Part shown: positions 1 to 64,000 of the stretch, one piece after another
Numbering within the stretch: position 1 is the stretch's first letter
Layout of the letters: every line of letters begins with the position of its first letter
Origin: an uncultured Methanosarcinales archaeon
GTDB taxonomy: Archaea > Nanobdellota > Nanobdellia > Woesearchaeales > JABIAG01
DNA: 64,000 nt
Assembly (NCBI GenBank): GCA_964561995.1
Contig: CAZLQZ010000003.1
Span: 5,056 to 69,055, forward strand
Direction of reading: 5' to 3'
Made by a program: the position numbers and the translations under genes
The notes under the pieces: model-generated
What the model was told of the DNA's origin: nothing
Seen by the model: only the letters and a program-made list of their open reading frames with translations
Database searches by the model: none

Positions 1-174
1 AAGTTTTTCTGCAGTAGCAGCCCCCACACCAGGAATGTCAAAAATAGTTAATTTAACTTTTTCTTCTTCTGGTTTTTCTACTACTTCTACCTCGTCAATA
101 ATTTCTTCTTGCTCTTCATTTATTTCAGGAATTTCACTTGAACTTTGTTCTTTGATTTTTTTTTCTTTAGTCAT
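1..174 (-). CDS. N-terminal part of a gene continuing past the window start: acidic N-tail followed by a helix-hairpin-helix 'LTIFDIPGVGAATAEKL', as at the N-terminus of archaeal RadA/Rad51
   Basis: Hand translation of the minus strand from ATG 172-174 gives MTKEKKIKEQSSSEIPEINEEQEEIIDEVEVVEKPEEEKVKLTIFDIPGVGAATAEKL, open to the window edge. GGTGA sits 6 nt upstream of the ATG and a TATA-like 'tttataaaaa' lies further upstream. The + strand ORF 35..226 in the track is its antisense artefact. Confidence 0.4.
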   Translation of the reverse strand, partial: MTKEKKIKEQSSSEIPEINEEQEEIIDEVEVVEKPEEEKVKLTIFDIPGVGAATAEKL

Positions 175-267
175 TATTATCACCTTCTATTTTATTTCTT
201 TATATGTTTTTATAAACAAAAAATGAAAATTTTCCGAATTTTCTGGAAAATTTTCATATGGAAAAAA

Positions 268-561
268 TTACTCATCCTTCAAGACAAGATATTCAAAAGC
301 TTTGTTTGCAACTAAAGCTACTTTTGGTAAATCATTAATTCTTAAAGAAGAAGTTGATTTCCAATTATCATCTTTATCTTGGTATCTTCGCTCAATACTT
401 ATAGTTCGGAATTCAGTTTCCTCACCCTCAGAATTTTTTCCTTGGTTTTTCCAGATTACAGCACTTACAACGCCAGTGCTAAACTTTTTTTCTATTTCGT
501 TTACTCTACTTGTTTCTAATTTTGGTTTTTTATTCATTTTATTTGCTCCTTGCTTTCGCAT
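268..561 (-). CDS. Small basic hypothetical protein (97 aa); weak resemblance to the PC4/Sub1-like ssDNA-binding fold ('IERRYQDKDDNWKSTSSLRINDLP')
   Basis: Intact ORF with a K/R-rich N-terminus. The PC4-like call rests only on motif resemblance. Confidence 0.4.
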   Translation of the reverse strand: MRKQGANKMNKKPKLETSRVNEIEKKFSTGVVSAVIWKNQGKNSEGEETEFRTISIERRYQDKDDNWKSTSSLRINDLPKVALVANKAFEYLVLKDE

Positions 562-783
562 TTTATTTCAACTATTGTTTCCAACAGCGGAGTCGATTTG
601 TAAATCGATAATGATTGTAAAGGTTATTTCATTTATATACTCTTTCCGGGAAGATGTCCAGTGACCAGTGGGTTTTTATGTCGATAAAAGAAAAAGGGGG
701 TGTCCAGTGGGTCCATCTAAATAAAAACAATAAACTAAAAAAAGTAAAACAATTTAAAGCACTAATTCTTACCTTTAAGTATA

Positions 784-1368
784 ATGCTTGAAAATCTAAT
801 GTTAAAAAGAGATTGGTTTCCACTAACAAGAATGGAAGGTGAAAAAAAATACCCTGAACAATCTAATAACATAATCCCTTTTTTACATCCGCACATAGTC
901 AAAAAGGGCATAGAACTCGATTTGTTTAATGAGAAACTCATTCAAGAAATAGAGGAAATTGCAAGTTTAGATAAAGGATATCAGATAAAAATAGGAAATA
1001 AAGAAATTGAAAATGATCACATATTCTTTCCAGATTATATACCAGGATTATGCATCCACCCACATAAAATAACACCTAGTGGATACGATAGCGGAATTTA
1101 TATCGAGGGAAATGTTGCTAAGGAGAATGGTTGTAATGGATTATTATGTAGCCAAAAAGGATTATACCGATTACCTTTTGGAATTCAGTTAAATTATGAA
1201 ATATTAAAAGAGTATCAAATGAATCAAGAACAAAAAAAGGAACAATGCACACTAAGAGTTCAAAGAGGATGGCATGATCATAATGTTTATGAGCCGGTGA
1301 TAATTAAAAGTGTTGTAATTAGTTTAAATAATGCTATTGTTAGACAAATTCATTCAAAACAAAAATAA
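784..1368 (+). CDS. Hypothetical protein, 194 aa
   Basis: ORF with no recognisable motifs; the only sizeable plus-strand gene in this region. Confidence 0.35.
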   Translation: MLENLMLKRDWFPLTRMEGEKKYPEQSNNIIPFLHPHIVKKGIELDLFNEKLIQEIEEIASLDKGYQIKIGNKEIENDHIFFPDYIPGLCIHPHKITPSGYDSGIYIEGNVAKENGCNGLLCSQKGLYRLPFGIQLNYEILKEYQMNQEQKKEQCTLRVQRGWHDHNVYEPVIIKSVVISLNNAIVRQIHSKQK

Positions 1369-1382
1369 ACAAATTTCCAAAC

Positions 1383-2423
1383 CTAAAAGAATTTCTTAAC
1401 GACTTTCAATATACCTTGTTTCCAGGGAACTCTATGACTTACACCTTCTTTATTTTCATATTCTTTGTAATGTTTTTCATACCATTGATAACTCCTAATT
1501 AATGCCTCGGCAGTAGAATATTTTGGTTTCCATCCTAATTGCTTTTCTGCTTTTTCTATTGAAACAAAAGAATCGCGATGAGCAGTTTCGTAAACCCATT
1601 TGTACAATGGACTAAGTTTTAAAAATTCTAAAAATCTCAAAATCAAAATTGTCGGTCTTGCGGGTGTTCCGATTACTCTTTTACCTGTTTTTGCATATTT
1701 TATAACTGCTCCAAAATCTTTTTTCATTGTTGTAAATTCTTTCGAACCAATATTAAAAACATCATTAACTTTATTTTTTTCTCCAGTCATACAAATATGA
1801 ATTGCATCACACAAATCTTCTACATCTAAAAGTTGATAACGATTATTTCCCCACCCAATAATAGGTAAATTGCAACCTGATTTTATCCAATCAAAATAAA
1901 TTGCAAAAACACCCAACCTTTCTTTACCTACAAAAGATTTTGGTCTTAATACTGGAATAATAATCCCTTTTCTTCTATACTTATTGCACACTTTTTCAGC
2001 CAAAACTTTAGCTTCACCATATGGACCAACACCATACATTTTATCAGTTTCAAATAGCGGATGATGTTTAGGAATTCCATAAACTGCAGTTGTTGAAATA
2101 TGAATAATACGTTTTACATTCTTTTCAATAGCACACCTAATTACCTTTTCTGTACCTTTATAATCCGTAGACATAATTACTTCTTTAGGATATAACGGTA
2201 AAGCAGCAGCACAATTAACAACATAATCAACATCTCTCATTACAAAATCTAAATCGTCTAAACTTCTTATGTCTCCTTGATAACGCTCAATTTTATCATT
2301 ACAATCTTTATAATCAAATTTTTCAAGGTCAATAATTCTAACATCATACCCTTTACTTAACAGAAATCTAGTTAAATTTATACCTAAAAAACCCGCCCCA
2401 CCAGTGATTAATACTCTTTGCAT
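1383..2423 (-). CDS. NAD-dependent NDP-sugar epimerase/dehydratase (SDR family, UDP-glucose 4-epimerase-like)
   Basis: Rossmann motif 'VLITGGAGFLGINLTRFLLSKGYDV' near the N-terminus. The likely start is the internal Met of 'MQRVLITGG' at 2421-2423, not the track's 2495. The length matches the family. Confidence 0.8.
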   Translation of the reverse strand: MQRVLITGGAGFLGINLTRFLLSKGYDVRIIDLEKFDYKDCNDKIERYQGDIRSLDDLDFVMRDVDYVVNCAAALPLYPKEVIMSTDYKGTEKVIRCAIEKNVKRIIHISTTAVYGIPKHHPLFETDKMYGVGPYGEAKVLAEKVCNKYRRKGIIIPVLRPKSFVGKERLGVFAIYFDWIKSGCNLPIIGWGNNRYQLLDVEDLCDAIHICMTGEKNKVNDVFNIGSKEFTTMKKDFGAVIKYAKTGKRVIGTPARPTILILRFLEFLKLSPLYKWVYETAHRDSFVSIEKAEKQLGWKPKYSTAEALIRSYQWYEKHYKEYENKEGVSHRVPWKQGILKVVKKFF

Positions 2424-2522
2424 TAGACAAGTAAGTCGGTAGGTATTTATATAGATATATAATTTTAAACACTTAATTCTAATAAGTGGAATCAAATAAA
2501 AATCAAAATATAATAACCAAGA

Positions 2523-2975
2523 TTATGGCATTTTGATAACTAGAATTATATTAATTATAATAAAGATTAAAAATATTAAAAATTCTAAAAATGTTCCAGT
2601 TCTTAAAAAACCCCTTATTCTTATCTTTGAAATGGGATGAAAAGGCATTATTCCCTGCCTTGTAATTAAATCACCAATTAAGTGAGACGTGTAACCAACC
2701 ACAAAAGCAATTACGTAAATTCTTCGAGTGTATGTTAAAAGTACAAACCCAAAAATCATTAATGGAAATACTGAATGAAAAAAACCACGATGTTCAAATA
2801 AAAAAGATAAAGGTTTGAAATATCTGCCCAATTTTGATTCGGGATGGTCTATGTCTGGCAACATTGACGAAATTAAAGCAATTCCTAAAAATAATATTTG
2901 ATTAGAAGGATTAAACAAAGGAATAGTAAACATAACTAACAAAAACGAAAAAGCTAAATGAGTTTTATACATCAT
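2523..2975 (-). CDS. Membrane-bound metal-dependent hydrolase (DUF457/YdjM-like)
   Basis: Multi-TM 150-aa protein with His-rich motifs 'DIDHPES', 'HRGFFHS' and 'YTSHLIGD' typical of this family. Confidence 0.5.
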   Translation of the reverse strand: MMYKTHLAFSFLLVMFTIPLFNPSNQILFLGIALISSMLPDIDHPESKLGRYFKPLSFLFEHRGFFHSVFPLMIFGFVLLTYTRRIYVIAFVVGYTSHLIGDLITRQGIMPFHPISKIRIRGFLRTGTFLEFLIFLIFIIINIILVIKMP

Positions 2976-3951
2976 TTTTTAATTTGGCAAGTTCTTCTTT
3001 TGGGTCGGGATTAATGTTAACTCCACTCGCCATGAATTCTAACCTTTCAAACATTTGATTTTTAACAACTCTTCCCGTAACTTTAACTAAACTACCAAGC
3101 ATATTCTTTTTAACATCTGCAAAAGATTCAGGTTCGTCCCTTATTTTCAACATATCTTCATCTTTCATTGAAGTTAAAGCTAAAGCTTGATCTCTAAAAA
3201 ATACTGCCCTTAAATTATCTGTACCATCATCTAAAAAAGCATTAAGTACATAAGAGAATTTAATATCTGCATTAGGATGAGCTTGACAAGCGTTTTCTTT
3301 AACACTTTTATTACATTGTGAGCAAACTGAAAAAAACTTTGGATCAAACATATCAACTAAAGTACCCAACAATTCAATATTTGTTTCATTTTCTTTTAAA
3401 TCCGCAATATTCTTTCTTTTAAATTCTGTTTTAATGGGTTGATTTGATACTTCCACCGTTTCTCCCTTGGGATTGATTTCTAATTCACTTCTTTCATTCA
3501 TATGAATTTCCATATTTCCATTATTTTCTCTTGAATATGCAGACTTTACTTTTACAATATCATTTTCTTTTATTTCATTAACTTTTTCAGCAACATGTCC
3601 CCACATTACTAGTCGAATAGTTCCAGTTTCGTCACCAATTAATAAATTCGCAACCTTTCCTTTTCTTTCACCCACTTGAAATTCTTTTAAATCGTATTTT
3701 CTCAAAACTTTTCCTAATACTTCAACATCTCTTAAACCTTGAAGAACATTTTTAATTTGTATTCTTCCTGAAAATTGAGCATTTAATTTAATATTTAATT
3801 CATTAGCAATAATATGTGCTGCTCCTTCCTTTGAAATTAATCCAGAAAGTTGATCCATTTTCTTTTTAATTTTAGTTTCAATCTCTTCTTTAGAAATACT
3901 AGAATTTTCAACAATTTTTTGAACTAAATCATCATAAGGAATTTTAATCAT
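2965..3951 (-). CDS. rpa: Replication protein A (RPA) ssDNA-binding protein with a C-terminal Zn ribbon
   Basis: The N-terminus 'SKEEIETKIKKKMDQLSGLISKEGAAHIIANELNI' matches the characteristic archaeal RPA N-terminal helix (as in Pyrococcus RPA41). There is an OB-fold region and a Cys cluster 'CSQCNKSVKENACQAHPNAD'. Confidence 0.7.
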   Translation of the reverse strand: MIKIPYDDLVQKIVENSSISKEEIETKIKKKMDQLSGLISKEGAAHIIANELNIKLNAQFSGRIQIKNVLQGLRDVEVLGKVLRKYDLKEFQVGERKGKVANLLIGDETGTIRLVMWGHVAEKVNEIKENDIVKVKSAYSRENNGNMEIHMNERSELEINPKGETVEVSNQPIKTEFKRKNIADLKENETNIELLGTLVDMFDPKFFSVCSQCNKSVKENACQAHPNADIKFSYVLNAFLDDGTDNLRAVFFRDQALALTSMKDEDMLKIRDEPESFADVKKNMLGSLVKVTGRVVKNQMFERLEFMASGVNINPDPKEELAKLKNDV

Positions 3952-3992
3952 ATTACTTTTTCTCTTCTTGTTCTTTATATATTTTATTGTTA

Positions 3993-6032
3993 TTAAATTA
4001 TTGAAACTGGTGCTTCTCCATGTTCATTATAATCAAAATTATCTTTTTGAACGCCAAGATTATTAATAGAAGGGTCTACAGGAATTAATAAAAATTCAGC
4101 CTGATTACCATACCTAAAAGGGTTTTTTAGTGGAATTAGTCCTAATGGGGCAAGTGTTACCACATTATAAACCGGTTCGCCAAATCCTGAATTTAATGCA
4201 TTTGAGATAAGAACACTGGGCATTTGACCCATAGTATGATAAAAGTAATATTTGTTTTGGAAATCTTTTGTTTCAGTTCCATCTAAATTTTCTAAAACTA
4301 AAGTTGGATCCCTTAAGTTTAATTTAACAGCAGCATATTCAATAGAAGGATAAGGGGGGATTGCAACAGTTAACATTGGAGAAATAATTTCTAAAGGTTT
4401 AATAGGTAAAGTATCTTTAGAAGTTGCCTGCTTTTGTATTTCAAAAATATTACCATCATCATCATAAGCTACAATTTTAATGTTGTAGGGTTGATTATCT
4501 ATTAAATCATTTAAAACATAAACAAATTCACCATTATCATTAAAATAATAAGACATACCATTTTCAAACAGTCCTTGAGCACCAAAATTATATTCACACT
4601 TTAACGAATTTCCGGCATTTTGCATCCTACATCTATCAAAAGGTTTTTGATTACCATATCCCCAATCAATTTCATCATAAACTAAAACATCTTTGAAAGG
4701 AATAATTGTCTTTTTCAATTTATTATCAACATAAATCTCATACTTTTTCAAATCTAAAGACAAAGTATCTTTCCAAATAACCAATAATGTTCCTTGAGAA
4801 AACTCTTTTGATTCAACTCTAAAATCCTGAAGAGATAAAAAGGGTTCAACTTGGTCTTCAATATAAACTGCGAAATTATACTCCAAATTGTTTTCATAAG
4901 ATTGAATCTTTGATTGTGTTAAGTTAAACCTAAACATCCTATTTTCATAATCACATTCTTTTAAATTTAAACCATTATATAATTTTGATTTAGGTATGAA
5001 ATAAACATTTTTTGAATCTTTTTTATAAAAATCAATTTCGTCCATGGGAGTTAAGGGCAAGTTATTAGTTTTAATTGTGTCTTTTAAGTTATATTTAATA
5101 TTATTAACCCGGGGAACAGGAACATAATCATTTTGATTTTGTTCTGCAATATGAAAATTCAAACTTGTTTGATATAAATTTCCACTTTCGTTAATTACTC
5201 TATTACCAACATCAAAATCAAAAGTAATATCTTCTTTTAATGAAGAAAAAGAGACGTAACAATCTTTCTGCTTAATTCTTTCTAATGTTTGAATGTAATC
5301 AATAAATTTAATCTTTGGATTTGTAATAATTGTTTGTTTTAATTCAAAAGGTATTATTTTATTAAATTCCTCGGTTTTGATTTTAACACAATCATTCAAA
5401 TTTTGTGTTGTTTTAGTATTTTCTTTATTATTACAATCTTCTAAATTTAGAATAAATTGTTCAATTGCTTGATAAGCGGATAAATTATAATCAAAATATT
5501 TAGTAAAAGCTGGTTTAAAAGAATAAATCCTTTTATCTGGTTCTTTTTTAGAAATGTTTATTTCCCTATCTAAAACAGATAATCCAGTTATGCTAAATTT
5601 AGTATTGTTATTTGCAAAAAATTTGAAATAGTTTTTATTTAGTTTATTGGTTACAATTAAGTCCTGAAATGATTTATTAAAAGGAACTAAAATTTGTTTT
5701 TCAACATTAGGAATGCATTTTGCATATTCTTCATTTGAATTTTTATAACTCCACAAATTAGCATTTTGGTAACTGCCACACTTGTTTTTATCGGCAAAAC
5801 CACCATTTGATGCCAACTCATATATTGCATCAATACCTGCAAGATTAGCAACAGTGTCATATTGAAAAAGTTCTATTTGAGCTTCTTGGTATTTAAAAAT
5901 TATTTGAGACTGTATTGTTCCTAAGGGGTCTGCATTGAATTTTTCACTAAAATTAACAAATGCAATTAAAAGAGAAATAAGAGTAATAAAAACTAACATT
6001 ATGCTAAAGATATATGCTTTTTTATTCATCAT
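3993..6032 (-). CDS. Large (679 aa) surface protein with a prepilin-like N-terminus; last gene of the pilin-like array
   Basis: N-terminus 'MMNKKAYIFSIMLVFITLISLLIAFV' (basic, KA|Y, hydrophobic helix). Its start overlaps the upstream gene's stop by 4 nt. Confidence 0.6.
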   Translation of the reverse strand: MMNKKAYIFSIMLVFITLISLLIAFVNFSEKFNADPLGTIQSQIIFKYQEAQIELFQYDTVANLAGIDAIYELASNGGFADKNKCGSYQNANLWSYKNSNEEYAKCIPNVEKQILVPFNKSFQDLIVTNKLNKNYFKFFANNNTKFSITGLSVLDREINISKKEPDKRIYSFKPAFTKYFDYNLSAYQAIEQFILNLEDCNNKENTKTTQNLNDCVKIKTEEFNKIIPFELKQTIITNPKIKFIDYIQTLERIKQKDCYVSFSSLKEDITFDFDVGNRVINESGNLYQTSLNFHIAEQNQNDYVPVPRVNNIKYNLKDTIKTNNLPLTPMDEIDFYKKDSKNVYFIPKSKLYNGLNLKECDYENRMFRFNLTQSKIQSYENNLEYNFAVYIEDQVEPFLSLQDFRVESKEFSQGTLLVIWKDTLSLDLKKYEIYVDNKLKKTIIPFKDVLVYDEIDWGYGNQKPFDRCRMQNAGNSLKCEYNFGAQGLFENGMSYYFNDNGEFVYVLNDLIDNQPYNIKIVAYDDDGNIFEIQKQATSKDTLPIKPLEIISPMLTVAIPPYPSIEYAAVKLNLRDPTLVLENLDGTETKDFQNKYYFYHTMGQMPSVLISNALNSGFGEPVYNVVTLAPLGLIPLKNPFRYGNQAEFLLIPVDPSINNLGVQKDNFDYNEHGEAPVSII

Positions 6033-6628
6033 TTTTTAAACATCCGATACGCAAATAATACAGTACCATTATCTGTTGGAATTAAAATCTCTACTGACGG
6101 TGAAGTGATCCAAGTATTAATTGTACCTAAATGCATTAATTCACTATTTTGATACATAAACATACCATTTTGATCTTCTAAATAATAAGACATCCTTTTA
6201 TCAGCATCATTAAAAAAAACTTCCATGCATTCATGCCAAACTTTGTAAGATTTTGCAGCCAGTTCATCATTAAAACTATTTTTTAATTTTTTTTCATCAT
6301 CCAATACAGAATAAAGATTTTCAGCTTTTTCCTTGAGCCCTTTTTTAATGAAATAATTTACCAAATCAACAGGAGTCAAATTATCTAAATCATTTGCTTT
6401 TGCAAAACTACAATAATCTAATCGCGTGTTTAAATAAGCCACACCGTAACTTAAATCTGGAATGTTTTGATTTAATTCTCCTTCTATCTTTTGTTCAGAA
6501 GCGCTAAAATTATTAGTGCATGCCCTTAAATTAAACAAAACAATAAATACAATAATTACTAAAGCCCAAACTACCCAACTCCATACATCTACTATTGTTT
6601 CTGAAGGCCCCATAGCTCGTTTATTCAT
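6029..6628 (-). CDS. Pilin-like protein, 199 aa
   Basis: N-terminus 'MNKRAMGPSETIVDVWSWVVWALVIIVFIVLF'; 4-nt start/stop overlaps on both sides. Confidence 0.55.
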   Translation of the reverse strand: MNKRAMGPSETIVDVWSWVVWALVIIVFIVLFNLRACTNNFSASEQKIEGELNQNIPDLSYGVAYLNTRLDYCSFAKANDLDNLTPVDLVNYFIKKGLKEKAENLYSVLDDEKKLKNSFNDELAAKSYKVWHECMEVFFNDADKRMSYYLEDQNGMFMYQNSELMHLGTINTWITSPSVEILIPTDNGTVLFAYRMFKK

Positions 6629-7131
6629 TTTTGTACCAACACATCAATTATTATTTTTCCTTTCCAAAAATTAAAACCATCTCTAATTAATACAGGTCTT
6701 TCTACTTGCAAAGTTGCTAATCTTTCAGGATAATCTCTTAAAACATCAATTTCTGCATAATTTTTTTGCGTATCTTCATCATCTGAAACATAATACCTTT
6801 TTACAATTGAATTAGATGAATTAAACAAGTCTATTTTAAATGCGATATTATTTTTTTGAGTATATAACTTATTTGAAAAATCTACTGTTTGAAATTTATT
6901 TAAATCTACCACCCCGAATTCAACTCTTTTAGTAATTTGATCTTGATACATAATTAAATTTGAATTATAAATTTCTTCAGTAATTGATTGCATTTGAAGA
7001 TTTTCTACTTTGATGTCTTGTAAAACAAAAGTATAAGTAATAACTGAAACAACAATTACAGTAATTGCTAAGAAAATCATTTTCATAATGTACATTATAA
7101 AATCATAACTTAATGGACTTTCATTGGCCAT
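6625..7131 (-). CDS. N-terminally TM-anchored protein, 168 aa, within the pilin-like array
   Basis: N-terminus 'MANESPLSYDFIMYIMKMIFLAITVIVVSVITYTF'. The hydrophobic helix is present but there is no clear K/R-G motif. Confidence 0.5.
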   Translation of the reverse strand: MANESPLSYDFIMYIMKMIFLAITVIVVSVITYTFVLQDIKVENLQMQSITEEIYNSNLIMYQDQITKRVEFGVVDLNKFQTVDFSNKLYTQKNNIAFKIDLFNSSNSIVKRYYVSDDEDTQKNYAEIDVLRDYPERLATLQVERPVLIRDGFNFWKGKIIIDVLVQK

Positions 7132-8347
7132 TTCTTAACACCTCAGCAATTAAAGCTAGTTTATCGTCATTATGTAATACATTTTTATTTACATTACCAA
7201 TTTCAAAAATAATGTGTTTATCGTGAGTAGGAATTATTGCAACACCATCGATTGCAACATTTAATTGATCTTTGTAAAATTCAACACTCTGAGAACTAGC
7301 CCCACAAGTTAAAGATAAAACATCAATTACAATTTGTAAGTTATTATTATTTGAACCTTTAATTTTATCTAAAACTTCACAAGTATTGACATCATTAGGA
7401 GATGTCATAAATTGTTTACAAATAGCATTAATATCAGAATTATCAATTTCATCTTTCCAAATGTCTTGCACTTCACATAATAACTTAATTTGATTATATT
7501 CAAAACTAGATTCATCTATAGTTGGATCTAAAAATTGATTGATAATATTACAGGCAACATTATAATTTTCTTCATAATTTTCTTTGGGAACGTAAGCAAT
7601 AATAAATGAATGTCGAGGTTCATAATCTCCAAATGAAAGTAAAATGTGTTTATCTTTCAAATTTTCAGGACTAATATAATTATCAGTTAAAGAGGGGTCA
7701 ATTAATTTAGATAATTTTAAAGATTTATCAATTCCCAACCCCTTGTAAACTCGTTTATTATCAGTATAAAATTCTTCTTCAAAACCATTTAATTTTGTTA
7801 TTACTTCTCCAGTAATTTCATTACCTTGCTTATCATAGTATTTATTTGCATCTCCAGATTTTAATGGCCTAATTGGAAGATTATAGGATGTTTTTGTACA
7901 TTCTAATTTTCTAAGTTCTTTATTGATTGATTGTTTTAACTCAAAATTATCCGTTTTTTGAATAGTTATTGAATTTTTTCCCACAGTTACAACATTAGAA
8001 GTTATATCAAATACTTGATCTATAATCAAAAGTTTAAGTCCAACATTTGAAATTGGAACTTCATCAGCAGTTTCTGCATATGAAATCCCGTCCTTGGTAA
8101 TATGAGAATAATAATCGTCCCATTTAAGCATTTGATTATCTTCCTCAGTTAAATAAGAATAATAAAAATTACCAGGAATTGCAGCAATGGTTGACATTAC
8201 AAATCCTAAGTTTTCTGACACCATTATTCTTCTTAAAGAATCTATGTCAATAGAATTAGCTCTGCCAATTAATGCAACAAAAATAATTCCTAATAATACG
8301 ACCTGAATGATAATAAGATACGTATCACTAATACCTCTTTTATTCAT
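7121..8347 (-). CDS. Pilin-like protein with a large ecto-domain, 408 aa
   Basis: N-terminus 'MNKRGISDTYLIIIQVVLLGIIFVALIG' (KRG|I). TATA-like 'tttatata' sits ~35 nt upstream in the 116-nt gap 8348-8463. Confidence 0.6.
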   Translation of the reverse strand: MNKRGISDTYLIIIQVVLLGIIFVALIGRANSIDIDSLRRIMVSENLGFVMSTIAAIPGNFYYSYLTEEDNQMLKWDDYYSHITKDGISYAETADEVPISNVGLKLLIIDQVFDITSNVVTVGKNSITIQKTDNFELKQSINKELRKLECTKTSYNLPIRPLKSGDANKYYDKQGNEITGEVITKLNGFEEEFYTDNKRVYKGLGIDKSLKLSKLIDPSLTDNYISPENLKDKHILLSFGDYEPRHSFIIAYVPKENYEENYNVACNIINQFLDPTIDESSFEYNQIKLLCEVQDIWKDEIDNSDINAICKQFMTSPNDVNTCEVLDKIKGSNNNNLQIVIDVLSLTCGASSQSVEFYKDQLNVAIDGVAIIPTHDKHIIFEIGNVNKNVLHNDDKLALIAEVLRNGQ

Positions 8348-8463
8348 ATTAAGAATTCTAATGTTTTTAGTATATAAATTTTGGGGAAAAGATTATGCTC
8401 ATAACGAAGTGAGGTTGTATAAATGTTTTATTTTTAAACTTAAAATTCACTTATAATCTTCAC

Positions 8464-9699
8464 TTAAGATTCAACAGTAATTTTGTACCCTTGTGCAGTA
8501 CAGTTTTTAATAAAATCTTCAGTCCCCTTAATATCGTCCCTACTAACTAAAGGATTAGGATAAGTTTCAATTAAATATTTAGCAAAACTATTAATAAAAG
8601 AATTTTCATCCCCCGGTAAATCTAACTCGGTTACTTCCTTAAAATCTGAATATTGAGGATTTTTCACTAAAGAATAAAGCCATTTGTATTCTCTAATATC
8701 AAAAGAAACAGGAGTTCCATCATCATAATAAACAAAATCACGTTTGAATTTTCCAATTATACATTTACAAGCATCACATGGTCCACCACAATCAATATTT
8801 ATTTCACCTTGTGAAATACTCCAAGATTCATCTTCACAATGTGGTACACAAATTCTGTCGCTTCTTCTGCACCCCTCGCCGTCTTGACAGTCATCATCAC
8901 CAATACAACCACACAATTTAGAAGAAGGATTACAGTAATTTGTTATACAATCATAATCACGTTGGCATTTTCTACCTATTGAACAAAATATGGGACATGA
9001 ACCTCCACAATCAATATCGGATTCAGAAGAATCTAAAATGTCATTAGAACACTTAGTAAGAAGGGCAGTCATAGAATTTATTTCAGTTCTTGTTAAACCC
9101 TTAACATCATTATTATTTTCTTTTATTGGAGTTGTTCTTATTACAATGTTTCCGTTTAAGTCAATTTTTTCTATAAGAATGTTAATTAAATCAAAATCAG
9201 TTAACGTTGTATAACTTCCAGAATATCCATAAGGTAAGGAATTTTTAAGTCTTGTTGAACCACTATAACCTTTTCCGTTAAAAATTGTTGGAGAAATGAA
9301 ATAAATATTATTTTCAAGAATTGAAGAACAAGCTAAAATTTTACTTTTTTCTTCAACTAAACAAATACAACCACCAGTTTTACAACCTAAATCTTCATAT
9401 TTTAATTCAATTGGGGAACCGGGTTCAAAAAGATTAGAACTTTTATCGGCATTTATATCAATTGCAATAAGACCATAACCATTTTTAATGTAAAAAGGCA
9501 TTTCTTTAGCAATATACTTTTCTTCAGATTCTAAAAAATATTCTACAGTAGACGTAAATCTTTCATAATTTAACTGTGAAGCCGGATGTATCCCATCTGA
9601 TAAAAAAATACCATAAAGTTTAGCACCAATCATAATAATAATTAATAATGCAATACCTGCAAGAACTAAATGCAAAACTTCACCCATAAATCCTTTCAT
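8464..9699 (-). CDS. Pilin-like Cys-rich protein, 411 aa, carrying two 'DIDCGG' Cys modules
   Basis: N-terminus 'MKGFMGEVLHLVLAGIALLIIIMIG'. Modules 'ESDIDCGGSCPIFCSIGRKCQRDYDCITNYC' and 'EINIDCGGPCDACKC' are related to the modules in 10325..11575 and in the giant protein. Confidence 0.6.
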   Translation of the reverse strand: MKGFMGEVLHLVLAGIALLIIIMIGAKLYGIFLSDGIHPASQLNYERFTSTVEYFLESEEKYIAKEMPFYIKNGYGLIAIDINADKSSNLFEPGSPIELKYEDLGCKTGGCICLVEEKSKILACSSILENNIYFISPTIFNGKGYSGSTRLKNSLPYGYSGSYTTLTDFDLINILIEKIDLNGNIVIRTTPIKENNNDVKGLTRTEINSMTALLTKCSNDILDSSESDIDCGGSCPIFCSIGRKCQRDYDCITNYCNPSSKLCGCIGDDDCQDGEGCRRSDRICVPHCEDESWSISQGEINIDCGGPCDACKCIIGKFKRDFVYYDDGTPVSFDIREYKWLYSLVKNPQYSDFKEVTELDLPGDENSFINSFAKYLIETYPNPLVSRDDIKGTEDFIKNCTAQGYKITVES

Positions 9700-9763
9700 A
9701 GTTATCAGAATAGAATTTAAGGTTTAAATACTTTTTTATTACAAATGAGTTATTTGGCTTTAA

Positions 9764-10264
9764 TTATTTTGCAAGAACACAACAACATCCATCTTTTGCC
9801 AAACAATCCTCTGCATGACCCACACATTTTGTAATTGAATCAAAAACATCTTGTTTGAAATCAGTTTTACACTTACTTTCGATATAACATCCTTTTTGTC
9901 TTGCACCAGTTTTAGAATCAACAATGTCAGAACACTTCTCAACAATACAACATTGAGAGTAGGTATCTATTTCATCATTAGAATAATCTGCTTGACTTAA
10001 TTTAAGTGCGACCTTTATTTGACTAGAAGGACAACCACCTTTTACCGTTCCCAATTGTTCGGAAGATTCAGTTGGACATCCTGTGTTTGAGCACATTCCA
10101 TAATTACTACCCACTGCATTTTCACAAGCAGAATAAGCCAAAACATTACTTGTACCAGACCTTATTTTAGTAATCCAAGGCAAACCAACAAAAGCTAAAA
10201 GTAAAAGTAAAACAACAGTAACTACCATAGTTGCCAATGCCAATTGTACTGCTTTTTTATTCAT
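9764..10264 (-). CDS. Pilin-like, extremely Cys-rich small protein, 166 aa
   Basis: N-terminus 'MNKKAVQLALATMVVTVVLLLLLAFVGL'; more than 20 Cys in about 130 mature residues. Confidence 0.6.
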   Translation of the reverse strand: MNKKAVQLALATMVVTVVLLLLLAFVGLPWITKIRSGTSNVLAYSACENAVGSNYGMCSNTGCPTESSEQLGTVKGGCPSSQIKVALKLSQADYSNDEIDTYSQCCIVEKCSDIVDSKTGARQKGCYIESKCKTDFKQDVFDSITKCVGHAEDCLAKDGCCCVLAK

Positions 10265-10324
10265 TTTTATTTTTTAGTTTTATTTGTTTTTAATTGTTTT
10301 GATTTTAATTAACTATTATATAAT

Positions 10325-11575
10325 TTACTTTGAACACAAATGGTTAGAATCACAATTTGCCGATTTACAATCCAAATTTATTAAACAATTTTCTCCAATT
10401 TCACATTTAAGACGACATGAACCACCACAATCAACATCGGTTTCGTCACCATCTTTTAAACCAGTATTACAAAAAAGATCCAAACAAATTCCTTCTTTAC
10501 CATACATAGTTTCACAAAAATCAGATTCACAATCTAAATCAATTTCGCATCGTTTTCCATTTTCACATTTAAAACAATGACCTCCACAATCAACATCGGT
10601 TTCATCACCATCTTTTGAACCAGTGTTACAATAATTTTTCATACACTTTTTTTCTTTATCATTTGCAGATATTCCACAAATACTAGATTCACAATCCTGA
10701 CCATTTAAACATTTATTATCGTATTCACATTTATTACATCTATCGCCACCACAGTCAACATCAGTTTCGTCAGGATCTTTGTTACCATTATTACAAAGAC
10801 TTTCACGACAAATTCCAGTTTTATCATTAGACATTTCACAAAAATCAGATTCACAATCTAAATCTATTGAACAATTTTTTCCATTTTCACAGCTATCACA
10901 TTCTTCACCACCACAGTCAACATCAGTTTCATCTTCATTAACTTCACCATCAAAACAACGATGTATATCTAAATCATAACCTTTATACTTACAATAAGAA
11001 ATAAAATATTTAATGCCTTTTTCTTCAGATTTTGAATTCATATCAACAGCTATTGTTTTATGTTCACCGTACAATGAATCAATAATTTCATCATAACTTC
11101 CTTCCTTATCATTAAACTTCAAAGTAAGTACATCGCCAGAATAAATATATTGAGTAGTATCACCATATAAATTAAATATTAATTCGTCCAAATAATTAAT
11201 TTTACATGAAGTTTCGCTATCTTTGCCTTCTTGTTCAAGATATATACAACATTTTAAATCATCAGCGATAGACTCTCTAGAATAAGTTATAAAATAATCT
11301 CCTTCAACTTTTGTTAATTTTTTACATTCCGCATTATTTAATACTGTGACTGAATCGTACTTTTTACCAGAACTTTTAACAATATCTAGTTCATTATATT
11401 CGTCTTTAATTTGAGAACAAAACTTTTTTGTTTTATCTTGAATTTCATTAAGACTTGAGCTTTGTTGGGAAAATGATTTGAAAACAATCAATAAAACAAC
11501 CGATGCAACAATAAGTACCATTACCATTATTACGGCTCCATTCATACTCAAACCAAAACCACCTTTCTTGTTCAT
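10325..11575 (-). CDS. Pilin-like protein (416 aa) with a paralogous N-domain plus four tandem six-Cys 'ETDVDCGG' modules; candidate tip adhesin
   Basis: N-terminus 'MNKKGGFGLSMNGAVIMVMVLIVASVVLLIVF'. Its N-domain aligns to the 137-aa protein 11635..12048 ('KFCSQ...ECKKL...LKCCIY' against 'KYCFQ...ECQVL...LLCCLY'). The C-terminal half holds 4 repeats 'NxGxKDxDETDVDCGGxxCxKCE..C....DCxSxxC'. A TATA-like motif lies in the upstream gap. Confidence 0.65.
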   Translation of the reverse strand: MNKKGGFGLSMNGAVIMVMVLIVASVVLLIVFKSFSQQSSSLNEIQDKTKKFCSQIKDEYNELDIVKSSGKKYDSVTVLNNAECKKLTKVEGDYFITYSRESIADDLKCCIYLEQEGKDSETSCKINYLDELIFNLYGDTTQYIYSGDVLTLKFNDKEGSYDEIIDSLYGEHKTIAVDMNSKSEEKGIKYFISYCKYKGYDLDIHRCFDGEVNEDETDVDCGGEECDSCENGKNCSIDLDCESDFCEMSNDKTGICRESLCNNGNKDPDETDVDCGGDRCNKCEYDNKCLNGQDCESSICGISANDKEKKCMKNYCNTGSKDGDETDVDCGGHCFKCENGKRCEIDLDCESDFCETMYGKEGICLDLFCNTGLKDGDETDVDCGGSCRLKCEIGENCLINLDCKSANCDSNHLCSK

Positions 11576-11634
11576 TATTTAAATAATTGAAGTTTTAATA
11601 TAAATACTTTCTTGTTTAAAAAACTTTTAAAAAA

Positions 11635-12048
11635 TTATTTCCCATCATCTGACCTATATAAACAACAGAGTAAATTATCTTCTTCTACATCTTTTGTTGT
11701 AAATACAGCATAATCAGTTTCTTTTATTCCTTTGTCGTCATCACCAACTTTAACAGAATTTGCTTTTTCTTTAGCTAATACTTGACATTCTGAATCTTTA
11801 AGAACATTAATTGATTGATACCTTATATATTGTTCATCTTCATTTTTTGAAGTTTCATATTTTTTATTTAACTCTTCAACAACTTGAAAACAATACTTAC
11901 TTCTTTTATCCTCAATATTGCCCAAATAACCTGAAAACGATCTCACTCTATTAAATACGGCAGGAATTGTAAAAGCTAATAAGAAAACTAAAACAAGCAT
12001 AATTGCAACCGTTGTAATTGTAAGTGACACGCCTTTATTGTTTATCAT
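11635..12048 (-). CDS. Pilin-like protein, 137 aa (paralogue of the N-domains of 10325..11575 and 12783..13145)
   Basis: N-terminus 'MINNKGVSLTITTVAIMLVLVFLLAF' (KG|V). Confidence 0.6.
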   Translation of the reverse strand: MINNKGVSLTITTVAIMLVLVFLLAFTIPAVFNRVRSFSGYLGNIEDKRSKYCFQVVEELNKKYETSKNEDEQYIRYQSINVLKDSECQVLAKEKANSVKVGDDDKGIKETDYAVFTTKDVEEDNLLCCLYRSDDGK

Positions 12049-12106
12049 GATATAAATTTAGAATGAAGATATATAAATATTATTATTTGTAGAAAAATTT
12101 AAAGAA

Positions 12107-12406
12107 TTACGTTGTTGCTGGAATACAACAAACTGATTTACCAAAAATACCCTTACTACATTCAACATTATTAGATTTACAAACATTGGCTCCAACATAC
12201 TGAATGTGTGTTTGTTTATTACATGATACACCACATGAAGTACAATCACCGCCTTTACTTTCACAATCACCAATACCAGTAGTAAATCCGCCAGCTTGTT
12301 CTCTAAATATAAAAATCATAATTAATAAAACTATTAAAGCTAAAACAGCTATAACGATAGTAGAAATCGATAATTCAAATCCTTTATTATTTTTGAATAG
12401 TTTCAT
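12107..12406 (-). CDS. Small Cys-rich archaeal pilin, 99 aa (candidate major pilin, copy 1)
   Basis: N-terminus 'MKLFKNNKGFELSISTIVIAVLALIVLLIMIF' is a textbook class III signal (KG|F). It is a tandem paralogue of 12424..12714; both share 'GGF..G..DC.SKGGDC..C....VCCI'. Confidence 0.7.
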   Translation of the reverse strand: MKLFKNNKGFELSISTIVIAVLALIVLLIMIFIFREQAGGFTTGIGDCESKGGDCTSCGVSCNKQTHIQYVGANVCKSNNVECSKGIFGKSVCCIPATT

Positions 12407-12423
12407 TTTAATATAAAAAAAAA

Positions 12424-12714
12424 TTAAACGTTTGCTTCTGGACTAATGCAACAAACTTGTTTTCCATCGCCTGCAGAATTGTCGATTTGTCCACAATCTG
12501 TTCTTGCGGGATATCTTACTATTTGTCCAGTTGAAACTGCATCAACAACATCACAAGAATCGTAACAATCTCCGCCTTTACTTCGACAATCTTTTACTCC
12601 TACAGCAAATCCACCAAATTGACCAGTAAATACTGCGACTAAAACAACTAAAATTAGTAAAGCAATAGCTGCAACAACAATTGTAGTTATTGATAATCCT
12701 TGACCTTTTGACAT
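12424..12714 (-). CDS. Small Cys-rich archaeal pilin (candidate major pilin, copy 2) with its own promoter and Shine-Dalgarno
   Basis: Starts 'MSKGQGLSITTIVVAAIALLILVVLVAVF' from ATG 12712-12714; the track's three extra codons begin at a GTG. AGGTG (12721-12725, minus sense) lies 6 nt upstream and a TATA box 'agtttataaata' (12733-12744) lies about 20 nt further up. Confidence 0.7.
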   Translation of the reverse strand: MSKGQGLSITTIVVAAIALLILVVLVAVFTGQFGGFAVGVKDCRSKGGDCYDSCDVVDAVSTGQIVRYPARTDCGQIDNSAGDGKQVCCISPEANV

Positions 12715-12732
12715 TATAGACACCTCATGTTA

Positions 12733-12744
12733 TATTTATAAACT
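12733..12744 (-). promoter_or_regulatory. TATA box of an internal promoter driving the small Cys-rich pilin gene 12424..12714
   Basis: Minus-strand 'AGTTTATAAATA' sits upstream of an AGGTG SD and the ATG, inside an otherwise coupled gene array. A second 'ttatatat' lies at about 12765. Confidence 0.5.
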
Positions 12745-12782
12745 TTTTATCGTGGTTCTAATATATAAATCTTTCTATGATT

Positions 12783-13145
12783 TTAAGAGCAATACTTTTT
12801 AACATTATCATCAGAATTACTTAAATTGGGATTATCTGTACAAAAAAACTTTTGTTTTTCTTCTTCTTCCATTATAACTTGTTCTGGACCAAAACATTCA
12901 GAAGAATATTCATAATAAGATAGTGCGGCAGTATTGTCGTGAAGTTTTGCTTGTAAATTTTTTGAAAAGTCACCCAAATTAGTTTTTGAAATTTCACAAT
13001 ACTTATTACCGGAACCAAGTCCAATAACAGAAGCAAGCCTATCCTTTGTTCCCTTAAAAACAGGAGCAAAAACCATTAAAAGTAATAAAGATATAATTAC
13101 AATTACCGAAAGAGTTAATGTTAAATTAAATCCTTTTTTATTCAT
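12783..13145 (-). CDS. Pilin-like protein, 120 aa
   Basis: N-terminus 'MNKKGFNLTLTLSVIVIISLLLLMVFAPVF' (KG|F). 'KYCE...ECFG' is related to the 11635 and 10325 N-domains. Confidence 0.6.
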   Translation of the reverse strand: MNKKGFNLTLTLSVIVIISLLLLMVFAPVFKGTKDRLASVIGLGSGNKYCEISKTNLGDFSKNLQAKLHDNTAALSYYEYSSECFGPEQVIMEEEEKQKFFCTDNPNLSNSDDNVKKYCS

Positions 13146-13291
13146 CTTATATTTTTATACGCTTGAAAAAAGTCGGCAGAGTTAATTAAAAACCAAATTA
13201 CAATAAATAATAATATTCCAAGCATAACCCAAATAATTATGCTTTTCCAAGCAAGATCAAATCCGCCTTTTTTATTATTAAATAATTTCAT
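13142..13291 (-). CDS. Minimal 49-aa prepilin ORF missed by the ORF track
   Basis: Hand translation of the minus strand: MKLFNNKKGGFDLAWKSIIIWVMLGILLFIVIWFLINSADFFQAYKNIR. Its ATG overlaps the TGA of 13288..14220 (ATGA), and its TGA overlaps the ATG of 12783..13145 (ATGA). Confidence 0.55.
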   Translation of the reverse strand: MKLFNNKKGGFDLAWKSIIIWVMLGILLFIVIWFLINSADFFQAYKNIR

Positions 13292-14220
13292 TCTTCAAAC
13301 AACCTCACAGGTATGTGAGTACAATTAATTTCTTTTGTTAGTGTTTCATTAGTATAAGGTCTTAATAAAACTTCCGAATAATGTTCAAAATCTTTAGCAG
13401 CAATTCTTGCTTGAATAGCAGCATAAGCTCCACCACCAATCACCAGTAATGTACCAACGCCTGCCGTAACCAAACCAACTGTAGCACCAATTCCAGTAGC
13501 AGAAGCACCCAATCCACCCTTAATAAAAAAAACTCCAGTTGCTACAGCAATTCCTGCCCCAGTTATCGCAGTTGCTGCCCCAACAACCATAGTTCCACCA
13601 GCAGCAGCAAATTGTGGACTTCTTTTTATATAATTTGACAACAAATCTTGTCCTTTAATATCTACGAAAATGACAGCATACCTTTCATCATCATTAAATA
13701 TCATTTTTTCATTGACAGATTCACGAGAAATTGCTTGCTCATAGTCTTGAACAATTTTGGCGTCTTGACTTTCAAAATCTTGTAAATAACTTAAATAGCT
13801 ATATCCTTTGCCAGGAACATAAGCGTCAACAAGGTATTTTCTAAATGCAGTAACTTCTTTAGTTTCTTCAGCTTCAATTATAGAACAAACTGAACAAAAG
13901 ACACCATCACCATTAAATAAATTCAATTTTCCTTCACCATACAGGTCCCAACATTCTCGCATTTCTTCTGCTAATTGTCCTTTAACTTTTTGTTCATTTC
14001 CTTTAAGAGTAATTTTATTTGCAGGACACTTGATTTCTTCAACTTTAGCTTTTAGACCATTATCCAATAATTTAGCATGAGTTTGTACACTAGTTTTACA
14101 AGTTCTATACCTTGTTGCCTCTTGAATGGTATCAGTAACAGTATAAACTAAAACTCCTAACAATGACAATATAATTAGAAAAAATATAACTTGTACCAAT
14201 TTGTTTTGAATAAATTCCAT
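13288..14220 (-). CDS. N-terminally anchored surface protein (310 aa) with a Gly/Ala-rich glycine-zipper TM hairpin near the C-terminus; paralogue of 14224..15042
   Basis: N-terminus 'MEFIQNKLVQVIFFLIILSLLGVLVYTV'. 'KCPANK...ECWDLYGEGKLN...CSVCS' aligns with 'KCPAKD...DCWDKFGEGKLN...CYVCS' of the neighbouring gene. C-terminal region 'AAAGGTMVVGAATAITGAGIAVATGVFFIKGGLGASATGIGATVGLVTAGVGTLLVIGGGAYAAI'. Confidence 0.6.
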   Translation of the reverse strand: MEFIQNKLVQVIFFLIILSLLGVLVYTVTDTIQEATRYRTCKTSVQTHAKLLDNGLKAKVEEIKCPANKITLKGNEQKVKGQLAEEMRECWDLYGEGKLNLFNGDGVFCSVCSIIEAEETKEVTAFRKYLVDAYVPGKGYSYLSYLQDFESQDAKIVQDYEQAISRESVNEKMIFNDDERYAVIFVDIKGQDLLSNYIKRSPQFAAAGGTMVVGAATAITGAGIAVATGVFFIKGGLGASATGIGATVGLVTAGVGTLLVIGGGAYAAIQARIAAKDFEHYSEVLLRPYTNETLTKEINCTHIPVRLFEE

Positions 14221-14223
14221 TTT

Positions 14224-15042
14224 TTAGTTTTCTAATGTATTACACACATCATTTATCTTTTCAGGTTCAATAAAAGCCATTTTTGAATATGTATCGTGAT
14301 TTGAAAATCCAAATGCAGCAGTCATGATTGTACCCCAAAAACCAGCATCTTTACCGCCCAAGTCCTTATTTACTACAAAGACATTAAGTAAATAATAAGT
14401 TTTTCCTTGTTTTAAATTTAAATTCCAGGGGTCAATAATTGCATCTTCAGCTTTACTAAACCAACCATCAAACCATAATTCTTTGTAACTTAACTTTTCA
14501 ATTCCATAAAAAGGTAAATTGTTTTTAAAAATAATTCCTGGTTCTAAAAAATCCCTATTTTTGTCATCTATTGAAAGATAAGTGTTTAAAGGGCCTTGCA
14601 TAACAAGTGATGAAAAAGAATTATCAGGCATTTTGAATTGTGAACAAACATAACAATGCGTTTTTCTTTTAGAATATTCACCCGGCAAAGGGTTTAGTTT
14701 TCCTTCACCAAACTTATCCCAACAATCAACCATTTCATCAGCCATTAACACTGCCATTTCTTTTTTAGCCCTATCTTCATTAGAACTCAAATCAATAGTA
14801 CCCAAATCTTTAGCAGGACATTTAGCATAAACAAAATCTTTATCATCCAAATATTTAGAAAACTCTGATGCTTTTAAAACTTCCAACTTACATTTCTTAC
14901 TATCTGTTTGACTTTCAGTATGTACTCTTAATTCATTTAAAAAAACAAACAAAATAGCAAAAATAAAAAGAGATATAATTATCACAACTAATGTTGTTTG
15001 CGTTAAAGTTACTCCTTTTTTGTTTTTTATCATTTTATACAA
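14224..15042 (-). CDS. Pilin-like protein, 272 aa (paralogue of 13288..14220)
   Basis: N-terminus 'MYKMIKNKKGVTLTQTTLVVIIISLFIFAILFVFL' (KG|V). Confidence 0.6.
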   Translation of the reverse strand: MYKMIKNKKGVTLTQTTLVVIIISLFIFAILFVFLNELRVHTESQTDSKKCKLEVLKASEFSKYLDDKDFVYAKCPAKDLGTIDLSSNEDRAKKEMAVLMADEMVDCWDKFGEGKLNPLPGEYSKRKTHCYVCSQFKMPDNSFSSLVMQGPLNTYLSIDDKNRDFLEPGIIFKNNLPFYGIEKLSYKELWFDGWFSKAEDAIIDPWNLNLKQGKTYYLLNVFVVNKDLGGKDAGFWGTIMTAAFGFSNHDTYSKMAFIEPEKINDVCNTLEN

Positions 15043-15128
15043 TATTATTTACAATTACTATTAAAAGTACGAAAAATATGATTAACAAAATCAAATACAA
15101 TAATGTTTTTAATGTTGGGGATAGCATT

Positions 15129-15689
15129 TTAACATACCTTTAATATTATCTCTACTGCTCCTTTATCGGACGTAAATATAAATGTATCTGCGTAAACCTT
15201 TCTTGCACGCTCACAACCAGTTACATCCGGTTCGAAGTTATAAGTTGTTTTATTAATCAAACAACCATCTCTCATTCTAATCTCAAATTCATAGTTTATC
15301 TTGCTTTCTTCTAAACTGTTTTTTAATATTTGCGTTATTGCACCATCTATTGGATTAAATAATTCATAATAACTATTAGTATATGAAGTACATTGAATTT
15401 GATCATAAGCATTTTCTGCATAAGCACATTTTTGAGGGTAAGTATCACTATAAGTTAAATGTGAAGCCACATCATTAATTAAAATTTCAACTCTTTGATT
15501 TTTACAATCAGTAGTCGTATCTTTCATAGTATTCAATATCTTAGTAGGAAGTTGCTTAAATAAAAAATCCTCAGCAATTTCTTGTTTTTCGTCTGAAAAT
15601 TTAATAAATAAAAGTAAACCAAGCATAAAAAGCACCATAATTATTGCTAATCCAAATATTTCCAATTGTCCTTTTTTATTGTTATTCAT
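15129..15689 (-). CDS. Pilin-like protein, 186 aa
   Basis: N-terminus 'MNNNKKGQLEIFGLAIIMVLFMLGLLLFIKF' (KG|Q). Confidence 0.6.
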   Translation of the reverse strand: MNNNKKGQLEIFGLAIIMVLFMLGLLLFIKFSDEKQEIAEDFLFKQLPTKILNTMKDTTTDCKNQRVEILINDVASHLTYSDTYPQKCAYAENAYDQIQCTSYTNSYYELFNPIDGAITQILKNSLEESKINYEFEIRMRDGCLINKTTYNFEPDVTGCERARKVYADTFIFTSDKGAVEIILKVC

Positions 15690-16288
15690 GAATATGCCTC
15701 AATAATTAACCAACCAAAATAACTAAGTTCTGGAACGCATCGTTTATCCAACAATGTTAAAGGAAAGTAAAATGTTTTTTTACTTTGTAATCCCGAACTA
15801 AAATCAAATAAAACTTTTTCTGGAACTGTTATGGTTGTATCAGTTGGATTTAATGCAAAAAACGCAGGTGCTTTTGTGTTACAATTATCTTCATCGAATG
15901 CTGGACTATAAACCCATCGAATTATTACTTTAGTATTTCCAAACTCTTCCCGATAATACCTCGGCCTAAACCGTACATTATCAACAAAACTCTGAAGTTT
16001 TTGAATTTCAAAACAATCTTTTGTTACATCTGAATTAATAGAACATTCCAATTCAGGAGTAAACAATACTTTTCGTGCAATTTCAGTTGCTTTTTGCTCA
16101 TTTAAAGTACTTGTTAACCTTTCTAATTTAGAAGCTTGAAAATTCGAATAAATACTAACTCCGATAATTAATAGAATAAAAAATACAAACAACACAACTG
16201 TTGATTCCATTAATTGAAGTTGGCCTTTCTTAGAAATCTTTGATTTCTGAGATACAAAAAATTTAATATGCTTAGTTGGGATTTTCAT
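15686..16288 (-). CDS. Pilin-like protein
   Basis: Class III motif 'SKKGQLQLMESTVVLFVFFILLIIGVSIY'. The probable start is the internal Met 'MKIPTK' at 16286-16288; the track's longer start (16321) would overlap the upstream gene by 32 nt. 4-nt overlap with the downstream gene. Confidence 0.55.
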   Translation of the reverse strand: MKIPTKHIKFFVSQKSKISKKGQLQLMESTVVLFVFFILLIIGVSIYSNFQASKLERLTSTLNEQKATEIARKVLFTPELECSINSDVTKDCFEIQKLQSFVDNVRFRPRYYREEFGNTKVIIRWVYSPAFDEDNCNTKAPAFFALNPTDTTITVPEKVLFDFSSGLQSKKTFYFPLTLLDKRCVPELSYFGWLIIEAYS

Positions 16289-16289
16289 T

Positions 16290-17315
16290 TTAATATATGG
16301 TTGCGCAAGACTTTCTTGCAAGTTTTCTATTTGTGTTTTCTAATATAAATTTACTATTTTGTAATTCATCAGTATCAATTAAATTAGAATAAAAAGTATC
16401 AAAAGCATCTAAATTTGGCAATATTTCAGTTTCTAAATCAGATTTACAATAAGTTCCCCTTACTACATTACCCCAATCATCATTACTATAATAATCAATA
16501 AAATAATTGGTTTTACCGACTAAGACTTTTGATGTTAGTCTCGATTTAAAAAATGCTTTTTTCATGTTACATTCAAATAAAGCAGCATCTTCAGAAAATA
16601 TTGCTCCTAAAATGGAATCTTTAACAAAATAAGGAAAACCATCGGGAAAATTGACCGTTTTATCGGGCCTACCATTATTAAAGAAAAATAATCCGGATTG
16701 ATTAATACAAATTTCGTGAGGTTTATTTTCAGAAGTACACTCGCCAATTTTAAAAAAAACATGCCTTACAAAATTAAAAGATGTGGGTTCTATTTGTGTA
16801 ACTATTCTTGAATCTTTATATCTTTGAGGAATCATGGAATAAACTTCACCACATAAACCATTACAATTAGCCGGAAAAACTATTTTTTCACCAGGAACAG
16901 CTAAATAAAGAAAATTTGCAGCATGGAATGGAATATCCCAACTTGAAGCAAATGAAATCAATTCAGTTGCTTGTAAATTTCTTATTGAAAATAAAGGTTG
17001 AGTATTAAAATCAATTGAAGCTTCAGAACTTTTTAAAGATAAAGAACTATCACAACCAATCAAATCAGAACAAGGTTCAGCACAATCATAAACAAAATGT
17101 TTATTTGAAATTTGAACTGTTGAAGAAGTATCAGTTGAAACAGATTTACCAATTAATAAATCTTCCATATCCTTAAGAATTCTCATTTCTAATTCTTTTT
17201 CTGTAATTTTTGTTTGAGCATTGATTATATTAAAAAAAAACATCATAATTACTGCTCCCGCAATGAGTACAAATACCCAATTAAAAACCACAGGAGTTAA
17301 GGCCTTAGAATTCAT
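16290..17315 (-). CDS. Pilin-like protein with a large ecto-domain, 341 aa
   Basis: N-terminus 'MNSKALTPVVFNWVFVLIAGAVIMMFFFNII'. Confidence 0.55.
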   Translation of the reverse strand: MNSKALTPVVFNWVFVLIAGAVIMMFFFNIINAQTKITEKELEMRILKDMEDLLIGKSVSTDTSSTVQISNKHFVYDCAEPCSDLIGCDSSLSLKSSEASIDFNTQPLFSIRNLQATELISFASSWDIPFHAANFLYLAVPGEKIVFPANCNGLCGEVYSMIPQRYKDSRIVTQIEPTSFNFVRHVFFKIGECTSENKPHEICINQSGLFFFNNGRPDKTVNFPDGFPYFVKDSILGAIFSEDAALFECNMKKAFFKSRLTSKVLVGKTNYFIDYYSNDDWGNVVRGTYCKSDLETEILPNLDAFDTFYSNLIDTDELQNSKFILENTNRKLARKSCATIY

Positions 17316-17815
17316 CTTGTCAATGGTTGAATTTTCGTTGCGTCACCCAAACCTTCCATCTTAACTTCAATTTTACCATACTTAGTTTCATAACAAGTGT
17401 AATTATCGTCGTTAATACTAGTGAAATTTCCAATTTTAACACTTCCTAAATCAAATGCTTCTAAAACAAAACCGCCCTTTCCTAATAAAAATAAATTTTT
17501 GTTTGGAGATTCTCCTTCATAAGCTTGTAAAGCATAAGGCACTAAATTTCTATAAAAACTACAATCACTACAAGAAGTAATAAAACAAACTTGTTCGATT
17601 TTACTAGGAACATTATAAGAAAACACTTCAGAAGTACCCCTTAATCTTCTTACAGAATCTACATCTTCAAATATTTTATTAGTTAATTTAACCAAGGACA
17701 CATCATCAGAAGTTGAAAATATTGCGGCAATTCCTTTAAAAGATATTAAAAACATTAATCCTATTACTAAAGCAATTAAAATAAAAATAAATACTGTTGA
17801 TGTTTGTGCTTTCAT
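17312..17815 (-). CDS. Pilin-like protein (167 aa), translationally coupled to the giant gene
   Basis: N-terminus 'MKAQTSTVFIFILIALVIGLMFLISF' (KA|Q). Its ATG (17813-17815) overlaps the TGA of the giant ORF (17812-17814), forming ATGA. Confidence 0.6.
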   Translation of the reverse strand: MKAQTSTVFIFILIALVIGLMFLISFKGIAAIFSTSDDVSLVKLTNKIFEDVDSVRRLRGTSEVFSYNVPSKIEQVCFITSCSDCSFYRNLVPYALQAYEGESPNKNLFLLGKGGFVLEAFDLGSVKIGNFTSINDDNYTCYETKYGKIEVKMEGLGDATKIQPLTR

Positions 17816-20800
17816 TTTTTAGTCATCCTCTTTAATTTTTTGAATGGTGAAGATCTATTTTTCTTTTCGGGTAGTTGTTTTAAATCTTTAAATACGCCGG
17901 GCCCCGATTTAGGTTTTTCTAATGCTTCTAAATCTTTTTGTAACTTTTTTAATCTTGAAAAGGCATCATCAACATCAGATTTTGGTTTTTTAGTTGACTT
18001 TGCTTTTTTATTTAATTCATCTAAACTTATAAATTTATTACTTTTCTTTTTTCTTTTGGTTCTTTTCTTTTTAGGCTTTGTTTTGGGTTTTATAGGTTTA
18101 GAAATTGTTGATTTTGCTAAAGGTTTGCCACTGATTTTATTTTCAATAGGTTTTGTTTTAGTTAAAGGGGAAAGTTTCTTTTTCAAAGGAGGTAAATTCT
18201 TATTTAAAGATATAACCTTTTTACCCAAAGGAGGTAATTTTTTATTTAAAGGGGGAAGTTTACTCGTTAAAGGGGGCAATTTATTTAATGGTTTTCCAGT
18301 CCTGCCCAAGGGTGGAAAAGAATTTTTTGGTCTAACCCTTGGTGCGGTGGATAGGGAAAGTGGTGGCTTAGCAAAAAATTGCTTATAAGCAAAGAACCCA
18401 CCTACACCTAGAGCTGCCAAAACTAATAAAATTAGTAATAATAAAGGCCAAATTGAACCACCATCAGAAGCATCTAATGGATCTCTTCCAGCAGAAATTT
18501 CATCGCCGTCATTCATATTATCGTCATCACTATCCTCGTTTTTCGGATCAGTATTATATTGACTTTCTTGTAAATTGGTTAGACCATCTTTATCAGGGTC
18601 TAAAAATGCATCTGCGCTATCTCTTGGATCTAAATTAAATCTTATTTCCCAATCATTATCCATACCGTCCCCATCAATATCTTCGTCACACTCATCTCCT
18701 TTTCCATCACCATCTAAATCAGCTTGATTTTCATTAGGAACATTGTCACAGTTATCATTTGAATTCAAGAATCCATCATCATCGGAATCTACATCTTTTT
18801 CAGTACATCTTCCCGAGTCACACAATCCAGATAAACAATCTGCATTTTCAAAACAAACACTTCCTAAAGAACATTGATAGTATGGTAAACAAACTCCGCC
18901 ACAATCTAAATCAGATTCTCCAAAATCTAAATTGCCATTTTCACAAGAGTCCAATTCACAAACACCATTTACTACATCGCAATTCTCAGATTCACAATCT
19001 GAATTCAAATCACATTCTTCATCAATATCACACTTCTTTGAACATGTTCTTCCACAATCTACATCGGTTTCTTTACCATTTTTAATTCCATCACTACAAC
19101 TTGGAGCTAAACATACATTTGAAACGCAATTATCATAAATACAATCACTATCGTTTATACAAACTTTATTGTTGTAACATGAACCACACTGAGGTCCACC
19201 ACAATCTATATCAGTTTCATTACCGTTTTTAATATCATCGTCACATTCGGGAGGAGCTTTAGAATAATCAACAGTAAATTCGTCAGATTCTAAATCATCA
19301 CTTTCTAATCCAACATTATTTACTGCAATAACTTTCAAAACGTATTCAGTATCATTTTCTAAATCATTAACATCAAATCTTCCAGAAGCAATATATAATA
19401 TACCAGATTCAAACTCTACCGTTTCATTAACACACTCTTGCCCTTCTGAAGTCGAGATTTTATCGTCATCTAAGAAATCTTCATCTTCTAAACATTCCTC
19501 AATATCATCAGATTCTGAATCAGTTAATGCAAATTCCAAATAACAATCAAATCTATCATCTTCATCGTCATCAGCACTTCTTAAACAACTAACTAATTTA
19601 TCAACACTTAAATCAACCGAATCTACATCACTATCTATTTCGTCATCTATTGGTTCATCATCCAATTTTTCATAGATTTCCAATTTAAATTTATTTATTC
19701 CTGATTCATTATCATAAGCACTAACAAAATATCTTACTTCTTCATCATAATATGAATATTCTTCATCAACTAGACCCGTAATTTTGACTTGCTTCATTTC
19801 TGGTTCAGTCAAATCAACAATAAAAGAAGATGTTGCAGTTGTTGTATTAAGATTATAAATTCCAAATCTTCTACACATTACATCCAATTGGTAAGAACCA
19901 GTTTCCAAATCAGTAACTGGTCTGTAATGTTCTCTTTGATCAGATATAGTAAGATTGTTTGAAACTGAATTTAATTCAAATTCACAGCTTGCGGGTTTAT
20001 TAGTAGTTACAGCAATTGTTAATGAAGAGTTGCTTAATTTTGCACCATTTACTGGTCTTAAAATAGTTGCTGCAAATTCAGCACCAGGGTCTACTTGAAC
20101 ATCTACTGCACCAGTCCAATTATAACCTGCCTTATCAACACATCTGATTTGTATTGTGTTTACAGTATTATTATTAAGATGCTGTCCAACAACAAATTCT
20201 TGAGATTGTAAACTTTTGTAACTAGTTTCGATATCTTCATCCAAACCAGCAAAGATTTCCCATCCTAAAGAAACATTTCTATAACAAACCATGTTTTTCT
20301 CATCAGTAGTATATGCATACAAAATTCCAGAGTCAGTTGTAACCTTATTCATGTTTAAAGTTACACTCAAAGAATCTATGTCTTTTGTAATTACAAATGT
20401 GGCTGCATGATCAATTCCTTCTGCTTCTCCACCATAATTTTGATCTCTACAGATAACATATAATGGTTGATCAAACAATCCAGTAAATCCAGTTTGGTTA
20501 TGAATTATTTCATTTAATGATGAAAAATCTCTCATTTCAGTGGCATCGAAGTTGGTATCAAAATTAGACCACCTACATTCGGCACTTCTAGAAGTTTCAA
20601 TAACAAAATCTACAGGATCAATTTTAGTGTAACCAAAACTTGGATTAATTAATTTGATTCTAAAATCTTCAATTTCAATTTTAAAATTAAATACTTGTTT
20701 ATTTCCTTTATTTCCATATTGATCAATAGCTTCTATTTCTAAAACATAATCTGCTTCATTTAAATTTTCAAGAACTGAAATTGTAAAATTGTTAGAATTG

Positions 20801-23800
20801 TTATCGGTAATTGAAGTCAATACAATATTATCAGAATCATCTTTAATTACATAATAACTTACATTTACATTTTCTTGATAAATTATTGTCATATTTGGAC
20901 GGAGTTCAGTAAGAATATTTTCTAAAACGTCTGCTGCCGAAAATGGACTTTCGGGTTTGTAACCTTGTTGAATTATATTTACTTCGTCAAGCGAAACAAA
21001 TAAAAATTTATCATCAACATGAATTGCCTGATTCAAAAGTTCTTCTAATTCCTCGGGGTCAGCACTATCAAAAGGAAATGCTTCAATAAATTGATTTACA
21101 TCATTTTCAATGATATTTTGAAATTCTAAAGCTCTTAAATTGGATTTAAAAGACATAATAAGCACTCTTACATCTTCATCCGATTCACTTTTATAAGCTA
21201 AATTTAATGCATTTTCAATTCCAAAATCTTTTGCTTCATCACCTAACCCCACAATATCATACTCTTCATAAGTATAACCAATAATTTCTGAATTGATTTT
21301 GTCAATTAAATCTTTAATTTTACTTGTATAAGATAATTCTACAAATTCAGGTCCATCAGTATCAACCAAGAAATTACCTTTATATGTTCCGACATTGTTT
21401 GATATAACGCCAGTAGCGTTTATTTCATACTCATAATTTCCATCTGACGGAACTGTGAAGCTAAAATTAAATTCTACATAAGTTGCAGAAGCTGCATTTG
21501 CATCATGACTATATCCATCAATAAGTAATTCAGAATCTTTTACTTCTTTATCTGAAAATGCAGCAATTTCAATATCTTTAGAAGTTAAAACATTATCATT
21601 AACTGAATCGATAGTAATAACTGGCAAAGAATCATCAATAGTAAATTCAATTGAATTAGTTGGACCTTTACCACCTAAAATATTTATTAAAGTAATATTT
21701 AAAGTATAAGTTCCATTAGGAATCACTCCGAAATCCGATAAAGAAACTTTACTTAATTCTGAATTGATTTCAATAGTTCCATCGTTACATTTTGAATCAT
21801 CATTGCATAAAACTACATTAGTTTCATTATACACAATAAATTCTGCCTTGTTTACTTCAACTTCAGAATCAAATTTAGCAGAAACCTCAAATAATTTACC
21901 ATATTCCCCGTAATTTTCAGGAACTCTTAATTTGTTATCTAATACAACAGGTAAATTAGTGGTAAAATTAACAACGACACTTGATTGAGCAACATTACCT
22001 ACTTCATCAGCAACCTCCACTGTAATAACATTAATTCCTTTTTGAACTAGTTGAGCAGTTGTTGTATGTTCGCCATCTAAAGCAAATAGTTCTTCAGTTA
22101 AAATGTTATTAATAAATATCTTTGCTGTAACGTCTTCAAAAACTTCATATTTAAGTTCAGGATAAGTATTAGTTAAATACGGTCTTAAATTATCATAAGG
22201 TGTAATTATTCTTGCAGGGTCTACAGTTGTATCAACTTCAAAACTAACTACTTCATAAACGTCCGATATTTTTGGATCAAAAGGAAAACAAGATATTGAA
22301 AAGGGATAAATTCCATCTTTTAAATCAACAATAGAATTAGAAAGGTATGAAAATTGCAATTCATGATTTTTAAGATTATCATTTTCAGATTCCAATCTTA
22401 AAGTAACTTCTCCACTCGAATTAATTAAATATCCACCATCGAAATGAACATCACAAACTGCATCCCAATAAGTTTTAACTAATAATTTAGGTGTTGCATC
22501 TGCGGTTTTACCATTAGGTTTAATACTAACAATTTGTAATTCTAAATCAGTATCTACTGTTAAATTAACTTCTTGTTCAACGAAATTACCTGCACGGTCT
22601 AAACAATTAACAAAATAAGTATAATTACCATCCCCCACTCTGAACTCATCAGTTGAAAAAGTTGTTCCAAAGTCTTGTCCTAAAGAAGTGTAAACTGCTT
22701 CATCTTTTTCTTTATATTTACATTTAATTTCATCAAGAGAACTAACAGTTAAACGAGTTTTATTAATTTCATACAGCAAGTAATCATTAACTTCAACTTT
22801 AAATGCATTTTCAAATTCTGAACTAAAAACAGGTTCATTAAAATCAACAACAAGTTCTAATTGTGTTGTTTTATTATTACCAAATAAATCTTTACATGAT
22901 ACATCTAAACTATTACTTCCTTCAATTAGTTCTTCAACCATAGTATGATTAAATATAGTATCATTTTCTTTATTCATTGACATTTTATCATTATCAAAGT
23001 AAGAGACATAACATTCAGTACTTGGTTCGTGAGTTATGATTTTAAATGTAGCAAGGAGTTTATTTGTATATCCAGGATTTATATTTTGAGGGAAAAATAA
23101 TACTTTTGGGCCGTCTTTATCGGTAATCATGTTAATCAAATAGGATTTATCATTTCCTACATCATCTTGAATTGTAACATAAAGTACGTTTGATGTTTCA
23201 GCATTTTCCTCTTCTTCTAAAGTAACACCATTAATATCAAATTCAACATCATTACCACGTATAATTACATCATAACTGTCATCAGTATTGTCTAAGTAAG
23301 AAGATAAAATTATAGATGCATCAGTATCATCTTTATTATATCGCCCAAAGATATTAACTAATGAAGAATTTGTTCTAAATGCATAATCGTGAGTTTGTGA
23401 ATCTGCAGTCATAATTACACCATCATTACCAGTAACATCAATAAATGTGATTTCGGGAGTTGAATTGTCCACAAATATCGACCTATTAAATGAGTCTGAA
23501 ACTCTTCTTGAAGAATCATTTGCATAAATCTCAATTATGTGTTGTCCAGGCTCAAGATTAAATTCAATATCGTCGTCTTCGCCAAATTTGTAAATGCCAA
23601 AACCCTCACTATCTGTTTGAATATATTCTGCTATTTTTGTTGTAAATAATAAATTGTCAACTAAAACAGACAATGTTTTGATTCCATCACTTCCAACAGA
23701 ATAATCTTTTAATCTTCCCTTTAAACTAATTTTTTGATATTTTGATCTGATGTTATCCATGCTTTGGGTACTATCATAAACATCAGAAACTACAATGCTA

Positions 23801-26800
23801 TTTTTTACCAAAGGTACATCTGCATCCAATTTAAGACTGTATATTTCAGGAGTAGAATTGTCTACAAAGAATGAATAAGTGGAAGGAATTTCTGAATCAA
23901 CAAATAATATTTCTCTTACTGAGATTAAAATTTCACAATGTGAACATTTCCATTCTTCTTTAGGTGTTAAATTAAATAATCTTTTACCATCTCCAGTATC
24001 TGCAATAGTAATATTGACAATGAAATCATCTTGATTCATTAAAACTTCATCACCGCCATATTCTCTTACTTCGATAGGAGTTTTTATTGCATCTGTAAAT
24101 CCTAATTCTAAATCACTATCTTTTTTATCTTCAGCATCATTAAACTTAACAAACAAAGACTCTTTATCACTTTGAGTATATTCTGGTGCAAAAGTCCAAT
24201 CTGTATCATCACCTAAACTCCAACCAACAACACCGGGCATGCTTGTATCAAAACCAAAAGCTAATTTAAAAGGAGTTGGGAAAGGACTAAGTAAGAATTG
24301 GTCTTTTTCATTAACAGATGCTTTATTTCCAAAATCATCTTCTACACTATAATATATAAAATATATTGAATCTTCCCATCTTGAAGGACTTTCTAAGTCT
24401 AATGCATAGAATTGGAAAGTTGCTTCTGTTAAAGATTCAGCATTAGGATTTATTTCCCAAGTTTCATTTTCTTCTACAGTTGGACTCCAAGTATATTTGT
24501 AAAGTATAAATGTTCCATTATTAATTCCTGCATTATCTTTAAATGTTAAAGTAAATGGGTCATCAACATTACTTAAATATTGATTATGTTCATTAATTAT
24601 TGAATCATATAAAGGGCGACTTTGCATTTTTAATATTGAAGGGCCTTTCCAATCATTAATAAAAATAATTGTTTCTGAAGAAATGGAATTACCTGCTAAA
24701 TCTGTAACATTGAAAATAAAAGTTTTATTTACTTCTAAATTTTCAAGTTTTTCAATATTAAAACTATAATATAAAGAATCATTTATTTCTGATTTTCTTT
24801 CGTAGGTATTGTCATGGTCTTTTTCATTTAAAGTAATTAATGAAAATTCATTTACGCTAATGTTTATTTCTAGTTCAAAATTGTCTGGAACATGATAATA
24901 ATAAAGTATGCTTCCGCTTCTTTCTATTGGTTGACCGGGATATTCGGGATGAAATTCAGAATAAGTTGTTGGTACTATTTCTTCAATTTCTGGATCAATA
25001 GTGTCTAATGTAATGTTTAAAACAAAAGGATTTTCCATTTCATTATCTAAATCATCTTTAGCAATAAGTGTGATTTCTTCTAGGTCCCCTTCTTCTAATT
25101 CTAAATTTAATGTGATATTGTATGACAAATTCTTTCCAACTTGAACAAAAGATTCATGCTGTAATGGAAGATTTATTTCTGAATCAAAATAAGTTAATTT
25201 TACGTCGCTTAATTCATCAAGATTTTCAGCAATGTCGATTTGTAAACACATCAAACCACTTTCTTGAGTGTAATAAGAATTGCCAAGTCTACTGATTTCA
25301 GTTAATGGTGAACCACAACTTCCCAAACTTAAAATCATATCGTTGACAATTGGAGGTTGGTCATCTAAAGTTAAATTAACTCCATCAATTGGAACTCCGC
25401 AATCATTCGAAGTAAAACATTCATAATTTTTGGAATCAGTTAATTTTCCCGAACATTCAATATTAATTGTATTAACAACATTTTCAAAGAAATCATTTTT
25501 ATCTAAAGATGCTTTGTAAACGCCACCAGATTCAAATAATTCTTTTGCTCTTCCAACTATAGGTACGTTATCTTGATAAGATAATGTTTTTCTAGATTTG
25601 GTTATTCCAGTTTGGGAATTTTTAACAATATAAGAACACTTAATTGGATCTTGATCTTCGGAATATTTCCCACCAGGAACATTTGTTCCAATAATCAAAT
25701 CATAATTATCAAAATTTGGAACCCTTGAATTGTTTTCAGGTTGAATAAATGAAAAATTAAGTTTCGGATTAGATTGATAATTAAAACTTCCTTGAATTGT
25801 ATTTTCTTTACCATAATAATTTTTACAAATGATTGTTAAATCTGCATTATAATTTTTACCAACTTCTAAATCATTAGCAATTTCTTCAGACATAGAAACT
25901 TTTTTAGGTACAACTAAATCAAATAATTTATCTTCATAAGTTACTATATTTTTGCTTGGATTGTTTTGTGTAAAATTATAATTACATTTAACTTTTATAT
26001 TTTCTTGAGTATAAACTTCCATAGTAAAAGTTTCAGTCAAAAAGGACTGAGTTGTAATTATGGGAGAGAGTTCTAAGGGACTTTTTAATGTATAATCATC
26101 ATTATTAAGATATAATGGCCTAAATTCATAAATTTCATTTTCAAGTTCATCAACACAAGTAAAATGTAAATATTGCTGAGTTGCTAATGACAAAAATTCA
26201 ATTGAATGATTATAACCAAAAACATTATCATCTTCATTTGATGCTTGATTTCCAGAATTAGCCGGTTTTTCATTAGTATATTGATTACTAACCCAACACT
26301 TAGCAGGCTCATTTGTTTTAAAATAAATTTCAACATTGTCATTAATAGTATAATAACCCGGACCAAAATAATCATTACTTATTTCTGTATCAAAGTGATA
26401 ATAAGATTCTTTTCCTTCGGTAAAACTATTAGAATGCTCAATAACTGGACCAGCATTATCAATATTCATTTTTGCAAAAGAAAAACCAACATTATTTGCT
26501 AAATCGTTTGCTTGACATACAACAACTATCCTATTTTCTTTACCTGAATCTGGCAATTCAATATCATCTGTTGAAATATCAAAAGCATCAGAATAATCAT
26601 TAACTCCATTATTCATATAGGGTGTCCAATTATAAGAATAGTTGTTATAATTAACTTCTGACACATCTTCAAAAATTTTGTATATTATATTTTGACAATC
26701 TGTATCATCACTACATTCACAACTAAAGTTTGCAATTATGCCGTCACCAATCCATTTGAATTTAAGAGGTGCTAAAGTATCATTTAATTTTGCATCAATT

Positions 26801-29800
26801 ACAGGTTCAACATTATCAATAATAACTTCAAAATCTTTAGTAATTACATTAGTTGATTTATCTTCCATCATTAATTGTAACATTATTTTTTCATAAGAAT
26901 AAAGAGTTGTATCAAACTTAAATCTAATTTGGGGACTTTTTATTTTTCCAGGAGTTAGTAATTTTGGCGAATCTATTTCTTCACTGTAATAATAAAAATC
27001 AATCTTTTCTTCTGCAAAAGGGAGAGTATCATTTGTTACATTAATTCTGTATGCTCCATAATTATAACCTGCGTGATTTCTAATATCTAAAAAATCAACA
27101 TCTAAACTTAAAATGGGTTTATTATTTCCAATAACTAAACTTTCATCTTCGCCTTCAATAGACTTGATTTGGGGGTTTTCATCATCAGTATGAACAATTG
27201 CATAATGTTCATATTGCTGCCCTTCATCTCCAGAATCACGATTTACATAAATTGAAGAAATATTAATCAAATAATCCTTTCCATTTTCTAACAAATTACC
27301 AGATTTAAAAGAAACATTATATTTGTTTAAACCTTCATAAGTTTCAGGTACATCAAATACTTGTATTTGTGCTTTTTTAATTGTATCTCCACTTATTGCA
27401 GTTACGTTTCTTAATGAAATATTAAACTTGTTATTAGTAGTATATAATTCAATTGTAAAACTAGTTTCGCAATTGGCATTAAGATAAAAGTGTTCAATAT
27501 AAGGCATATCCTTATACTCTTCGGGTTCATACAAATTGTCAACTTTTCTTCCAGAATCTAAAAGATTCATTTCAATATCAAAAGCACAAGGGTCATAATA
27601 AATAGTGTTTAAATAACTTCCAGTTTGAGAATTTCCCACTTTATCTTTTGCTTCAACATTTATATCAAAAGAAACTCTATTTTCAGTTGTTTCATCACAT
27701 TCAAAGAAATCAAAAAAATCAACATTTTCATCAGTTAACAATTCACTATTAATACCTATATTAAATATGTTACCTTGAGAATTTTTAACAACATAATCTA
27801 ATGACAGTTCTTGAATATAGCCATAATCATTCAAAACGTATTTTAGGTCTGAATCAAAACCAGTAATTGTTAAAAAAATTTTACCTTTTGAAATGGTAAC
27901 TTTAATTGAAGATTTGTTTAATGAATCTACTCCAGAAAATTGTTCAACTAATGTTATACCAATTCCTCTTTCTAATGTTGAATATGCATTATCTAAAGGT
28001 ACAACATTTACTTGCGGACCAATTAAATCAACAAAAAACTCTTTTTGTTCAGTATGATAATTAGCTACATCATCATACAACTTAAAATCATAAACATACC
28101 TTCCCCTTTCATCAAAATCATCAGATTCATTACTAAAAGTAAACAATCCGGGATAGTTATCATAATTATAAAAATTAAATATTTCAGTGTCATTAGTTAA
28201 GAAAACATCAACTGCATCAATTAAAGTAATATGATAATACAATCCAGAAGAACCGTCACATTCACCATTTTCTGCAGAGAAAGAAGCAGGAAGGTCATAT
28301 CCATAAAGTTTTAAGTTTATAGGACCATTAACTGCAATATATTTGTTTTCATAAGTTCGTATTGCTTCTTTATCATTTTCATCAATTAAATCATTAGGAA
28401 TACACAAAAGCAAATTATCGTTTTTTGTTTGTTTCAATATCTTTCTATCTGAAATAGAAAATTCCATTTCTTCATCTAAAGCATAATTAACAATTAAATT
28501 TTCTAAAAAAATAATTTCATTTTTATCTGAAGCAATAACTTCTACAGTGTCATCAGCTGAAACGCCAACAAAATTAATTGTTTGTCCTGAACCATAAAAT
28601 TGTCCATCTGCCGGACTATTCCAATCAATACTTGAAGGGGCAGTCGTATCTAATTTAAAATTAATATCGAAATCAGCAGATAATTGAGAATTTACACTTT
28701 TAACATCAAACAATCTTAAGGTTTTTTCATTACCTGACTCATCTTCTTTAAAGATTTTTAATTCATAAAGTTTAGAATTTTCTCCAGCTTCATTAAGTAA
28801 AAAATTATAATTTTTATCAAATCCATTCAAGATTCCTGCATTTCTAAAAATAGTTTCAACATTTTCGTCAAAAGTTAGATTTATTAAAAATGCATCATGT
28901 AAATCATCTGAATCATAATCACCATAACCTATTTTGTAAGTATCAGTTTGCGAATTATATTGACAATTAGGTTTTATTTCACAATCTATAAAAGTATAGT
29001 TCAATAATACTGCTGGCGTTGAATCATTTACTGAAACATTAAATTTAATTGTATCATTACATACTCCTGCAGCATCACACAATTTTATAAACATAGAATA
29101 ATTTCCAAAAACTAAGAAATCGTAATCATCTTGAGTTAAGTTACCTTCAAAAGTATTTTCATCAATTAAATCTAATTCAAAATCTTTTACATTACTTCCG
29201 TCTTTTACAAATTTAATACTGCTAAAGTTAACCAATTGAGTATATTTTGGATCTGCACCTTTAACAACAAAAGTATAGTTTTGTTTTTTATCTAATGTGA
29301 AATTCTCTTTATTATATGGTAAAACAAATCCATCATCAATTTTAGTAATTGTTATGGGATTTTGTGATTCTGTTTTTTCAATTAATACTGGAGGAATAAA
29401 ATCAACAAAATAAACAGACAAATCAGAACTGGTTTCTTGATTCAAATGGTCTATGGCGTATACCGTTACTAAATTCATACCATGATTTAATTTTATTTTC
29501 CCATTGTAAGTATATTCAGTAGGGAAGTCATTATTAGTTGACAATTCAGTAATAAATACATTACTATCTAAAACCCATTCGGTAGATTCAAAATCGGATT
29601 CTGACTCATAATTTTTAACTTCTACTAAAGCTGCCTTCATACCTTTATCTTCAGAAATAATTACCTCAGCATCAATATTGATTATTTCTAAAGGAACACT
29701 AAGATAAATAGAAAGTTCTTCACTATTTTTTTTTAGTGTTGTACTTTGAATTTCTGGTGCACCCGAATCTAAATTAGATGAAAAATCAAATAATACCTTA

Positions 29801-32800
29801 TTTAAGTTTGAAATACCATCTTGTGCACTTACTTTAACTAGGCCATCGACACTTTCTAAACTAAATACTCCATTATAAGAAGTTGAAGTTGGAGGAATTG
29901 AATCAGAATAAGTAAAAATTTGACAAACATCCAATCCTGCTTCATAAGGATAATTGCTTACATCTGCCAAAGTGATTTTTGAAATTATTTTTTGAGAATA
30001 TAATGGTGCCTTTAATTTATCACCACAATTATTTAAATCGTTAATTTTAAATTCATAATCTTTTTTACCATCAATTGTAAAATTTTCAAACACAAAATTA
30101 GCATACTCATCAACAACCATATTCTCTGAATTAATCAAAATCGATTTATCAATTAATAATCCATTTTCATAAGCTTCAATTGAATAATCGCAACTTGATG
30201 AAGGTTTACTAGCAATCATTAAATCAAAAGAGTGCACTAAATATTCATTATCAAAACTAAGAGTAACATTAATTTCTAGATTAGATGTTGTTATTCCAGA
30301 AGGAATATTATCTATTTTTGCAATTTCATTTCCTGCCAAATGTAATGATTGTCTTGTATCTTTACATTCTAATTTAATTTGAGAAGAAGAAGAAAATGCC
30401 ACATTACTTGTTTTTCTTAAAAATCCATAACTGTCAGTATCTCCATCATTAAAATCATTAAATTCTTCATCATTAATTTCAATTACAATTTCAGGAGAAA
30501 AAGCATCAATAACTAATGTAAAACTTTCATTATCAGAAATAGTCTCACCATTAATTGTTTTTGAACAATTATAATCAACTTGATAAACGCCATTTGGATT
30601 ATCGCCCAAAAGGTCTCCATAATCTATAAAATCACTTTTTAAACAAAAATATCCCTCTTCAAAATATGTATCACTACAACCAGAATCAACATTAACAACT
30701 TCATATTGTTGTGAAGTAAAACCATTTCTAAATGTATAACTACATTCGCTTGGTTCAAATGAAAAACTAGTTGTATAGGATAATAATTTAAAATCTGATC
30801 CTTTTGTTCTTATTCCTGTATCTAAATAATTATGAACTTCATCATCTAAAGAAACTGCCTTAAATAAAGATTTCTCAATTATTGGGTCTTTATCAACTAA
30901 AAAATGGCGTGTTGCAATATCAATGTTACCAGTAACATCCAAGCATCTTAATTTTAAAATATATTCGCCATCTTTTAATCCGGGCACAGAAATTTCCGCT
31001 ATGTCCCCTTCAGAAACTTCAATTCCATCTCTTAAATAATCACTATAAATTAAATAATTAAAACTCTCATCGTACAATTTTTCAAAAGTTTCAGTACAAC
31101 CTCCTCTTGCAGAAGTACTTACCTTATATTGCACATTAAGAGTCATTCCTTGTGCATCTTCATCTAAACTTTGTTCTAAAATATTAATTAATGGAGGAGA
31201 AGTATCAATAGGAAATGATAACTCTTTAACTTTTTCTTTATTAAAATTTTGATCTTCAGTAAAATATCTTACAAACCTTGTTCCAGAAGGAATAGGTAAA
31301 TCACCATCATAAAAATAAGACCTATACTTTTGATTTTCTATTTCAATTGGATCTAAACTAATGGTGGGGTCTAAAGCATAAATAAAATTTTGATTTGACC
31401 AATCATTATCTAAAATGTGTCTATCATAAGTACAATCATTTAGCTCATCTTCTCCAAAACAATAATATAAAATAAAATTAGCCAAATAATATTCATCTAA
31501 ATATTCATCCTGGTCATCAACTTGAATTGTGAATTTCACTTCACTTTCAGACATAAAAGTTGAAGTTTTAAGTTGATCATTTGCAGAAGTACTTTTCTTA
31601 ACTATTTGAACAGAAGTTCTAGGGGGATTTAAATCCTGTTCACATTCAATAAATATTGAATCAAATTGCGGTGAAGGATCTGTTAAAGCACGTCCATAAC
31701 TTCCTTCAATATTATCACAACTACTCTTTCTACAAAATTCTTCAGTCGGAATTTTATCACCATAAAGTGCATCATTTTCAAATCTTCTATCGCTCACATC
31801 CCAATTACAAGCTTCAAAACCACATGAATTATAATATTCAACAGAATCAGCATCCACAAAACCATTACAATCTTCAGCTTCAAAAATCATACATCCTTTT
31901 TTCAAATTAATAATATCTTCACAATCAGAACAAACACTGACTTCATCAGAATCTAATTTTCCACAAGATTCATTATGACCTATTGCTGAACAAACATCTT
32001 TATTACAGCCAGAAAGCAGATCAATTTTATCACATTCAGAACATAAATTTTCATTTTCATCTTTTGAAACACAAATTCCTTCTCCTAAATTAGTTGTTTC
32101 TGGAATAGAAACCCAACTACATCCTGTTTCTTCAGAGCTTTGCAATCCTAAATTACAATGGTCTATTTCACAAGCATATTGAGATTTATATCCTAAACAA
32201 CTATCAATTCTAAGACAACTTCCACAAGAATCGGTTACCCTATTATCAATTGAAGTTATAGAATTTTCATCATCAAGAACATATCTTGAATAATCCAAAT
32301 AACAATAATTAGGATTAGTTGAACTACCTTCACACGTTTTAGCATTGTTTGTTTCCCATGAATAAGTTTTAAAATTGAGTAATCCAAAAAAGTTTGAAAC
32401 TCCAAACAAGTTTCCTGTATAAGAAGTACCAAAAGAACTACATTCATCAGCTTCAACACAATTTGCATTTGGTTTACCATTTTCGTATGAATTTAAACAA
32501 TAAAGGTCATAAGGATCAGAAGGACAATCATTCAATCCCAAAACTTTCAATCCTCCCAAATATTCAAATAAAAACTCACTTCCAAGTTCATAACTTAAAG
32601 TGGATCTACTTTGATCATTACAACTGTATTTTGTTTTTGAATTTAAAGAAGGAATACAAAAATTATCATTCAAAGATAAACCATCACAAATTTTATCGCC
32701 AGAAAATTTGACACTTGTATTTTTAATACCATTACATCCACCAACAGTAACATCATCAGAAATACCACAATTTCCTACTCCTTTTATAATTAATTCATAA

Positions 32801-34860
32801 ATATAATAACTATCGTATTCAGTAGAATCATCAATAAAAGTAAAAGCTTCTAAATTTTTATGAAGTCCAGATTGTGATCCTGAACCTTGAAAATCATCTT
32901 CTTCAAACAAAAATATTTCGTCAATTTCAAATTTATCGTCCAACTTACTATTTATGTTGAATTTCTTTCTAATTATTTCAACTTCAGCAATTTTATCAGC
33001 ACACAAATCATTAATCCAATTAATTGCTAAACTGGGTTTATTATATGCATAATTTAATACATCATAATTATTAGTAGGGAATTCAGGATTAAAATCACTT
33101 GCAACATTACAAAGATGAGCTTCGGGTTCTGGAACAATTAAATTGCCAACATCAGCTTGGGACCCAGCATAATAGGTATTTATTGTCTCATCGGGTTCAG
33201 CATAAACATATTGAACTGCATTAGGATTATATATTAATTCGATTTCTAAATTTCTTGAAATGCTAAAAAATTTAATTTTCATTTCATTAGTAAAAGTATC
33301 AGGAAAAACTGGCAAAGCCAAACTAAACTTTCCGGGATTGGAATTAGATTCTGTTCCTGTTGTAATATATTCATCACTTTCAAGCGGCTTTCTAAAAAGA
33401 AATATATCATTTTTATCATAAACTTTAACATAAATTGGTGTATTTTCTAAAGCTGGATAAGTATCTTTTGGTTCTCCATTAATTTCTTCAACAATTTTAC
33501 CAAAAATAATTTTTGGTACTCCACCATCACAAGGAATATTTGAAAATTCAAAACTGTTTGAACTTCCACAACAAAATTGTCTTTCATATTCATCATAATT
33601 AATAAAGAAACCATCGGTTTGATTACCACAAAAACAATCATCAGTTGATACTTCGGAACCAAAAGTACAAGATTTAACATCATCAACTTTCAAATTACAA
33701 CAAACTTCACTTCCATCTTGACAAACAAGTCTGGTTTCATTTTCTCCACTTATACCTTCACATGTTGCTTTAGACATACAATGTCCGCCATTAATATGAT
33801 AATCATCACATTTGTCAACGCAAGTACCTAATTTACATCTAGCATTAGCATCACAATCGGTGTCTGCAATACATTCTGCATCATAACTACTTTTTTCTAA
33901 AGTAACTGTTTGTGAATAATCTTCATTAGAAGTATAAACTGCAGAATAAGTTTGATAACCAGATTTATAAAATTGAATTCCAACTTGAGTACTTGAAAGA
34001 ATTTGAATTGTTACTTCTCCGTCAGAATCAGTAATTCCAGAATCAGTACAACCAGAAATACAATTAACGGCAACATCATCTAATAATTCATCATCACTTT
34101 TATTTTGAACAGTAAATTCTACATCAACATAACTCAACTGAGAAGGTGTTAAACTTATTTGAATTGTTTCGTCTGAATCAGTTACAGTAATAGTTTGTTC
34201 TAAAGGTAAAAAACCTATAGCATCAAAAGTAAATCTATAACTTCCCTTGGGATGAGATATTTTAAGTAGGGCCAAATTATTATTTTCGTCATCATCACTT
34301 TGATCTTGCCAAGTACCAAAAACTGAAGAAGCAATACCATTAGAAGAAGTGATTTTTGAACCATCGTTTTTATTTAAAAATTTAAAAGTAATTGGTTCTT
34401 CAGGGATTTGATTACCGCATTGATAAAAATCATCAGATTCAAAAAAAACAGTATTTAAATAATCTGCAATTTGAGAAGATTTATTTTCACATTCAATTTT
34501 GGAAACTAATTCAATTACTTGTTCTTGGCCGCCATCAGTAGTAGTATAATAACAACAACCTTCTTGACACTGACCGCCAAGCGTAGGACTCGAACAAGCA
34601 GTTAATCTAAAAAAATTAGAACCAGAACAATCACTCCACGAACGATAAGTACAATAATCTTCACCCTGATCTAAAGGAATTAAACAACACCCATTATTAT
34701 CACAAGAACCTACTTCAGATGTATAGCCAGAACATGAAATTTCATCATCATCAACACATTGGCCGTCAATAATACAAACATCGGCAAATACTGGAAATAA
34801 GATAGTTAAGAATAAAACTAAAAATACCACTAAACCTAGCACTATCCCTCTTTTTTGCAT
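17812..34860 (-). CDS. Giant (5,682 aa) Cys-rich, beta-rich surface protein: N-terminal signal, C-terminal six-Cys modules, thrombospondin-type-3-like Ca-binding repeats, a single TM helix and a ~190-aa Pro/Lys-rich cytoplasmic tail; putative adhesin
   Basis: Uninterrupted 17-kb ORF. N-terminus '[29 protein letters not shown]' is either a Sec signal or a class-III-like signal. C-terminus: '...[46 protein letters not shown]...' (DxDxDG repeats), then TM '[23 protein letters not shown]', then '[22 protein letters not shown]...[12 protein letters not shown]'. GGTGA SD and TATA lie in the 89-nt upstream gap. Confidence 0.8.
   Translation of the reverse strand: [5682 protein letters not shown]
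18150..18330. repeat. Tandem ~33-36-nt DNA repeats encoding the '(N)KLPPL(xK)' repeats of the giant protein's cytoplasmic tail
   Basis: The + strand shows 'aaaggaggtaaattcttatttaaag / aaaggaggtaattttttatttaaag / ggggaagtttactcgttaaag / ggggcaatttatttaatgg'. The antisense ORF 17804..18388 in the track is an artefact of this region. Confidence 0.6.
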
Positions 34861-34949
34861 AAGTCACCCATAAATTAAATAATATTTAATTTCCCTTAAC
34901 CTTATTTTCTGAAGAACTACTATATAAATCTTTTTATTGGTTATAGAGA

Positions 34950-36392
34950 TTAATTGACTATTATTTGGGCAGTATCATAATCAGAATATTTTTTCCAATT
35001 GGCACCCATTTTACCAGTAACGCCATCTTTTATTATGATGTCTAAATTGTACAAACCGTTCGAAGTAGGCGAAATTGTATAATCATAACAATCACAATTA
35101 ATTTCATCAACAATGCAAGACCTTTTAACAGTTGTCCAAGTAGAAGGAATTCCACTAATTGTTGGATTCATTCCAAATATAAACTCTTCATCTGGATCAA
35201 CATAACAAACTTGCAAAGTCCTATGTTTATTATCAAAAGTAATTACACGAACATCTTGTAAAACTGGAATTCTATTTTCCACAGCGAAAGTAAACTTGAA
35301 GGGTTGTCCAGCCAAAGTTCCATCATCATTATCTAAAACAACTTCATAAAGATGATAATATTTCCCATTGTTTTCAATGTTGTGAACATAATTAATCATT
35401 GGATTTTGAATCCTTGCAGCCAACTGTAAACCGGCCTGTACATCATTAAATCCTTTTGAAAAATTAAATCCAGGAATTTGTGCTTCAGATTCCAAAATTT
35501 TGTTTAAGGTATCAATAATTGATTTAAGTTTTATTGCAAATCTTCTTGACCTAACTTGCGGTAATTCGGCACTAAATACATTATCTTTTGAAGAAATTGT
35601 AAGATTTGGAATAATTGAAAAATCTAAACTTCTTCCAGAAAAATCAGAATATAAACTAAAATCAGATAACTTAACATCATATTGAGGAAAAGTGATATTA
35701 TTAAAACATTCAGGAAAAGTTTTTTCTACAAAATATTCAAGCATATTCTGAATAGAACCATTACAATTTATTGAACACTTACATCCTAAATCTTCAGAGG
35801 AATTTCTCCCACACAATTTTAATCTTTTATTTGTTGAAAAACCAGCAATAGGAATATCCAAGGTATAATCTTTCATACAGTTTTCACCAAATTCTGAAAA
35901 ATTAATTTGAACTTCAGAATCAAAAAAAGGAGATTTGTACATTGAAAAACAAGGATATAAAGGAGGAGTAAAATGTACTGGAGAATCAAGGTTCACGTAA
36001 TCACCATTTATCCCACTAGAATCTGTCAACTCAGAAGCAGTAATTAAAATAGTATAATTCTTATCACTAACATTTATTGTATTTCCACTTGGGTCAAGAT
36101 CAAAGTCTCTTCCAACTTGTATTTCATTACCTCTTTTTGTAGTATAATTTTGATTTTTGTACAAAAAACCACCTTGCCTAGAAATTAATTTTAAACCTTC
36201 AGTTACTGATTCATCTAAACAAGATTTAATTGTTTGATCAACATTAGTATTTGCAATAATTTCTTCAACAGTAATTTGTATTTGTTCTTGAGTTTTTTGT
36301 TGAGCAGATTGATTAAGTACATAAAACATAAATCCAAAAACAAACAAAACAAGAAGCATCAAAATAATAAAAATAGTAACTTGGCCTTTCAT
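34950..36392 (-). CDS. Surface protein with a prepilin-like N-terminus, 480 aa
   Basis: N-terminus 'MKGQVTIFIILMLLVLFVFGFMFYVL' (KG|Q). It lies immediately upstream of the giant gene on the same strand. Confidence 0.6.
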   Translation of the reverse strand: MKGQVTIFIILMLLVLFVFGFMFYVLNQSAQQKTQEQIQITVEEIIANTNVDQTIKSCLDESVTEGLKLISRQGGFLYKNQNYTTKRGNEIQVGRDFDLDPSGNTINVSDKNYTILITASELTDSSGINGDYVNLDSPVHFTPPLYPCFSMYKSPFFDSEVQINFSEFGENCMKDYTLDIPIAGFSTNKRLKLCGRNSSEDLGCKCSINCNGSIQNMLEYFVEKTFPECFNNITFPQYDVKLSDFSLYSDFSGRSLDFSIIPNLTISSKDNVFSAELPQVRSRRFAIKLKSIIDTLNKILESEAQIPGFNFSKGFNDVQAGLQLAARIQNPMINYVHNIENNGKYYHLYEVVLDNDDGTLAGQPFKFTFAVENRIPVLQDVRVITFDNKHRTLQVCYVDPDEEFIFGMNPTISGIPSTWTTVKRSCIVDEINCDCYDYTISPTSNGLYNLDIIIKDGVTGKMGANWKKYSDYDTAQIIVN

Positions 36393-36393
36393 T

Positions 36394-37863
36394 TTATATT
36401 ACACATTCGTACCTTTTCCAAAGCTGCATGCCACCCGTTTCATAACAATCATAACATTCAGCATATTGAATTGAACATTCACCTGCATTAAAAATAGCAC
36501 CATCGTCACCATCACAATAATCAAGTTTATCCGCAATACAGCCAGTACCACTTTCATCCTGATATTGCCAAGTATAAGTTACAGGATCATTAATAGCATC
36601 ACAAGATAAATCGGCCATAGTTTCAGGCACTTCAAAACCACCGACTTGACCATAACTACGATCAGACAAAGTATCAGAACTATAAATTCTGATTTCTTTT
36701 GAATCAATTAATGGAAGATAAATATCTACCGAATTAACATGGATATTTTCAACCGAACCAGGCATATAAACCGAACTGGAAGAACTAACTTCATAAAGTC
36801 CATCAATATTATAATCAATATCGTAAACATTTAAATGATCATTTTCAAAATCACTTTGTTCAACAACATACAATTTTCCATTTTCAATTTCTTGAACATC
36901 TGAAGAACCAGGTAAAGTAAAACTAGTAAGTTCATTTAAATCGTAATCATAAACTTTAACAGTAGTTTGAGTTCCTGCCGCATTTATAAAAGATATAAAA
37001 ATTCTATTTTCAGATTCATCCCCTGCTTTTCCTTCGAAAAATGAAGAAGGTTCAAAATCATCAACACAAAATTGGTTTTGTGGAACAAGATTTAAGTCAT
37101 ATCTATTTACACATCCATAATACTCATCAAGAACATAAATCCCGTGATTATTAATTATAATATCTTCAGCTTTTCCTAAAGAACTACCATCAGCATCATA
37201 AGTGATTTTTTTACAACTTGAAGAAGGATCAGTTTCTAAAAAAGAAGAAGGATCAATTACTGCAAAAGAACCAGAAGAAGTTCCAGCATAAATCTTTCCA
37301 TCATAAAGTTGTACTTGGATAACATTTTGAAGACCTCTAACCTGTTTTAATTCGCATTGTTCAAATGAATTACTACAATCTAATTTGGCAATTGCATTTT
37401 TATAAGCAACCCAAAGTACCTTATTTACAAGAAATACATCTGTTGCTTCAAAAAATCCTTCAGGGTCAATTACTGAACTATAACCGCCAGAAGCCATAGA
37501 GGTAGCTTCCAAAGACAAACCACAAGAATCCGCATCAATATCGTCACAAGACAAATAGATTCGTTTACAGGTTACACCAGATTCATCAAAACCTGAAACA
37601 AAGGCTCCAAAAGAATTACACATTCTTGATTCTGCTAGTGACCAATCAATTTGATTCCATTTTACATTATTAACCAAATTGGCTTCATCAATTACCCCAT
37701 CACCATTTCTGTCAACACTTTCACCATCATCATTAACCAATTCTTGCAAAGTATGGTATGCTTTACTTAAGTCAACTTTAGCAGAAGCAGTAACAACAAC
37801 AATTAGAAGTAATAGAGTAAAAATTATAAAATTAGACATTTTATTTGAAATAACAATTTTCAT
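36394..37863 (-). CDS. Secreted protein (489 aa) with an EF-hand-like Ca-binding loop and a Cys pair near the N-terminus
   Basis: Sec signal 'MKIVISNKMSNFIIFTLLLLIVVVTASA|K'. 'DRNGDGVIDEANLV' then 'CNSFG...GVTC', as in 49280..50029 and 50069..50479. 1-nt gap to the downstream gene. Confidence 0.65.
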   Translation of the reverse strand: MKIVISNKMSNFIIFTLLLLIVVVTASAKVDLSKAYHTLQELVNDDGESVDRNGDGVIDEANLVNNVKWNQIDWSLAESRMCNSFGAFVSGFDESGVTCKRIYLSCDDIDADSCGLSLEATSMASGGYSSVIDPEGFFEATDVFLVNKVLWVAYKNAIAKLDCSNSFEQCELKQVRGLQNVIQVQLYDGKIYAGTSSGSFAVIDPSSFLETDPSSSCKKITYDADGSSLGKAEDIIINNHGIYVLDEYYGCVNRYDLNLVPQNQFCVDDFEPSSFFEGKAGDESENRIFISFINAAGTQTTVKVYDYDLNELTSFTLPGSSDVQEIENGKLYVVEQSDFENDHLNVYDIDYNIDGLYEVSSSSSVYMPGSVENIHVNSVDIYLPLIDSKEIRIYSSDTLSDRSYGQVGGFEVPETMADLSCDAINDPVTYTWQYQDESGTGCIADKLDYCDGDDGAIFNAGECSIQYAECYDCYETGGMQLWKRYECVI

Positions 37864-37901
37864 AACCTAAAAAATGCAACAATAGTATATATATATTTCG
37901 A

Positions 37902-38156
37902 TTAATTAGATAAAGACTCTTTTAGTAATTTTTCTTTGATTTCTTTAGAATCAGAAAAATCCTTTTTTAATTGGGATTGTTTAATTAATTCATTTTGAAA
38001 TTCATCCATAACAGATTCATTTTTTGAAGTGATTTTTACAATTATTTCATCATTTTCCTTATCTAAAGAAAAATAAGCCTTATCCAATAATGAATTTGCC
38101 GCAGCAATTATTACATCCAAAGAATAAATGCTTGTTTTTAATATTATTTCATCCAT
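37902..38156 (-). CDS. Small conserved protein (84 aa), paralogue of 48891..49214; rSAM-associated
   Basis: 'NSLLDKAYFSLDKENDEIIVKITSKN...EFQNELIKQS' against 'NSYLDKAYFLIDGDKNELMVNFMPKN...EFKNQLINYS'. It is divergent from the rSAM fusion gene. Confidence 0.5.
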   Translation of the reverse strand: MDEIILKTSIYSLDVIIAAANSLLDKAYFSLDKENDEIIVKITSKNESVMDEFQNELIKQSQLKKDFSDSKEIKEKLLKESLSN

Positions 38157-38227
38157 TAAACATTACTTAATTGAAATATATTTAAAGATTTAGGAAATTT
38201 TATAATTACAAGAACATTATTTAGATT

Positions 38228-41173
38228 ATGAATGAGTTACAACTGTGTTTAACTAACAAATGTAATATAGGATGCAAATACTGCCATATTGATAAATCCA
38301 AAATAAAAAACATCAGTTTAAAAGTTGTTAAAAAAACAGTTAAAGAAGCTAAAAAGAACAACATTGAGTACATAAGATTAACTGGAGGAAGTATTTTTGA
38401 ACATGAAAATTTAAATGAGATTATTAATTATATTAAAGAAAGCAAAATTAAAATTATTCTTAACATATCTTCAAAAGAATTACACAAATTATATCATTTT
38501 TATGATATTCTTTTAATTTCTTACTTAGGTGTTGAAGATTTAAAGAAATTAGAACAAAAAGAAGTAATGGGTTGCATCGTATTTCAAAAAAAATGGTTAA
38601 ATCACATTAAAGAAGTAGTGAATTTTGTAGAAGATAATAATTTCGTAAGTTTCTTTTTTTTAAGAGATACAAATGAAAACAGTAAAGAATATTTTAACGA
38701 TTATTGTGAGTTTATTGAAAGAATATGTAGATTGACAGATAAAATTACTTTTGCTAATGCATTCCCATTATGTTACATTTCTTTTAACAATATAAAGTAC
38801 TGTTCGGGAAGTAAGTTTGATAATGGAAACAAAAGAATGTACATTACCCAAGAAGGGAACATTAAAGCGTCATCATATTCTAAAGTATTGGGAAATGTAT
38901 TTGAAGATGATTTAAAAGAAATTTGGCAAGATAATAAAAAGAAAATAAATGAAGACTTTGAAAAAATTGAATTGTGCAAAAATTGTAAAATTAAAGATAT
39001 TTGCAAGGGCGGGATTCATAATGATTTAATAAAAGAAAATGTTTTTGAAAACAATTTTAAAACAAAATTACAAAAAAAGATAATAAAAGTTCTACCAGAA
39101 ACAAATTATAATGCAGATTTAAGACAACTGTATTATGAAAACTCTGATTTTTTTATGAGGTATATTCCCTTTAATATTATGAAAAAAGGAATCACACCAG
39201 AAATAAATAATGAAAAACTATCACTATATGTTCATTTCCCATTTTGTAAAGGTTTTTGTAAATTTTGCAAAATTGAAAAGTTAGAAAAAAGTGAAGAATA
39301 CATTCAAGACCTATTAAAAGATATTGAAAATAATAAAGAACTTATTCAAAATAATAAAATTGAAGCAATATATTTTGGAGGCGGGACACCCCAATTAATG
39401 GGTTTAAATAATGCCAAAAAAATATTTGAAAAACTATTTTCATACGTTAAAGAAGTTAAAGAAGTAAGTTTTGAAACATTTCCTGGTTATTATGATAACG
39501 AATTGTTTAAATATATTAAAAAATATGTAAATAGAATTAGCATAGGAGTTCAATGTTTTAATGATGAAATTCTTAAAAAAATGAATAGAAATTCTTCTAA
39601 AAGAGAAATCATTGATTTTATAAAAAAAATTAAACAACTAGGTTTTGAAACAATTAACTTTGATGTGATTTATGGACTATTTATCAACAACAAAGAAGAA
39701 TTTGAAAAAGATTTTAGAGAAATTTTGGAATATAATCCTGATCAAATTACCTTACAACCCTTACATTTCATTAAAGAAATAAAATATGAAGGAAATATTG
39801 AAAATGAGATTGAGCTAAATAAAACTGCAAGAAAAATATTAAAAGAAAAAGGTTTTAATCAAACAACAGGTGAAGATTTTTCTAAAGGAAAAAAATTTCT
39901 ATATCAAAAAAATCTACTAAATGACAATAATATACTGGGGTTAGGAAATAAAACATTTAGCATAATTAACAACACCCACCTGTGGAAAGAAAATGGCATT
40001 AAAAGTTATAAATCCACCCGTTTTGACCAATTATATAGTCGGTTATTTCTTAAATCAAGAACTTTAAACTTAAATATAGAGGAATTAAACAGCTATGAAA
40101 TTAATTATAAGACAATGTTCTCAGACAGTTTAAAGTATTTATTAAAATTAGATTGGATAATAATTAAGGACAATATAATTACAATAACAAAAGAAGGAAA
40201 AGAGTATGTAGATTTAATATCAAACATATTATCATTAAGTAATTTGGACTATAAAAAATCAATAGATAAAATAAACAAAGTAAAAATAGTAGCCCCAGCA
40301 AGTAATTTGAAAGATGTAGAAGAATATGAAAAATTAAAAGTTGATGAACTATATATAGGTTTAATTGATTCTGATGATAATAAATGGCATCAAATAAATA
40401 AAAGAAATGAAAATAATGCCAATTTTACAAACATTGAAGATATTAAAAAAATTAAAGAAATAAACAAATATTCAGAAGTTTCATTGACTTTAAATGCTTC
40501 TTTTTATAATAAAAAAGGAATTAAAAAAGTTAAAAAACAAATTGAAGAAACTAAAAATTATGTTGATAACTATATAATAGCAGACCCTTCAATAATCCCT
40601 TTAGTTAAAAAAACAGGAAAAGGAATTATTTTAAGTTGTATTTCTGCCACCATGAATTCGCAAGCAGTTAAGTTCTTTAAAGGATTGGGAGTTAAAAAAA
40701 TAATTCTTCCAAGACATCTTAATATTAAAGAAATTAAAAAGATAATAAGTGAAAACAAAGACATGGAATTTGAAGTTATGATTCTTAACCAATTTTGCAG
40801 AAATGTAGATGGTCTTTGTTCAAGATGCCACATTCCAAATGGAGAATATGCATTATCTAATTGTTACATTCCTTACAAAAGCAAAGTAATTAAACTAAAA
40901 GAATGTAACGATGAAACTGTAAAAAAAGTCCATCAAAACATTGCAAATATATTAACTAAATTTAATCCAGAATGTGGAATTTGTTTTATTGAAGAATTTG
41001 AAAAATACGGAATTGATAGTTTGAAAATAGTCGGAAGAGATCACTTAACTGAAAAGAAAATAAAAGACGTTAAACTAATTAAAGAAATTTTGAAAGGTTT
41101 AACTAAAGAAGAATGTAAAGATAAATTTGAAGAAAACTTTGGATTTAAATGCAACAACAATTGTTATTATTGA
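38228..41173 (+). CDS. 981-aa triple-domain fusion: N-terminal radical SAM with a SPASM/twitch domain, central HemN/HemW-like radical SAM, C-terminal peptidase-U32-family domain
   Basis: Domain 1: 'CLTNKCNIGCKYCH' (CxxxCxxC), ending 'CKNCKIKDICKGGI' (SPASM-type CxxCx5CxGG). Domain 2: 'HFPFCKGFCKFCKI' plus 'IYFGGGTPQLM' (HemN GGGTP motif). Domain 3: 'KIVAPASNLKDVEEYEKLKVDELYIGL' resembles the U32 N-terminal 'LLAPAG..E.L..A...GADAVYLG'. TATA 'aaattttataatt' sits ~25 nt upstream, so probably leaderless. Confidence 0.7.
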   Translation: MNELQLCLTNKCNIGCKYCHIDKSKIKNISLKVVKKTVKEAKKNNIEYIRLTGGSIFEHENLNEIINYIKESKIKIILNISSKELHKLYHFYDILLISYLGVEDLKKLEQKEVMGCIVFQKKWLNHIKEVVNFVEDNNFVSFFFLRDTNENSKEYFNDYCEFIERICRLTDKITFANAFPLCYISFNNIKYCSGSKFDNGNKRMYITQEGNIKASSYSKVLGNVFEDDLKEIWQDNKKKINEDFEKIELCKNCKIKDICKGGIHNDLIKENVFENNFKTKLQKKIIKVLPETNYNADLRQLYYENSDFFMRYIPFNIMKKGITPEINNEKLSLYVHFPFCKGFCKFCKIEKLEKSEEYIQDLLKDIENNKELIQNNKIEAIYFGGGTPQLMGLNNAKKIFEKLFSYVKEVKEVSFETFPGYYDNELFKYIKKYVNRISIGVQCFNDEILKKMNRNSSKREIIDFIKKIKQLGFETINFDVIYGLFINNKEEFEKDFREILEYNPDQITLQPLHFIKEIKYEGNIENEIELNKTARKILKEKGFNQTTGEDFSKGKKFLYQKNLLNDNNILGLGNKTFSIINNTHLWKENGIKSYKSTRFDQLYSRLFLKSRTLNLNIEELNSYEINYKTMFSDSLKYLLKLDWIIIKDNIITITKEGKEYVDLISNILSLSNLDYKKSIDKINKVKIVAPASNLKDVEEYEKLKVDELYIGLIDSDDNKWHQINKRNENNANFTNIEDIKKIKEINKYSEVSLTLNASFYNKKGIKKVKKQIEETKNYVDNYIIADPSIIPLVKKTGKGIILSCISATMNSQAVKFFKGLGVKKIILPRHLNIKEIKKIISENKDMEFEVMILNQFCRNVDGLCSRCHIPNGEYALSNCYIPYKSKVIKLKECNDETVKKVHQNIANILTKFNPECGICFIEEFEKYGIDSLKIVGRDHLTEKKIKDVKLIKEILKGLTKEECKDKFEENFGFKCNNNCYY

Positions 41174-41217
41174 AATAATAATTCAATAAAAACTAGAAGA
41201 AATAAAGAAAAACCAAT

Positions 41218-42003
41218 ATGAAATACGGAATAAAAATTAACAACATCGAAGAAGATTTGAAAGGTCTAGACAAATATGATTTTGTTTATTTTGGAAGTGA
41301 ATTCTGTGAAAGAAAAATCCCGAATTTTGAATTTTGTAAAAAAGTATTTGAATTTTGTAATAAAAATAATAAAATACCCGTATTGTTGACTCCTTACTTA
41401 ACTGACAAGGGAATTAATACATTGAAAGATTTAATTTCAAGACTGCATATATTAAAAAAAGATTTTGAAATAACAATCAACGATTTTGGAATGATATACT
41501 TACTAAAAGAATTTCCAGAAATCAAAATTAATTGTGGAAGATTGTTAATTAAAATGAAGAAAGGACCAGAAATTATGTCTGGTGCATTAAATCAAAGTCC
41601 TGAAATGTTTAAAGATTCAAGTTTATCTAATAATTTATTCATAGATTTTATGAAAAATAACGGAATTAAAAGATTTGAAACAGATTTGCCACACCAAAGA
41701 TTAAACTTACCCAATGAAAAAATTACTGCTTATTTGGGAAATATAGTGATTAGCACAACAAGAAGATGTAATTTTATAGATTGTGAAAAAGAAATGCAAT
41801 ACCAAATTAAAGATTGTGAAAAAGAATGTTTAAAATATTGTGTTGTTAAAAATACCGAATTTCATGATGAATTAATATATGTAATGGGTAATGCTGAATT
41901 TTTAAAAAGTGATAAGGATAAAAACAGTATTAACAACGATAATATACTTGAAGGAAAATTTGACCGAATTGTTGAATTTCAAAAAATCACTAAAGTTCTT
42001 TAA
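41218..42003 (+). CDS. Stand-alone U32-family-like protein with Cys clusters, 261 aa
   Basis: 'KYDFVYFGSEFCERKIPNFEFCKKVFEFC' resembles the U32 'ADAVY.GGE.F' region. A second cluster is 'RRCNFIDCEKEMQYQIKDCEKEC'. The call is motif-level only. Confidence 0.45.
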   Translation: MKYGIKINNIEEDLKGLDKYDFVYFGSEFCERKIPNFEFCKKVFEFCNKNNKIPVLLTPYLTDKGINTLKDLISRLHILKKDFEITINDFGMIYLLKEFPEIKINCGRLLIKMKKGPEIMSGALNQSPEMFKDSSLSNNLFIDFMKNNGIKRFETDLPHQRLNLPNEKITAYLGNIVISTTRRCNFIDCEKEMQYQIKDCEKECLKYCVVKNTEFHDELIYVMGNAEFLKSDKDKNSINNDNILEGKFDRIVEFQKITKVL

Positions 42004-42066
42004 TTTTATTATTTGAATTAAAAACAAACAAAACATTTTTATACCTGTTTTATTAAAAAGATATAA

Positions 42067-42891
42067 ATGAAAAATTATCTTAAATATATCTTATTATTCT
42101 TAATATTAATTATTGTAGTAACTTATGGTGTTTATTTTTTTAGCGAAACTCCACAAAAAAAACATCAAGATGTTTATATTAGTTTAAGCGATAATATGTT
42201 TTTACAATTTGAACCTGAAGTTCAAGAAACTTATAACGAATACTTTTCTGAAATAATTTCCTTAAAAAATGCAGAATATGATAAAGAAATTAAAGAATCC
42301 ATTGAAAAAGGAACAAAAGGAATCGAAACTTACAGAAACTATCACATTGTTGAAAAACGATTAGTAGTTAATCTCTATGAAGCAATGATTGATGAACTTA
42401 AAAATGAAGAAGTCGATAAAAATAAAATCGATTTACTTTTTCCAGCAATTGAGCGTCCAATAACTAAAAAAGGTTACATGGTTGGAGACCAACAACAATA
42501 CCTTGCAGAAGTAAAACAATTAGTTAAAGAAATAGAAAATGGAGATAAAAGTAAAATTCCTGAACTTCAAAAAAAATCAGAAGAAGTGATTGTAGTGTGT
42601 TTTGCTAAAGAACTTGCAGATTATGTGAAATTCAAAGAAAGAAATGATGAGTATAGTATGTCAATTGCGCTTTTAGAAATGGTTCTTTATTTTGATGGTT
42701 TAGACCACAGATTTAATGAGCAAGATTCAAAATACATTATGGCAACTAAAGATGCAGACAATCTACACACAATAAACACTACCAAGATTATTAACATTAT
42801 GAAGGCTGAATTCCCTAAATTTGAAAATTATCTTGATGAAAAAATAGAACAAACATTAACTGGCGAAGAACCAGAAGATGATGATAATTAA
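42067..42891 (+). CDS. N-terminally membrane-anchored hypothetical protein, 274 aa
   Basis: N-terminus 'MKNYLKYILLFLILIIVVTYGVYFF'; charged soluble remainder. Confidence 0.5.
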   Translation: MKNYLKYILLFLILIIVVTYGVYFFSETPQKKHQDVYISLSDNMFLQFEPEVQETYNEYFSEIISLKNAEYDKEIKESIEKGTKGIETYRNYHIVEKRLVVNLYEAMIDELKNEEVDKNKIDLLFPAIERPITKKGYMVGDQQQYLAEVKQLVKEIENGDKSKIPELQKKSEEVIVVCFAKELADYVKFKERNDEYSMSIALLEMVLYFDGLDHRFNEQDSKYIMATKDADNLHTINTTKIINIMKAEFPKFENYLDEKIEQTLTGEEPEDDDN

Positions 42892-42959
42892 ATTTCTTTA
42901 AAATAAGGTTTTAGGAAAAAGAAAAGTTTATATATTCTGATATTGAGAGTTAAATCAGT

Positions 42960-45900
42960 ATGGCTTTAAATAAGAAATTGTTTTTGTTATTAATAGTTCT
43001 AATAGTATCTTCATTAAGTGTTAGCGCATATTATAGGGAACTGGGACAAGGTTGCGTTGCAGGAGATTATTATGTTCCCTGTACTGGAGAATGTGAATGG
43101 CAATGTGATGGAAACGGTAACCTCGTTAAAATCTGTCAACAAGCACACGGATGGTGTTTTAATGATGATGGCAACACATGTTATTCTTGTGATTATGTTA
43201 GTGACGCAAATGAAGTTTGTGGAACAATTAATTGTTCTAACTTAAATTATAATGATGAAAGAAGTCAAATGTGTAGCTCGTTAGGAAATTTACTTGAAAC
43301 ACAGCACATATTTTCTTGTAACTCGGCTTTAAAAATGTGTAAAGAAGAACGAAGTGGAGACCCAGTTGAAGAATATTCAGGTGAATGTTGTCCAGCTCAA
43401 GGAATCATTAGTCAAGGATCTGGAACTATTTCCTCAGGACAATTTGATTCTTCATTTGATATGTATATTGATAAAAACCCATCAAATAATGACGAAATTA
43501 ATGGTTTAACTAATGAATTTCATAATGTAATTAATGCAAATAGATTAAAAGTATATTTTGAAGTTAGTTTTGATTCAACAGATAGTGATCAATATCCTTC
43601 TTCAGTTACATTAAGGGCTAGCGGTGACAAAACAACTAATGTGTTCCATCATTCTGCTGAATCATCAACAGGAACATTAAGTTTTCAAGGAATTTTGCCG
43701 AGTGGAACTAAAGAACTTAAAGTAATAAAAGATTGTCCAATTGATGATGGTAATAAAAATTGTCCTCTTGTTTCTTTTTCAGTATCTGTAGAATGTACTG
43801 AATGTGAAGACAAAGCATGGGCTTTTGATTATGATGGAGATGGTTATTATTCATTATTTACTGAAAATTCAAATGATTGTTTACCTCCTTATGAATCAAA
43901 CAGTTGTGAAGGTTTATTTCCTCTTGGTACTTGTTCTGGACCGTGTGTGGCATGTGAAAGTTCGATTTTCTGGACTTCTGTAACTTCAGATGAATTTAAC
44001 AACAAAATAGAAAAAGGATGTGAAGCTTCTGCAATTAGTCAAGATTGTTTAGATGCAGATAATGATGTATTAGATAATCCCGAGACACTTTATTGCGAAG
44101 ATAAAGATAACGATAAATATGGCAATCCAAATAAATGTGAATTAAGAAGTAGTTTAACATTAAGTGAAATCAACTCAAGAAGTATGAAAAAGATTTATGA
44201 TTTAATTGATAAAAATGATTGCGATGATAACTCTGTAACAGGAGCTTCTAAAAACCCAAACTCAACTTATGTATTAGATAATGACAGAGATGAAAATTGG
44301 GGAAGTTCAACAAAAAGTTGTAATGATCCGGATGGAATTGCAAACAAATGGCAATTGTATACTGATCAAGACTTTGATTGTGATGATGATGATGAATTTG
44401 TTTCATTTCCTAAATCTTGCAATTGTTATGATTATCAAGAAGGTTATACTTTAAGTGATAATTATAATAATGATTATTTTTGTTACAACATTACTAAAGA
44501 ATCTAGTACTCTTGCTATAGATGCAAACTCAGAATTTGAAATTAAAACAACACCTTCAAATTTGAAATGGGTTTTAGCAACAAAAAGAAAAGATCAAAAT
44601 GGTGCACAAATAGATTTTGCATGTCCACTAAATACTTGTCCTTTAACTTTAACAACAGAAAAGAAGTGTGTTGAAGTTGGAACCTTTTGGTCAGATGATG
44701 GAAGAGCAGAAATGGGTAACAATCTTTGTGAATTAAAAGATGAAAATGCAGAGTGGAGCTCAAGAATTGCAAAAGCAAGCTCTTTTTTAATTGCAGTAGG
44801 TGAAGCATCCAAAGAAGATTTTGTGGTTCATTGTGATGATTTTGATAACATTAAACATACTTATCAAGCATCCGAATTCCCAAAACCGGAAGATTTTGGT
44901 GTGGCAGATCTTGAAATTGAATGGCAAACATTAACTAATGAACCTGGCAACGTAGGAGAAGGATGTGTTTTAATAATTAATAAAGATTATACTAATGATA
45001 TTTCTTCAGGAAATAAACCAGGAGAAGATTCTCAAATTGTTGCAATAGCAGTACCATTTGTTCAAGATATTGCAGATAACTATCTAAGAATTGATTTTGA
45101 TGACCCTCGTCCAGAAGGTAACTGGTTAGTTCAAGACAGTTTATATGTTCATGAACCCTACAAATTGTTATTTATTTTAGAAGGACAAGGGGCAAACTCA
45201 GACTCATTAAAGGGCTGGTTTAATGAGATAATACAACCAAATAATGCCTTTTTAAACATGATAAGATTTTTAAGAAGTCCATTAAAACACCTTCAAGAAA
45301 TAATGAGTGAAGATCCAAGAATATCATTTTTTCAAGAAAACTCTTTTTTTAAATTTAACAAAATGTTTTTAGGAAAAGAATCAACAACCTATTTTTATTC
45401 AATATTAGAAAAACAATCTAATGATAATAATAAACTTACTGTGAAAATAACAAATCCAGAATATAATGAAGCAGAAAATGAAAAACTAAAAAAATTCATT
45501 TCAGATTCTTGTAATCCTGATAAAGGTTTTTTAAATAATCAAAATTTTGATTATTGTGCAGGAGTTGATAGTATAGAGGGAAACTTTGAAAATACAAAAA
45601 CTACAAACCTGGTTGGAGATGTTGTTGGTTTAACAATAGACGACCTCGATAATTCTGAAGGAAATTATTTATTTAATTATTTAAGCAGAAAAATTAGATT
45701 GCAAAATAATGACGAAGGAACTGCCAAGTTTTACACTTCTCAAAAAGAATGTACTGGTACAGACTTAAACACTTGTACTGAAAAGACTTGTTTTGAAGCA
45801 GTTGATTGTAGCGTAGGATTATGTATGTATGATGAAATAACTGTTTGTGATGATGGAACAGATGGTTGTTGTCCTTATGGTTGTAGCTTTGAAGATAACG

Positions 45901-47132
45901 ATTTAGATTGTGAAGCAGTCAATGAAGTAATTGGTTTTAATGTGAGATATGATAATTCATGTAATGACGATGAAGTTACGCTTCTTAGTATGTCGGATTC
46001 AGTTAATGGTCATGCTTCCTTACCTAATTCACCACAACAATTTAGCAATAAGATTTGTTTAAAACCTGACAAAGGAACTTTTACTGTTAATTCCGGTACA
46101 AGTTGTGCGGGTACAGAAGTTATTTCACTATATCAAACATCAGACAGCCACATCGGAATAAATGGACCACAAAAAATATGTCTTAGTCATTCACAATATT
46201 ATGTTTCTTGTTTAGTTGGAACAATTGAAGAATGCAATAGTTACAATATAATTACAAGTTTAACTGGTGAAACTAACGCTCACATTGGTGAAGAAAAATC
46301 ATATGATACTAAAATATGTTGTAAATTGATAGAAGCACAACCAGCAAAAAGATGTTATTCAAACTCAGATTGTGATGATACCAAATATTGTAATGGTCAA
46401 GAAACTTGTAACTCACAAACAAAAACATGTAATCCAGTTACACCTGTTGATTGCTCAAATAATAACATAGATGAAATTGAAGAATGTGATTATAATCCTG
46501 ACGGAATCAGCGCAACCATGGATTCTTTCCCTGCTTTCACTTCACAATGTGATGAAAGTATTGATGCATGTACTTCGACTCCTATTGAAATAACAAGCAC
46601 ATGCGATACTTCTTGCGATGCTCAATGTGTTGCAAATGCTGATTGTGATGATGAAGATGATTCCACTACAGATATATGTGAAAATGATTGTGTTTGTTCA
46701 AACATGAATACAGTTCATTTAATAGATGGTTGGAACTCATTATCTTTTCCAAGTAATACTCAAATAACAGTAAATGAACTTGAAGAACAATGTCCAGAGG
46801 TTACAGGTTCAATATGGTATTTTGAATCCAGTTCATACAAAGAAGAAGAAGTGAAATTTAACCCTGAAAACGGCTATTGGATTTATTCAAAATCAGAATG
46901 TGACTTTAAAATGATTTTTGATTATGATTTCGAGGATGTTAGTTTAGAATCTGGTTGGAACTTTATTGGATCTGATTCTCAATTAGAAAGTCTTAATTCT
47001 ATTTATAGACAAGAAATTGTTGGTCCAGGATGGGTTTACAATGGTGAAACATACGAAAGTACTGAAGATTTAATACCTGGAAAAGGAACTTGGGTAACAA
47101 CAGCAGGTGGAAGTCCACCGTCGAGTCCTTAA
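42960..47132 (+). CDS. Giant (1,390 aa) secreted Cys-rich surface protein with a duplicated ~60-aa W/Y-rich C-terminal module
   Basis: Sec signal 'MALNKKLFLLLIVLIVSSLSVSA|YY'. More than 90 Cys. C-terminal repeats 'DGWNSLSFPS...GSIWYFE...NGYWIY' and 'SGWNFIGSDS...GPGWVYNGETY...GTWVT'. No C-terminal TM. Confidence 0.75.
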   Translation: MALNKKLFLLLIVLIVSSLSVSAYYRELGQGCVAGDYYVPCTGECEWQCDGNGNLVKICQQAHGWCFNDDGNTCYSCDYVSDANEVCGTINCSNLNYNDERSQMCSSLGNLLETQHIFSCNSALKMCKEERSGDPVEEYSGECCPAQGIISQGSGTISSGQFDSSFDMYIDKNPSNNDEINGLTNEFHNVINANRLKVYFEVSFDSTDSDQYPSSVTLRASGDKTTNVFHHSAESSTGTLSFQGILPSGTKELKVIKDCPIDDGNKNCPLVSFSVSVECTECEDKAWAFDYDGDGYYSLFTENSNDCLPPYESNSCEGLFPLGTCSGPCVACESSIFWTSVTSDEFNNKIEKGCEASAISQDCLDADNDVLDNPETLYCEDKDNDKYGNPNKCELRSSLTLSEINSRSMKKIYDLIDKNDCDDNSVTGASKNPNSTYVLDNDRDENWGSSTKSCNDPDGIANKWQLYTDQDFDCDDDDEFVSFPKSCNCYDYQEGYTLSDNYNNDYFCYNITKESSTLAIDANSEFEIKTTPSNLKWVLATKRKDQNGAQIDFACPLNTCPLTLTTEKKCVEVGTFWSDDGRAEMGNNLCELKDENAEWSSRIAKASSFLIAVGEASKEDFVVHCDDFDNIKHTYQASEFPKPEDFGVADLEIEWQTLTNEPGNVGEGCVLIINKDYTNDISSGNKPGEDSQIVAIAVPFVQDIADNYLRIDFDDPRPEGNWLVQDSLYVHEPYKLLFILEGQGANSDSLKGWFNEIIQPNNAFLNMIRFLRSPLKHLQEIMSEDPRISFFQENSFFKFNKMFLGKESTTYFYSILEKQSNDNNKLTVKITNPEYNEAENEKLKKFISDSCNPDKGFLNNQNFDYCAGVDSIEGNFENTKTTNLVGDVVGLTIDDLDNSEGNYLFNYLSRKIRLQNNDEGTAKFYTSQKECTGTDLNTCTEKTCFEAVDCSVGLCMYDEITVCDDGTDGCCPYGCSFEDNDLDCEAVNEVIGFNVRYDNSCNDDEVTLLSMSDSVNGHASLPNSPQQFSNKICLKPDKGTFTVNSGTSCAGTEVISLYQTSDSHIGINGPQKICLSHSQYYVSCLVGTIEECNSYNIITSLTGETNAHIGEEKSYDTKICCKLIEAQPAKRCYSNSDCDDTKYCNGQETCNSQTKTCNPVTPVDCSNNNIDEIEECDYNPDGISATMDSFPAFTSQCDESIDACTSTPIEITSTCDTSCDAQCVANADCDDEDDSTTDICENDCVCSNMNTVHLIDGWNSLSFPSNTQITVNELEEQCPEVTGSIWYFESSSYKEEEVKFNPENGYWIYSKSECDFKMIFDYDFEDVSLESGWNFIGSDSQLESLNSIYRQEIVGPGWVYNGETYESTEDLIPGKGTWVTTAGGSPPSSP

Positions 47133-47141
47133 TTAAATTTC

Positions 47142-47384
47142 TTAATAAGAACTATGATTTGCATGTCTAATAAAATTTTCTTCATAATTAGCAGTCCAAT
47201 CACTAGTTTCAACAGCAGAAACACTTGTTGCAAATAAAGTAGTAGCAGCAATTAAACTTAAAGAAACTACGGCCTTTTTACTTATTTTTCCTTCTTCGTT
47301 TGAAAGAAACATACCGACCTTCTTTTTAATCTTAGGCAAATTCATAATAGTTAAAATAATAATATTATATTTAAACTTTTCCAT
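47142..47384 (-). CDS. Small ORF immediately downstream of the SPASM rSAM: hydrophobic leader plus 23-aa polar tail; candidate precursor or secreted peptide
   Basis: 'MNLPKIKKKVGMFLSNEEGKISKKAVVSLSLIAATTLFATSVSA|VETSDWTANYEENFIRHANHSSY'. It overlaps the rSAM stop by 14 nt. Confidence 0.4.
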   Translation of the reverse strand: MEKFKYNIIILTIMNLPKIKKKVGMFLSNEEGKISKKAVVSLSLIAATTLFATSVSAVETSDWTANYEENFIRHANHSSY

Positions 47385-48735
47385 CTAACCATTGCATAAA
47401 TACTTCTTTAGACTTTAAATCTCGCAACTTTTCAAAAATATAATCAAATTGAGCCATATGTAATTTGCACCAATTGCTAGTAGGAATACAACCTATTATA
47501 GACCCCTGGTCTGCATAATTTAAAACAGGACATACACCACAAAACGGCTTATAAACACAACTATTACAAACATAAGAGTCATTTATTGAACTACTAATGA
47601 TTGTTTTAGCTTTGTCTGAAGTTGTTAAATTCTTTAATTTATCTTTACAACTTCCAATACAAAACAAATCATCATTTAACATCCTGCCTTCATCGCAAGT
47701 ATAAATTTTACCATCATAATTGTATAAAACTTGCCCAATTATTGCACCACAGGGACTTCTTAAATCCAAATAATTAGGTTCCTTACCAAATATCTTTTGA
47801 AGAATTATTAATGCTTTTCTTTCTTTAATATTAATACCCTCAATATTCTTTTGAATTATATAATCAACAGACTTTTTCCAAAATTCAATGAATTCTTCAA
47901 CACTATAATAAATATCAACATTATCTCTTGCATCACCTAATCTGTTAAGATTTCTTAAATGGATAGATAATATATTATTTTTGATATATTCATCAATAAT
48001 TTCTTTATAGTAATTTAATGAGTCTTTAGTTACTGTAACTAAAGCATCAATATGATTGATTTTTTTAATCCATTTTATAGTTTCACTATATTGGAAACGG
48101 TTTTTATTATGAATTAATTCTGGACCATCTAATGAAGTACAAATTCCCACATTATTTTTCACTAAAAAATCTAATTTTTCATCAGTCATCAAAACAAGAT
48201 TTGATACTAATGAGAATTTGATATTTTTATCTTGTTTTCTTTTGTTTACTTCATCAATAATATGTTTTAATACTTCGAAATTCAATAATGGTTCCCCACC
48301 TTGAAACTCAATATTTAAACTGTTAGAATTTGATTGAAAAATTAAATCAATTACTTTGTTAGCAGTTTCAACAGTCATATCATAATTTGCTTCATTAACT
48401 GGTTTAGAACTTGCATGACAATATACACAATTGTGATTACATCTTAAAGATAAAATAATTATATGTAAAGATGGACCATTGAACAAAAATTGTTTTGATT
48501 TTCTTAAATCTTTTTTGATTTGTTCTTTATTATTGTCAGTTATAATTAATCCTTTTTCTTCTAATTGATTCAAAGTTTCACTAGAGAGATTATTTAACTC
48601 ATTTTTATCTATAAACATCCAACTACCTTGATCTGAAGTTAACAAATAATCGTCTTTTAAATTACCTTTTACATATAATTTACTTTTATAATTCTTTATC
48701 ATTTTGTAGTGCCAACACATAATTGCAAAATTCAT
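47371..48735 (-). CDS. Radical SAM/SPASM-domain peptide-maturase-like protein with a ~80-aa N-terminal extension (possible RRE)
   Basis: 'LRCNHNCVYCHAS' (CxxxCxxC), 'IEFQGGEPLLN', and a C-terminal Cys-rich SPASM region 'CNSCVYKPFCGVCPV...GCIPTSNWC'. The true start may be an internal Met (M12 or M40). Confidence 0.75.
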   Translation of the reverse strand: MNFAIMCWHYKMIKNYKSKLYVKGNLKDDYLLTSDQGSWMFIDKNELNNLSSETLNQLEEKGLIITDNNKEQIKKDLRKSKQFLFNGPSLHIIILSLRCNHNCVYCHASSKPVNEANYDMTVETANKVIDLIFQSNSNSLNIEFQGGEPLLNFEVLKHIIDEVNKRKQDKNIKFSLVSNLVLMTDEKLDFLVKNNVGICTSLDGPELIHNKNRFQYSETIKWIKKINHIDALVTVTKDSLNYYKEIIDEYIKNNILSIHLRNLNRLGDARDNVDIYYSVEEFIEFWKKSVDYIIQKNIEGINIKERKALIILQKIFGKEPNYLDLRSPCGAIIGQVLYNYDGKIYTCDEGRMLNDDLFCIGSCKDKLKNLTTSDKAKTIISSSINDSYVCNSCVYKPFCGVCPVLNYADQGSIIGCIPTSNWCKLHMAQFDYIFEKLRDLKSKEVFMQWLDGKV

Positions 48736-48922
48736 AAGGTATTAATTCATTTTCCTGTTTTAAAATAATAATTAAAATATCATTTTCAAAACTTGCCTCT
48801 ATAAAATCTGAAAAATCTTTAATTCCTTGATTTATTGCTTCTTTATCGTAAAATAAAGCATTGAATTTAATTTTATATTTATTATCTTGTTTACAAATCA
48901 TCTTCAAATAATACCTCTTCAA
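48686..48922 (-). CDS. Small hypothetical ORF (78 aa) between the 107-aa protein and the rSAM
   Basis: An ORF overlapping the rSAM's annotated 5' end; no motifs; coding status uncertain. Confidence 0.25.
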   Translation of the reverse strand: MKRYYLKMICKQDNKYKIKFNALFYDKEAINQGIKDFSDFIEASFENDILIIILKQENELIPYEFCNYVLALQNDKEL

Positions 48923-49214
48923 AATAATCAGGATTGTTAGTTAAAACCGTTCTTGCAACAATTGTTTCTTTCAAATTTTTAGTTTTATCAAACTCATTGT
49001 AATAAAAAGAATAATTGATTAATTGATTTTTAAATTCTAATTCTAAATTTGATTCTTTTTTATTTTTAGGCATAAAATTAACCATTAATTCGTTTTTATC
49101 CCCATCAATTAAAAAATAAGCTTTATCTAAATATGAGTTAATAGCATTTCTAACTACTTTAATTGGAAAAATTTCTAAATTTACTTTAAATTGGAAAAAC
49201 ATGATTAAAATCAA
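48891..49214 (-). CDS. Small conserved protein (107 aa), paralogue of 37902..38156; first gene of the rSAM cassette
   Basis: Alignment with the 84-aa protein (see 37902..38156). Both sit next to SPASM rSAM genes. Confidence 0.5.
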   Translation of the reverse strand: MILIMFFQFKVNLEIFPIKVVRNAINSYLDKAYFLIDGDKNELMVNFMPKNKKESNLELEFKNQLINYSFYYNEFDKTKNLKETIVARTVLTNNPDYFEEVLFEDDL

Positions 49215-49279
49215 ATTTATGACTATTTAAAGATATTCTTACCGAAATATATAAATACTAATAATTCATAAAGCAAAGT

Positions 49280-50029
49280 ATGCAAGTAATTATTGAAAAA
49301 AAAGCTAAATTTACAATGATTTTACTATCTTTAATTTTAATAGTTTTATTAGCAAACATCTCATTATCTAGTGAACCAGCATTTTATAATACCTTACAAC
49401 AAGTGGTAAGAAGCTCTCAAGAACTTGTAAGTGTTGATTTAAACGAGAATAATATAATTGACAGGGCTGAATTAGCCTATAGCTTTTCTGGAGGAAATTT
49501 TGAAAATACACCTGGAATATGTCCAAAAGAACATCTTTTAAAGGGTTTTCTTTCAACAGGTGAACCATATTGTGTTGTTGCAAAATGGAATTGTAATGTT
49601 GATGAAGATTCTAGAAGTTTTGTTTGCTTTTTTAGCGAGAGCGAAAGTGCAGATTTTGAGGTTATTGAAGTTGTTTTTTCAGCTGCAAAGAACACTTTAA
49701 ATTTCCCAGAAGAGGTTAGATTTTTAGAAAGCTTTGAAACCGAATCATTTAGTACAACTTTAAATTATTGCAAAAGTTCAGATACAAGTGTTGAAGCCGA
49801 TGAAATTTGTTTAACTGAAATTAATTTAGTAGGTTCAAATTTAATTATCGATGCAAAATATACTAGTATTGGAGCGTCATTTATTACCGACTTGGAAATG
49901 TCGGGTTCTTTAAATGGCAAATCATTCTCAGGATCAAGAGTTTTTGACGAATCAGCAAGAGGAACAGACAAACAAATACAATTTATATTTGACCTGGAAG
50001 AAAGTTCTAGACGCCACGGCGGGTGGTAG
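49280..50029 (+). CDS. Secreted protein (249 aa) with an N-terminal EF-hand-like loop and a Cys pair; 3' end disrupted by a GC-rich insertion
   Basis: Signal 'MILLSLILIVLLANISLSSEPA'. 'DLNENNIIDRAELAY...GICPKEH...GEPYCVV'. The C-terminus is 'SSRRHGGW*', encoded by the GC-rich 50006-50026. Confidence 0.6.
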   Translation: MQVIIEKKAKFTMILLSLILIVLLANISLSSEPAFYNTLQQVVRSSQELVSVDLNENNIIDRAELAYSFSGGNFENTPGICPKEHLLKGFLSTGEPYCVVAKWNCNVDEDSRSFVCFFSESESADFEVIEVVFSAAKNTLNFPEEVRFLESFETESFSTTLNYCKSSDTSVEADEICLTEINLVGSNLIIDAKYTSIGASFITDLEMSGSLNGKSFSGSRVFDESARGTDKQIQFIFDLEESSRRHGGW

Positions 50030-50068
50030 AACAAATAAACAAGTACAATTTACATTTAACTTAGAATA

Positions 50069-50479
50069 ATGAAGAAAAAAATACTGATTTTTGGAATAGT
50101 AATGATTTTGATGGCTGCTTTTATTAATGCTAATAATCAAGCAACTCAGAATTTAAAAAATATAGTTACAATTGATGGACCAAGAATTAATTCAATTGAT
50201 GATGATAATGATGGAATTATTGATGAAGCTGACGAGGCCAATAGAGTTCATCCGGGCATAGTTGAATCATTAGGTAATTGTGATGATTCTCTTGCAACAG
50301 GAGTTGAGGAATCAGGAATTACCTGTAGAGAAGTAAATGACTTTTTAGATTGTGTTAATATTGAAGGAACTGGTCCCGGTGGAAATGGGTGGGTGTATAT
50401 CAATGTTGAATGTCCAGAAGGAAAACAATTAGTTAATTGGGAAGCAAGTAATAGAGATGGAAAGATACTTTGCTGTTAG
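50069..50479 (+). CDS. Small secreted Ca-binding (EF-hand-like) Cys-containing protein, 136 aa
   Basis: Signal 'MKKKILIFGIVMILMAAFINA'. 'IDDDNDGIIDEADEANRVHPG' (DxDxDGxIDEAD) then 'GNCDDS...GITC'. Confidence 0.65.
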   Translation: MKKKILIFGIVMILMAAFINANNQATQNLKNIVTIDGPRINSIDDDNDGIIDEADEANRVHPGIVESLGNCDDSLATGVEESGITCREVNDFLDCVNIEGTGPGGNGWVYINVECPEGKQLVNWEASNRDGKILCC

Positions 50480-50515
50480 CATAAAACTTATAATTAAAGA
50501 AATTTTTAATATTCT

Positions 50516-51460
50516 ATGATAAATCTAATTATAATATCAATACTTGGAATTATTATTAGTTATCAAGATTTTAAAAATGGAAAAATTAGAAATAAGTGGA
50601 TAATTTTAGGCATTATAGCAGGATTAATTATCAATTATTCATATTTTTTATATGATTTTTTAAATCATGTTTTTAATATAACCATATTGTATAGTTTCTT
50701 ATTAAATTCCTTAATTACCATCTTTCTAGGTTATTTATTATGGCATTTTAAATTTTGGAGTGCTGGTGATGGAAAACTGTTCATAATGTTTTCATTTTTA
50801 TTACCATTAGAATTTTACAAAAGCTTTTTTCCTTCATTTACAATCATATTTAATTCTATTGTTCCAATAGGAATTGTTCTTTTTTTAATGAGTCTTAATA
50901 AAAATAATTTTATAAATAGTAAAAAAGATTTAATTAAAGAATTTAATTTACTAAATATAATTGAAAGTTTGATTTTGATTGTTGGATTTTATTGGGGTAT
51001 TTCCCAAACTTTATTTTTTATTAATGAAGTATTAAAATACTTCTTTGTTGCTCTATTGGTTATATTCTTAAAACACAAATTTAATAAAATAATTTATGCA
51101 GGGATTGTTTTAGTTATTATTAGAACCTTTTTTGAAAATATCCTTAGTTTTGATTTTATAATTCAAACAATAATAATATTTGTTATTTTTCATGCTACTA
51201 GAAGCATAATAATCCCATTAACAAATAATCAATATGTTAAAAAAACAAAAATTGAAAAATTAAAACCAGGCATGTATTTAGAAAAATGGTCATCTAGCTT
51301 AAATACTGAAGATATAAAAGAATTAAACAAAAAAAATCTAAAAGAAGTAAATGTTGTTGAAACTATGCCTTTTGCAATTTATCTTTTTATTGGAACACTT
51401 TTAACCATCATATTACAAACTGACTTGTTATCTTTTTTAATAAAGTTTTTTTTTAGTTAA
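50516..51460 (+). CDS. Archaeal type IV prepilin peptidase (A24 family, FlaK/PibD/EppA-like)
   Basis: Polytopic membrane protein. First catalytic Asp in 'SYQD18FKNGKIRNK' (cf. FlaK D18, D-x5-I-P/R-N). Second in 'WSAGD85GKLF' (GxGDxK motif). The spacing fits the family. Confidence 0.7.
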   Translation: MINLIIISILGIIISYQDFKNGKIRNKWIILGIIAGLIINYSYFLYDFLNHVFNITILYSFLLNSLITIFLGYLLWHFKFWSAGDGKLFIMFSFLLPLEFYKSFFPSFTIIFNSIVPIGIVLFLMSLNKNNFINSKKDLIKEFNLLNIIESLILIVGFYWGISQTLFFINEVLKYFFVALLVIFLKHKFNKIIYAGIVLVIIRTFFENILSFDFIIQTIIIFVIFHATRSIIIPLTNNQYVKKTKIEKLKPGMYLEKWSSSLNTEDIKELNKKNLKEVNVVETMPFAIYLFIGTLLTIILQTDLLSFLIKFFFS

Positions 51461-51778
51461 AAGTCTATCAAAAGACTTTAAGAATGTTGCATCTTCTTTT
51501 TCAAAAGAAAGAATTTGCGTTTTCACTTTATACTTTTTGCACAATTTATTATTTTGTTGCATTCTGCCAAAGACGATTGCTTTGTTTTCAGATTTTATCC
51601 AATCGGAAAAAGAAAATCCAATGATGTCATGTTTTTGCTTAGCAATCTTTGCTAAAACTTGATTCATACCCGAATTTCTATGAAAAATAAAATCTTTTCT
51701 TTTACTAAATTCTAAATAGTATATTAATTGATTACCTTTTTCAAATGTCTTTCTATCATTTCCTGTAGCTTTATACAT
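51437..51778 (-). CDS. Hypothetical protein, 113 aa
   Basis: ORF with no recognisable motifs. Confidence 0.35.
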   Translation of the reverse strand: MYKATGNDRKTFEKGNQLIYYLEFSKRKDFIFHRNSGMNQVLAKIAKQKHDIIGFSFSDWIKSENKAIVFGRMQQNNKLCKKYKVKTQILSFEKEDATFLKSFDRLLTKKKLY

Positions 51779-51816
51779 AATTATAATAAAATATACTTTA
51801 GAATATAAAAAGCTAG

Positions 51817-52530
51817 CTAAAAATCGTGCCTTTTACTAAAATAATTTCTCAACCAAAATATCATCAAAATAATAAAAATAGGAATTAAACCAAACAAAAC
51901 AAATTGATTAAAAACCGCATAAAGATACAAATAAACATAAAAAAACATACCAATAGTCAAGTATATAAAAAGAAACTCATGCACTTTTAAACCCTTTTTT
52001 ATTGCTATTATAAGAGCTTTTTTGAAACTTTTATGTTTGATATAATGCAATTGAAAAAAGGTACTAAAATGAGAAAAAAAGATCCCTAAGTAAACCGCAA
52101 CAATTAAACCAGAATAATGAAATTGTAGTACAAAAAAACCTTCTAAGATAATTAAAGCTAAGAATAAAATAAAATTAATAAAAAAATATTTTACAAATCC
52201 TTTCTTATGAAAATTTTGTTCTAAAATATTGTTCCAAATTAAGTATTTGAACAAAGAATATATCCCTGAAGCAATAAAAGCAAAAATTATTGTCCCTAAA
52301 ATTAAAGAAATATATATTTGAAAGATTTCGGGATTATTATTTGTTAAAAAAGAAAAATCAATAAAAGGTTTAGATGAAAAAGCTAAATTCAAAGTTAATC
52401 TTAAAAAAAAATATCCAACAACAATTAAAATCGCAAACATAATACAATCATAAGCTAAAGCCAAATAATTATTCCTTTTGAATTTGAAACTTTTTTTCAA
52501 ATATCTTAATTCGTCTCTTATATAACTCAT
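51817..52530 (-). CDS. Polytopic membrane protein, last gene of the wHTH/607-aa/1289-aa operon
   Basis: 6+ hydrophobic helices. The probable start is the internal Met 'MSYIRDEL' (ATG 52528-52530) abutting the upstream TAA; the track's longer start would overlap by 74 nt. Confidence 0.5.
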   Translation of the reverse strand: MSYIRDELRYLKKSFKFKRNNYLALAYDCIMFAILIVVGYFFLRLTLNLAFSSKPFIDFSFLTNNNPEIFQIYISLILGTIIFAFIASGIYSLFKYLIWNNILEQNFHKKGFVKYFFINFILFLALIILEGFFVLQFHYSGLIVAVYLGIFFSHFSTFFQLHYIKHKSFKKALIIAIKKGLKVHEFLFIYLTIGMFFYVYLYLYAVFNQFVLFGLIPIFIILMIFWLRNYFSKRHDF

Positions 52531-52531
52531 T

Positions 52532-55500
52532 TTAATTGTAAATTTGTTGACATACTGTTCCTGAATCGCCAAATGTAGTATCTGTTGTTGATATACATAT
52601 TTCACTATAATTGGTAGGTAAAGCTATTGTTTTTGAATCGATAGTATTTTGACCAGAAAGAAGAATACCATCGTCTCCTTCAATAATGTTTAATCTATCT
52701 GTTTGATTAATTAAATATATTTCAAAATATAAATTTAATCTACAAGCGTATGCGTCATAATTAATATCATAAACAAAATCATCTCCCGAAGTTGTTACCC
52801 CTATATTTTTTATTCTTATTACCGTTTCATCACTAGTAATACATGGCGGAACTTCTACAATTTCAGTATTTATTGTTTGGTTTGCACAAGTTGGATAACA
52901 ACTTAAATCGGTAAAACAAGCTTGATCGGGTGGAAGTCCATTACATCCATTATAATCGCATTGATTATCATTATCATTATCGATACCATCTTGACATTGT
53001 GATGTTCCATCATCTTCCCTATCATCTTGTGAATTAGTACAACCGGGGTCATCTAAATCAATAAGTAAATCATTATCATTATCAAGTCCATCTTGACATT
53101 GAGTAGTTGCTGCAGCTTCATTATTATCGGTATTTCTACTACAGCCAGGATCACCCGGTAAATCAATTCCATCAATAGTACAACCATTAACATCACAACT
53201 TCCATCTCCATCGTTATCGATACCATCTTGACATTCTGAAGTTTCAGGATATTCATCATCATCCCAAGCATCTTCACAGCCAGGATCATCTAAATCAATC
53301 AAATCGTCACCATCATCATCAATTTGATTACTACATTTAGTTTGACCAAATTGGAAACATAGTGGTTGGTTATCAACACTTTCGTCAGAAACATAAATAC
53401 AAAACTCATTAAAAGAAAGCGAGCTTTCATAAATATCATTATCTGTTAATCTATAACCTGTACTAAGGATAGTTGAATGAAGTTCTTCAATTAAAATATC
53501 TTGTCCAGTAAAAGACATTTGAGATATTTCTACTTGTTGTGAGCTTTCATCTTTTATACACATAAATGAATCACCATCATAATTTCCCGCAGAAACGTAA
53601 CCAGACTCACAAACATCACCTAATTTAGGAATAAAAGTAGTTACAGATCTTTGAACACAAAGGCTTTTGTTATCTACATCTCCCTTATTAACAAAATTAA
53701 TAGGGCACTCGTTGGTAATTTGAAAATAAGGAACAAACTCGGGCAATATGCAAAAGTTGAAACCTTCCTTGGTTTGGTATTCAACCCCATAATCACTAGG
53801 ACAAGTTTGATACCTAATTTGTACTAAATCTTTAGTTGTTGTAAAATTAACAACATTTGAATCAATTAATCCTGAACCTGAAACAAACCTATTCCTAAAA
53901 TATACATCTACAAAAACATCTTCATTGCATGAAAAAATATCATAATCGTATTGATATTTGTAAATGCCACCTTCAAAAGTTTTTGAACCAGCATTTCCAA
54001 TGATATCAGTTGTAAATGAATCCATACAAGATTCTGGCCTAAATCTAACGCCCAAATCTAATAAACCGCCACACAGTTTTTGAGGTTCATGTAACATATT
54101 TTCATCAATAGAATAATAAGTATAGCCATCGGGTCCAATTACAGAACCATCTTCATTAATATCATAATCATTTCCATCTCGATCTTCACCAGTATCTGTG
54201 TCTACATTGCCCCAAGGTGTGGTTACTGTTGCAAAACCAGTTATTGATGTAAAAGCACCAGTTAAAGCATGTAAACTTGGTACACTTAAAAAAGTTAAAT
54301 CAACTTCAATTTCTCCATTTTCAGATTTATCTTTTGCGGGAGTTGGAAAATCTTTTTCTTTAGTATAATTATTGCCTGCAAGTTTTACTTTTACATTAAC
54401 ATTTTTGACATAACTATCTCCGCCTTGATCATATTTAAGTTTAAGTTGAATGTTATTCCTATTAACAATTATTTGATCTAAACAAACTTCATCAATTATA
54501 TCTCTATCATTGTCGAGACTACATTCGTCCAAGTTTTTAGTAAAGGGTATTTTTGTAATATATGCTTGATAAAAAATTGAATCAGGAGTATTATTTTCTC
54601 TACCAACAATATCTGTAAAATTTAATTCAATTTCTAATCTTTGAGGTGGAGCAGTAATACCTTGAGGTACTTCAAAAACCTCTACTTCAGAAGTTGGTGT
54701 TGATGCTTTTCTTGAATTTGAATCATATAACACAGTTTTAATATCATGAGTTCCTTTTGTTAAATTGACTTTTATCATTTTTGAACTATTAGTTTCAACA
54801 TTCCCAATTTGAATTGACTGCTTACCATCATAAACTACATAAGTTAAATTACTTTCATCATTATGATTAACAAAAATTCTAAAATTAAACTCGGGTAAAG
54901 AAATCATTTCTTGTTCTAATGTTGAAGTTATTGTAAAATCTGATACATTTACTTCGATTGTTTTACTATCGTGATGTAAATTACCATCCAAATCTTCCAA
55001 TTTAATATACAGTTCATGAATTCCATCTTCCAGAGGAGTTGGAATCGTCAAAGTATTATTTGCAGGCATATAACCCCACGCAAGATTATTACTATCTTCA
55101 TCTAAATAAACTTTATACCTTAATATTTTACTTTGATTGTCGGATGCATTTATTACTAAATCAAAATTAGGGGTGTTGATTTTTTCTCCATTAAAGGGAC
55201 TTATTATTTCAACAATAGGCTTAATTCTGGTTTGAAAATAATCCTTACTTCTATCAACTGGTGTTTCAATGTAATCACAAAAATTCTTAGTAAAAGAAGA
55301 ATCAATAATTGTGGTTTCTCGTTTGGGAACAAATGTGCTACTTGTTGTTACAATGTTTCCTTCTTGATGACAGAAGTCTTCATCTTCATCTAAAATAATA
55401 ATTAAGTCATTATTTTCCATAGTAAATTTGCACTGTCCTTCATAAAATGAAACAGGTTGGGTATCTACTGCATCTAAATAATGATATATTTCATAATCAA

Positions 55501-56401
55501 AAAGTAAAGCAGAATTATTTCTTAATAAATTAGACATCAATCCTAAAGATTTTTCATTAATATTTACATAGTCTAAATTTGACTTTTTTGCAAAAATAAT
55601 ATTTGTTCTATTTTTACTTGAATTCCAAAATGGCGAAGAAGGAATACAAGAAGTTGGTGATAAGAAAAAAACATTTGGATTGCCCTTAGGTTCATTATTA
55701 ATCAAAGTTTGAATTTTTACACGTTCCATTTTCCAGATCATAGGATGATCAGATGAATCCCAAGTTCCAGAATATGTTAAATCATTAGCATAATTATCTT
55801 CATTTAAACCAAAATCATAAATTCTAAAAGTATCATTATAATATCTTGTTGTTAATCTTACTTGAACGTGATCTTGTTCTTTCATTAAGTTCGATTCAAT
55901 TTTAAACAAATCGTTAATTTTACCTGAAAAAGGTGTTGGAGTTATTGAAAGTACACCATCGGTGTCTACAAACATATAGCCCCCTTGATCAGCAGGCCAA
56001 GGTGGTGCAACTAAACATTCCCGGTATTGTTGACATTCTCTACCTTGAATAAAATCATTTCCTTCACGGTCACAATAGTTCTTAGCATAATTAGTATAAC
56101 AATACCCTTCATCATCAATACAGCATCCAATATTGCATTCATCTAAATCAAAACAAGACTCTTGATCATGAAAAAAATTGCTTGGACAATCTGTAAAAGA
56201 AGTTTCTGTACATGTTAAATCACAACAACCATGATTTGGTAAAACAACATTTCCAGTAATTTGTTGTTTAGGTTTTAATGTAAATGAAAAAGAAACTAGT
56301 ATTATTGCGAGTATTGTTAAAGATATAATTATCTTATTTGTTCTATTAATTCCCTTTCCGTTTTTCTTTTTATTCTTAGTCATTTGTAATAAGCCGTACA
56401 T
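52532..56401 (-). CDS. Giant (1,289 aa) N-terminally anchored Cys-rich surface protein with MopE-like 'CxDGxDNDxDG' putative metal/Ca-binding repeats near the C-terminus
   Basis: N-terminal TM 'KIIISLTILAIILVSFSFTL'. Repeats 'CQDGIDNDGDGSCDVNGC', 'CQDGLDNDNDLLIDLDDPGC', 'CQDGIDNDNDNQCDYNGC' and 'CSNQIDDDGDDLIDLDDPGC'. Overlaps the upstream gene by 22 nt. Confidence 0.75.
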   Translation of the reverse strand: MYGLLQMTKNKKKNGKGINRTNKIIISLTILAIILVSFSFTLKPKQQITGNVVLPNHGCCDLTCTETSFTDCPSNFFHDQESCFDLDECNIGCCIDDEGYCYTNYAKNYCDREGNDFIQGRECQQYRECLVAPPWPADQGGYMFVDTDGVLSITPTPFSGKINDLFKIESNLMKEQDHVQVRLTTRYYNDTFRIYDFGLNEDNYANDLTYSGTWDSSDHPMIWKMERVKIQTLINNEPKGNPNVFFLSPTSCIPSSPFWNSSKNRTNIIFAKKSNLDYVNINEKSLGLMSNLLRNNSALLFDYEIYHYLDAVDTQPVSFYEGQCKFTMENNDLIIILDEDEDFCHQEGNIVTTSSTFVPKRETTIIDSSFTKNFCDYIETPVDRSKDYFQTRIKPIVEIISPFNGEKINTPNFDLVINASDNQSKILRYKVYLDEDSNNLAWGYMPANNTLTIPTPLEDGIHELYIKLEDLDGNLHHDSKTIEVNVSDFTITSTLEQEMISLPEFNFRIFVNHNDESNLTYVVYDGKQSIQIGNVETNSSKMIKVNLTKGTHDIKTVLYDSNSRKASTPTSEVEVFEVPQGITAPPQRLEIELNFTDIVGRENNTPDSIFYQAYITKIPFTKNLDECSLDNDRDIIDEVCLDQIIVNRNNIQLKLKYDQGGDSYVKNVNVKVKLAGNNYTKEKDFPTPAKDKSENGEIEVDLTFLSVPSLHALTGAFTSITGFATVTTPWGNVDTDTGEDRDGNDYDINEDGSVIGPDGYTYYSIDENMLHEPQKLCGGLLDLGVRFRPESCMDSFTTDIIGNAGSKTFEGGIYKYQYDYDIFSCNEDVFVDVYFRNRFVSGSGLIDSNVVNFTTTKDLVQIRYQTCPSDYGVEYQTKEGFNFCILPEFVPYFQITNECPINFVNKGDVDNKSLCVQRSVTTFIPKLGDVCESGYVSAGNYDGDSFMCIKDESSQQVEISQMSFTGQDILIEELHSTILSTGYRLTDNDIYESSLSFNEFCIYVSDESVDNQPLCFQFGQTKCSNQIDDDGDDLIDLDDPGCEDAWDDDEYPETSECQDGIDNDGDGSCDVNGCTIDGIDLPGDPGCSRNTDNNEAAATTQCQDGLDNDNDLLIDLDDPGCTNSQDDREDDGTSQCQDGIDNDNDNQCDYNGCNGLPPDQACFTDLSCYPTCANQTINTEIVEVPPCITSDETVIRIKNIGVTTSGDDFVYDINYDAYACRLNLYFEIYLINQTDRLNIIEGDDGILLSGQNTIDSKTIALPTNYSEICISTTDTTFGDSGTVCQQIYN

Positions 56402-58203
56402 GTTAAATCACATGAATAACATTTAAAATTTCCCGTTTCACACTCTTCAGCTACCGCTACGAGTTGTTGTGTCTCACCTGCATAAACTGTAAATTCCTTT
56501 GTTGAATCTGAAGGAATTTGTTCACCGTTTAATTCACCATATCCAGAATCCAGTTTACTACCTCCTTTACACACAACTTCAACTATTTGATCGCAAGTAG
56601 GAATAAAGTTAACGTAAGTATCTCCTCCATCATAATCCTGTGCTCCAAAGGCTGTTAATCCTACAGAAGCTACACCCATAATTATAGCAATACCGCCTAT
56701 ATAAGCTGCTGCCGTTGCAGCAACACCAACAAATCCGCCAGCCGCCGCTACAACAGTTCCTGAAAGAGTACCTAGAAGAGCAACATCTGCCATATTCACT
56801 AATACTGTATATAAAGCTCCCCCAAAACCAATAGTAGCAATAATTAAAATTATAACAATAATTATCAAAATAGGTAATAATGTATCCATTATGGCACTTA
56901 TTGCACACAATAAACTTTTTTTAGGTTTACTTTTAGACTTTACAGAAACTTCTTTACAAGGTTGTCTATTACAATCTATTGGTGAATATTCAGAAAATCC
57001 AGTGATATCAGCAAAAACAAAACTATTATTGTAATCGACATCTGTAATTAAAGGACGCCATTCGTAATCTGATAAAGGTCCACGATATAATATTCCCATA
57101 GGTCCTAAATTAGGAATCTTATCATCATCCCAATAAATTGCTAAACGTTGTGGAAAAACATTGCCCGTTGAATCTGTAAACTTGGTACCATCTGGACCAA
57201 ATTGATAAATTGGATAATTCAAATACCAAGTTATATTTTCTTTTATTTTTGGACCAGGTTTAAGTCCACCTTTTATTGTATATTCCACATGAGATATAAC
57301 TTCCCTTGTGGAATTTTTATCATATTCTTGCCATACTTCTAAAAAATTACTATCAACATTTACTCCCCTTTGTAAAAATAATTGAGCCATTCTATCGGGA
57401 CTGTAAACAACAAAAGTCATAAAAAAGTCTAAAGCTTCAGGAGATACATCGACAGTTCTTTTCAAATAACTTCTATTCAAATTAGTTGCAAAATTAAAAA
57501 TATATTTATTATTTTGTTCAAGTTCTACATCATCAATAACAGTAAATAACAAATTATTTTCATCATTTAAAGTATAATTAATTTTAAAATCCCTTGAATC
57601 TACTAGTTGGAAAGGTTGCCTATAATCAAAAGAAGGAATAAAATGTGCATTAACCATTTCTCTTGCTCTTTCATATACTCTTCTATATCTAACATTTAAA
57701 ACATTTTCAAAACTATCAATTGTTTTTTGCTTATCTTGTTGAGTTACTTTTAAGGGATAATTTAATTTTATTATTACTTCTTCGGCAGAATAATCTATTG
57801 TTGAATTAGCACTTCCAGTTTCAACATTATAACCTACAAAAGAACTATAATCTACACAATTTTCAAAATTATTATTAAACCAAATTTGGAATTCATCAAT
57901 TGATGAATTTAATATTGGCATAACATTAGCATATTGATAAATCCAATATGAAGTGCCGTTAACTTCCAAAACACCAGGAACATCAATATAATTACCATTT
58001 TTACCCAACAAATCTAGCCCTTCTCTACCGACTTTACTGATACAATTATCAATCATAAACTCAATTCCCCTTGCATCTACTTCTCCTTTGAAAACTACTT
58101 TGTCATCATTATTAACTAAAGCCACATAAAAAACTAATCCAGCTACAACTAACAAAATCAATCCCATGATTATAAACAATGTTACTTGTGCTTTATTTTT
58201 CAT
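56380..58203 (-). CDS. Prepilin-like N-terminus surface protein (607 aa) with a C-terminal Gly/Ala-rich multi-TM glycine-zipper region and a Cys-rich tail
   Basis: N-terminus 'MKNKAQVTLFIIMGLILLVVAGLVFYVAL' (KA|Q). '...IATIGFGGALYTVLVNMADVALLGTLSGTVVAAAGGFVGVAATAAAYIGGIAIIMGVASVGLTAFG...', then 'CKGGS...CETGNFKCYSCDLTC'. Confidence 0.65.
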   Translation of the reverse strand: MKNKAQVTLFIIMGLILLVVAGLVFYVALVNNDDKVVFKGEVDARGIEFMIDNCISKVGREGLDLLGKNGNYIDVPGVLEVNGTSYWIYQYANVMPILNSSIDEFQIWFNNNFENCVDYSSFVGYNVETGSANSTIDYSAEEVIIKLNYPLKVTQQDKQKTIDSFENVLNVRYRRVYERAREMVNAHFIPSFDYRQPFQLVDSRDFKINYTLNDENNLLFTVIDDVELEQNNKYIFNFATNLNRSYLKRTVDVSPEALDFFMTFVVYSPDRMAQLFLQRGVNVDSNFLEVWQEYDKNSTREVISHVEYTIKGGLKPGPKIKENITWYLNYPIYQFGPDGTKFTDSTGNVFPQRLAIYWDDDKIPNLGPMGILYRGPLSDYEWRPLITDVDYNNSFVFADITGFSEYSPIDCNRQPCKEVSVKSKSKPKKSLLCAISAIMDTLLPILIIIVIILIIATIGFGGALYTVLVNMADVALLGTLSGTVVAAAGGFVGVAATAAAYIGGIAIIMGVASVGLTAFGAQDYDGGDTYVNFIPTCDQIVEVVCKGGSKLDSGYGELNGEQIPSDSTKEFTVYAGETQQLVAVAEECETGNFKCYSCDLTCTAYYK

Positions 58204-58414
58204 TTTTTATAGTTATTATATGTTTTACAAACAAATGATTTTTATTCAATGAATAGAGATTAGTAGGTCCTATTTTTCTAACAAAAAGAATTTTATTTTT
58301 AACAAGTAATTTCAACCATTTTACGGCGGTGGCTTTAGCCAAACTTACTTTTTTAATTAACTCAACTTGAGAAAATTCTCCAGAATTATCTAGAAAAAAC
58401 AATACAAGATCCAT
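58193..58414 (-). CDS. Small winged-helix transcriptional regulator
   Basis: 'MDLVLFFLDNSGEFSQVELIKKVSLAKATAVKWLKLLVKNKILFVRKIGPTNLYSLN'. The track's longer ORF begins with TTG at 58451-58453; the ATG at 58412-58414 is the likelier start. Overlaps the downstream 607-aa gene by 11 nt. Confidence 0.5.
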   Translation of the reverse strand: MDLVLFFLDNSGEFSQVELIKKVSLAKATAVKWLKLLVKNKILFVRKIGPTNLYSLNKNHLFVKHIITIKNEK

Positions 58415-58572
58415 AACTTTTTTATTACCTAAAAGTTCAATTGATTGAACCAACCATTACACCCATTTATTCCTTTAAGTTCATTTGAATAAAACAAAAA
58501 CAATAAACAAACAAACCAATTAGTTCAAACAATTGAACCAACAATATTTAAATGTTTCTATTTAAAATTTAT

Positions 58573-59811
58573 TTAAACCCAAATATGTAAAATTGGAGAA
58601 AGTAAAATCAAAAATAAAATTAACCTACCAACATTGGTTGTGATCAAAAAAGACAATCTAAATAACCAAACTAAAATATTTAAAACAAAAGAATTGATAT
58701 TTTTGGGTTTAGTTACTAAATTAAAAGCATTGTACTTGTACCATTTAAAAGAAACTATTTTTCCCTCTTTTTTATAATCTTCATACATTTGTGTACCAGG
58801 AAATGGTGTTAAAACTGAAAATAAACTTAAGTTCAAATTTGCTTTGAAAGTGAAAACGAACAATTCCCATAATGACTTGTAAGTATCTTCATCAAAACCA
58901 AACATGAATGTACCTCGAATTTTTATCTTTCTTTTCTTGATTCGTTTAATTAACTCTAAATAATCAAGATACATGTTTAACTTACCAGGATTATTAGCAA
59001 TTACTTTTTCATTAATAGTTTCAAAACCAACATGTAACCTATAACAACCTGATTTTTTAGCCAAATCAAGTAAACTTTCATCTTTTGCAATATCTATAGA
59101 ACATAATGCTTCCCACCTTATTTTCAAAGGAATTAAAGCTTTAAACAAAGCTCTGGCATAAGAAACATTTGCAAAAATATTATTATCATTAAATAAAAGT
59201 CCATACTTTCTAAAACCTTTAATTGATTTGACTTCTTCAATAACTTTTTCAATAGGGACATGACGAATATTTCCTTCATAAAGTTTAGGAATCATACAGA
59301 ATTTACATTTGAATTTACAACCACGAGTTGTTTGGATTGTATTTTGTTTTTTATTATCACTTAAATTCAAAAAACCTTCATGATAATATTTCCAAAAATC
59401 ATCAACAGCTTCGCCGTAATAAATTTGTTTTAAACAGTCATTTTCATAATCTTCAATAATTTGTTTCCAAATACTTTCAACTTCCCCAATAATTACAGAA
59501 TCACAATATCTTAATGCTTCTTTAACATTAAACATAACGTGACATCCGCCCATAATTACTTTTGCACCTTTCTTTTTAAACTTATTAGCATGTTCATAAG
59601 CACGATACACATTAGAAGTAAAAGAAGTAATTCCAACTAATGCTTTTTCATACTTAACAAAGAAGGGTTGATTATAAACTTTAATTTCATAACCAGGAGT
59701 CATAGATTCCAGTTCAGCAAATACGGGAGGATAACCAAATTTGAAAAACTTTCCAATTAACCCCGAAAGCGTTCCTCCAAAAGCAGGATTAACTAAAATT
59801 AATTTTTTCAT
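58573..59811 (-). CDS. B12-binding-domain radical SAM protein
   Basis: N-terminal Rossmann-like B12-binding domain ('MKKLILVNPAFGG...') then 'TTRGCKFKCKFCMIPKLYEG' (CxxxCxxC). C-terminal hydrophobic tail. Confidence 0.7.
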   Translation of the reverse strand: MKKLILVNPAFGGTLSGLIGKFFKFGYPPVFAELESMTPGYEIKVYNQPFFVKYEKALVGITSFTSNVYRAYEHANKFKKKGAKVIMGGCHVMFNVKEALRYCDSVIIGEVESIWKQIIEDYENDCLKQIYYGEAVDDFWKYYHEGFLNLSDNKKQNTIQTTRGCKFKCKFCMIPKLYEGNIRHVPIEKVIEEVKSIKGFRKYGLLFNDNNIFANVSYARALFKALIPLKIRWEALCSIDIAKDESLLDLAKKSGCYRLHVGFETINEKVIANNPGKLNMYLDYLELIKRIKKRKIKIRGTFMFGFDEDTYKSLWELFVFTFKANLNLSLFSVLTPFPGTQMYEDYKKEGKIVSFKWYKYNAFNLVTKPKNINSFVLNILVWLFRLSFLITTNVGRLILFLILLSPILHIWV

Positions 59812-59833
59812 AAATTATAAAAGATTTAAGGAT

Positions 59834-60238
59834 TTATAAAGTCTTTTTGTTATTAATTAAATCAATTAATGTTTTAATAATATTTTCTATTTTTTCAATG
59901 TTTTGAATGACATAATTGGATTTGATCATAAAACCCTCATAAGAAATTCTATTTCGATAATCTCGCATATCTTGAAGAAAATATTTTATTTGAAGTTCAA
60001 AATTATATTTTTCACAAACATAGTCGATTAATTCTTTATGTGCTCCTTCTCCTTTGATTTTAACTCCCTCTAAAGAAATCAAAGACTCCATCAATTCATG
60101 CAAAACATCATAATAATCTTTAATAGTATTAGTAGGATATTTTTCTAAGTTTGTTTCATTCAATCTTTCAAGAGTAATTTTTGCCATATTTAACAAAGAT
60201 ACTGCCTTTTTCTGATCAACATTAACAAATAATTTCAT
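59834..60238 (-). CDS. HEPN-domain protein (toxin-like partner of the upstream nucleotidyltransferase)
   Basis: 134-aa all-helical protein whose start overlaps the MNT stop by 4 nt. The arrangement is the canonical MNT-HEPN pair. Confidence 0.5.
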   Translation of the reverse strand: MKLFVNVDQKKAVSLLNMAKITLERLNETNLEKYPTNTIKDYYDVLHELMESLISLEGVKIKGEGAHKELIDYVCEKYNFELQIKYFLQDMRDYRNRISYEGFMIKSNYVIQNIEKIENIIKTLIDLINNKKTL

Positions 60239-60783
60239 TTAAAACCTTCCAAGAATCCACTTAAAACAATACCATTAATAATATTGTTTTTTAAATCATT
60301 AGAAAAATCTTTAAAATTAAATTTAAAATGTAATTGTATTTTTCTATTAAGTTTTTTTTCAAATTTTATTAAATTTAATTCTTTTTTTTGACAACAAACA
60401 AATAAATCAATGTCACTATCTTCAATATCTTCGCCCCTTGAATAACTACCAAATAAAACAATTGAACTAGGCATCAAATCATCATTTAAAAAATCAATTA
60501 AACCTATTTCGATTAAAGAATTTATATTTTTTAATTTTTTATATAATTTATATTGATTATTACTTAAATTTGCTTCATATAAAGGAAAAATTCTTTTTCC
60601 CTTTTTTTCAAAAGAAACTTTTATTAAATTATTTTTAACTAATTCATCTAAATGTTTTTTTACAGAAGTGTGCGCAATTTTTATGTTTCTACTTATTTCA
60701 ATAAGATAATGTTTTTTTGTAGGTTCTTTAAAAAAAACATCTAAAACCGACAAAATACTACTTTTTTGTAACATATATGACAA
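60235..60783 (-). CDS. Minimal nucleotidyltransferase (MNT) with an N-terminal winged-helix domain
   Basis: 'SIVLFGSYSRGEDIEDSDIDLFV' (GS...D.D NTase motif). N-terminal wHTH 'LIEISRNIKIAHTSVKKHLDELVKNNLI'. Confidence 0.7.
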   Translation of the reverse strand: MSYMLQKSSILSVLDVFFKEPTKKHYLIEISRNIKIAHTSVKKHLDELVKNNLIKVSFEKKGKRIFPLYEANLSNNQYKLYKKLKNINSLIEIGLIDFLNDDLMPSSIVLFGSYSRGEDIEDSDIDLFVCCQKKELNLIKFEKKLNRKIQLHFKFNFKDFSNDLKNNIINGIVLSGFLEGFK

Positions 60784-60786
60784 TAA

Positions 60787-60817
60787 TGTGACATAAGTTT
60801 ATAAAACTTGTGTTACA
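60787..60817. promoter_or_regulatory. Imperfect 14/3/14 inverted repeat overlapping a TATA-like motif in the MNT/HEPN promoter region; candidate autoregulatory operator
   Basis: 'tgtgacataagttt-ata-aaacttgtgttaca' (12/14 arm matches), immediately upstream of the MNT start at 60783. 'aagtttataa' is repeated at 60837-60846. Confidence 0.4.
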
Positions 60818-61034
60818 AAAAAATAACATATAATACAAGTTTATAACATATAGATAAATGCACAACATTTAAATACCAAAACTCTAGAAGAATAATCATG
60901 ACAATGGTTCACTCTAAATGTAAGATTTGTTTTAATCCAATTAGAGCGAGCTATCTGTTTTGTTAAAGCAACATCAGGAGCTTTAACTGAACAGACAAAT
61001 TCTGAAATGATGTTAAGGCCCTTGGAGGTGAAAA

Positions 61035-61331
61035 ATGCGTTGCACAATATGTGATGAAGGAATCACAAACCCAATATGTATCGAGTGCCTTGGAAAGGAA
61101 ATAGAACAATGGTTAGTTGAAACAAAGCCAGTATTAATTAATGATTTAAAAGAGATTATGGCTTTTTATAATTCAATGGGACCAATATCTAACTGTATCA
61201 TATGTAAACGGGATATGGGTGTTTGCAGACATTGTTTTACTAAAGAAGTATTTAATCTAATTCAGGAAAACAACCCTAAATTAGAAGAAGACTTCTTAAG
61301 ACAATTCAATTATGAATTAATAGGATATTAA
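61035..61331 (+). CDS. Small zinc-ribbon protein, 98 aa
   Basis: 'CTICDEGITNPICIEC' and 'CIICKRDMGVCRHC' (two CxxC...CxxC knuckles). Confidence 0.45.
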   Translation: MRCTICDEGITNPICIECLGKEIEQWLVETKPVLINDLKEIMAFYNSMGPISNCIICKRDMGVCRHCFTKEVFNLIQENNPKLEEDFLRQFNYELIGY

Positions 61332-61332
61332 T

Positions 61333-61707
61333 TTAAATCCTAAAAATTTTATTTTTATATTCTTTTATTGCTTTTTTAAGAGCTTCTTGAGCTAATACAG
61401 AACAATGAACTTTCACTTGTGGAACATCGCCCATCACTTTTAAAACATCTTCACTAGTTATTTTTTCTGCATCCTCAAGAGTTTTTCCTTTAGCAATTTC
61501 ACACAAATAATCTGATGATGCTAATGCTGCAACACAACCAAAAGTTTCAAAAGAAACATCAACAAGAATATTATTTTCAACTTTAATGTAAACTTTCATT
61601 ACATCTCCACATTTCATATTTCCCACTTCTCCAACAGCAGAAGCATTTTCCATTTTACCAGAAAATTTAGGGTTTTTAAAACGGTCCATTACTTTTTCTG
61701 AGTACAT
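61333..61707 (-). CDS. iscU: Fe-S cluster assembly scaffold IscU/NifU-like
   Basis: 'GNMKCGDVMKV', 'FETFGCVAALASSD' and 'HCSVLAQEALKKAI' are the three conserved Cys plus His motifs of IscU. Confidence 0.85.
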   Translation of the reverse strand: MYSEKVMDRFKNPKFSGKMENASAVGEVGNMKCGDVMKVYIKVENNILVDVSFETFGCVAALASSDYLCEIAKGKTLEDAEKITSEDVLKVMGDVPQVKVHCSVLAQEALKKAIKEYKNKIFRI

Positions 61708-61709
61708 TT

Positions 61710-62825
61710 TTATTTTATTGGACTTAAAGTCCTTAACCTCTCAATTATTTCTTTTAATTTTTCAACACAATAATCTATTTCTTCTTTTGTAGTATATTTA
61801 GATAATGTAAATCTTATACTTCCATGAGCAGTCCCATGATTTAATCCAATCGCTAATAAAACGTGAGAAGCATCTAAAGATTTAGAGCTACATGCAGAAC
61901 CAGTAGATACCATTATGCCATCTAAATCTAAACTCATCAAAATACTTTCACCTTCAATTTTTAAAAATGAAAAATTAACATTATTACATAGTCTTTTAGT
62001 TTTTGAACCGTTAAATCTAACATAATCAATTTCTTTCTCAATTTTTTCAATTAAATAATTCCTTAAATTTTTGATTTTTTCAACATCAATTTTTAAACTA
62101 ACTGCTTTACCAAAACCAACAATTCCTGGAACATTTTCAGTACCAGATCTTTTACCAAATTCTTGTCCGCCACCAATTAAAAGAGGTTTTAATTTAACTT
62201 TTTTAGATGCATATAAAGCTCCAACACCCTTTGGACCGTGGATTTTATGCGAAGAAAAACTGGCTAAATCCAATCCAATTTCTTTAACATCAATTTCTTC
62301 TTTTTTAAAAGACTGAACACAATCTGAATGAAATAAAACATCTTTACAAATTTCTCCAATTTCTTTTAAATCTTGAACAGTACCAATTTCATTATTTCCG
62401 TGAATTATAGAAACAAGTTTAGTGTTTTCTTTAATTGAATCTTTTAATTGCTCTAAATCAACAAAACCTTCTTTATCAACCTTCAAAAAAGTAACTTCTA
62501 CACCTTTTTTTTCTAATTCTTTAGATAAAATATGAATAGAGTGGTGCTCTATAATAGTTGTAATGAAATGATCCCCTTTTTCTAATAAATTCAAAACCAA
62601 ATTGTTAGATTCAGTCCCACCAGAGGTAAAAATTATTTCATCAGAAGAACAATTAATTTCGTTTGCAATTAAATCTCTTGCTTCATCAAGTAATTCAGAT
62701 GCTTTTCTTCCATACTGATGTAAAGAAGAAGGATTACCATAATTTTCTAAAAAAACTTTTTGAATTTCTTTAACAACTTGCTCATCAACTTTAGTTGTTG
62801 CCCCATTATCAAGATAAACATACAT
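61710..62825 (-). CDS. iscS: Cysteine desulfurase (class V aminotransferase, IscS/NifS)
   Basis: 'SLHQYGRKA', PLP-Lys motif 'SFSSHKIHGPKGVGALY' and active-site loop 'STGSACSS'. The probable start is 'MYVYLDNGATT' at 62823-62825. Confidence 0.85.
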   Translation of the reverse strand: MYVYLDNGATTKVDEQVVKEIQKVFLENYGNPSSLHQYGRKASELLDEARDLIANEINCSSDEIIFTSGGTESNNLVLNLLEKGDHFITTIIEHHSIHILSKELEKKGVEVTFLKVDKEGFVDLEQLKDSIKENTKLVSIIHGNNEIGTVQDLKEIGEICKDVLFHSDCVQSFKKEEIDVKEIGLDLASFSSHKIHGPKGVGALYASKKVKLKPLLIGGGQEFGKRSGTENVPGIVGFGKAVSLKIDVEKIKNLRNYLIEKIEKEIDYVRFNGSKTKRLCNNVNFSFLKIEGESILMSLDLDGIMVSTGSACSSKSLDASHVLLAIGLNHGTAHGSIRFTLSKYTTKEEIDYCVEKLKEIIERLRTLSPIK

Positions 62826-63159
62826 TTTTACATACCTCACAATCTTCAGGAATAATACTATTTTCAGTATAAATTTTACAAATTTTTCTTTCTGATTTTA
62901 ATTTTTGAATGAGTTTTTGAATTTCAGTTAGATAATTATTACCTTTCATTATATTTTCACAAGTATCTTTAACCAATTCTTTACTTAAAATAAACTGTTT
63001 TCCTCTTTTACCGGACAAGTATTGAGAAACTGCAGATTTGGTTAAATGAAGGATATCCGCAATTTTTTTTTGATTTTCACCTTTTTCAAGCATAAGTTTA
63101 ACTAATTCTCTTCTAATAGCTGGAATTAAATAATATGTTTCAATCTCTTGGCTAATCAC
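62809..63159 (-). CDS. HTH transcriptional regulator with a C-terminal four-Cys cluster, first gene of the isc operon
   Basis: HTH 'QKKIADILHLTKSAVSQYLSGKRG'. C-terminus 'CKIYTENSIIPEDCEVCKNVC' (C-x12-C-x2-C-x3-C). A palindrome lies in its promoter. Confidence 0.55.
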   Translation of the reverse strand: MISQEIETYYLIPAIRRELVKLMLEKGENQKKIADILHLTKSAVSQYLSGKRGKQFILSKELVKDTCENIMKGNNYLTEIQKLIQKLKSERKICKIYTENSIIPEDCEVCKNVCLS

Positions 63160-63163
63160 ATAG

Positions 63164-63184
63164 ATAGTTAACGGCGTTAACTAT
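63164..63184. promoter_or_regulatory. Perfect 21-bp palindrome abutting a TATA-like motif upstream of the isc-operon regulator; candidate operator
   Basis: 'atagttaacg-g-cgttaactat' at 63164-63184, followed by 'ctatataaat'. It lies 5 nt upstream of the regulator's ATG (63157-63159). Confidence 0.5.
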
Positions 63185-63367
63185 ATAAATATTGCTATTT
63201 TCCACATGAAACAAAGGGGTAAAAAAATAACCACCAAGTATAAAATTAGTGAATTTTAAGGGCTCAAGCCCCGTAATTATGCTTTTCCAGTGGAAATGAA
63301 GGGGCACATAGAACTCAAAAAGATAAAGATTTATAAATAAAAGCCTTTATAAATAAGTATACGCTGC

Positions 63368-63377
63368 TTTATAAAAG
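63368..63377 (+). promoter_or_regulatory. TATA box(es) for the TBP gene
   Basis: 'tttataaaag' lies ~20-25 nt upstream of ATG 63393, so the transcript is probably leaderless. Further 'tttataaata' copies sit at 63329-63358. Confidence 0.4.
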
Positions 63378-63392
63378 AGGTACCTAAAAAAA

Positions 63393-63950
63393 ATGGCTAA
63401 AAAAACAAATGAAGGTAAAAAAGAACTTGCTATCGTTAATATTGTTGTATCTACAAGTTTAGAACATGATATACCTTTAGAAAGAATGGCTGCAACATTA
63501 AGCAACACAGAATATAATCCTGAACAATTTCCTGGATTAGTAATTAGAATCAAAGATCCTAAAACTAGTGCTTTAATATTCTCAAGTGGTAAAGTCGTTT
63601 GTACTGGTGCTAGAACAATGGATAAAGTTGCTGAATCCATCAAAAAGATTATCAAAAGTTTAGAAAAGATTAATGTTAAAATCAAAATAGATCCAGTAAT
63701 TACAATTCAAAATATTGTAGCTTCCGGTAGTGTCGGAATGGATTTAAATTTAAATATTCTAGCAATGAAATTAGACAACACAGAATATGAACCAGAACAA
63801 TTCCCTGGATTAGTATATAAACTTCCAGCTGCAAAAGCAACATTCTTATTGTTTAGTAATGGTAAAATTGTTTGTACTGGTACTAAATCAGAAGATGAAG
63901 TTAATAATGCATTAGAATTGTTAATTGGTAAACTTAAAAAAGTAATGTAA
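63393..63950 (+). CDS. tbp: TATA-box-binding protein (archaeal TBP, two direct repeats)
   Basis: Two internal repeats: 'NIVVSTSLEHDIPLERMAATLSNTEYNPEQFPGLVIR...SGKVVCTGAR' and 'NIVASGSVGMDLNLNILAMKLDNTEYEPEQFPGLVYK...NGKIVCTGTK'. Confidence 0.9.
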   Translation: MAKKTNEGKKELAIVNIVVSTSLEHDIPLERMAATLSNTEYNPEQFPGLVIRIKDPKTSALIFSSGKVVCTGARTMDKVAESIKKIIKSLEKINVKIKIDPVITIQNIVASGSVGMDLNLNILAMKLDNTEYEPEQFPGLVYKLPAAKATFLLFSNGKIVCTGTKSEDEVNNALELLIGKLKKVM

Positions 63951-64000
63951 ATTTTTTTTAACTTATATTATGCCAGAAAAATTTTATTTCTGAGCATTTG

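Follow-up and report, generated by a model that had tools for sequence, protein, structure and literature searches.

The window, a 64-kb stretch of DNA, contains an unbroken run of 21 co-directional ORFs on the minus strand between 37863 and 3993, including an ORF of 5,682 aa at 17812–34860, as described in an earlier note on this DNA. RPA, TBP and a low GC content (∼28%) were likewise confirmed for the window. It had also been claimed that most neighbours share ATGA overlaps and that ∼20 genes form a single co-expressed operon. Such overlaps were found at only 7 of the 20 junctions; there is also one 11-nt overlap, three gaps are ≤3 nt, and nine junctions hold spacers of 17–116 nt, in several of which TATA-like boxes and oligo-T runs occur. 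These spacers suggest that the run is split into at least eight predicted transcription units, leaving the single operon unsupported.

Gene content of the cluster and its surroundings

The run opens with a secreted protein of 489 aa and 16 Cys (36394..37863, minus strand, as are all genes of the run), which has a Sec-type signal (..TASA|KV) and no Pfam match. A 1-nt gap separates it from a class III-like protein of 480 aa (34950..36392; MKG|QVTIF...), whose family also includes a protein encoded at 56380-58203 and, in 28 related loci, occupies the position directly before the large gene. The giant gene (17812..34860) follows, and its stop codon forms an ATGA overlap (17812-17815) with the start of the first of four core proteins. 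These are core protein 1 (17312..17815; 167 aa; MKA|QTSTVF...; family in 53 loci), core protein 2 (16290..17315; 341 aa; family consensus KKG|xxExQFNWIF; 81 loci), core protein 3 (15686..16288; ∼200 aa from the ATG at 16288, or 211 aa from a TTG at 16321; ..SKKG|QLQLMEST..; 63 loci) and core protein 4 (15129..15689; 186 aa; KKG|QLEIFGLAI with an invariant Glu at +3; 69 loci). AF2 models of core proteins 2 and 4 (pLDDT 93 and 90) each have a single continuous N-terminal helix of >50 residues (8–59 and 4–57) running from the hydrophobic segment into the globular domain. Core protein 2 continues with a beta domain and a 3-helix bundle, and its model has no PDB match; core protein 4 ends in a 4-stranded antiparallel sheet (133–185), a topology that is pilin-like as modelled.

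An 86-nt spacer precedes the next gene, which encodes a class III-like protein of 272 aa (14224..15042; NKKG|VTLTQ). Its 310-aa paralogue (13288..14220) has no G/A at −1, the motif being kept in 15 of 28 homologues, and carries, towards its C-terminus (aa ∼200–270), a hydrophobic ‘glycine-zipper’ segment rich in Gly/Ala. After a class III-like mini-protein of 49 aa that is essentially signal plus helix (13142..13291; NKKG|GFDLAW...) and a class III-like protein of 120 aa (12783..13145; NKKG|FNLTL) come two paralogous mini-pilins, members of a family with 91 copies over 48 related loci. The first (12424..12723; 96 aa from the ATG at 12714; MSKG|QGLSITTIVVAAIALL..; 6-Cys head) is a candidate major subunit whose gene has a separate TATA-like box and, past the stop codon, a T9 run; the second (12107..12406; 99 aa; NNKG|FELSIS..) has 8 Cys. 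A class III-like protein of 137 aa (11635..12048; NNKG|VSLTIT) then shares the likeness of its N-terminal half with a class III-like protein of 416 aa and 38 Cys (10325..11575), four ‘ETDVDCGGxCxxC’ repeats of which are ∼40% identical to aa 5189–5349 of the giant. These are followed by class III-like proteins of 166 aa with 14 Cys (9764..10264; NKKA|VQLAL) and of 411 aa with 22 Cys (8464..9699; MKG|FMGEV), the latter with a Cys-rich repeat common to the giant. A coupled four-gene unit is opened by a class III-like protein of 408 aa (7121..8347; NKRG|ISDTY); next come a 168-aa protein with an N-terminal membrane helix (6625..7131), a class III-like protein of 199 aa (6029..6628; NKRA|MGPSE) and the last gene of the cluster, encoding a class III-like protein of 679 aa (3993..6032; NKKA|YIFSI, motif in 11 of 11 homologues). 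The RPA gene comes after it, as in several relatives. The translations thus bear out the earlier description of several Cys-rich products and of sizes from 49 to 679 aa, the giant aside.

A prepilin (class III signal) peptidase had been placed 13 kb away (50516..51460, plus strand; 314 aa), and a Pfam Peptidase_A24 match (E 9.5e-8) and both Asp motifs (YQDFK and AGDGK) assign it to family A24. With 8 predicted membrane helices, it resembles the long 9-TM EppA-type form. Adjoining it on the minus strand is a second, partial paralogous set (51437..58203) that comprises a class III-like protein of 607 aa with a Gly-zipper (56380-58203; MKNKA|QVTLF), an Ig-like surface protein of 1,289 aa (52532-56401), a 6-TM protein without a Pfam match (51817-52605) and a protein of 113 aa (51437-51778) with homologues that, in other genomes, lie directly upstream of the cluster.

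Prepilin-type N-termini and the giant protein

Prepilin-type N-termini were scored using a FlaFind-like rule, i.e. [KR][GA] within the first 45 aa, then a 15-aa window with a mean Kyte-Doolittle value >2. The rule was positive for 18 of the 21 locus genes versus 3 of the 31 other window genes (49280, 52532 and 56380, all beside the A24 peptidase gene), with a background of 4 among 156 opposite-strand genes in related loci. A class III N-terminus ([KR][GA]|x, then ≥20 hydrophobic residues, +1 often Gln) is present in 17 of the 21 genes, and ordinary Sec signals in two, the giant and 36394. The claim that every ORF of the locus starts in one of these two ways therefore held for all except 13288 and 6625, which are without the [KR][GA] motif and have an N-terminal membrane helix only; likewise, 18 genes rather than ∼19 follow the giant, 16 of them with the motif. 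Within conserved families Gln dominates at +1, and the motif is kept in 78/90 mini-pilins, in 74/81 members of the 341-aa family, and in 47/76, 36/65 and 35/49 members of further related-locus families. The part common to different families in hhalign comparisons was the leader and N-terminal helix only, a pattern as in unrelated pilins.

These data bear on whether the N-termini could instead be ordinary Sec signals or uncleaved signal anchors, the cluster then being one of unrelated secreted or membrane proteins. The Sec-type signals of the giant and 36394, the two genes missing the motif and the predicted status of the class III cleavage sites are in keeping with that explanation. We nevertheless consider it improbable, since the hydrophobic stretches (20–25 residues) have no AxA sites after them and continue, in confident models, as one long helix, hundreds of homologues retain both the G/A where charged residues give way to hydrophobic ones and the Gln at +1, and a strict gene order in 81 loci (see below) excludes chance grouping.

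Searches for known families returned little. The pilin-like and secreted proteins of the locus had no Pfam match, including to the archaeal pilin N-terminal families; nothing significant was found in NCBIfam for the nine locus proteins tested (eight pilin-like), where a faint ComGD match (E 0.025) fell well below the cut-off, or when three family profiles were compared with PDB sequences. Fold comparisons gave no match to pilins either.

The giant protein gave weak Ig-like and TSP3 repeat matches only in Pfam, and no serine-protease, restriction-endonuclease, beta-propeller or DUF2341 domain was detected there. Behind an acidic, non-repetitive ectodomain lie Cys-rich ‘ETDxDCGGxCxxC’ repeats (aa ∼5189–5349), TSP type-3 Ca-binding repeats (∼5351–5403), a membrane helix (∼aa 5464) and a K/P-rich, basic ‘LPPL’-repeat tail of ∼200 aa; the part conserved in relatives is this C-terminal module only (∼5150–5580). 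A prepilin-type KRG|I start proposed for the giant was rejected, as it has the Sec signal PVFA|D and its full-length relatives have classic Sec signal peptides (e.g. ..NAFA|DEVGCC and ..VNA|QTSGCCC). The giant is not a prepilin but a predicted Sec-exported type I membrane protein. Its extreme size and weak, Ig-like-only Pfam matches might point to an assembly or annotation artefact, or to a decaying pseudogene, behind the 17-kb ORF. Such an origin is very improbable, given that the identical 5,682-aa product was called in an independent Logan assembly, the closest relative is 38% identical over aa 3881–5681 within a partial ORF of >3,166 aa, homologues of >3,100 aa occur in at least five other species, and composition is uniform with signal, anchor and tail all intact.

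Conservation across DPANN archaea and the missing motor

Related loci occur in ∼197 GTDB species, and the 80 examined are mostly from Woesearchaeota/Nanoarchaeota MAGs. Their shared order is a class III protein (∼420 aa), a large Sec protein (median ∼1,675 aa) having the giant's C-terminal module in common, four tightly coupled class III proteins (∼165/349/164/167 aa) and multi-copy, Cys-rich mini-pilins of ∼92 aa. Median gaps are −4 nt both from the large gene to the 165-aa gene and from the 164- to the 167-aa gene. Synteny holds in 81 loci, and the large protein and pilin set are kept together in at least 54 of the 67 informative ones. This conservation is a new result of the analysis. The view of a DPANN surface-apparatus locus with giant adhesin-like and prepilin-like proteins is upheld by the affiliation of the relatives and by the class III motif conserved per family. 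The ‘unusual scale’ was only partly borne out: the architecture is conserved, the large protein usually being ∼1,700 aa, and this window holds an expanded version.

Motor genes were sought by a Pfam scan of every window ORF ≥113 aa, which found no T2SSE/FlaI or T2SSF/FlaJ domain, and no window gene has a Walker A motif, in agreement with the initial reading of the 64 kb. Furthermore, neither a PilB/FlaI ATPase nor a TadC/FlaJ platform gene was detected in the 10 kb beyond the window's left end, and in the 80 related loci the sequence up to 10 kb from the cluster contained no gene for a secretion ATPase or platform.

A filament or a surface coat

We assign a probability of roughly 0.6 to the locus encoding one half, pilins and adhesin, of a surface organelle that resembles type IV filaments and is conserved among Woesearchaeota-type DPANN archaea. 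This filament reading is supported by the motif enrichment, by the confinement of large-protein conservation to the C-terminal module, and by the multi-copy mini-pilins with their own TATA-like boxes and oligo-T runs. It is weakened by the missing ATPase and platform genes, by the lack of a pilin family match, by the size of many of the ‘pilins’ (300–680 aa), and by the giant's C-terminal helix and predicted cytoplasmic tail of 200 aa, which fit an extended pilus tip poorly and count against the tip position that had been proposed for it.

A possible, though doubtful, alternative is a membrane-anchored surface coat or anchoring complex with no filament and no ATPase-driven polymerisation. The large protein would then be S-layer-like or a stalk, held by its C-terminal helix, and the class III proteins, processed or not, a bindosome-like scaffold at the base. 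The giant's Sec signal, anchor and tail, the unlinked motor genes, the many large globular members, the absent fold match to pilins and the co-variation of the four core proteins with the large protein's conserved membrane-proximal module all fit such a coat, and a comparable large protein with a C-terminal anchor, from the T4P loci of Thermoproteales, was interpreted as S-layer-like by Makarova et al. (PMC4858521). However, a multi-copy ∼92-aa protein with leader, helix and small Cys knot is typical of a fibre subunit and would make a poor scaffold part, and both the conservation of KG|Q and the presence of a dedicated A24 peptidase imply processing of the prepilin type. Moreover, the Sulfolobus bindosome, on which the coat is modelled, is established to need an ATPase and platform pair itself (PMC4858521).

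Published archaeal T4P loci also contain Cys-rich minor pilins, together with large proteins that are adhesin-like or anchored at the C-terminus (PMC4858521; bioRxiv 10.64898/2026.04.22.720090). Those of Thermoproteales subclade 4G (Makarova et al. 2016, PMC4858521) resemble this cluster in combining, within a single locus, an ‘S-layer-like’ large protein with a C-terminal anchor, another large protein that is secreted, and numerous Cys-rich minor pilins that evolve fast, but they belong to another lineage, consist of other protein families and are defined around an ATPase and TadC, neither of which is near this cluster. The Epd pili of Methanococcus maripaludis (archaeal TFF ‘system 1’, a type reported for methanogens, Thermococcales and some DPANN) share with this cluster the Gln at +1 of the class III leaders, an A24 peptidase of the long, multi-TM EppA type, adhesin-like large proteins in the locus, and a set of several minor pilins alongside a very small major pilin whose globular head is minimal or absent. 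There is, however, no detectable sequence relationship (20 mini-pilins were without an archaeal pilin N-terminal Pfam match); the Epd locus includes the ATPase and a two-gene platform, absent from the 80 loci, whereas here the mini-pilins have a 6–8-Cys knot and the large protein a C-terminal anchor. The bacterial type IVa minor-pilin/PilY1 operon (fimU-pilVWXY1Y2E), along with T2SS GspH-K, likewise couples four conserved minor pilin-like genes tightly to a large non-pilin adhesin with a conserved C-terminal and variable N-terminal part and Ca-binding motifs, the ATPase and platform genes being unlinked; yet the host here is archaeal, there is no homology, PilY1 has a beta-propeller or DUF2341 domain and no membrane anchor, and gene order (adhesin first here) and sizes differ. 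Lastly, the SPEARE proteins of Nanohaloarchaeota, attributed to Hamm and colleagues in 2019, are reportedly giant (>5,000 aa) surface proteins of episymbiotic DPANN with a proposed role in host contact. They share a size above 5,000 aa and a DPANN origin with the giant, in which no serine-protease or restriction-endonuclease domain was detected, and we know of no description of their coupling to a pilin set.

Most likely, then, the cluster builds a type-IV-pilus-like attachment structure, in which leader cleavage and polymerisation are predicted steps. The A24 peptidase would remove the short basic leaders, and the mini-pilins, separately promoted, often duplicated and with ∼65–90 mature residues and a disulfide-knotted head, would polymerise by way of the N-terminal helices to give a thin fibre similar to Epd/Tad. 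Genes for the ATPase that drives polymerisation and for the platform protein would lie elsewhere in the genome; the bacterial fimU-pilVWXY1E operon is likewise apart from pilBCD. The four conserved class III proteins may form a minor-pilin-like priming or tip complex that docks on the large protein's membrane-proximal module with its Cys-rich and Ca-binding TSP3 repeats, and the larger Cys-rich class III proteins may be accessory adhesive subunits. The hypervariable ectodomain, expanded to 5,682 aa here, would contact a host cell or surface.

Gene organization of the locus

The window is archaeal and AT-rich (GC ∼28%), with genes for TBP (63393-63950) and RPA (2965-3951), and it also encodes IscS/IscU and several radical-SAM enzymes. 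The surface-protein locus comprises 21 consecutive minus-strand ORFs running from 37863 to 3993, one of which specifies a giant protein of 5,682 aa (17812-34860). An identical 5,682-aa product, with the same genes downstream, was called in an independent Logan assembly of run SRR8526173, which argues that the giant ORF is genuine; an artefact, contradicted both by this assembly and by the homologues described below, is extremely improbable.

ATGA overlaps were found at 7 of the 20 gene junctions (giant/167, 167/341, 200/186, 310/49, 49/120, 168/199 and 199/679, by product length in aa). The other junctions include one 11-nt overlap, three gaps of ≤3 nt and nine spacers of 17-116 nt, several of them with TTTATA-type boxes, so that the single operon of ∼20 genes proposed in the earlier note goes against the sequence. 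Such boxes were centred ∼28 nt before the ATG of genes 12424, 11635, 10325, 8464 and 7121 (genes are named by their lower coordinate), oligo-T runs follow 12424, 12107 and 11635, and the giant gene has a box ∼70 nt upstream as well as a GGTGA Shine-Dalgarno-like sequence. A division into at least eight putative transcription units is reasonable but unproven, and the inference is weak because the TATA-like boxes were judged by eye and the pattern count (16 observed versus 9.9 expected) is not significant in AT-rich DNA.

In the giant protein a second hydrophobic helix lies at aa ∼5464, and beyond it ∼200 residues form a tail that is rich in Lys and Pro and contains five 'K-LPPL' repeats; the product is therefore predicted to span the membrane as a type I protein, its acidic ectodomain taking up ∼5,400 residues. 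Some relatives have conserved parts of the tail (17812-18400; aa ∼5490-5682), the alignments extending to aa 5681-5682, and a cytoplasmic partner may dock there. The pilin-like and secreted proteins of the locus matched no Pfam family, and the giant gave only weak matches to repeat domains, namely Ig-like (Big_13, E 7.5e-15), CarboxypepD_reg and TSP_3; against PDB sequences its only match was to thrombospondin type-3 Ca-binding repeats (aa ∼5351-5403). A tandem-repeat architecture was considered and rejected, as self-BLAST found essentially no internal repeats at offsets >60 aa. A Cys-rich repeat, 'ETDxDCGGxCxxC' (aa 5189-5349), is common to the giant and the products of 10325-11575 and 8464-9699 at ∼40% identity, and it had no Pfam match in any of the three. 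The same module recurs in Woesearchaeota proteins annotated as 'thrombospondin type 3 repeat-containing'; apart from these, many extracellular proteins of Myxococcota and records labelled as the rotifer Adineta share it, which suggests a widespread extracellular module that is as yet undescribed.

Conservation of the gene cluster among relatives

An index-free HMMER search with the five proteins 3' of the giant as queries (E ≤ 1e-3) returned 2,207 cluster representatives, and each query had its own family of like-sized homologues. Scanning of the 341-aa-family alignment against one genome per GTDB species identified 197 relatives. The best 80 of these 197 loci were nearly all from Woesearchaeota, Nanoarchaeota or Nanobdellota MAGs, and the closest was 43% identical. 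Many of the cluster-bearing GTDB records (L008, L010, L011 and many more) are titled 'uncultured Methanosarcinales archaeon', and two are titled Binatia and Dehalococcoidales bacteria; these titles look like placeholder names or mis-binned contigs and not the true hosts of the cluster.

The synteny comparison across DPANN relatives that the earlier note had called for recovered the same module order. Counted over the best 80 of the 197 loci with 10-kb flanks, the core is fixed in order and co-directional: a class III protein (i.e. one with a prepilin-type N-terminus) of ∼420 aa (28 loci; often beyond the 10-kb flank), the large protein with a median of 1,675 aa (64 loci; 54 of the 67 with enough upstream sequence), and then proteins of ∼165 aa (53 loci), ∼349 aa (81 loci), ∼164 aa (63 loci) and ∼167 aa (69 loci). 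Mini-pilins of ∼92 aa (48 loci, 91 copies) and ∼298-aa proteins (38 loci) follow, and closer relatives also retain the remaining genes down to the 679-aa protein (3993-6032) and RPA. Median gaps were −4 nt between the large and the ∼165-aa genes, ∼1 nt at the next two junctions and −4 nt between the ∼164- and ∼167-aa genes.

Likeness among the large proteins is essentially restricted to a C-terminal module (giant aa ∼5150-5580) that takes in the Cys and TSP3 repeats, the membrane helix and some of the tail. The ectodomains vary in sequence as well as in length, from 750 aa to >3,177 aa, and at least five large proteins exceed 3,100 aa with ORFs that run past the end of the flank. The giant is thus an expanded member of a conserved family and not a one-off fusion.

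Divergent from the locus, 38228-41173 (+) encodes a 981-aa fusion of radical-SAM, SPASM and peptidase U32 domains. After it (41218-42891 and 42960-47132) come two products that matched no family and a Cys-rich Sec-secreted protein of 1,390 aa. The adjacent radical-SAM/SPASM/U32 genes were rejected as members of the system, since they had no homologues beside the cluster in the best 80 of the 197 related loci; the fusion is thus probably outside it. Two more radical-SAM enzymes, one with a B12-binding domain, are encoded at 47371-48735 and 58573-59811 (-), a density of such genes in 64 kb that is unusually high for a small genome. Each surface-protein region of the window is headed by one of two small cytoplasmic paralogues of 84 and 107 aa (37902-38156 and 48891-49214 (-); 37% identical, E 2e-11), which may be regulators; a Pfam scan of the 84-aa paralogue returned no match.

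Prepilin-type N-termini, the peptidase and the search for a motor

A FlaFind-like rule of our own, which asks for [KR][GA] among the first 45 residues and then for a 15-residue window of mean hydropathy >2, was positive for 18 of the 21 locus genes. Of the 31 remaining window genes it picked out three, all lying beside the peptidase; the background among opposite-strand genes of related loci was 4/156. Judged from sequence, 17 of the 21 locus products carry a predicted class III signal (short basic leader, G/A at −1 and a hydrophobic helix of ∼20 aa) that is conserved in homologues. The products of 13288 and 6625 have an N-terminal membrane helix that lacks the [KR][GA] motif, and that of 36394 has a Sec signal (ASA↓K). 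For the giant, the 'KRG↓I' that had been taken for a class III site more plausibly forms the n-region of a Sec signal with the end PVFA↓D, and its full-length relatives have textbook Sec signals (e.g. ..LNAFA↓DEVGCC, ..VNA↓QTSGCCC and ..VYA↓QEPGCCC). Within families the [KR][GA] boundary was kept in 78 of 90 mini-pilins, in 74 of 81 members of the 341-aa family and in 47/76, 36/65 and 35/49 members of three others. Gln was dominant at +1 in five families; Gln at this position is a hallmark of the EppA-processed Epd pilins of Methanococcus. That the N-termini are ordinary Sec signals or signal anchors on genes grouped by chance, as the product of 36394 and the giant might individually suggest, is contradicted for the set by the conservation of both motif and synteny, and we regard it as very unlikely.

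A family A24 (prepilin-type) peptidase is encoded at 50516-51460 (+) (PF01478, E 9.5e-8). Its 314 aa include eight predicted membrane helices and both Asp motifs (YQDFK and AGDGK), a sequence that would fit a two-Asp active site and that resembles the long 9-TM form of the enzyme (PMC4858521). The peptidase gene is flanked by a second, partial set of surface-protein genes at 51437-58203 (-) and 49280-50479 (+), which encode a 607-aa paralogue of the 480-aa class III-like protein of the locus (34950-36392), a 1,289-aa Ig-like surface protein, a 6-TM protein without a family match, two small Sec-secreted Cys-containing proteins, and a 113-aa protein with homologues immediately upstream of the cluster at three related loci (L011, L023 and L039).

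Comparison of the families by hhalign found likeness confined to the leader and first helix, which is the usual pattern among pilins. In AlphaFold2 (AF2) models, the 341-aa protein (gene 16290; pLDDT 93) has an N-terminal helix of 52 residues together with a beta domain and, at the C-terminus, a bundle of three helices; the 186-aa protein (gene 15129; pLDDT 90) combines a helix of 54 residues with short helices and an antiparallel sheet of four strands, a predicted topology that resembles that of classic pilins. The class III, or pilin, assignment is based on the N-terminal signature, helix geometry, the peptidase and genomic logic, and not on family membership. Nine locus proteins, eight of them pilin-like, gave nothing significant against NCBIfam (hints of ComGD/ComGC were sub-threshold), and searches of three family profiles against PDB sequences produced nothing meaningful; matches to HERV-K Env and TNFR in those searches were dismissed as membrane helix matching membrane helix. 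The archaeal pilin N-terminal Pfam families matched none of 20 mini-pilins (E ≤ 1) and none of 51 members of the 341-aa family (E ≤ 0.1).

The earlier observation that the window holds no assembly ATPase or platform was borne out, as no gene had a T2SSE/FlaI or T2SSF/FlaJ domain or a Walker A motif. The 6-TM protein beside the peptidase (51817-52605) matched nothing in Pfam or NCBIfam, T2SSF included. No PilB/FlaI-type ATPase was found in the adjoining 10 kb on the left either, where the genes are those for RadA, a TRAM protein, ribosomal protein S2 and the like. Among the best 80 of the 197 related loci, no PilB/FlaI-type ATPase lay within 10 kb of the cluster, the Walker A pattern G..GSGK[ST]T (∼1.3 Mb scanned) occurred only in two small unrelated proteins, and no conserved multi-TM or Walker-A family accompanied the cluster.

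Candidate readings: a filament, a coat or a docking device

The reading that we favour, at a probability of roughly 0.6, is that the locus encodes one half, the pilins and the adhesin, of an organelle resembling type IV filaments. Leaders would be trimmed by the A24 peptidase, and the Cys-rich mini-pilins (12424 and 12107), which appear to be separately promoted and are often duplicated, could form a thin Epd/Tad-like fibre. The 167-, 341-, 200- and 186-aa proteins (genes 17312, 16290, 15686 and 15129), conserved and tightly coupled, would make up a minor-pilin-like priming or tip complex; this tetrad may contact the membrane-proximal C-terminal module of the large protein, its only conserved part, while the hypervariable ectodomain would bind a partner cell or surface.

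Several known systems bear on the filament reading. The bacterial fimU-pilVWXY1E cluster has a parallel layout, with four minor pilins and a large adhesin that is conserved at the C-terminus and variable at the N-terminus, and it is unlinked to pilBCD, much as no assembly ATPase was found beside the present cluster. As in the Epd system (archaeal TFF system 1), Gln dominates at +1 in five of the pilin-like families and the peptidase is consistent with the long EppA-type; unlike in that system, whose locus includes an ATPase and a two-gene platform, neither accompanies the cluster in the best 80 of the 197 related loci, and the mini-pilins and 341-aa-family members scanned matched none of the archaeal pilin N-terminal Pfam families. 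Archaeal T4P loci that combine large adhesin-like or C-terminally anchored proteins with Cys-rich minor pilins have been described (PMC4858521; bioRxiv 10.64898/2026.04.22.720090) and parallel this locus in layout.

The main difficulty for a filament is the membrane anchor and cytoplasmic tail of the giant, which are easier to square with a tether anchored in the cell than with an adhesin at the tip. PilY1-type tip adhesins have a C-terminal beta-propeller or DUF2341 and no membrane anchor, whereas the giant is anchored and matched neither domain in Pfam. In its predicted Sec signal, large ectodomain and C-terminal anchor it is like an archaeal S-layer or surface-coat protein. The principal alternative is accordingly a non-filamentous, membrane-anchored surface complex or coat, in which the class III proteins would be N-terminally anchored partners of an S-layer-like large protein; we consider this possible but doubtful. 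In SPEARE proteins a single giant chain reportedly carries serine protease, adhesion and restriction-endonuclease domains, and such Pfam domains were not found here.

A C-proximal, Gly/Ala-rich hydrophobic 'glycine-zipper' stretch of ∼70 residues is present in the products of 13288-14220 (aa ∼200-270) and 56380-58203 (aa ∼440-520), and in at least 14 homologues of the ∼298-aa family at related loci; it could be a membrane-inserting element. Together with the prepilin tetrad, it admits a further reading, which we hold unlikely, of a DPANN-specific host-contact or docking device differing in kind from classical pili. The tetrad would then be a short stem, firmly joined to the conserved module near the membrane in a hypervariable giant adhesin, and the glycine-zipper class III proteins (13288 and 56380) would insert into the host membrane for docking or bridging. 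With no dedicated linked ATPase, such a device would either be ATPase-independent or borrow a remote generic ATPase.

As the pilin and adhesin locus of an archaeal type IV filament, the cluster would be of a kind already known. What is new is that its protein families have no match in the libraries searched yet are conserved across a large DPANN clade, and that the module, built around a large or giant protein with a C-terminal anchor, is consistently unlinked to an assembly ATPase in the best 80 of the 197 loci. A full-text literature search found no published description of the cluster.

The DPANN archaea, Woesearchaeota among them, are abundant and for the most part uncultured, and they are believed to live attached to other cells; to our knowledge, their attachment molecules are largely unknown. 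A single odd locus has here become a defined and widely conserved module, found in ∼197 species representatives, with a core in which four coupled class III proteins and mini-pilins accompany a large anchored protein. Since no ATPase is linked to it, it would probably escape surveys that start from the pilus ATPase. Concrete targets for complex structure prediction, metaproteomics and cryo-ET of enrichment cultures are provided by the tetrad, the conserved C-terminal module and the mini-pilins, and host range could be set by the hypervariable ectodomain.

Follow-up and report, generated by a model that had tools for sequence, protein, structure and literature searches.

The repeated Cys-rich stretch carried by three proteins in the window (the whole 64,000-nucleotide stretch of archaeal DNA analysed here) is a genuine, independently folding extracellular domain of about 50 residues. 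In tandem, the modules probably represent an autonomous eight-Cys domain that serves as a putatively Ca2+-stabilised spacer or stalk in surface proteins. The initial annotation had described a six-Cys unit of about 40 residues; the unit in fact holds eight Cys in 45–51 residues and is built of two four-Cys halves, following C-x13-C-x3/4-C-x2/3(5)-C-x5-C-x5-C-x4-C-x4-10-C in the window copies. The Cys preceding "N-x-G" and the Cys following "G-x-C" both lie inside this unit, and in each array the first copy begins at C1 and the last closes at C8. Half A reads C-x-[DN]-G-x-x-[ND]-G-x-E-[TS]-D-[VI]-D-C-G-G-x(1-2)-C-x(2-3)-C and half B reads G-x-x-C-x4-D-C-x-S-x-x-C-x(4-10)-C. The two can stand apart: half A is found on its own 97 times, isolated copies of half B are seen as well, and one of the window proteins has both kinds.

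All three carriers are encoded on the minus strand, where every peptide quoted in the initial annotation was found. The first, P1, is a 416-residue pilin-like protein (10325..11575, delimited by its ORF and translation) whose C-terminal half holds the four tandem copies attributed to it, each of them a full module (aa 207–414). These are module 1 (aa 207–256; 10808..10957), with Cys spacings 13,4,2,5,5,4,9 and a score of 44.9 bits against an external profile hidden Markov model (HMM); module 2 (aa 261–311; 10643..10795; 13,4,2,5,5,4,10; 39.6 bits); module 3 (aa 316–364; 10484..10630; 13,3,2,5,5,4,9; 42.7 bits); and module 4 (aa 369–414; 10334..10471; 13,3,3,5,5,4,5; 47.2 bits), whose C8 is only 2 residues from the stop codon. 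The second, P2, is a 411-residue ORF product (8464..9699) with an N-terminal "MKG" and a hydrophobic segment. Two copies had been assigned to it, one of which is full (aa 217–263; 8911..9051; 13,3,3,5,5,4,6; 38.7 bits), while the other, "CEDESWSISQGEINIDCGGPCDACKC" (8761..8838), is a first half only (C1–C4), matched by the external HMM over positions 2–26 only at 9.1 bits (i-E 0.062). P2 additionally shows an isolated four-Cys hairpin resembling half B, "CIGDDDCQDGEGCRRSDRIC" (8848..8907), seen in the sequence and not significant against the external HMM. The third carrier, a giant surface protein of 5,682 residues (17812..34860), opens with a signal or anchor at its N-terminus and has a single C-terminal transmembrane (TM) helix. 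The copies placed just outside its membrane, put at three or more in the initial annotation, are three full modules preceding that helix: module 1 (aa 5206–5250; 19111..19245; 46.9 bits), which has an orthologous module in another archaeal locus, L028; module 2 (aa 5255–5301; 18958..19098; 39.5 bits), in which DCGR replaces DCGG; and module 3 (aa 5306–5352; 18805..18945, calculated from protein positions; 39.5 bits), with a C3–C4 spacing of 5. The copy number is thus four in P1, three in the giant protein, and one full copy plus separated half-copies in P2.

The external HMM comprises 120 copies, all from other organisms, and scores each of the eight full window copies at 38.7–47.2 bits (i-E 1e-11 to 1e-14), bearing out the earlier proposal of a conserved, disulfide-type module common to the three proteins. 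The spacing 13/3-4/2-3/5/5/4/4-10 is exact in seven of the eight, the exception being giant-protein module 3, and all window spacings (13, 3–4, 2–3 or the exceptional 5, 5, 5, 4, 4–10) fall inside the range of 681 eight-Cys copies taken from the top database matches. The carriers are rich in Cys and Asp, and the module is without any Pfam or NCBIfam match, as one might expect if there were no underlying domain and the similarity came from chance or from a composition rich in Cys, Asp and Gly. This explanation, to which we give practically no credence, is already refuted by the Cys spacing, which is fixed over the 681 copies measured, by the near-invariance of the same positions in 3,044 copies, and by external HMM scores of 39–47 bits per copy, with no further copy detected in any of the six frames of the window; the AlphaFold2 (AF2) pLDDT of 92 argues in the same direction. 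The initial annotation had named bias without conserved spacing as the outcome that would undo its proposal, and the conserved spacing is clearly the opposite result.

Beyond the Cys, conservation over the 3,044 copies is greatest in the acidic lead-in, the most conserved non-Cys segment, which makes the putative Ca-binding role earlier proposed for it reasonable to infer. E12 is found in 100%, D16 in 99%, D5 or N5 in 99%, N9 or D9 in 93% and D14 in 77% of these copies, and E12, D16, G18, G19 and D36 are 94–100% conserved; the same five positions (E12, D16, G18-G19 and D36) are kept in all eight full window copies, apart from a G19-to-R change in giant-protein module 2. A cluster of D5, N9, E12, D14 and D16, perhaps joined by D36, would probably hold Ca2+ in place of a hydrophobic core. 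The Cys themselves are lost in a patterned manner: C3 is absent only where the canonical C1 is absent (13 clean cases and 8 in which the sole nearby Cys is off-register), and C5 and C7 are lost jointly three times. The most likely disulfide pairs, judged from this co-loss and from the Cys spacing that half B shares with LEAP-2, would be C1–C3, C2–C4, C5–C7 and C6–C8. One might suppose instead that the acidic and Cys residues bind metal as their main function, either buffering or storing Ca2+ or capturing transition metals at the cell surface. E12, D16 and D36 are near-invariant, the modules co-occur with thrombospondin-type-3-like (TSP3-like) repeats of a Ca-binding type, and in the Micrarchaeota protein L045 they accompany another Cys- and Asp-rich repeat, "ETCNGxDDDCNG". 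We nevertheless hold such a role to be improbable, as the eight conserved Cys are even in number and their paired co-loss indicates disulfides and not free thiol ligands, and as the putative Ca sites, one to every 50 residues, are spaced in the way typical of structural sites, for instance those of LDL-receptor class A (LDL-A) and Ca-binding EGF (cbEGF) modules.

The resemblance to cbEGF, LDL-A and Lin-12/Notch repeats (LNR) extends to the overall size of ~40–50 residues, three or four disulfides with little hydrophobic core, a conserved acidic cluster, and the use of successive copies as rigid spacers within large surface proteins; the position of the module ahead of TSP3-type repeats is shared with thrombospondins. 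The module differs from these repeats in the number and spacing of its Cys and in that its Ca site is putative. Pfam models for EGF-like, cbEGF, LDL-A and LNR domains gave no match to the window proteins (E≤1) or to bacterial members (E≤10), the nearest match of this kind being FOLN at E=2.6. The Myxococcus cysteine-rich repeat (TIGR02232 / Pfam DUF4215), a tandem "C-G-[DN]-G-x-x-x-x-G-E-x-C-D-x-G-N" motif, is abundant in Myxococcota surface proteins. We take it to resemble the module in that its E lies at a similar distance from the initial Cys. Its core "G-E-E-C-D-D-G-N" differs from the module core "E-T-D-V-D-C-G-G"; the TIGR02232/DUF4215 models matched nothing in Pfam and NCBIfam scans of the window proteins or of Myxococcota members.

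The initial annotation had asked whether the module takes a knottin- or EGF-like disulfide fold. AF2 models a single module (P1 module 3) with a pLDDT of 92.4 and a pTM of 0.70; its knottin neighbours in Foldseek are non-significant, and no EGF model in Pfam matches. Foldseek places knottins and colipase (the latter at E=1.7–2.9) nearest to it, all non-significant, with a best E of 1.5 and probabilities of 0.18–0.38. Knottins share the size and Cys density of the module, with a query-normalised TM-score of 0.34–0.40 over 22–38 aligned columns, but have six Cys where the module has eight, and their matches reach only E≥1.5 and probability ≤0.28; their disulfides are knotted 1–4, 2–5, 3–6, whereas the co-loss in the module suggests C1–C3 and C5–C7 pairs. 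Sequence-profile searches of the PDB, run with profiles of 8 and of 128 copies, returned weak half-B matches only: half B, as "G-x-x-C-x4-D-C-x-S-G-x-C-x4-C", aligns with segments of the DKK1 Cys-rich domains (E=5–7), with Brugia Bm4233 (6any; E=0.016) and with LEAP-2 (2l1q; E=0.059), which has the same C-x5-C-x4-C-x4-C spacing. These alignments cover ~25 residues at E=0.016–6.6 and are not significant for family membership. Half A is without a counterpart in the 10-Cys Dickkopf/colipase domain, and no match spans that whole domain. Half B probably folds as a beta-hairpin stapled by disulfides, in the manner of Dickkopf or LEAP-2.

These neighbours might suggest that each module is a bioactive unit of knottin or colipase type, such as a protease inhibitor, toxin or antimicrobial peptide, exposed at the surface or released from it, given that the top Foldseek hits are knottins (PAFP-S, atracotoxin, maurocalcin, SOTI-III) and colipase, and that half B is like the antimicrobial peptide LEAP-2. 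Yet every structural match is non-significant, the Cys co-loss favours 1–3 pairing over a cystine knot, and the modules sit within long arrays joined by linkers of 3–4 residues with no obvious processing sites, making this a very improbable account.

The module family is common to several domains of life and is not special to this gene cluster. It comprises at least 13,610 clusters at 50% identity (E≤1e-3), mainly from Myxococcota, and also from DPANN and other archaea, unclassified bacteria and a rotifer, and a single protein can hold up to 39 matched stretches. When the three window proteins and bacterial members were scanned against Pfam and NCBIfam, the module was assigned to no family, and a full-text literature search with DVDCGG-type motif strings and with DPANN, Woesearchaeota and Cys-rich topics retrieved nothing relevant. 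Bacterial members are signal-peptide proteins with long module arrays followed by unrelated domains, among them fibrinogen_C, TSP_C, Gal_lectin, FGE-sulfatase, pentraxin and F5/8C; in archaeal ORFs, the modules lie 1–123 residues ahead of a C-terminal TM helix and charged tail in 9–10 of 13 cases.

These placements, with bacterial arrays set between the signal peptide and other domains and archaeal copies directly before the membrane anchor, favour a spacer or stalk over a ligand-binding head, and so speak against the earlier view that the pilin-like proteins carry ligand-binding heads. The best reading of the module is a disulfide-locked spacer or stalk, probably Ca-stabilised, rather than a specific head; each copy would be a rigid, protease-resistant spacer, with 3–4-residue linkers between copies. 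The competing view, in which the modules are adhesive or ligand-binding heads for a host glycan or protein, and P1 and P2 are pilus tip adhesins acting with the giant protein, is rather unlikely in our judgement, if by no means negligible. In P1 the modules lie farthest out and run to the C-terminus, an arrangement that would also suit a binding tip; L045 likewise joins a pilin-type N-terminus to modules; some Cys-rich domains as small as this one are lectins, and the lectin scytovirin gave a weak match (E=3.8); and all three carriers lie within one 34-kb co-directional cluster of surface-protein genes. Against this, the surface-exposed, non-structural positions are highly variable, and what is conserved (Cys, Gly and acidic residues) is scaffold-like; most family members are long arrays beside dedicated binding domains; in archaeal giant proteins the modules are nearest the membrane and not at the tip; and pilin–module fusions are few.

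The stalk arrangement is clearest in the giant protein. Between its modules and the membrane lies an acidic TSP3-like stretch with DxDxDG...C motifs (18457..18801), for which the Pfam TSP_3 match is below threshold (E=0.01; 15.9 bits; cut-off 25) and which is kept in four other loci (L028, L053, L059 and L064). It is followed by the TM helix (18382..18450, from a hydropathy scan), about 119 residues past the last module, and by a basic cytoplasmic tail read from the sequence (17815..18381), with KLPPL repeats and a terminal "DDAFsRLkKL" motif that also occurs in L028. The C-terminal 1,000 residues are collinear with an ORF of L028 (E=7e-142), and this alignment brings each of the three modules into register, together with the TSP3-like region, TM helix and tail. 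The three modules and the acidic repeats would form a membrane-proximal stalk, raising an ectodomain of ~5,200 residues off the cell.

P1 runs from a basic N-terminal segment with "KKG" through a hydrophobic helix and an orphan middle region to the four tandem modules; AF2 predicts a helix at residues 11–60, low confidence over residues 52–201 and pLDDT 85–98 over the modules. Its residues 6–118 are homologous to an entire neighbouring protein, a 137-residue pilin-like paralogue without modules (11635..12048, minus strand; BLASTP E=4e-12). The N-terminal half of P1 as a lone query returned no homologues, nor P1 itself. The label "pilin-like" rests on the N-terminal motifs, the predicted 50-residue N-terminal helix and the presence of a type IV prepilin-peptidase-like gene (Peptidase_A24; 50516..51460, plus strand; Pfam PF01478, E=9.5e-8, 32.9 bits, cut-off 26.5), and it is to be set against the lack of any pilin model at a meaningful score: for P1 and P2, Pfam gave no pilin family and the best NCBIfam match was ComGC (E=0.098; 12.9 bits; cut-off 75), and Pfam found no pilin family in ten small neighbouring proteins. 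P1 ("MNKKG" followed, after the predicted cleavage, by GFGLSMNGAVIMVMVLIVASVVLLIVF) and P2 ("MKG" followed by FMGEVLHLVLAGIALLIIIMIG) share basic residues, a [KR]G motif and a hydrophobic helix, recognised by motif only; some 12 neighbours have the same short basic N-terminus, [KR]-G and hydrophobic helix of ~20 residues. In this N-terminal motif, in the predicted P1 helix and in the nearby A24 peptidase, they are like archaeal type IV pilins with class III signal peptides; the C-terminal Cys-rich array of P1 is unusual for pilins. No T2SSE-type assembly ATPase or platform gene was found among the window ORFs scanned, so that a filament built from P1 and P2 is at most putative.

The P1 copies are mutually closest relatives, at 60–69% identity, which points to an origin of the array by internal duplication. 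The event would not be recent, given a mean column identity of ~75% in the DNA alignment; Tandem Repeats Finder did not detect the array in the DNA. The four duplicated modules would lengthen a small pilin-like subunit, and P2 would have one full copy and separated half-copies in its C-terminal half, followed by a module-free tail of ~100 residues. Comparable fusions are rare: L045, found by eye, fuses a pilin-type N-terminus (QSAMEFLMTYGWAIL) to two modules and TSP3 repeats, and is the one further case in 80 loci, with none in 257 other proteins; a regular expression for class-III-like N-termini returned no fusions in these proteins and loci and missed L045.

The initial annotation had also taken the shared module to link the giant protein functionally to the pilin-like proteins. 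That argument is weakened by the very large size of the family: the common module argues only weakly for any specific functional tie between its carriers, because the family of at least 13,610 clusters is combined with many unrelated domains, and because the giant-protein and P2 copies are no closer to those of P1 than to bacterial copies (50–59%). Recent exchange of modules among P1, P2 and the giant protein was considered and rejected on this same relationship.

On a broader and distinctly tentative view, the modules may belong to an undescribed superfamily of Ca2+-stabilised eight-Cys domains, at least 13,600 clusters strong and without a curated model, structure or literature, spread over Myxococcota, other bacteria, DPANN and other archaea and some eukaryotes. 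In DPANN archaea, modules, TSP3-like repeats, TM helix and basic tail might then make up a conserved cassette that anchors giant surface proteins, with modules also grafted onto minor pilins, as the structural core of an apparatus by which episymbionts reach and hold their hosts. If truly uncurated, the family would rank among the larger extracellular domain families without model, name or structure, and a definition of it would supply annotations for surface proteins now labelled "hypothetical", tens of thousands of them, above all in Myxococcota and DPANN archaea. The cassette would offer a recognisable signature of giant host-facing proteins in DPANN, and the module, small and modelled with confidence, could be expressed to raise antibodies or to study its structure. 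By itself it says nothing of the binding partners of the giant or pilin-like proteins. The window comes from a DPANN archaeon of the Woesearchaeota or Nanoarchaeota type: it also encodes a cysteine desulfurase, whose named relatives are from Woesearchaeota or Nanoarchaeota (56–66% identity), and an archaeal RPA.

The initial annotation described a six-cysteine module of ~40 residues shared by two pilin-like proteins, here P1 (416 aa; 10325-11575, minus strand) and P2 (411 aa; 8464-9699, minus strand), and by a giant 5,682-aa surface protein (17812-34860, minus strand). The three minus-strand ORFs and all the peptides quoted for them were confirmed, and a six-frame motif scan of the window for the 'D-C-G-G/R' core gave nine matches in coding frames, all inside these proteins, together with one unrelated chance match at 41494. 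The shared module is thus real, but larger than described: alignment of the window copies yields a unit of 45-51 residues with eight cysteines (C1-C8), which runs from a Cys 13 residues ahead of 'DCGG' to the Cys following 'G-x-C'. This phase is set by the arrays of P1 and the giant protein, because in both the first copy opens with C1 and the last closes with C8. The earlier counts of four copies in P1 (aa 207-414) and three in the giant protein (aa 5206-5352) hold; of the two assigned to P2, one is full (aa 217-263) and the second comprises the first half only (aa 288-313), with an isolated hairpin like the module's second half lying between them (aa 265-284).

Cysteine spacing, measured on 735 full copies from the top 120 matches of a protein search with P1, is nearly fixed: among the 681 copies with exactly eight Cys, C1-C2 is 13 in 672, C4-C5 is 5 in 677, C5-C6 is 5 in 671 and C6-C7 is 4 in 655. 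Several residues between the cysteines are highly conserved across 3,044 copies from 258 proteins (E12 100%, D16 99%, G18 99%, D5/N5 99%, D36 95%, G19 94%, N9/D9 93%; module numbering). Against an HMM built from 120 foreign copies only, each full window copy (eight in all) scored 38.7-47.2 bits and the half copy 9.1 bits; the window translated in six frames gave no further match. Spacing, residue conservation and external HMM scores together exclude chance as well as a mere Cys/Asp bias without conserved spacing.

The initial annotation had asked whether the module forms a knottin- or EGF-like disulfide fold. AlphaFold2, run on the third P1 copy with an alignment of 128 module sequences, gave a confident model (mean pLDDT 92.4, pTM 0.70) that shows short beta-bridges and a single helical turn at 'D-x-D-C'; when P1 was modelled in full, its four modules all reached pLDDT 85-98, and residues 52-201 were not confident. 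Foldseek against the PDB returned knottins and colipase as top entries (TM-scores of 0.37-0.52, normalised to the query), with no match below E=1.5. Sequence-profile searches with the module against PDB chains matched only its second half (Brugia Bm4233, E=0.016; LEAP-2, E=0.059; scytovirin, E=3.8; DKK1, E about 5), and the C-x5-C-x4-C-x4-C spacing of LEAP-2 is identical to that of this half. The halves (A, C1-C4; B, C5-C8) can exist apart from each other: among the sampled proteins half A stands alone 97 times, solitary copies of half B are also found, and P2 has both types. C3 is missing only where the canonical C1 is missing (13 clean cases, and eight more in which the sole nearby Cys is off-register), and C5 and C7 are jointly lost three times. 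Because of this co-loss in natural variants and the four Cys in each autonomous half, we infer that the disulfides pair 1-3, 2-4, 5-7 and 6-8.

The family is large. P1 as query recovered more than 4,143 proteins, with matches confined essentially to its C-terminal half. Among 1.84 billion cluster representatives, a profile built on the window copies matched 13,610 proteins at E<=1e-3 (5,803 at E<=1e-10; 1,476 at E<=1e-30), and as many as 39 matched stretches occur in one protein. GTDB species representatives contain at least 542 confirmed stretches, the best 80 of which are mostly from Myxococcota (including Polyangia, Nannocystis, Enhygromyxa and Sorangium) and also from Woesearchaeota, Nanoarchaeia, Micrarchaeota, Altiarchaeales and contigs labelled Methanosarcinales. 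Beyond these, the protein search with P1 reached an unclassified bacterium, an Anaerolineales bacterium and the bdelloid rotifer Adineta ricciae, whose partial 623-aa protein P0023 consists of 12 tandem copies and could reflect horizontal transfer or contamination. Neither Pfam-A (2025 copy) nor NCBIfam 20.0 contains a family for the module, as judged from the window proteins and Myxococcota members; precomputed Pfam annotation of the P1-search matches covers partner domains only, and full-text literature searches for the motif strings returned nothing relevant. By analogy, the module may resemble cbEGF, LDL-A and LNR-type modules in function; it failed every test run for membership in those families, as well as those run for Dickkopf/colipase and the Myxococcus Cys-rich repeat, and knottin membership is unsupported. 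The family is thus apparently undescribed, within the well-known class of small disulfide-rich extracellular repeats; it is mechanistically unsurprising, and merits a curated model and a structure.

How the modules are placed bears on what they do. Of 13 archaeal ORFs taken from GTDB genomes, 9-10 carry two to five modules at a distance of 1-123 residues upstream of a C-terminal TM helix, which is followed by a charged tail of 100-200 residues; an acidic thrombospondin-type-3 (TSP3)-like stretch often intervenes between modules and helix, and the module holds the EGF position in a thrombospondin-like layout. Bacterial members begin with a signal or lipoprotein N-terminus and continue with long arrays and unrelated C-terminal domains (among them fibrinogen_C, TSP_C, Gal_lectin, FGE-sulfatase, pentraxin, LamG and F5/8C); a TM segment downstream of the modules occurs in only five of 258 proteins. 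A Woesearchaeota ORF open at its 3' end (L033, 193-6126) has at least 23 tandem modules, and therefore long arrays are not restricted to bacteria.

On balance we favour a structural unit, locked by disulfides and probably stabilised by Ca2+, with copies joined through linkers of three to four residues into what would be rigid, protease-resistant rods. Such modules would form a stalk adjoining the membrane in the giant protein and a distal extension of the pilin-like subunit in P1; in P2 the full copy and separated half-copies occupy the C-terminal half, before a module-free tail of ~100 residues, and both pilin-like proteins may be incorporated into filaments. The data establish that the domain is real and conserved, where it is placed and that it combines promiscuously with other domains; the disulfide map, binding of Ca, rigidity and uptake of P1 and P2 into filaments are inferences. 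The initial annotation saw adhesin or ligand-binding heads instead, a reading that the C-terminal position of the modules in P1 allows but that the family-wide pattern disfavours; it is the main rival, though we regard it as unlikely. Knottin-like bioactivity and a primary role in metal capture are minor alternatives to the structural role.

The giant-protein type itself has relatives. L028 aligns with the giant protein over its C-terminal 1,000 residues (E=7e-142, 33% identity), with three modules, TSP3-like region, TM helix and a terminal 'DDAFxRLxKL' motif in register; because L028 keeps all three modules, the juxtamembrane set is long established in this type and has been conserved vertically. 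For giant surface proteins of DPANN, the module can serve as a useful marker. The giant protein's cytoplasmic tail (17815-18381, minus strand) is very basic, includes 'KLPPL(N/G/T)KK' heptad-like repeats encoded by a DNA tandem repeat (18156-18287, period 21/42), and carries at its extreme C-terminus a 'DDAFsRLkKLqKdL' motif, kept in the L028 orthologue. Five module-bearing loci (L028, L064, L008, L015 and L047) lie on contigs labelled 'uncultured Methanosarcinales archaeon'; either the giant-protein type occurs outside DPANN too or the contigs have been mis-binned. Pilin-type fusions are rare, with one further case in Micrarchaeota (L045, 529-2304): a classic archaeal pilin N-terminus 'QSAMEFLMTYGWAIL', a Thr/Pro linker, two modules, three TSP3 repeats and three 'ETCNGxDDDCNGxxDD' repeats, a toolkit paralleling that of the window's proteins.

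Module sharing had also been read as a functional link among the three proteins, which the copies bear out only weakly at the sequence level. P1's four copies are mutual nearest relatives (60-69% identity; about 75% mean column identity in a DNA alignment), consistent with internal duplication, and tandem-repeat detection on DNA did not pick up the array; copies of the giant protein and P2 are as far from those of P1 as from bacterial ones (50-59%). Co-location makes the stronger argument: 20 consecutive minus-strand genes (3993-37863), the giant protein included, each encode a product with a single N-terminal hydrophobic segment, often preceded by a [KR]G motif and with Pfam matches nearly absent, and look like one large surface-apparatus cluster.

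Within this cluster, P1 resembles a small pilin-like subunit to which an orphan region and four modules have been appended, because its residues 1-118 are homologous to a whole adjacent 137-aa protein (E=4e-12) and residues 11-60 are predicted to form an N-terminal helix. The label 'pilin-like' is still based on motifs, and Pfam and NCBIfam pilin models gave no meaningful score for P1, P2 or the neighbouring small proteins scanned. A word-indexed protein search with P1 aa 1-206 found no match and missed P1 itself (P0001, present in the database), so negatives of this search with fragment queries call for caution. Among the window ORFs scanned there was no pilus assembly ATPase or platform gene; a Peptidase_A24 (type IV prepilin-peptidase-like) gene (50516-51460, plus strand; Pfam 32.9 bits) is encoded some 13 kb away from the cluster, on the other strand. 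The 166-aa protein between P1 and P2 (9764-10264, minus strand), with an N-terminal hydrophobic segment and 14 Cys, has no module copy and may be another disulfide-rich surface protein. Next to each other lie two 99-aa pilin-like paralogues (12107-12406 and 12424-12723, minus strand; 42% identity, E=2e-10), both with a small globular part rich in Cys ('DCxSKGGDC...CCI') that has no relation to the module.

Elsewhere in the window, large ORFs of 1,390 aa (42960-47132, plus strand), 1,289 aa (52532-56401, minus strand) and 607 aa (56380-58203, minus strand) have no Pfam match or a weak Ig-like (Big_7) one only. The window as a whole is archaeal and of DPANN type, as seen from an encoded RPA with a DUF2240 match, a cysteine desulfurase whose named relatives (56-66% identity) are all from Woesearchaeota or Nanoarchaeota, and a GC content of about 28%. 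A 981-aa fusion of two radical-SAM stretches, SPASM and a C-terminal peptidase U32 domain (38228-41173, plus strand) marks a switch in gene orientation and GC skew, where local GC is about 23-24%.

Follow-up and report, generated by a model that had tools for sequence, protein, structure and literature searches.

The question raised by this locus is whether a tandem pair of small, cysteine-rich, pilin-like genes includes the major structural subunit of an archaeal filament, and whether that gene is transcribed from a promoter of its own. Both had been proposed in a sequence-only reading of the DNA. We followed the proposal up in the whole analysed stretch of 64 kb (the window) and in related loci. 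The features concerned are:

12107..12406, minus strand: 99-aa paralogue with 8 Cys, lacking a TATA box or Shine–Dalgarno (SD) sequence of its own
12415..12423, minus strand: T9 run directly after the 96-aa stop, a candidate archaeal oligo-T terminator or attenuator between the paralogues
12424..12714, minus strand: conserved member of the pair, a prepilin-like gene of 96 aa and candidate for the major pilin
12721..12726, minus strand: SD sequence GAGGTG, 6 nt upstream of the ATG
12733..12744, minus strand: proximal TATA-like element, a possible second, leaderless-type promoter, or chance
12761..12774, minus strand: conserved BRE/TATA promoter, BRE-like AGAAAGA followed by the TATA box TTTATATA (12768–12761)
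3993..34860, minus strand: co-directional array of 19 genes, 18 of whose products have a class III signal-peptide-like N-terminus
50516..51460, plus strand: prepilin peptidase (Peptidase_A24, Pfam PF01478), the presumed processing enzyme

A tandem pair of prepilin-like genes in a syntenic array

Both open reading frames are present in the window and, as had been proposed, their products are paralogous, with 42% identity over 92 aa by BLASTP (E = 2e-10); the consensus previously drawn up for the pair is essentially correct. The description of both as 99-aa proteins holds for the frame at 12107–12406 only, the other being 96 aa long from the ATG at 12714. It reaches 99 aa only if started at GTG 12723, which we rejected as a start codon because it lies inside the SD sequence and is without support from homologues, which begin at the equivalent of the ATG with M(S/K)KGQG. 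Similarly, the six-cysteine pattern attributed to the pair is that of the 96-aa copy (C43, C50, C54, C74, C88 and C89, all in the head), and not that of the eight-cysteine 99-aa copy.

The 99-aa protein matches the profile of the 96-aa family with E = 4.9e-22, and in each related locus it matches the 96-aa orthologue best; a word-based homologue search with it returned only itself. Orthology between the 99-aa gene and the second small gene of locus L004 was considered and rejected, the best L004 match being the first copy. On these comparisons the 99-aa gene is a divergent, lineage-specific tandem duplicate. A cluster look-up of both proteins gave no names and no accessions.

Both proteins look like type IV prepilins, with K-G at positions −2 and −1 followed by a hydrophobic helix of more than 20 residues. 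We applied the archaeal type IV pilin criteria of a processing site plus a hydrophobic domain (PMC4371748). The site is M-S-K-G↓Q in the 96-aa protein and ...N-N-K-G↓F in the 99-aa protein, and in both it agrees with the FlaFind-type rule (G, A or S at −1, a charged residue at −2) and precedes, rather than follows, the N-terminal hydrophobic domain of ~20 residues. The best 18-residue window, directly after the site, has a mean Kyte–Doolittle score of 3.55 (96 aa) or 3.66 (99 aa). The 96-aa protein divides into a leader MSKG with predicted cleavage before Q5, a helix at about 5–41 and a six-Cys head, and an AlphaFold2 (AF2) model has a helix at 5–41 and a small head (pLDDT 73). The 99-aa protein has the leader MKLFKNNKG, followed by FELSIS.

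No pilin model came up when the two proteins, all their neighbours and 47 members of the family were scanned against Pfam and NCBIfam, and at E ≤ 1 neither the two proteins nor the 47 members matched Class_IIIsignal/DUF361, Pilin_N or an NCBIfam archaeal flagellin/pilin N-terminal family. The only matches in these scans were sub-threshold, to transmembrane segments and to defensin families. Because short hydrophobic N-termini are hard for HMMs to recognize, we take the misses to weaken the filing of the proteins in a family, not the proposed mechanism. Foldseek comparison of the full-length or head-only model with the PDB gave no structural neighbour or usable match.

The two genes sit among 17 other pilin-like genes in the 19-gene array, which is headed by a gene for a 5,682-aa surface protein and is syntenic gene by gene with L004, L006 and L008; across 58 related loci we counted a median of 6 co-directional ORFs with such an N-terminus per 12 kb. 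The rest of the array presumably encodes minor pilins and an adhesin. The window's Peptidase_A24 match (E = 9.5e-8; 32.9 bits, cut-off 26.5) is to the kind of prepilin peptidase that would cleave the precursor. Neither the 64-kb window nor the DNA within 6 kb at 87 related loci yielded a gene for a FlaI/PilB-type ATPase or a TadC/PilC platform protein, and a regular-expression scan for ORFs with a T2SSE/FlaI-type Walker A motif found none in the window or the 87 loci. In archaea it is normal for a major pilin gene to lie apart from the ATPase genes, as those of EpdE and PilA1–6 do (PMC4371748; PMC4858521). Searches of the whole window found no Rfam match and, with ARAGORN, no tRNA; the predicted RNA fold of the pilin transcript region (z = −0.38) indicates no structured element.

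A probable promoter and leader for the 96-aa gene

The gap between the ATG of the 96-aa gene and the upstream stop is 68 nt (12715–12782), and the earlier figure of 59 nt is obtained only when the gap is measured to the GTG. Nor does the gap set this gene apart from its neighbours, as had been claimed: the genes starting at 12048, 11575, 10264, 9699 and 8347 have gaps of 58, 59, 60, 64 and 116 nt, respectively, and the gene starting at 15033 has one of 95 nt. The five downstream genes with gaps of 58–116 nt carry leaderless-type promoters. Within the pair, the gap precedes the 96-aa copy only; the 99-aa copy follows after a 17-nt spacer that contains the T9 run and neither TATA nor SD. The elements previously named in the gap are there, namely the TATA string AGTTTATAAATA at 12744–12733, a second one, ATTTATATAT, at 12770–12761, and the SD GAGGTG at 12726–12721, 6 nt ahead of the ATG (12714–12712). 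Most other genes of the organism are leaderless and have no SD, and the full GAGGTG occurs in only 3 of the 45 genes of the window.

The distal element is the conserved one. The architecture of BRE/TATA, leader and GAGGTG is kept in L006, L007 and L008, and L004 has the same architecture with TTTAAATA and GGAGG. The element is present even in L007, where the pilin comes first in the downstream half of the cluster and its immediate predecessor is an unrelated TRAM gene. Family-wide, BRE/TATA and SD are both found before 53 of 84 first-copy genes, none of 48 later tandem copies and 2 of 714 control ORFs. Counted alone, BRE/TATA precedes 57 of the 84 first copies, 39–67 nt (median 50) upstream of the ATG, with the upstream consensus [CA]GAAAnA-TTTAWATA; the SD core is present in 67 of the 84, and a strong SD in 32 of the 714 controls.

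We also considered that there is no dedicated promoter, and that a single operon is driven from upstream of the giant gene while TATA strings appear in the gap by chance. The window is 72% A+T, so TATA-like words are common, and they are present in several neighbouring gaps too. However, the position and sequence of BRE/TATA and SD are conserved across lineages whose heads are only ~50% identical, the combination distinguishes first copies from controls, and the L007 pilin retains it behind an unrelated gene, all of which makes a single operon highly unlikely. The comparisons strongly support a dedicated promoter for the 96-aa gene. To this extent the earlier proposal of a promoter on the smallest pilin stands, with the differences that the element is the distal TATA and that it would serve the 96-aa copy only, since later tandem copies are without it.

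The proximal TATA, which had been put forward as the promoter, is not conserved and has no counterpart in L006 or L008. Its TTTATA ends 22 nt before the ATG. In the leaderless genes of the window, from which we took a spacing rule for transcript starts, TTTATA ends 23–27 nt before the ATG. Applied to the distal TATA, this rule predicts a transcript start at about 12735–12740, outside the range of 12715–12730 expected earlier; a start ~25 nt downstream of the proximal TATA would, moreover, remove the very SD that the sequence-only reading had invoked. Because the proximal element also lies at a leaderless-type spacing, the start is ambiguous, and that element could be the active promoter of a leaderless or nearly leaderless mRNA in which the SD is irrelevant. 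Its spacing is close to that of the window's many leaderless genes, but 22 nt would place the start at or inside the start codon, the distal TATA and SD are the elements conserved in L006 and L008, and a GAGGTG conserved at constant spacing implies that the mRNA has a leader. We therefore regard transcription from the proximal TATA as very improbable.

At the other end of the gene, the T9 run is one of only 3 runs of at least nine T in this sense in 64 kb, and L006, L007 and L008 also have T-rich tracts after the pilin stop. Across the family, runs of at least five T within 35 nt of the stop are only about twofold enriched (37 of 132 family genes versus 101 of 714 controls). With the BRE/TATA at 12761–12774, a leader of ~21–25 nt, the GAGGTG SD and the T9 at the stop, the 96-aa gene would form its own transcription unit within the array, and the 99-aa gene, as a recent divergent tandem duplicate, would be expressed by read-through only, as an alternative or minor subunit. 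Such a unit would permit much higher output than that of the flanking, translationally coupled pilin-like genes, presumed to encode minor or tip pilins and the giant adhesin. In these largely leaderless genomes, a leader with a strong SD marks a special and probably highly expressed class of genes.

The family and its cysteine-rich head

At 50% identity, the family of the 96-aa protein falls into 4,226 clusters, of which 1,545 match at E ≤ 1e-10, and it is found in metagenome-assembled genomes (MAGs) of Woesearchaeota and Nanoarchaeota; no Pfam or NCBIfam model exists for it. Tandem copies are present in 26 of 58 loci. The N-terminal helix is nearly invariant and the head variable, usually with six Cys, and the 96-aa protein is the most conserved of its cluster (60–64% identity, compared with 18–45% for its neighbours and 52% for RPA). 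Cysteines are even in number in 264 of 267 members counted, which fits the earlier suggestion of a disulfide-stabilized head.

The family consensus, C-x6-C-x3-8-C-x9-20-C-x3-14-CC with G-G-x-C before the second Cys, resembles a known framework. Beta-defensins (trans-defensins) have C-x4-8-C-x3-5-C-x9-13-C-x4-7-CC, with G-x-C at the second Cys, and fold into a three-stranded antiparallel sheet with C1–C5, C2–C4 and C3–C6 disulfides. The consensus fits this framework and many members do so exactly (for example, P0135 and P0170), whereas loops are longer in the window's 96-aa copy (x6, x3, x19, x13). The beta-defensin fold also takes in crotamine and tick carboxypeptidase inhibitor domains; any homology of the family head to this group, or even a fold in common with it, is putative. 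Aligned by hhalign with beta-defensin-fold sequences, the family head gave a probability of 48% (E = 1.9e-4) with all six Cys in register, a score reached by 0 of 200 permuted controls. In a four-Cys subclade C3 and C6 are lost together, which fits the C3–C6 pairing of beta-defensins, and the AF2 model of the head (pLDDT 70) has short strands at the positions of C2 and C5C6. Almost all of the weak Pfam and PDB matches have the beta-defensin fold (Defensin_beta, Inhibitor_I68, gallinacin-11, crotamine). The best E-values, 0.013 for PF00711 (Defensin_beta) and 0.035 for Inhibitor_I68, fall short of the Pfam cut-offs, a search of PDB sequences with the family profile gave only E ≥ 0.33 (0.33–4), and Foldseek comparison of the head model with the PDB gave no defensin match. 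The defensin likeness stays a lead because the fold searches found nothing, and we consider it doubtful that the head is a true beta-defensin-type mini-domain of which an archaeal filament would carry thousands along its length.

Still less probable is that these proteins are defensin-like effectors, membrane-tethered or released, in which the pilin N-terminus serves for export or anchoring and the head acts on the membranes of hosts or competitors. The GGxC-containing framework, its in-register hhalign alignment and the fold of the weak matches would suit such a role, as would the reliance of DPANN archaea on host-cell contact. However, no sequence match is significant or reaches a Pfam cut-off, Foldseek finds no defensin, most of the heads are acidic or neutral, not cationic, a mere anchor would not need such extreme conservation of the helix, and the gene lies within a 16-gene pilin module.

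A candidate principal subunit

On balance, we think it likely that this Woesearchaeota-type DPANN archaeon builds a type IV pilus-like filament and that the 96-aa gene provides its principal subunit. The case for its product as the major structural subunit is well motivated, through indirect signs: no full pilin of the array is smaller, its helix is nearly invariant, no protein of the cluster is more conserved, its family is very large, and the gene comes with its own promoter, an SD and a T-tract. Tandem copies are also frequent in the family, a tendency ascribed to archaeal major pilins (PMC4858521). In the proposed pathway, the precursor would be inserted in the membrane and lose its four-residue leader MSKG to the A24 prepilin peptidase, after which the nearly invariant hydrophobic helix would pack into the filament core and the ~55-residue head, with three putative disulfides, would form the variable filament surface.

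The array could instead make pilin-like proteins without a long filament, forming a short pseudopilus, a bindosome-like assembly or a membrane-anchored stalk that presents the 5,682-aa protein; in a stalk, the small protein would be the most abundant stalk or anchor unit and not a pilus fibre. In favour of this, neither an assembly ATPase nor a platform gene is linked, the giant surface protein stands at the head of the cluster and is strictly syntenic with it, and class III signal peptides also occur on archaeal non-pilus proteins such as bindosome subunits (PMC4371748). However, the lack of ATPase linkage is what EpdE and PilA1–6 also display, and the near-invariant helix, very large family, strong expression signals and tandem expansion match archaeal major pilins (PMC4858521). 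We consider an assembly of this kind rather unlikely.

One close parallel to the principal-subunit reading is the Epd pilus of Methanococcus maripaludis. Its major pilin EpdE (MMP1685) is, like the 96-aa protein, small, with a short basic leader, a KG↓Q site and Gln at +1 (PMC4371748), and has a hydrophobic N-terminal helix. Like most of the family, the 96-aa copy has Gln at +1, whereas the 99-aa copy has Phe. The epdE gene is unlinked to assembly ATPase and platform genes, and several minor pilins are needed in the Epd system (PMC4371748; PMC4858521). Unlike Epd pilins, the proteins described here match no class III signal peptide or DUF361 model, the head of the 96-aa protein has six Cys, and its gene lies inside the minor-pilin array instead of standing alone. 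EppA-type pilins differ in having a +5 glutamate, where the 96-aa protein has Ile (QGLSI). Haloferax volcanii PilA1–PilA6 are likewise paralogous pilins with an almost identical hydrophobic domain and divergent heads, each a potential major pilin encoded apart from pilB and pilC (PMC4371748). They belong to a different sequence family and, as haloarchaeal pilins, are not Cys-rich, whereas the paralogues here are in tandem with promoter and SD on the first only.

Bacterial PilA/PilE and ComGC share the lollipop shape, with a conserved N-terminal helix and a variable, disulfide-containing head, and bacterial type IV systems with PilY1/PilC adhesins likewise combine one abundant small subunit (an abundance that we infer here) with larger minor pilins and a large adhesin. 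The 96-aa protein differs from bacterial major pilins in its archaeal-type peptidase site (charged −2, no E5), its archaeal BRE/TATA promoter and a presumed pairing of three disulfides in a ~55-residue head in place of a single D-region disulfide. Type IV filament proteins of Thermoproteales (Pyrobaculum/Thermoproteus) also have multiple conserved Cys, thought to form stabilizing disulfides (PMC4858521; bioRxiv 10.64898/2026.04.22.720090), but the present subunit is much smaller, of another protein family and from a mesophilic DPANN archaeon. In contrast to the beta-defensin fold, the domain here is fused to a pilin helix and the heads are not cationic.

DPANN archaea have been seen with pili and are thought to rely on physical contact with host cells. 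To our knowledge, the filament subunits of Woesearchaeales and Nanoarchaeota have not yet been identified, and a beta-defensin-type fold has so far been reported only from animals. Makarova et al. (2016) did not find the cognate pilins of nanoarchaeal ATPases (PMC4858521). The present analysis points to a single family of ~90-residue proteins, very large and unannotated, as the likely source of the principal subunit. With it come a conserved 16–20-gene module and a recognizable promoter/SD signature, which give metaproteomics, antibody work, cryo-EM fitting and annotation models something definite to aim at. A defensin-like head with three disulfides, if confirmed, would be unusual as the surface of a pilin. 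Were it truly of beta-defensin type, this would mean an ancient prokaryotic origin of the fold or a striking convergence, and the pilus surface itself may bind or perturb host membranes during episymbiosis.

Two small pilin-like genes in a co-directional array

Two ORFs occupy the region 12107-12760, and the features that bear on them are the following.

12714-12424, minus strand: 96-aa ORF, from its ATG
12406-12107, minus strand: 99-aa ORF
12726-12721, minus strand: GAGGTG SD motif, six nt before the ATG at 12714-12712
12744-12733, minus strand: proximal TATA element AGTTTATAAATA
12770-12761, minus strand: distal TATA element ATTTATATAT
50516-51460: prepilin peptidase gene (Peptidase_A24)

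The two products are 42% identical over 92 residues (BLASTP, E=2e-10) and the genes are thus paralogues, as the sequence-only reading had proposed. Other details of that reading needed revision. It gave the upstream copy 99 residues and a preceding gap of 59 nt, both of which require a GTG start at 12723; this codon lies inside the SD motif and homologues begin at the ATG-equivalent position, from which the product has 96 residues and the preceding stop is 68 nt away. Nor is the gap peculiar to this gene, since six other array genes, starting at 12048, 11575, 10264, 9699, 8347 and 15033, follow gaps of 58, 59, 60, 64, 116 and 95 nt. The six cysteines ascribed to both copies hold for the 96-aa product; the 99-aa product has eight. 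The 99-aa gene starts 17 nt past the 96-aa gene and lacks both a TATA and an SD of its own.

The window (28% G+C) is archaeal, with an RPA gene carrying the archaeal DUF2240 domain and with BRE/TATA promoters. Nineteen co-directional genes, commonly overlapping by 4 nt, run from 34860 down to 3993. In 18 of the 19, the product has an N-terminal basic leader, short and closing with [KRE][GAS], ahead of a strongly hydrophobic stretch; these are the features by which rule-based searches recognise class III (prepilin) signal peptides in archaea (PMC4371748). The 64-kb window showed no recognisable gene for a FlaI/PilB-type ATPase or a TadC-type platform. The gene order is kept gene for gene in the related loci L004, L006 and L008, and the agreement extends to the RPA, YdjM and epimerase genes at its flanks. 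No protein of the module is better conserved than the small pilin (60-64% identity, against 18-45% for other members and 52% for housekeeping RPA). In the 58 loci that span 9 kb or more, a median of six co-directional class III-like ORFs surrounds the small gene. In a further locus, L007, it follows an unrelated TRAM gene as the first gene of the module's downstream half and keeps the same promoter.

The first gene of the array (17812-34860, minus) encodes a 5,682-aa protein with 147 cysteines, a signal-like N-terminal sequence and, at the C-terminus, a hydrophobic segment that leads into a tail rich in Lys and Pro. Close to that end lie modules rich in Cys (ETDxDCGGxC...) and Asp-rich repeats of calcium-binding-like type; L004 has a counterpart of >4,251 aa in the same position. 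It shares repeated E-T-D-V-D-C-G-G-x-C-x-x-C-type modules with two pilin-like proteins specific to the window's lineage, one of 416 aa and 38 Cys (10325-11575, minus) and one of 411 aa and 22 Cys (8464-9699, minus). Each of these two genes is preceded by a ~60-nt gap with a leaderless-type TATA, and over its N-terminal 125 residues the 416-aa protein is related to the orthologue of the adjoining 137-aa gene. Between the 294/310-aa gene and the 120/125-aa gene, an ORF of 43-49 aa keeps its place (window 13142-13291, minus; L004 9402-9533; L006 5095-5235; L008 8696-8833), and the window's product, MKLFNNKKG/GFDLAWKSIIIWVMLGILLF..., is a prepilin-type leader and helix with almost nothing more.

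Class III-like N-termini also occur outside the array (52532-58203, minus; 34950-36392, minus), in proteins of 607 aa (MKNKA/QVTLF...), 1,289 aa (47 Cys, a Big_7 Ig-like domain) and 480 aa (MKG/QVTIF...). A second pilin-like cluster is suggested by the 607-aa and 1,289-aa genes, which lie just downstream of the gene for the prepilin peptidase. The window further encodes a 981-aa protein with two radical SAM stretches, a SPASM domain and a C-terminal peptidase U32 domain (38228-41173, plus), two more radical SAM proteins (47371-48735, 58573-59811) and a secreted protein of 1,390 aa that contains 78 Cys (42960-47132). In L007, two DsbA/thioredoxin-like genes and one for a MopE-like copper-binding protein (4056-5629) precede the small-pilin cluster by a few genes, a possible tie to the oxidative folding of the Cys-rich surface proteins described here.

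The predicted promoter of the first copy

Both TATA elements and the SD lie where the sequence-only reading placed them. Most window genes look leaderless, with a TTTATA-type box ending 23-27 nt before the ATG; 21 of 45 have a TATA-like hexamer starting at -34 to -27 and 7 of 45 any SD-like motif, and judged from these signals expression looks predominantly leaderless. The giant gene at 34860 also departs from this in being leadered: the same AAAGATTTATATA box lies ~60 nt upstream, and GGGTGA precedes the ATG. In L002, an 829-nt ENA contig, the 96-aa pilin is identical and the gene upstream has 97 rather than 120 codons' worth of product, which hints at strain-level variation beside the pilin promoter.

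The distal element and the SD are kept in relatives. L006, L007 and L008 carry a TTTATATA box and a purine-rich BRE-like stretch ~39-53 nt upstream of the small-pilin ATG, with GAGGT(G) 5-6 nt upstream of it; L004 has TTTAAATA in the place equivalent to the distal box, and GGAGG likewise 5-6 nt before the ATG. The window's AGAAAGA-TTTATATA (12774-12761) conforms to the family consensus [CA]GAAAnA-TTTAWATA. Of the 132 family genes in the retrieved loci (non-identical sequences), 57 have a strong SD and 44 a strong SD with a distal TATA, against 32 and 2 of 714 control ORFs. First copies (n=84) have the SD core in 67 cases, the distal TATA in 57 (median start -50) and both in 53; the two occur together in 0/48 later tandem copies. 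Set against the 2/714 controls, the frequency in first copies makes chance TATA strings before the 96-aa gene very unlikely. From the distal box, and with the TATA-to-ATG spacing seen in the window itself, we infer that transcription starts near 12735-12740, which would leave a leader of 21-25 nt.

The dedicated promoter proposed for the 96-aa gene is supported in its distal TATA and SD, but not in the proximal box then stressed. That box has no counterpart in L006 or L008, and a start ~25 nt downstream of it would remove the SD which the same reading invoked. With its TTTATA ending 22 nt short of the ATG, near the leaderless norm, it may still give a second, minor start; given the poor conservation, that a proximal leaderless promoter drives the gene seems very unlikely.

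Directly past the 96-aa stop codon lies T9 (12423-12415), one of only three same-sense runs of at least nine T in 64 kb. In archaea, oligo-T is known to signal intrinsic termination. The small-pilin gene has T-rich tracts behind it in L006, L007 and L008 as well, and family-wide the enrichment is modest (28% versus 14% in controls).

The small-pilin family and its cysteines

Word search with the 96-aa protein found 29 homologues, and a profile built from these matched 4,226 clusters (50% identity) at E<=1e-3 and 1,545 at E<=1e-10; the matches listed are all ~80-150 aa and most cover nearly the full profile length. Carriers among species-representative genomes are labelled Woesearchaeota, Nanoarchaeota, Pacearchaeota or Nanobdellota, and the complete genomes CP010425 (AR15) and OY970338 have the family. 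Many records with this Woesearchaeota/Nanoarchaeota-type family bear the title 'uncultured Methanosarcinales archaeon', which looks like a placeholder or automated-submission error rather than true taxonomy. No Pfam or NCBIfam model matches the family. Its N-terminus is almost invariant (M-K-K-G/A-Q-G-L/I-S-I-T/N-T-I-V/I-V/I-A-A-I-A-L-L/I-V-L-V-V-L...) and its head is variable, with the cysteines retained. The 99-aa protein finds only itself by word search, matches the family profile at E=4.9e-22 and has the 96-aa orthologue as its best match in every related locus; we therefore regard its gene as a divergent, lineage-specific duplicate. Copies number one in 31, two in 20 and three in 6 of the 58 loci, and archaeal major pilins have been described as prone to tandem copies (PMC4858521).

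Cysteines number six in 225 of the family sequences counted, four in 28 and an odd number in only 3, which argues that every one takes part in a disulfide. They usually follow C-x6-C-x3-8-C-x9-20-C-x3-14-CC, in which the second Cys belongs to K-G-G-x-C, and this is the framework of beta-defensins. The canonical C1-x(5-8)-C2 spacing is absent in 48/289 sequences, among them a sub-family with another six-Cys framework, C-x3-C ... C ... CCC (such as ...TDTCAQKC...GCCCVPK; loci L017, L018, L021, L022, L027 and others), often in tandem with canonical members. Unbiased scans gave no significant beta-defensin-fold match; their top weak matches include Defensin_beta, Inhibitor_I68, gallinacin-11, crotamine and platypus DLPs, of that fold. 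In a profile-profile comparison with twelve beta-defensin-fold sequences, all six Cys aligned (probability 48%, E=1.9e-4), a score reached by 0/200 column-permuted controls. Beta-defensins pair C3 with C6, and the four-Cys subclade lacks both, a joint loss to be expected if the two also pair here. The family heads, however, are not cationic, and the loops of the window copy are long. The likeness is a lead, not a demonstration of common fold or ancestry.

A candidate principal pilin

Type IV pilins are expected in DPANN in general terms. Cys-rich type IV filament components are already known from Thermoproteales, and Makarova et al. could not identify the cognate pilins of nanoarchaeal ATPases (PMC4858521). 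In the searchable literature we found no description of the small-pilin family, its promoter signature or a defensin-like pilin head.

Our analysis best supports a reading of the 96-aa gene as that for the principal subunit of a type IV pilus-like filament. The protein is small and has a near-invariant hydrophobic domain, and its gene is expanded in tandem and unlinked to ATPase genes, all as described for archaeal major pilins. The small proteins could instead build a pseudopilus or anchor without a filament, as the failure to recognise ATPase and platform genes nearby would allow, but the near-invariant helix and tandem expansion are typical of major pilins and leave this unlikely. That they are tethered defensin-like effectors rather than pilins, as the aligned cysteines might suggest, is quite improbable given the non-cationic heads and non-significant scan matches.

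As the principal pilin, the 96-aa precursor would owe its expression to a separate promoter, leader and SD, and processing by the A24 peptidase would yield a conserved core helix with a variable head held by three disulfides. The T-tract would attenuate read-through into the 99-aa paralogue; minor or tip pilins would come from the coupled genes on either side, and the 5,682-aa protein may act as an adhesin.

Follow-up and report, generated by a model that had tools for sequence, protein, structure and literature searches.

The locus described here raises the question of how a surface protein of more than 5,000 residues is held in the membrane of an archaeon, and what the long basic tail following its membrane helix does. 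In DPANN archaea, which live in attachment to other cells, the molecules involved are mostly undescribed. We analyzed a stretch of 64,000 nucleotides (the window), in which a single open reading frame on the minus strand (17812-34860) encodes a protein of 5,682 amino acids.

The giant protein and its topology

The product corresponds to database protein P0103, for which identical copies are recorded from NCBI, ENA and Logan. The Logan assembly is an independent one, and the three records give no hint of misassembly or of a variable length. The ectodomain comprises approximately 5,440 residues. Its assignment as an acidic, Cys-rich, Ig-like and extracellular region is strongly supported. The Pfam model Big_13 scores 55.7 bits (gathering cut-off 27); other Ig-like models remained below threshold. 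Protein P0117 (3,902 residues) is a homolog over the full length of the giant protein (E 1e-145).

Only two hydrophobic segments, residues 6-24 and 5470-5492, were found in the 5,682 residues. They belong to the following features:

34783-34860, minus strand: N-terminal signal peptide MQKRGIVLGLVVFLVLFLTILFPVFA, followed by DV, with a Sec-type look and an AxA-like cleavage site (hydropathy peak at residues 6-24)
18385-18453, minus strand: single transmembrane (TM) helix IWPLLLLILLVLAALGVGGFFAY, residues 5470-5492, from hydropathy, family alignment and AF2

N-termini are of the Sec type across the family of relatives introduced below, and the equivalents of the cleavage site are found at the same place (..LVSA/AD, ..PAFA/DT and ..VSA/QQ). 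The signal peptide of the giant protein is presumably cleaved. The TM helix is located exactly where the earlier note had placed it and is predicted as a helix by AF2 (pLDDT 83-96). At its cytoplasmic end the helix reads GVGGFFAY, an instance of the family motif G-x-G-G-[YF]-[YF]-x-[YF]. The 190-residue tail has a net charge of +48, in contrast to -15 for the 60 residues preceding the helix and -612 for the ectodomain. A similar asymmetry is seen for cysteine (147 residues N-terminal to the helix, none in the tail) and for N-glycosylation sequons (83 of 84 N-terminal to the helix, one in the tail). The type I topology proposed earlier, with one pass through the membrane and a cytoplasmic tail, is thus strongly supported by the N-terminal signal peptide, the C-terminal TM helix and the extreme positive-inside contrast, as judged from homology, hydropathy, and the distribution of charge, Cys and sequons.

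Giant bacterial adhesins of the RTX/type-1-secreted kind (such as LapA, SiiE and MpIBP) possess a T1SS signal at the C-terminus, RTX nonapeptides and, at the N-terminus, a plug for retention in an outer membrane. The archaeal protein resembles them in its giant size, its tandem Ig-like domains, its acidic repeats of the calcium-binding type and a presumed role in adhesion. Unlike them it is equipped with a Sec signal peptide, TSP3 motifs (see below) and a C-terminal TM helix followed by a cytoplasmic tail, and no RTX model of Pfam matched anywhere in the giant protein.

The juxtamembrane stalk and the shared C-terminal module

Three features precede the TM helix:

18802-19248, minus strand: three Cys-rich repeats of ~48 residues each, 'E(T/S)DxDCGGxCxxC...DC...C', kept in all family members
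18646-18795, minus strand: canonical thrombospondin type-3 (TSP3) unit with a Cys pair and three DxDxDG motifs, residues 5356-5405, with matches in the PDB
18463-18633, minus strand: two degenerate bacterial-type TSP3 repeats, DPDKDGLTNLQE and DSDDDNMNDGDE, the 'RDPLDASD' end of which adjoins the membrane

The Cys-rich repeats of the giant protein match no Pfam model. For the TSP3 region, phmmer matched the PDB structures of COMP (3fby, E 9e-15), TSP-2 (2rhp, E 2e-11) and TSP-1 (1ux6, E 2.5e-8), and 102 of 102 database matches to this region are TSP3 proteins. The alignments to the solved structures cover both Cys residues of the long-repeat pair (DNC ... GDxCD). Residues 5356-5405 share with thrombospondins and COMP (PF02412; PDB entries 3fby, 2rhp, 1yo8 and 1ux6) the full long-repeat signature including this pair, DNC-x4-N-x2-Q-x-D-x-D-x-D-G-x-G-D-x-C-D-x-D-x-D-x-D-G. 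The giant protein contains five DxDxD[GN]xx[DN]xx[DE] motifs, all of them within residues 5358-5454.

TSP3-type calcium repeats just outside the TM helix had been proposed in the earlier note, together with a search for matching profile models. The structure matches bear the proposal out, and the TSP3-like peptides quoted at the time, as well as KPKTKPKKKRTKRKKK and LKKLQKDLEALEK, are all present in the translation; the Pfam cut-offs, however, were not reached. TSP_3 (PF02412) scores 17.3-20.2 bits (gathering cut-off 25), a low sum because only one canonical unit is present. PF18884 scores 14.1 bits on the two degenerate repeats but 36-68 bits at the homologous juxtamembrane position in relatives (cut-off 25), so the copy described here is degenerate. 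With the family alignment as input, AF2 predicts these repeats with a pLDDT of 85-96. A stalk of thrombospondin type-3 repeats next to the membrane, predicted to bind calcium, is strongly supported by these comparisons. Unlike thrombospondins and COMP, the giant protein has one canonical and two degenerate bacterial-type units with a Pfam score below the cut-off, and it lacks the C-terminal lectin-like domain of thrombospondins; in this archaeal setting the repeats make up a stalk next to the membrane.

Bacterial TSP3 proteins (PF18884), many of them with MYXO-CTERM-like sorting domains, likewise carry 'DxDxDGLxNxxE...TDP' units directly before a C-terminal TM helix, and all 102 database matches to the TSP3 region are proteins of this bacterial TSP3 kind. 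This arrangement is typical of bacterial sorting-domain proteins, several database matches to the TSP3 region are named MYXO-CTERM proteins, and a 'TDPxDxxx[HK]P' motif just outside the TM helix is conserved in the family. TM helix and tail might accordingly be read as a sorting signal, similar to PGF-CTERM or MYXO-CTERM, which is cut by an enzyme of the archaeosortase/exosortase type, the tail being discarded and the protein anchored to lipid or wall. Such signals, however, stop approximately 5-10 basic residues past the TM helix, whereas 190 residues with conserved motifs follow here. No PGF, PEP or similar signature is present, and no NCBIfam sorting-domain model matched at E<=1. We regard processing of this kind as extremely unlikely.

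An exhaustive phmmer search with the TM helix plus tail against 1.84e9 representatives yielded 32 matches at E<=1e-3, about 25 of which align at their own C-termini; the query behind these significant E-values included the TSP3 flank besides TM helix and tail. About 25 proteins of 900-4,800 residues share the C-terminal module. Four organism-named members come from Woesearchaeota, Nanoarchaeota/Nanoarchaeia and Aenigmarchaeota. A blastp alignment of residues 5167-5667 of the giant protein with P0109 has an E-value of 3e-72. The order of elements is three Cys-rich repeats, TSP3, a TM helix ending in GxGG[YF][YF]x[YF], a basic Pro-rich spacer and helical motifs. Cys-rich repeats, TSP3, TM motif, a net-positive tail and both helical motifs (A and B, see below) are all found in the giant protein. 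In 27 of 27 members the tail is 73-382 residues long and net positive (+6 to +51). A long tail, which had been called unusual for archaeal surface proteins, is therefore unusual only in comparison with textbook S-layer proteins. No Pfam or NCBIfam model covers the TM helix plus tail, and no paper on this module was found in the literature searched.

On the evidence of these alignments, the C-terminus is not a one-off but a recurrent module, shared with uncharacterised surface proteins from other archaea of the ultra-small (DPANN) kind. What looked like an odd single C-terminus becomes a defined unit consisting of a stalk predicted to bind calcium, a conserved TM helix and a tail with conserved helical motifs, present on surface proteins of 900 to 5,700 residues in Woesearchaeota, Nanoarchaeota and Aenigmarchaeota and in every case within the same pilin-like operon. 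Its signature can be cast as an HMM, which could locate adhesin loci.

The gene neighbourhood

The giant gene is surrounded by the following genes:

34950-37863, minus strand: two upstream genes of 480 and 489 residues on the same strand; the 480-residue protein is the conserved upstream neighbour
17312-17815, minus strand: downstream gene of 167 residues with an N-terminal hydrophobic helix, a conserved neighbour
3993-17315, minus strand: downstream array of 14 genes on the same strand, with one N-terminal hydrophobic helix per protein
50516-51460, plus strand: homolog of Peptidase_A24, the prepilin peptidase family (32.9 bits, cut-off 26.5)

The start of the 167-residue gene overlaps the stop of the giant gene by 4 nt (ATGA), and the same 4-nt overlap is found in the related locus L089. 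Many proteins of the array start with pilin-like (class III-like) N-termini of the [KR][GA]Q type. In all, 10-12 of 18 operon proteins combine this motif with a hydrophobic N-terminus, and no pilin model of Pfam or NCBIfam matches them. The 480-residue protein starts with MKGQVTIF... and aligns with a 456-residue protein of L084 (E 1.7e-15).

Five other loci (L082, L084, L086, L088 and L089) share homologous genes in a conserved order, with a protein of ~480 residues encoded upstream and proteins of ~160, 340, 210 and 180 residues downstream. Neighbours in L082 and L084 gave blastp E-values from 1e-8 to 2e-34; L086, L088 and L089 have the same pattern of gene sizes as the operon of the giant protein. 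The conserved operon neighbours all look extracytoplasmic, with one N-terminal helix each, and no cytoplasmic partner is encoded among the operon proteins.

Archaeal type-IV-filament loci with large Ig-rich adhesin-like proteins have been reported (bioRxiv 10.64898/2026.04.22.720090), as have conserved T4P loci in cluster-2 DPANN (PMC11291902); neither source is known to describe the TM-plus-tail module. Our locus resembles such loci in that a large Ig-like protein is encoded among proteins with pilin-like N-termini, with an A24 homolog nearby and in a DPANN host. Unlike them, it has no gene for a filament ATPase or platform protein in the 64-kb window of the 231-kb contig, and none was found within 10 kb in the related loci.

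The cytoplasmic tail

The tail is exactly 190 residues long and contains 51 Lys (27%), 26 Pro and 25 Leu residues but no Cys, in agreement with the Pro-Leu-Lys-rich tail of that length described earlier. It can be subdivided as follows:

18073-18324, minus strand: membrane-proximal basic Pro-rich spacer of six xKLPPLxx heptads (residues 5513-5569), then KP-rich sequence
18043-18090, minus strand: polybasic cluster KPKTKPKKKRTKRKKK
17998-18039, minus strand: motif A NKFISLDELNKKAK, family pattern [YWF][IV]x[LV]xxL then K-rich (alignment columns 218-235)
17914-17976, minus strand: motif B, copy 1, DVDDAFSRLKKLQKDLEALEK, AF2 helix (pLDDT ~85) with and without the family alignment
17860-17904, minus strand: motif B, copy 2, GPGVFKDLKQLPEKK, from the motif pattern and AF2
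17815-17853, minus strand: motif B, copy 3, SSPFKKLKRMTKK-COOH, at the extreme C-terminus and followed by Lys

The spacer is predicted to be disordered (AF2 pLDDT 45-57). Its sequence is lineage-variable, with other [KR]-P-hydrophobic repeats at the same position in relatives. KLPPL had been described as iterated about five times. The repetition as such stands: L[PS]PL occurs five times in the tail, a number reached in none of 20,000 composition-preserving shuffles, and LPPL is absent from the 5,469-residue ectodomain. The literal KLPPL, however, occurs only three times, next to NLPPL, KLSPL and SFPPL.

At the DNA level, tandem repeats of 33-36 nt had been proposed. TRF instead gave periods of 21 and 42 at positions 18156-18287 with 65% matches, so that the actual unit is 7 residues or 21 nt. 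Such an array might point to slippage-prone DNA and a tail length that varies among cells or strains, as at a contingency locus, and an unstable length was indeed expected in the earlier note. With 65% matches, a longest exact direct repeat of 12 nt and units that differ synonymously (Leu as TTG, CTT or TTA, Pro as CCC or CCT), slippage instability is unsupported; the near-identical head-to-tail DNA units of a contingency locus are not found in this 21-nt array. Synonymous differences with the peptide kept point to an old duplication and to selection at the protein level, and the same product length was obtained from all three sequence sources. Variation of tail length by slippage is thus scarcely credible. 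The KLPPL part is the lineage-variable spacer, and the conserved parts, the TM helix and the distal helical motifs, are probably the functional ones.

Motif B follows the pattern [ED]DVFx[KR]L[SK]K[IL] and is present in three copies in the giant tail, motif A in one. The AF2 helices coincide exactly with motifs A, B1, B2 and B3 in predictions with and without the family alignment, both of which leave the spacer disordered; the helix of motif A spans residues 5613-5622 (pLDDT ~74). The segment LKKLQKDLEALEK, earlier described as coiled, is one of these conserved, predicted-helical motifs. Across the family, motif B occurs in 1-3 copies per tail, is flanked by Lys and is often found at the extreme C-terminus; C-terminal ends of relatives resemble copy 3 (e.g. 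ESPFEKLSKIVKK and DEFKKLSKLNKKNKK). With regular expressions composed after viewing the sequences, a loose form of motif B was found in 21 of 27 tails, compared with 3.4 +/- 1.7 (maximum 9) across 2,000 shuffles, and the strict form 15 times in the family tails, compared with 0.04 expected (maximum 2). The strict form is absent from all other six-frame ORFs of the window and the five related loci. Smith-Waterman comparison of the tail alone with 26 relatives gave z>3 for 12 of them (median z 2.85; 300 composition shuffles), a similarity that is partly ascertained by the tail-containing query with which the relatives were gathered. A phmmer search of the whole library with the tail alone yielded nothing significant (best P0106, E 0.6). 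The conservation and predicted helicity of the distal motifs lend support to an intracellular role of the tail, as had been suggested.

Based on these results we think it probable that positions 17812-18800 encode the C-terminal anchoring module of a conserved family of Sec-exported, Ig-rich DPANN proteins, the tail helices of which dock to a partner inside the cell. The architecture of the anchor module is well supported; the intracellular partner is one that we infer. The basic spacer would extend along the anionic inner leaflet, or close to it, and fix the topology. Through the conserved helices A and B, acting as short linear motifs, the tail would dock to a conserved partner, either intracellular or at the inner leaflet. 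Docking would tether the giant adhesin, and possibly position or cluster it, with respect to the pilin-like apparatus whose genes surround its own, and the Gly-rich, conserved TM helix probably packs against another membrane component. A specific partner would make this a rare case of transmembrane coupling by an archaeal surface adhesin, and motif peptides of 10-20 residues could be used to fish for it.

The composition of the tail, which is net positive in all 27 members, could also be explained by electrostatics without a partner. The tail would then act solely as a topogenic stop-transfer signal and electrostatic stopper, which prevents the 5,400-residue ectodomain from pulling out the TM helix. 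Its polybasic segment would bind non-specifically to anionic lipids, and the helices would be in-plane anchors of the MinD-MTS or MARCKS-ED type. The amphipathic character of motif B (hydrophobic moment 0.75 for copy 3, the maximum of the tail), its Lys flanks, copy number and frequent terminal position, the unconserved spacer sequence and the operon devoid of a cytoplasmic partner are all in line with this. In membrane-targeting helices, however, it is usually the amphipathicity that is conserved and not the sequence, whereas specific residues recur here across divergent tails, including acidic ones at position -2 (D in 15 of 33 instances) and position -3 (E in 10, D in 5, besides S in 7). 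Motif A is conserved too, and a few residues would suffice as a topogenic signal, compared with the 73-382 present. We consider a partner-free stopper possible but rather doubtful; if correct, it would still clearly illustrate how a polybasic anchor is adapted to keeping very large ectodomains in one membrane.

The Lys content of the tail and the cluster KPKTKPKKKRTKRKKK also recall the KP-rich tails of histone H1 and AlgP. Among relatives, P0125 ends in (KKKPT)n repeats, and the ends of P0122 and P0123 show a Cys motif (KFHKPGC...PCSVCKS), a possible zinc ribbon. A tail binding nucleic acid would connect the surface adhesin with the nucleoid or with the transfer of DNA or RNA. Composition by itself is no evidence, however; it is the amphipathic helices that are conserved and not the polybasic runs, and no nucleic-acid-binding family matched the tail or its relatives at E<=0.01. 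Nucleic acid as the ligand is, in our view, improbable, and the earlier suggestion that the tail binds nucleic acid or something cytoskeleton-like is speculative.

A more far-reaching form of the docking proposal would make the giant protein an archaeal counterpart of adhesion receptors, in which the TM helix and the 'DVFxKLSKI' docking motifs couple a host-binding ectodomain, mechanically and functionally, to a dedicated partner inside the cell (for instance a motor of filaments, part of a cytoskeleton or a factor in division or remodelling). We regard this as unlikely, though worth stating: DPANN symbionts would then transmit attachment inward or position an attachment organelle, by a transmembrane linkage of a kind undescribed in archaea. 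Eukaryotic type I adhesion receptors (integrin beta chains, cadherins) have short cytoplasmic tails with linear motifs for adaptor proteins. By analogy only, the giant protein shares with them a large, presumably calcium-dependent ectodomain, one TM helix and a disordered tail with conserved docking motifs; unlike them it has a far more basic tail, and there is no sequence relationship. To our knowledge, no such adaptor is known in archaea.

The tail as a whole, with its variable spacer and amphipathic helices, is analogous to the FtsZ C-terminal tail, the MinD membrane-targeting helix, the MARCKS effector domain and the TonB spacer. In each of these designs, a Pro-rich or basic spacer of variable sequence is joined with a conserved short amphipathic helix and a basic terminus. 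We claim no homology; the hydrophobic residues of motif B have a 3-3 spacing, unlike those of FtsZ 'DIPxFLR' or ESCRT MIM1 'LxxRLxxL'.

Topology and membrane-proximal repeats

The giant protein is encoded by a single ORF (17812..34860, minus strand; 5,682 aa) in a window with a G+C content of 28%, and the module of interest lies at its 3' end. An identical 5,682-aa product is recorded in NCBI, ENA and an independent Logan assembly. By hydropathy, the entire protein has just two hydrophobic segments, one close to the N-terminus (aa 6–24) and the transmembrane (TM) helix.

Features at the 3' end of the giant ORF
18385-18453, minus strand: TM helix IWPLLLLILLVLAALGVGGFFAY, aa 5470–5492, from hydropathy
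18802-19248, minus strand: three Cys-rich repeats of ~48 aa each, 'E(T/S)DxDCGGxCxxC...C...DC...C', just upstream of the thrombospondin type 3 (TSP3) part

The earlier note had placed a single TM helix at exactly these nucleotides, and all peptide strings that it quoted are found in the translation. The N-terminal side of the helix holds 147 of 147 cysteines and 83 of 84 N-x-S/T sequons. The 190-residue tail on the other side contains 51 Lys, 8 Arg, 26 Pro and 25 Leu but no Cys, and carries a net charge of +48, versus -15 for the 60 residues adjoining the membrane on the outside and -612 for the ectodomain. A type I topology is strongly supported by these sequence features; an inverted topology, in which the tail would face the exterior, is a minor alternative. 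At the N-terminus a prepilin-type (class III) signal, 'KRG|IVLG', was considered and ruled out, since the corresponding position in relatives is a classical AxA site. For this reason a Sec signal peptide is preferred.

The TSP3-type calcium repeats that had been proposed outside the membrane hold up. Residues 5356–5405, Cys pair included, match the type-3 repeats in the solved structures of COMP (3fby, E = 9e-15), thrombospondin-2 (E = 2e-11) and thrombospondin-1 (E = 2.5e-8). A word-indexed search with the last 329 residues yielded 102 matches, all of them TSP3-repeat proteins, covering 7–40% of the query. The giant protein contains five DxDxD[GN]xx[DN]xx[DE] motifs, all within aa 5358–5454. 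Its Pfam scores stay below the gathering cut-off of 25 (TSP_3 20.2, TSP3_bac 14.1) because one canonical unit is followed by two degenerate, bacterial-type units; the homologous units in relatives reach 36–68 bits with PF18884. Similarity to solved structures identifies the repeats outside the membrane as genuine TSP3-type sequence despite the sub-threshold Pfam scores, and the assignment of the segment adjoining the membrane as calcium-binding is strongly supported.

No Pfam model matches the ~48-aa Cys-rich repeat, which is present in all family relatives. It also connects the giant protein in blastp with two operon proteins of 416 aa (10325-11575, minus strand) and 411 aa (8464-9699, minus strand), in which four and approximately two copies, respectively, were recognized by eye.

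A family of relatives in DPANN archaea

An exhaustive phmmer search with aa 5440–5682 against 1.84 billion representatives retrieved the giant protein itself and ~25 true relatives, aligned at their own C-termini. All share the same order of elements: Ig-like domains with paired cysteines, the three Cys-rich repeats, TSP3 and TSP3_bac units ending in 'TDPxDxxx[HK]P', a TM helix whose last residues read G-x-G-G-[YF]-[YF]-x-[YF], a Pro-rich basic region, motif A ('[YWF][IV]x[LV]xxL'), and motif B ('[ED]-D-V-F-x-[KR]-L-[KS]-K-[IL]-x-K-K') in one to three copies, often no more than a few residues from the C-terminus. Conservation of the TM helix is strongly supported. In blastp, aa 5167–5667 match the 1,073-aa relative P0109 with E = 3e-72, and the 3,902-aa relative P0117 is homologous along its full length (aa 1–2455, E = 1e-145; aa 4683–5483, E = 1e-83). 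Members range from ~900 to 5,682 aa. Those with a name are annotated as 'hypothetical protein' or 'thrombospondin type 3 repeat-containing protein' and come from Candidatus Woesearchaeota, Aenigmarchaeota, Nanoarchaeota and Nanoarchaeia; one member stems from a TARA mesopelagic 0.1–0.22 µm size fraction. In P0130 (2,184 aa) the tail ORF continues, at residues ~2020–2184, into a lookalike of the downstream pilin-like gene (MMQGEMFTYILTIITIGFLLYF...), which may reflect fusion by read-through or a stop codon that was missed.

Being of low complexity and divergent, the sequence eluded the word-indexed protein search, which retrieved none of the true relatives and not even the query itself. With aa 4250–5250 this search gave zero matches, and with the tail profile P0113 was the sole match. 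Since the exhaustive search and local blastp found real homologs, these misses are word-index artefacts, and the interim idea of an orphan ectodomain and tail is ruled out. A 'no homolog' result from such an index should not be trusted for low-complexity, divergent sequences. DNA scans yielded no relative of the giant protein among GTDB representatives and one match, restricted to TSP3, in JGI metagenomes.

In its general design the giant protein resembles giant Ig-rich adhesins; it is neither an RTX/T1SS adhesin nor a PGF-CTERM substrate. Sortase-type processing, in which the C-terminus would be cleaved, is a minor alternative to a retained tail. We found no Pfam or NCBIfam model for the TM-plus-tail module, and nothing specific on module, tail or family in the literature. 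We rate the protein, from its sequence, as a membrane-anchored giant adhesin of DPANN archaea whose conserved cytoplasmic tail module had not been described before. The architecture of the module is solid, and it offers handles for testing; any function of the tail is putative.

Repeats and motifs of the cytoplasmic tail

The pattern L[PS]PL occurs five times in the tail, a number attained in none of 20,000 shuffles, and LPPL is absent from the 5,469-aa ectodomain. The repeat unit is a heptad, x-K-L-P-P-L-x, with a DNA period of 21 nt (TRF: periods 21 and 42 at 18156-18287, 65% matches), not the 33–36 nt that had been reported earlier. The expectation of an unstable tail length was not borne out either: exact direct repeats in the tail DNA do not exceed 12 nt, and synonymous codons vary among the Leu-Pro-Pro-Leu units (TTG/CTT/TTA; CCC CCT/CCT CCT). 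Because the DNA units are degenerate and differ synonymously, the heptads are best read as the product of an ancient duplication maintained for the sake of the protein sequence, rather than a slippage-prone array; repeat instability is a minor alternative. The heptads are the lineage-specific part of the tail, and relatives have other '[KR]-P-hydrophobic' repeats there (RPGMPARPGVP, PIKAPIKVPVKQPIKP, HRPMPHRPLVHRP). An antisense ORF overlapping the tail (17804..18388, plus strand, 194 aa, TTG start) is an F/L/G-rich mirror of the K/P-rich coding strand; it is unsupported and almost certainly no gene.

Each of the 27 tails (73–382 aa), collected with a query that itself contained the tail, has a net positive charge (+6 to +51) and is rich in proline close to the membrane. 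With the tail alone, phmmer at library scale gave nothing significant (best E-value 0.6). Smith-Waterman comparison against 300 composition-preserving shuffles resulted in z > 3 for 12 of 26 relatives (median z 2.85). Sequence conservation of the tail is real but weak, and concentrated in the motifs.

Tail motifs of the giant protein
Motif A, one copy: NKFISLDELNKKAK
Motif B, three copies: DDAFSRLKKL, GVFKDLKQL, SPFKKLKRMTKK-COOH

A loose form of motif B is present in 21 of the 27 tails versus 3.4 +/- 1.7 (maximum 9) in shuffles, and a strict form occurs 15 times versus 0.04 expected, both patterns having been composed after looking at the sequences. The strict form is absent from the remaining six-frame ORFs of the window and of five related loci. 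AF2, run with or without an alignment, placed helices exactly at motif A, the three motif B copies and the TM segment, and left aa 5497–5612 disordered. With the family alignment, pLDDT values were 85–96 for TSP3_bac and the TM helix, 45–57 for the spacer and 71–86 for the motif helices. There is strong support for a disordered, polybasic, Pro-rich spacer followed by conserved amphipathic helices at the distal end of the tail. A likeness of motif B to ESCRT MIM1 or the FtsZ C-terminal peptide was set aside as evidence of homology, since the hydrophobic spacing differs (3-3 versus 4-3).

Based on this architecture we propose that the basic spacer lies on or close to the anionic inner leaflet, and that the conserved helices would act as docking motifs; their conserved partner would be a protein or the surface of the bilayer. 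Such docking would tether, and perhaps position, the adhesin. The conserved Gly-rich TM helix suggests helix-helix packing with another membrane component. A tail acting purely by electrostatics or as an in-plane anchor is a serious rival, one that we consider less likely: the same residues recur in otherwise divergent tails, among them the acidic residues at -2/-3 in motif B, and motif A in its entirety. On these grounds we prefer a specific partner. Nucleic-acid binding by the tail is a minor alternative.

Some tails carry additional elements. Those of P0122 and P0123 end in an extra Cys motif, 'KFHKPGC...PCSVCKS', possibly a zinc ribbon; an Ada-like zinc-binding domain was considered here and set aside, as no Pfam model matched these ends at E<=0.01. 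Five others (P0105, P0107, P0116, P0121, P0134) have a ~60-aa helical extension with a repeated 'KI(T/N)xxDxxxxLxxL'.

Operon, synteny and neighboring genes

The giant gene lies within an uninterrupted same-strand run of 18 genes (37863 down to 3993, minus strand), and its stop codon overlaps the start of the next gene (ATGA). Nearly every product of this run has a single N-terminal hydrophobic helix, which in 10–12 of the 18 genes comes after a short basic stretch that ends in [KR][GA] and often continues with Gln. These N-termini resemble archaeal class III (prepilin-type) signals. The operon neighbors matched no pilin family in Pfam or NCBIfam even at E<=10, and no filament ATPase or platform gene was found nearby. 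In two proteins of the window (13288-14220 and 56380-58203, both minus strand) a pilin-like helix at the N-terminus occurs together with Gly/Ala-rich hydrophobic segments clustered at the C-terminus; these proteins may be membrane components packing against the conserved Gly-rich TM helix of the giant protein.

Gene order and homology are kept in five other DPANN contigs (L082, L084, L086, L088, L089). The conserved neighbors comprise an upstream protein of ~456–480 aa and downstream proteins of ~155–167, 331–357, 163–218 and 159–191 aa, with E-values of, for example, 2e-34 (341-aa protein) and 1.5e-18 (211-aa protein); a Logan contig also contains the 480-aa neighbor. Ectodomain and anchor module form one giant ORF in the window and in L088. 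Some loci encode the ectodomain and a ~1,000-aa anchor-module protein as separate, adjacent ORFs, so both fused and split architectures occur.

Loci with separate ectodomain and anchor-module ORFs
L086 (1-13273): 5,051 aa + 1,090 aa, gap of 2 nt, different frame
L089 (171-9034): 1,949 aa + 1,001 aa
L084 (2644-9496): 1,205 aa + 1,073 aa

In L089, the syntenic operon of the relative P0132 also includes a gene (13638-15821) for a 727-aa protein that carries an SLT lytic-transglycosylase domain (PF01464). Such a domain is unexpected in an archaeon, and it hints at an action on bacterial peptidoglycan.

Large, Ig-rich, adhesin-like proteins are reported to be a frequent component of archaeal TFF loci, and an Epd-like 'system 1' to be found in DPANN (bioRxiv 10.64898/2026.04.22.720090). 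Conserved T4P loci are described as common to cluster-2 DPANN (PMC11291902).

Further genes in the window
63393..63950: TATA-box-binding protein
50516..51460: Peptidase_A24 prepilin-peptidase homolog
Within the window: RPA-like OB-fold protein

The closest GTDB relatives of the cysteine desulfurase in the window (54–57% identity) are mainly Woesearchaeota, Pacearchaeota and Nanoarchaeia MAGs. Together with the three genes listed above, this marks the window as archaeal, and its source is most likely a DPANN member of the Woesearchaeota/Nanoarchaeota group. Scans of the window for tRNAs and Rfam families gave no matches.

An 84-aa ORF (37902-38156, minus strand) adjoins a 981-aa fusion of two radical-SAM domains, SPASM and Peptidase_U32 (38228-41173, plus strand). 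The small ORF is labelled HxsD (PF27806) in a precomputed annotation and had no match in a Pfam scan at E<=0.001. Two further radical-SAM genes are located at 47371-48735 and 58573-59811 (both minus strand). Together, the HxsD-labelled ORF and the radical-SAM genes point to a possible system for peptide maturation next to the surface-protein operon.

Two large Cys-rich proteins, of 1,390 aa with 78 Cys (42960-47132, plus strand) and 1,289 aa with 47 Cys (52532-56401, minus strand), are probably exported, since each has an N-terminal hydrophobic segment. In the latter, acidic 'QCQDGIDNDGDG' motifs recur, and Big_7 gave a sub-threshold match.
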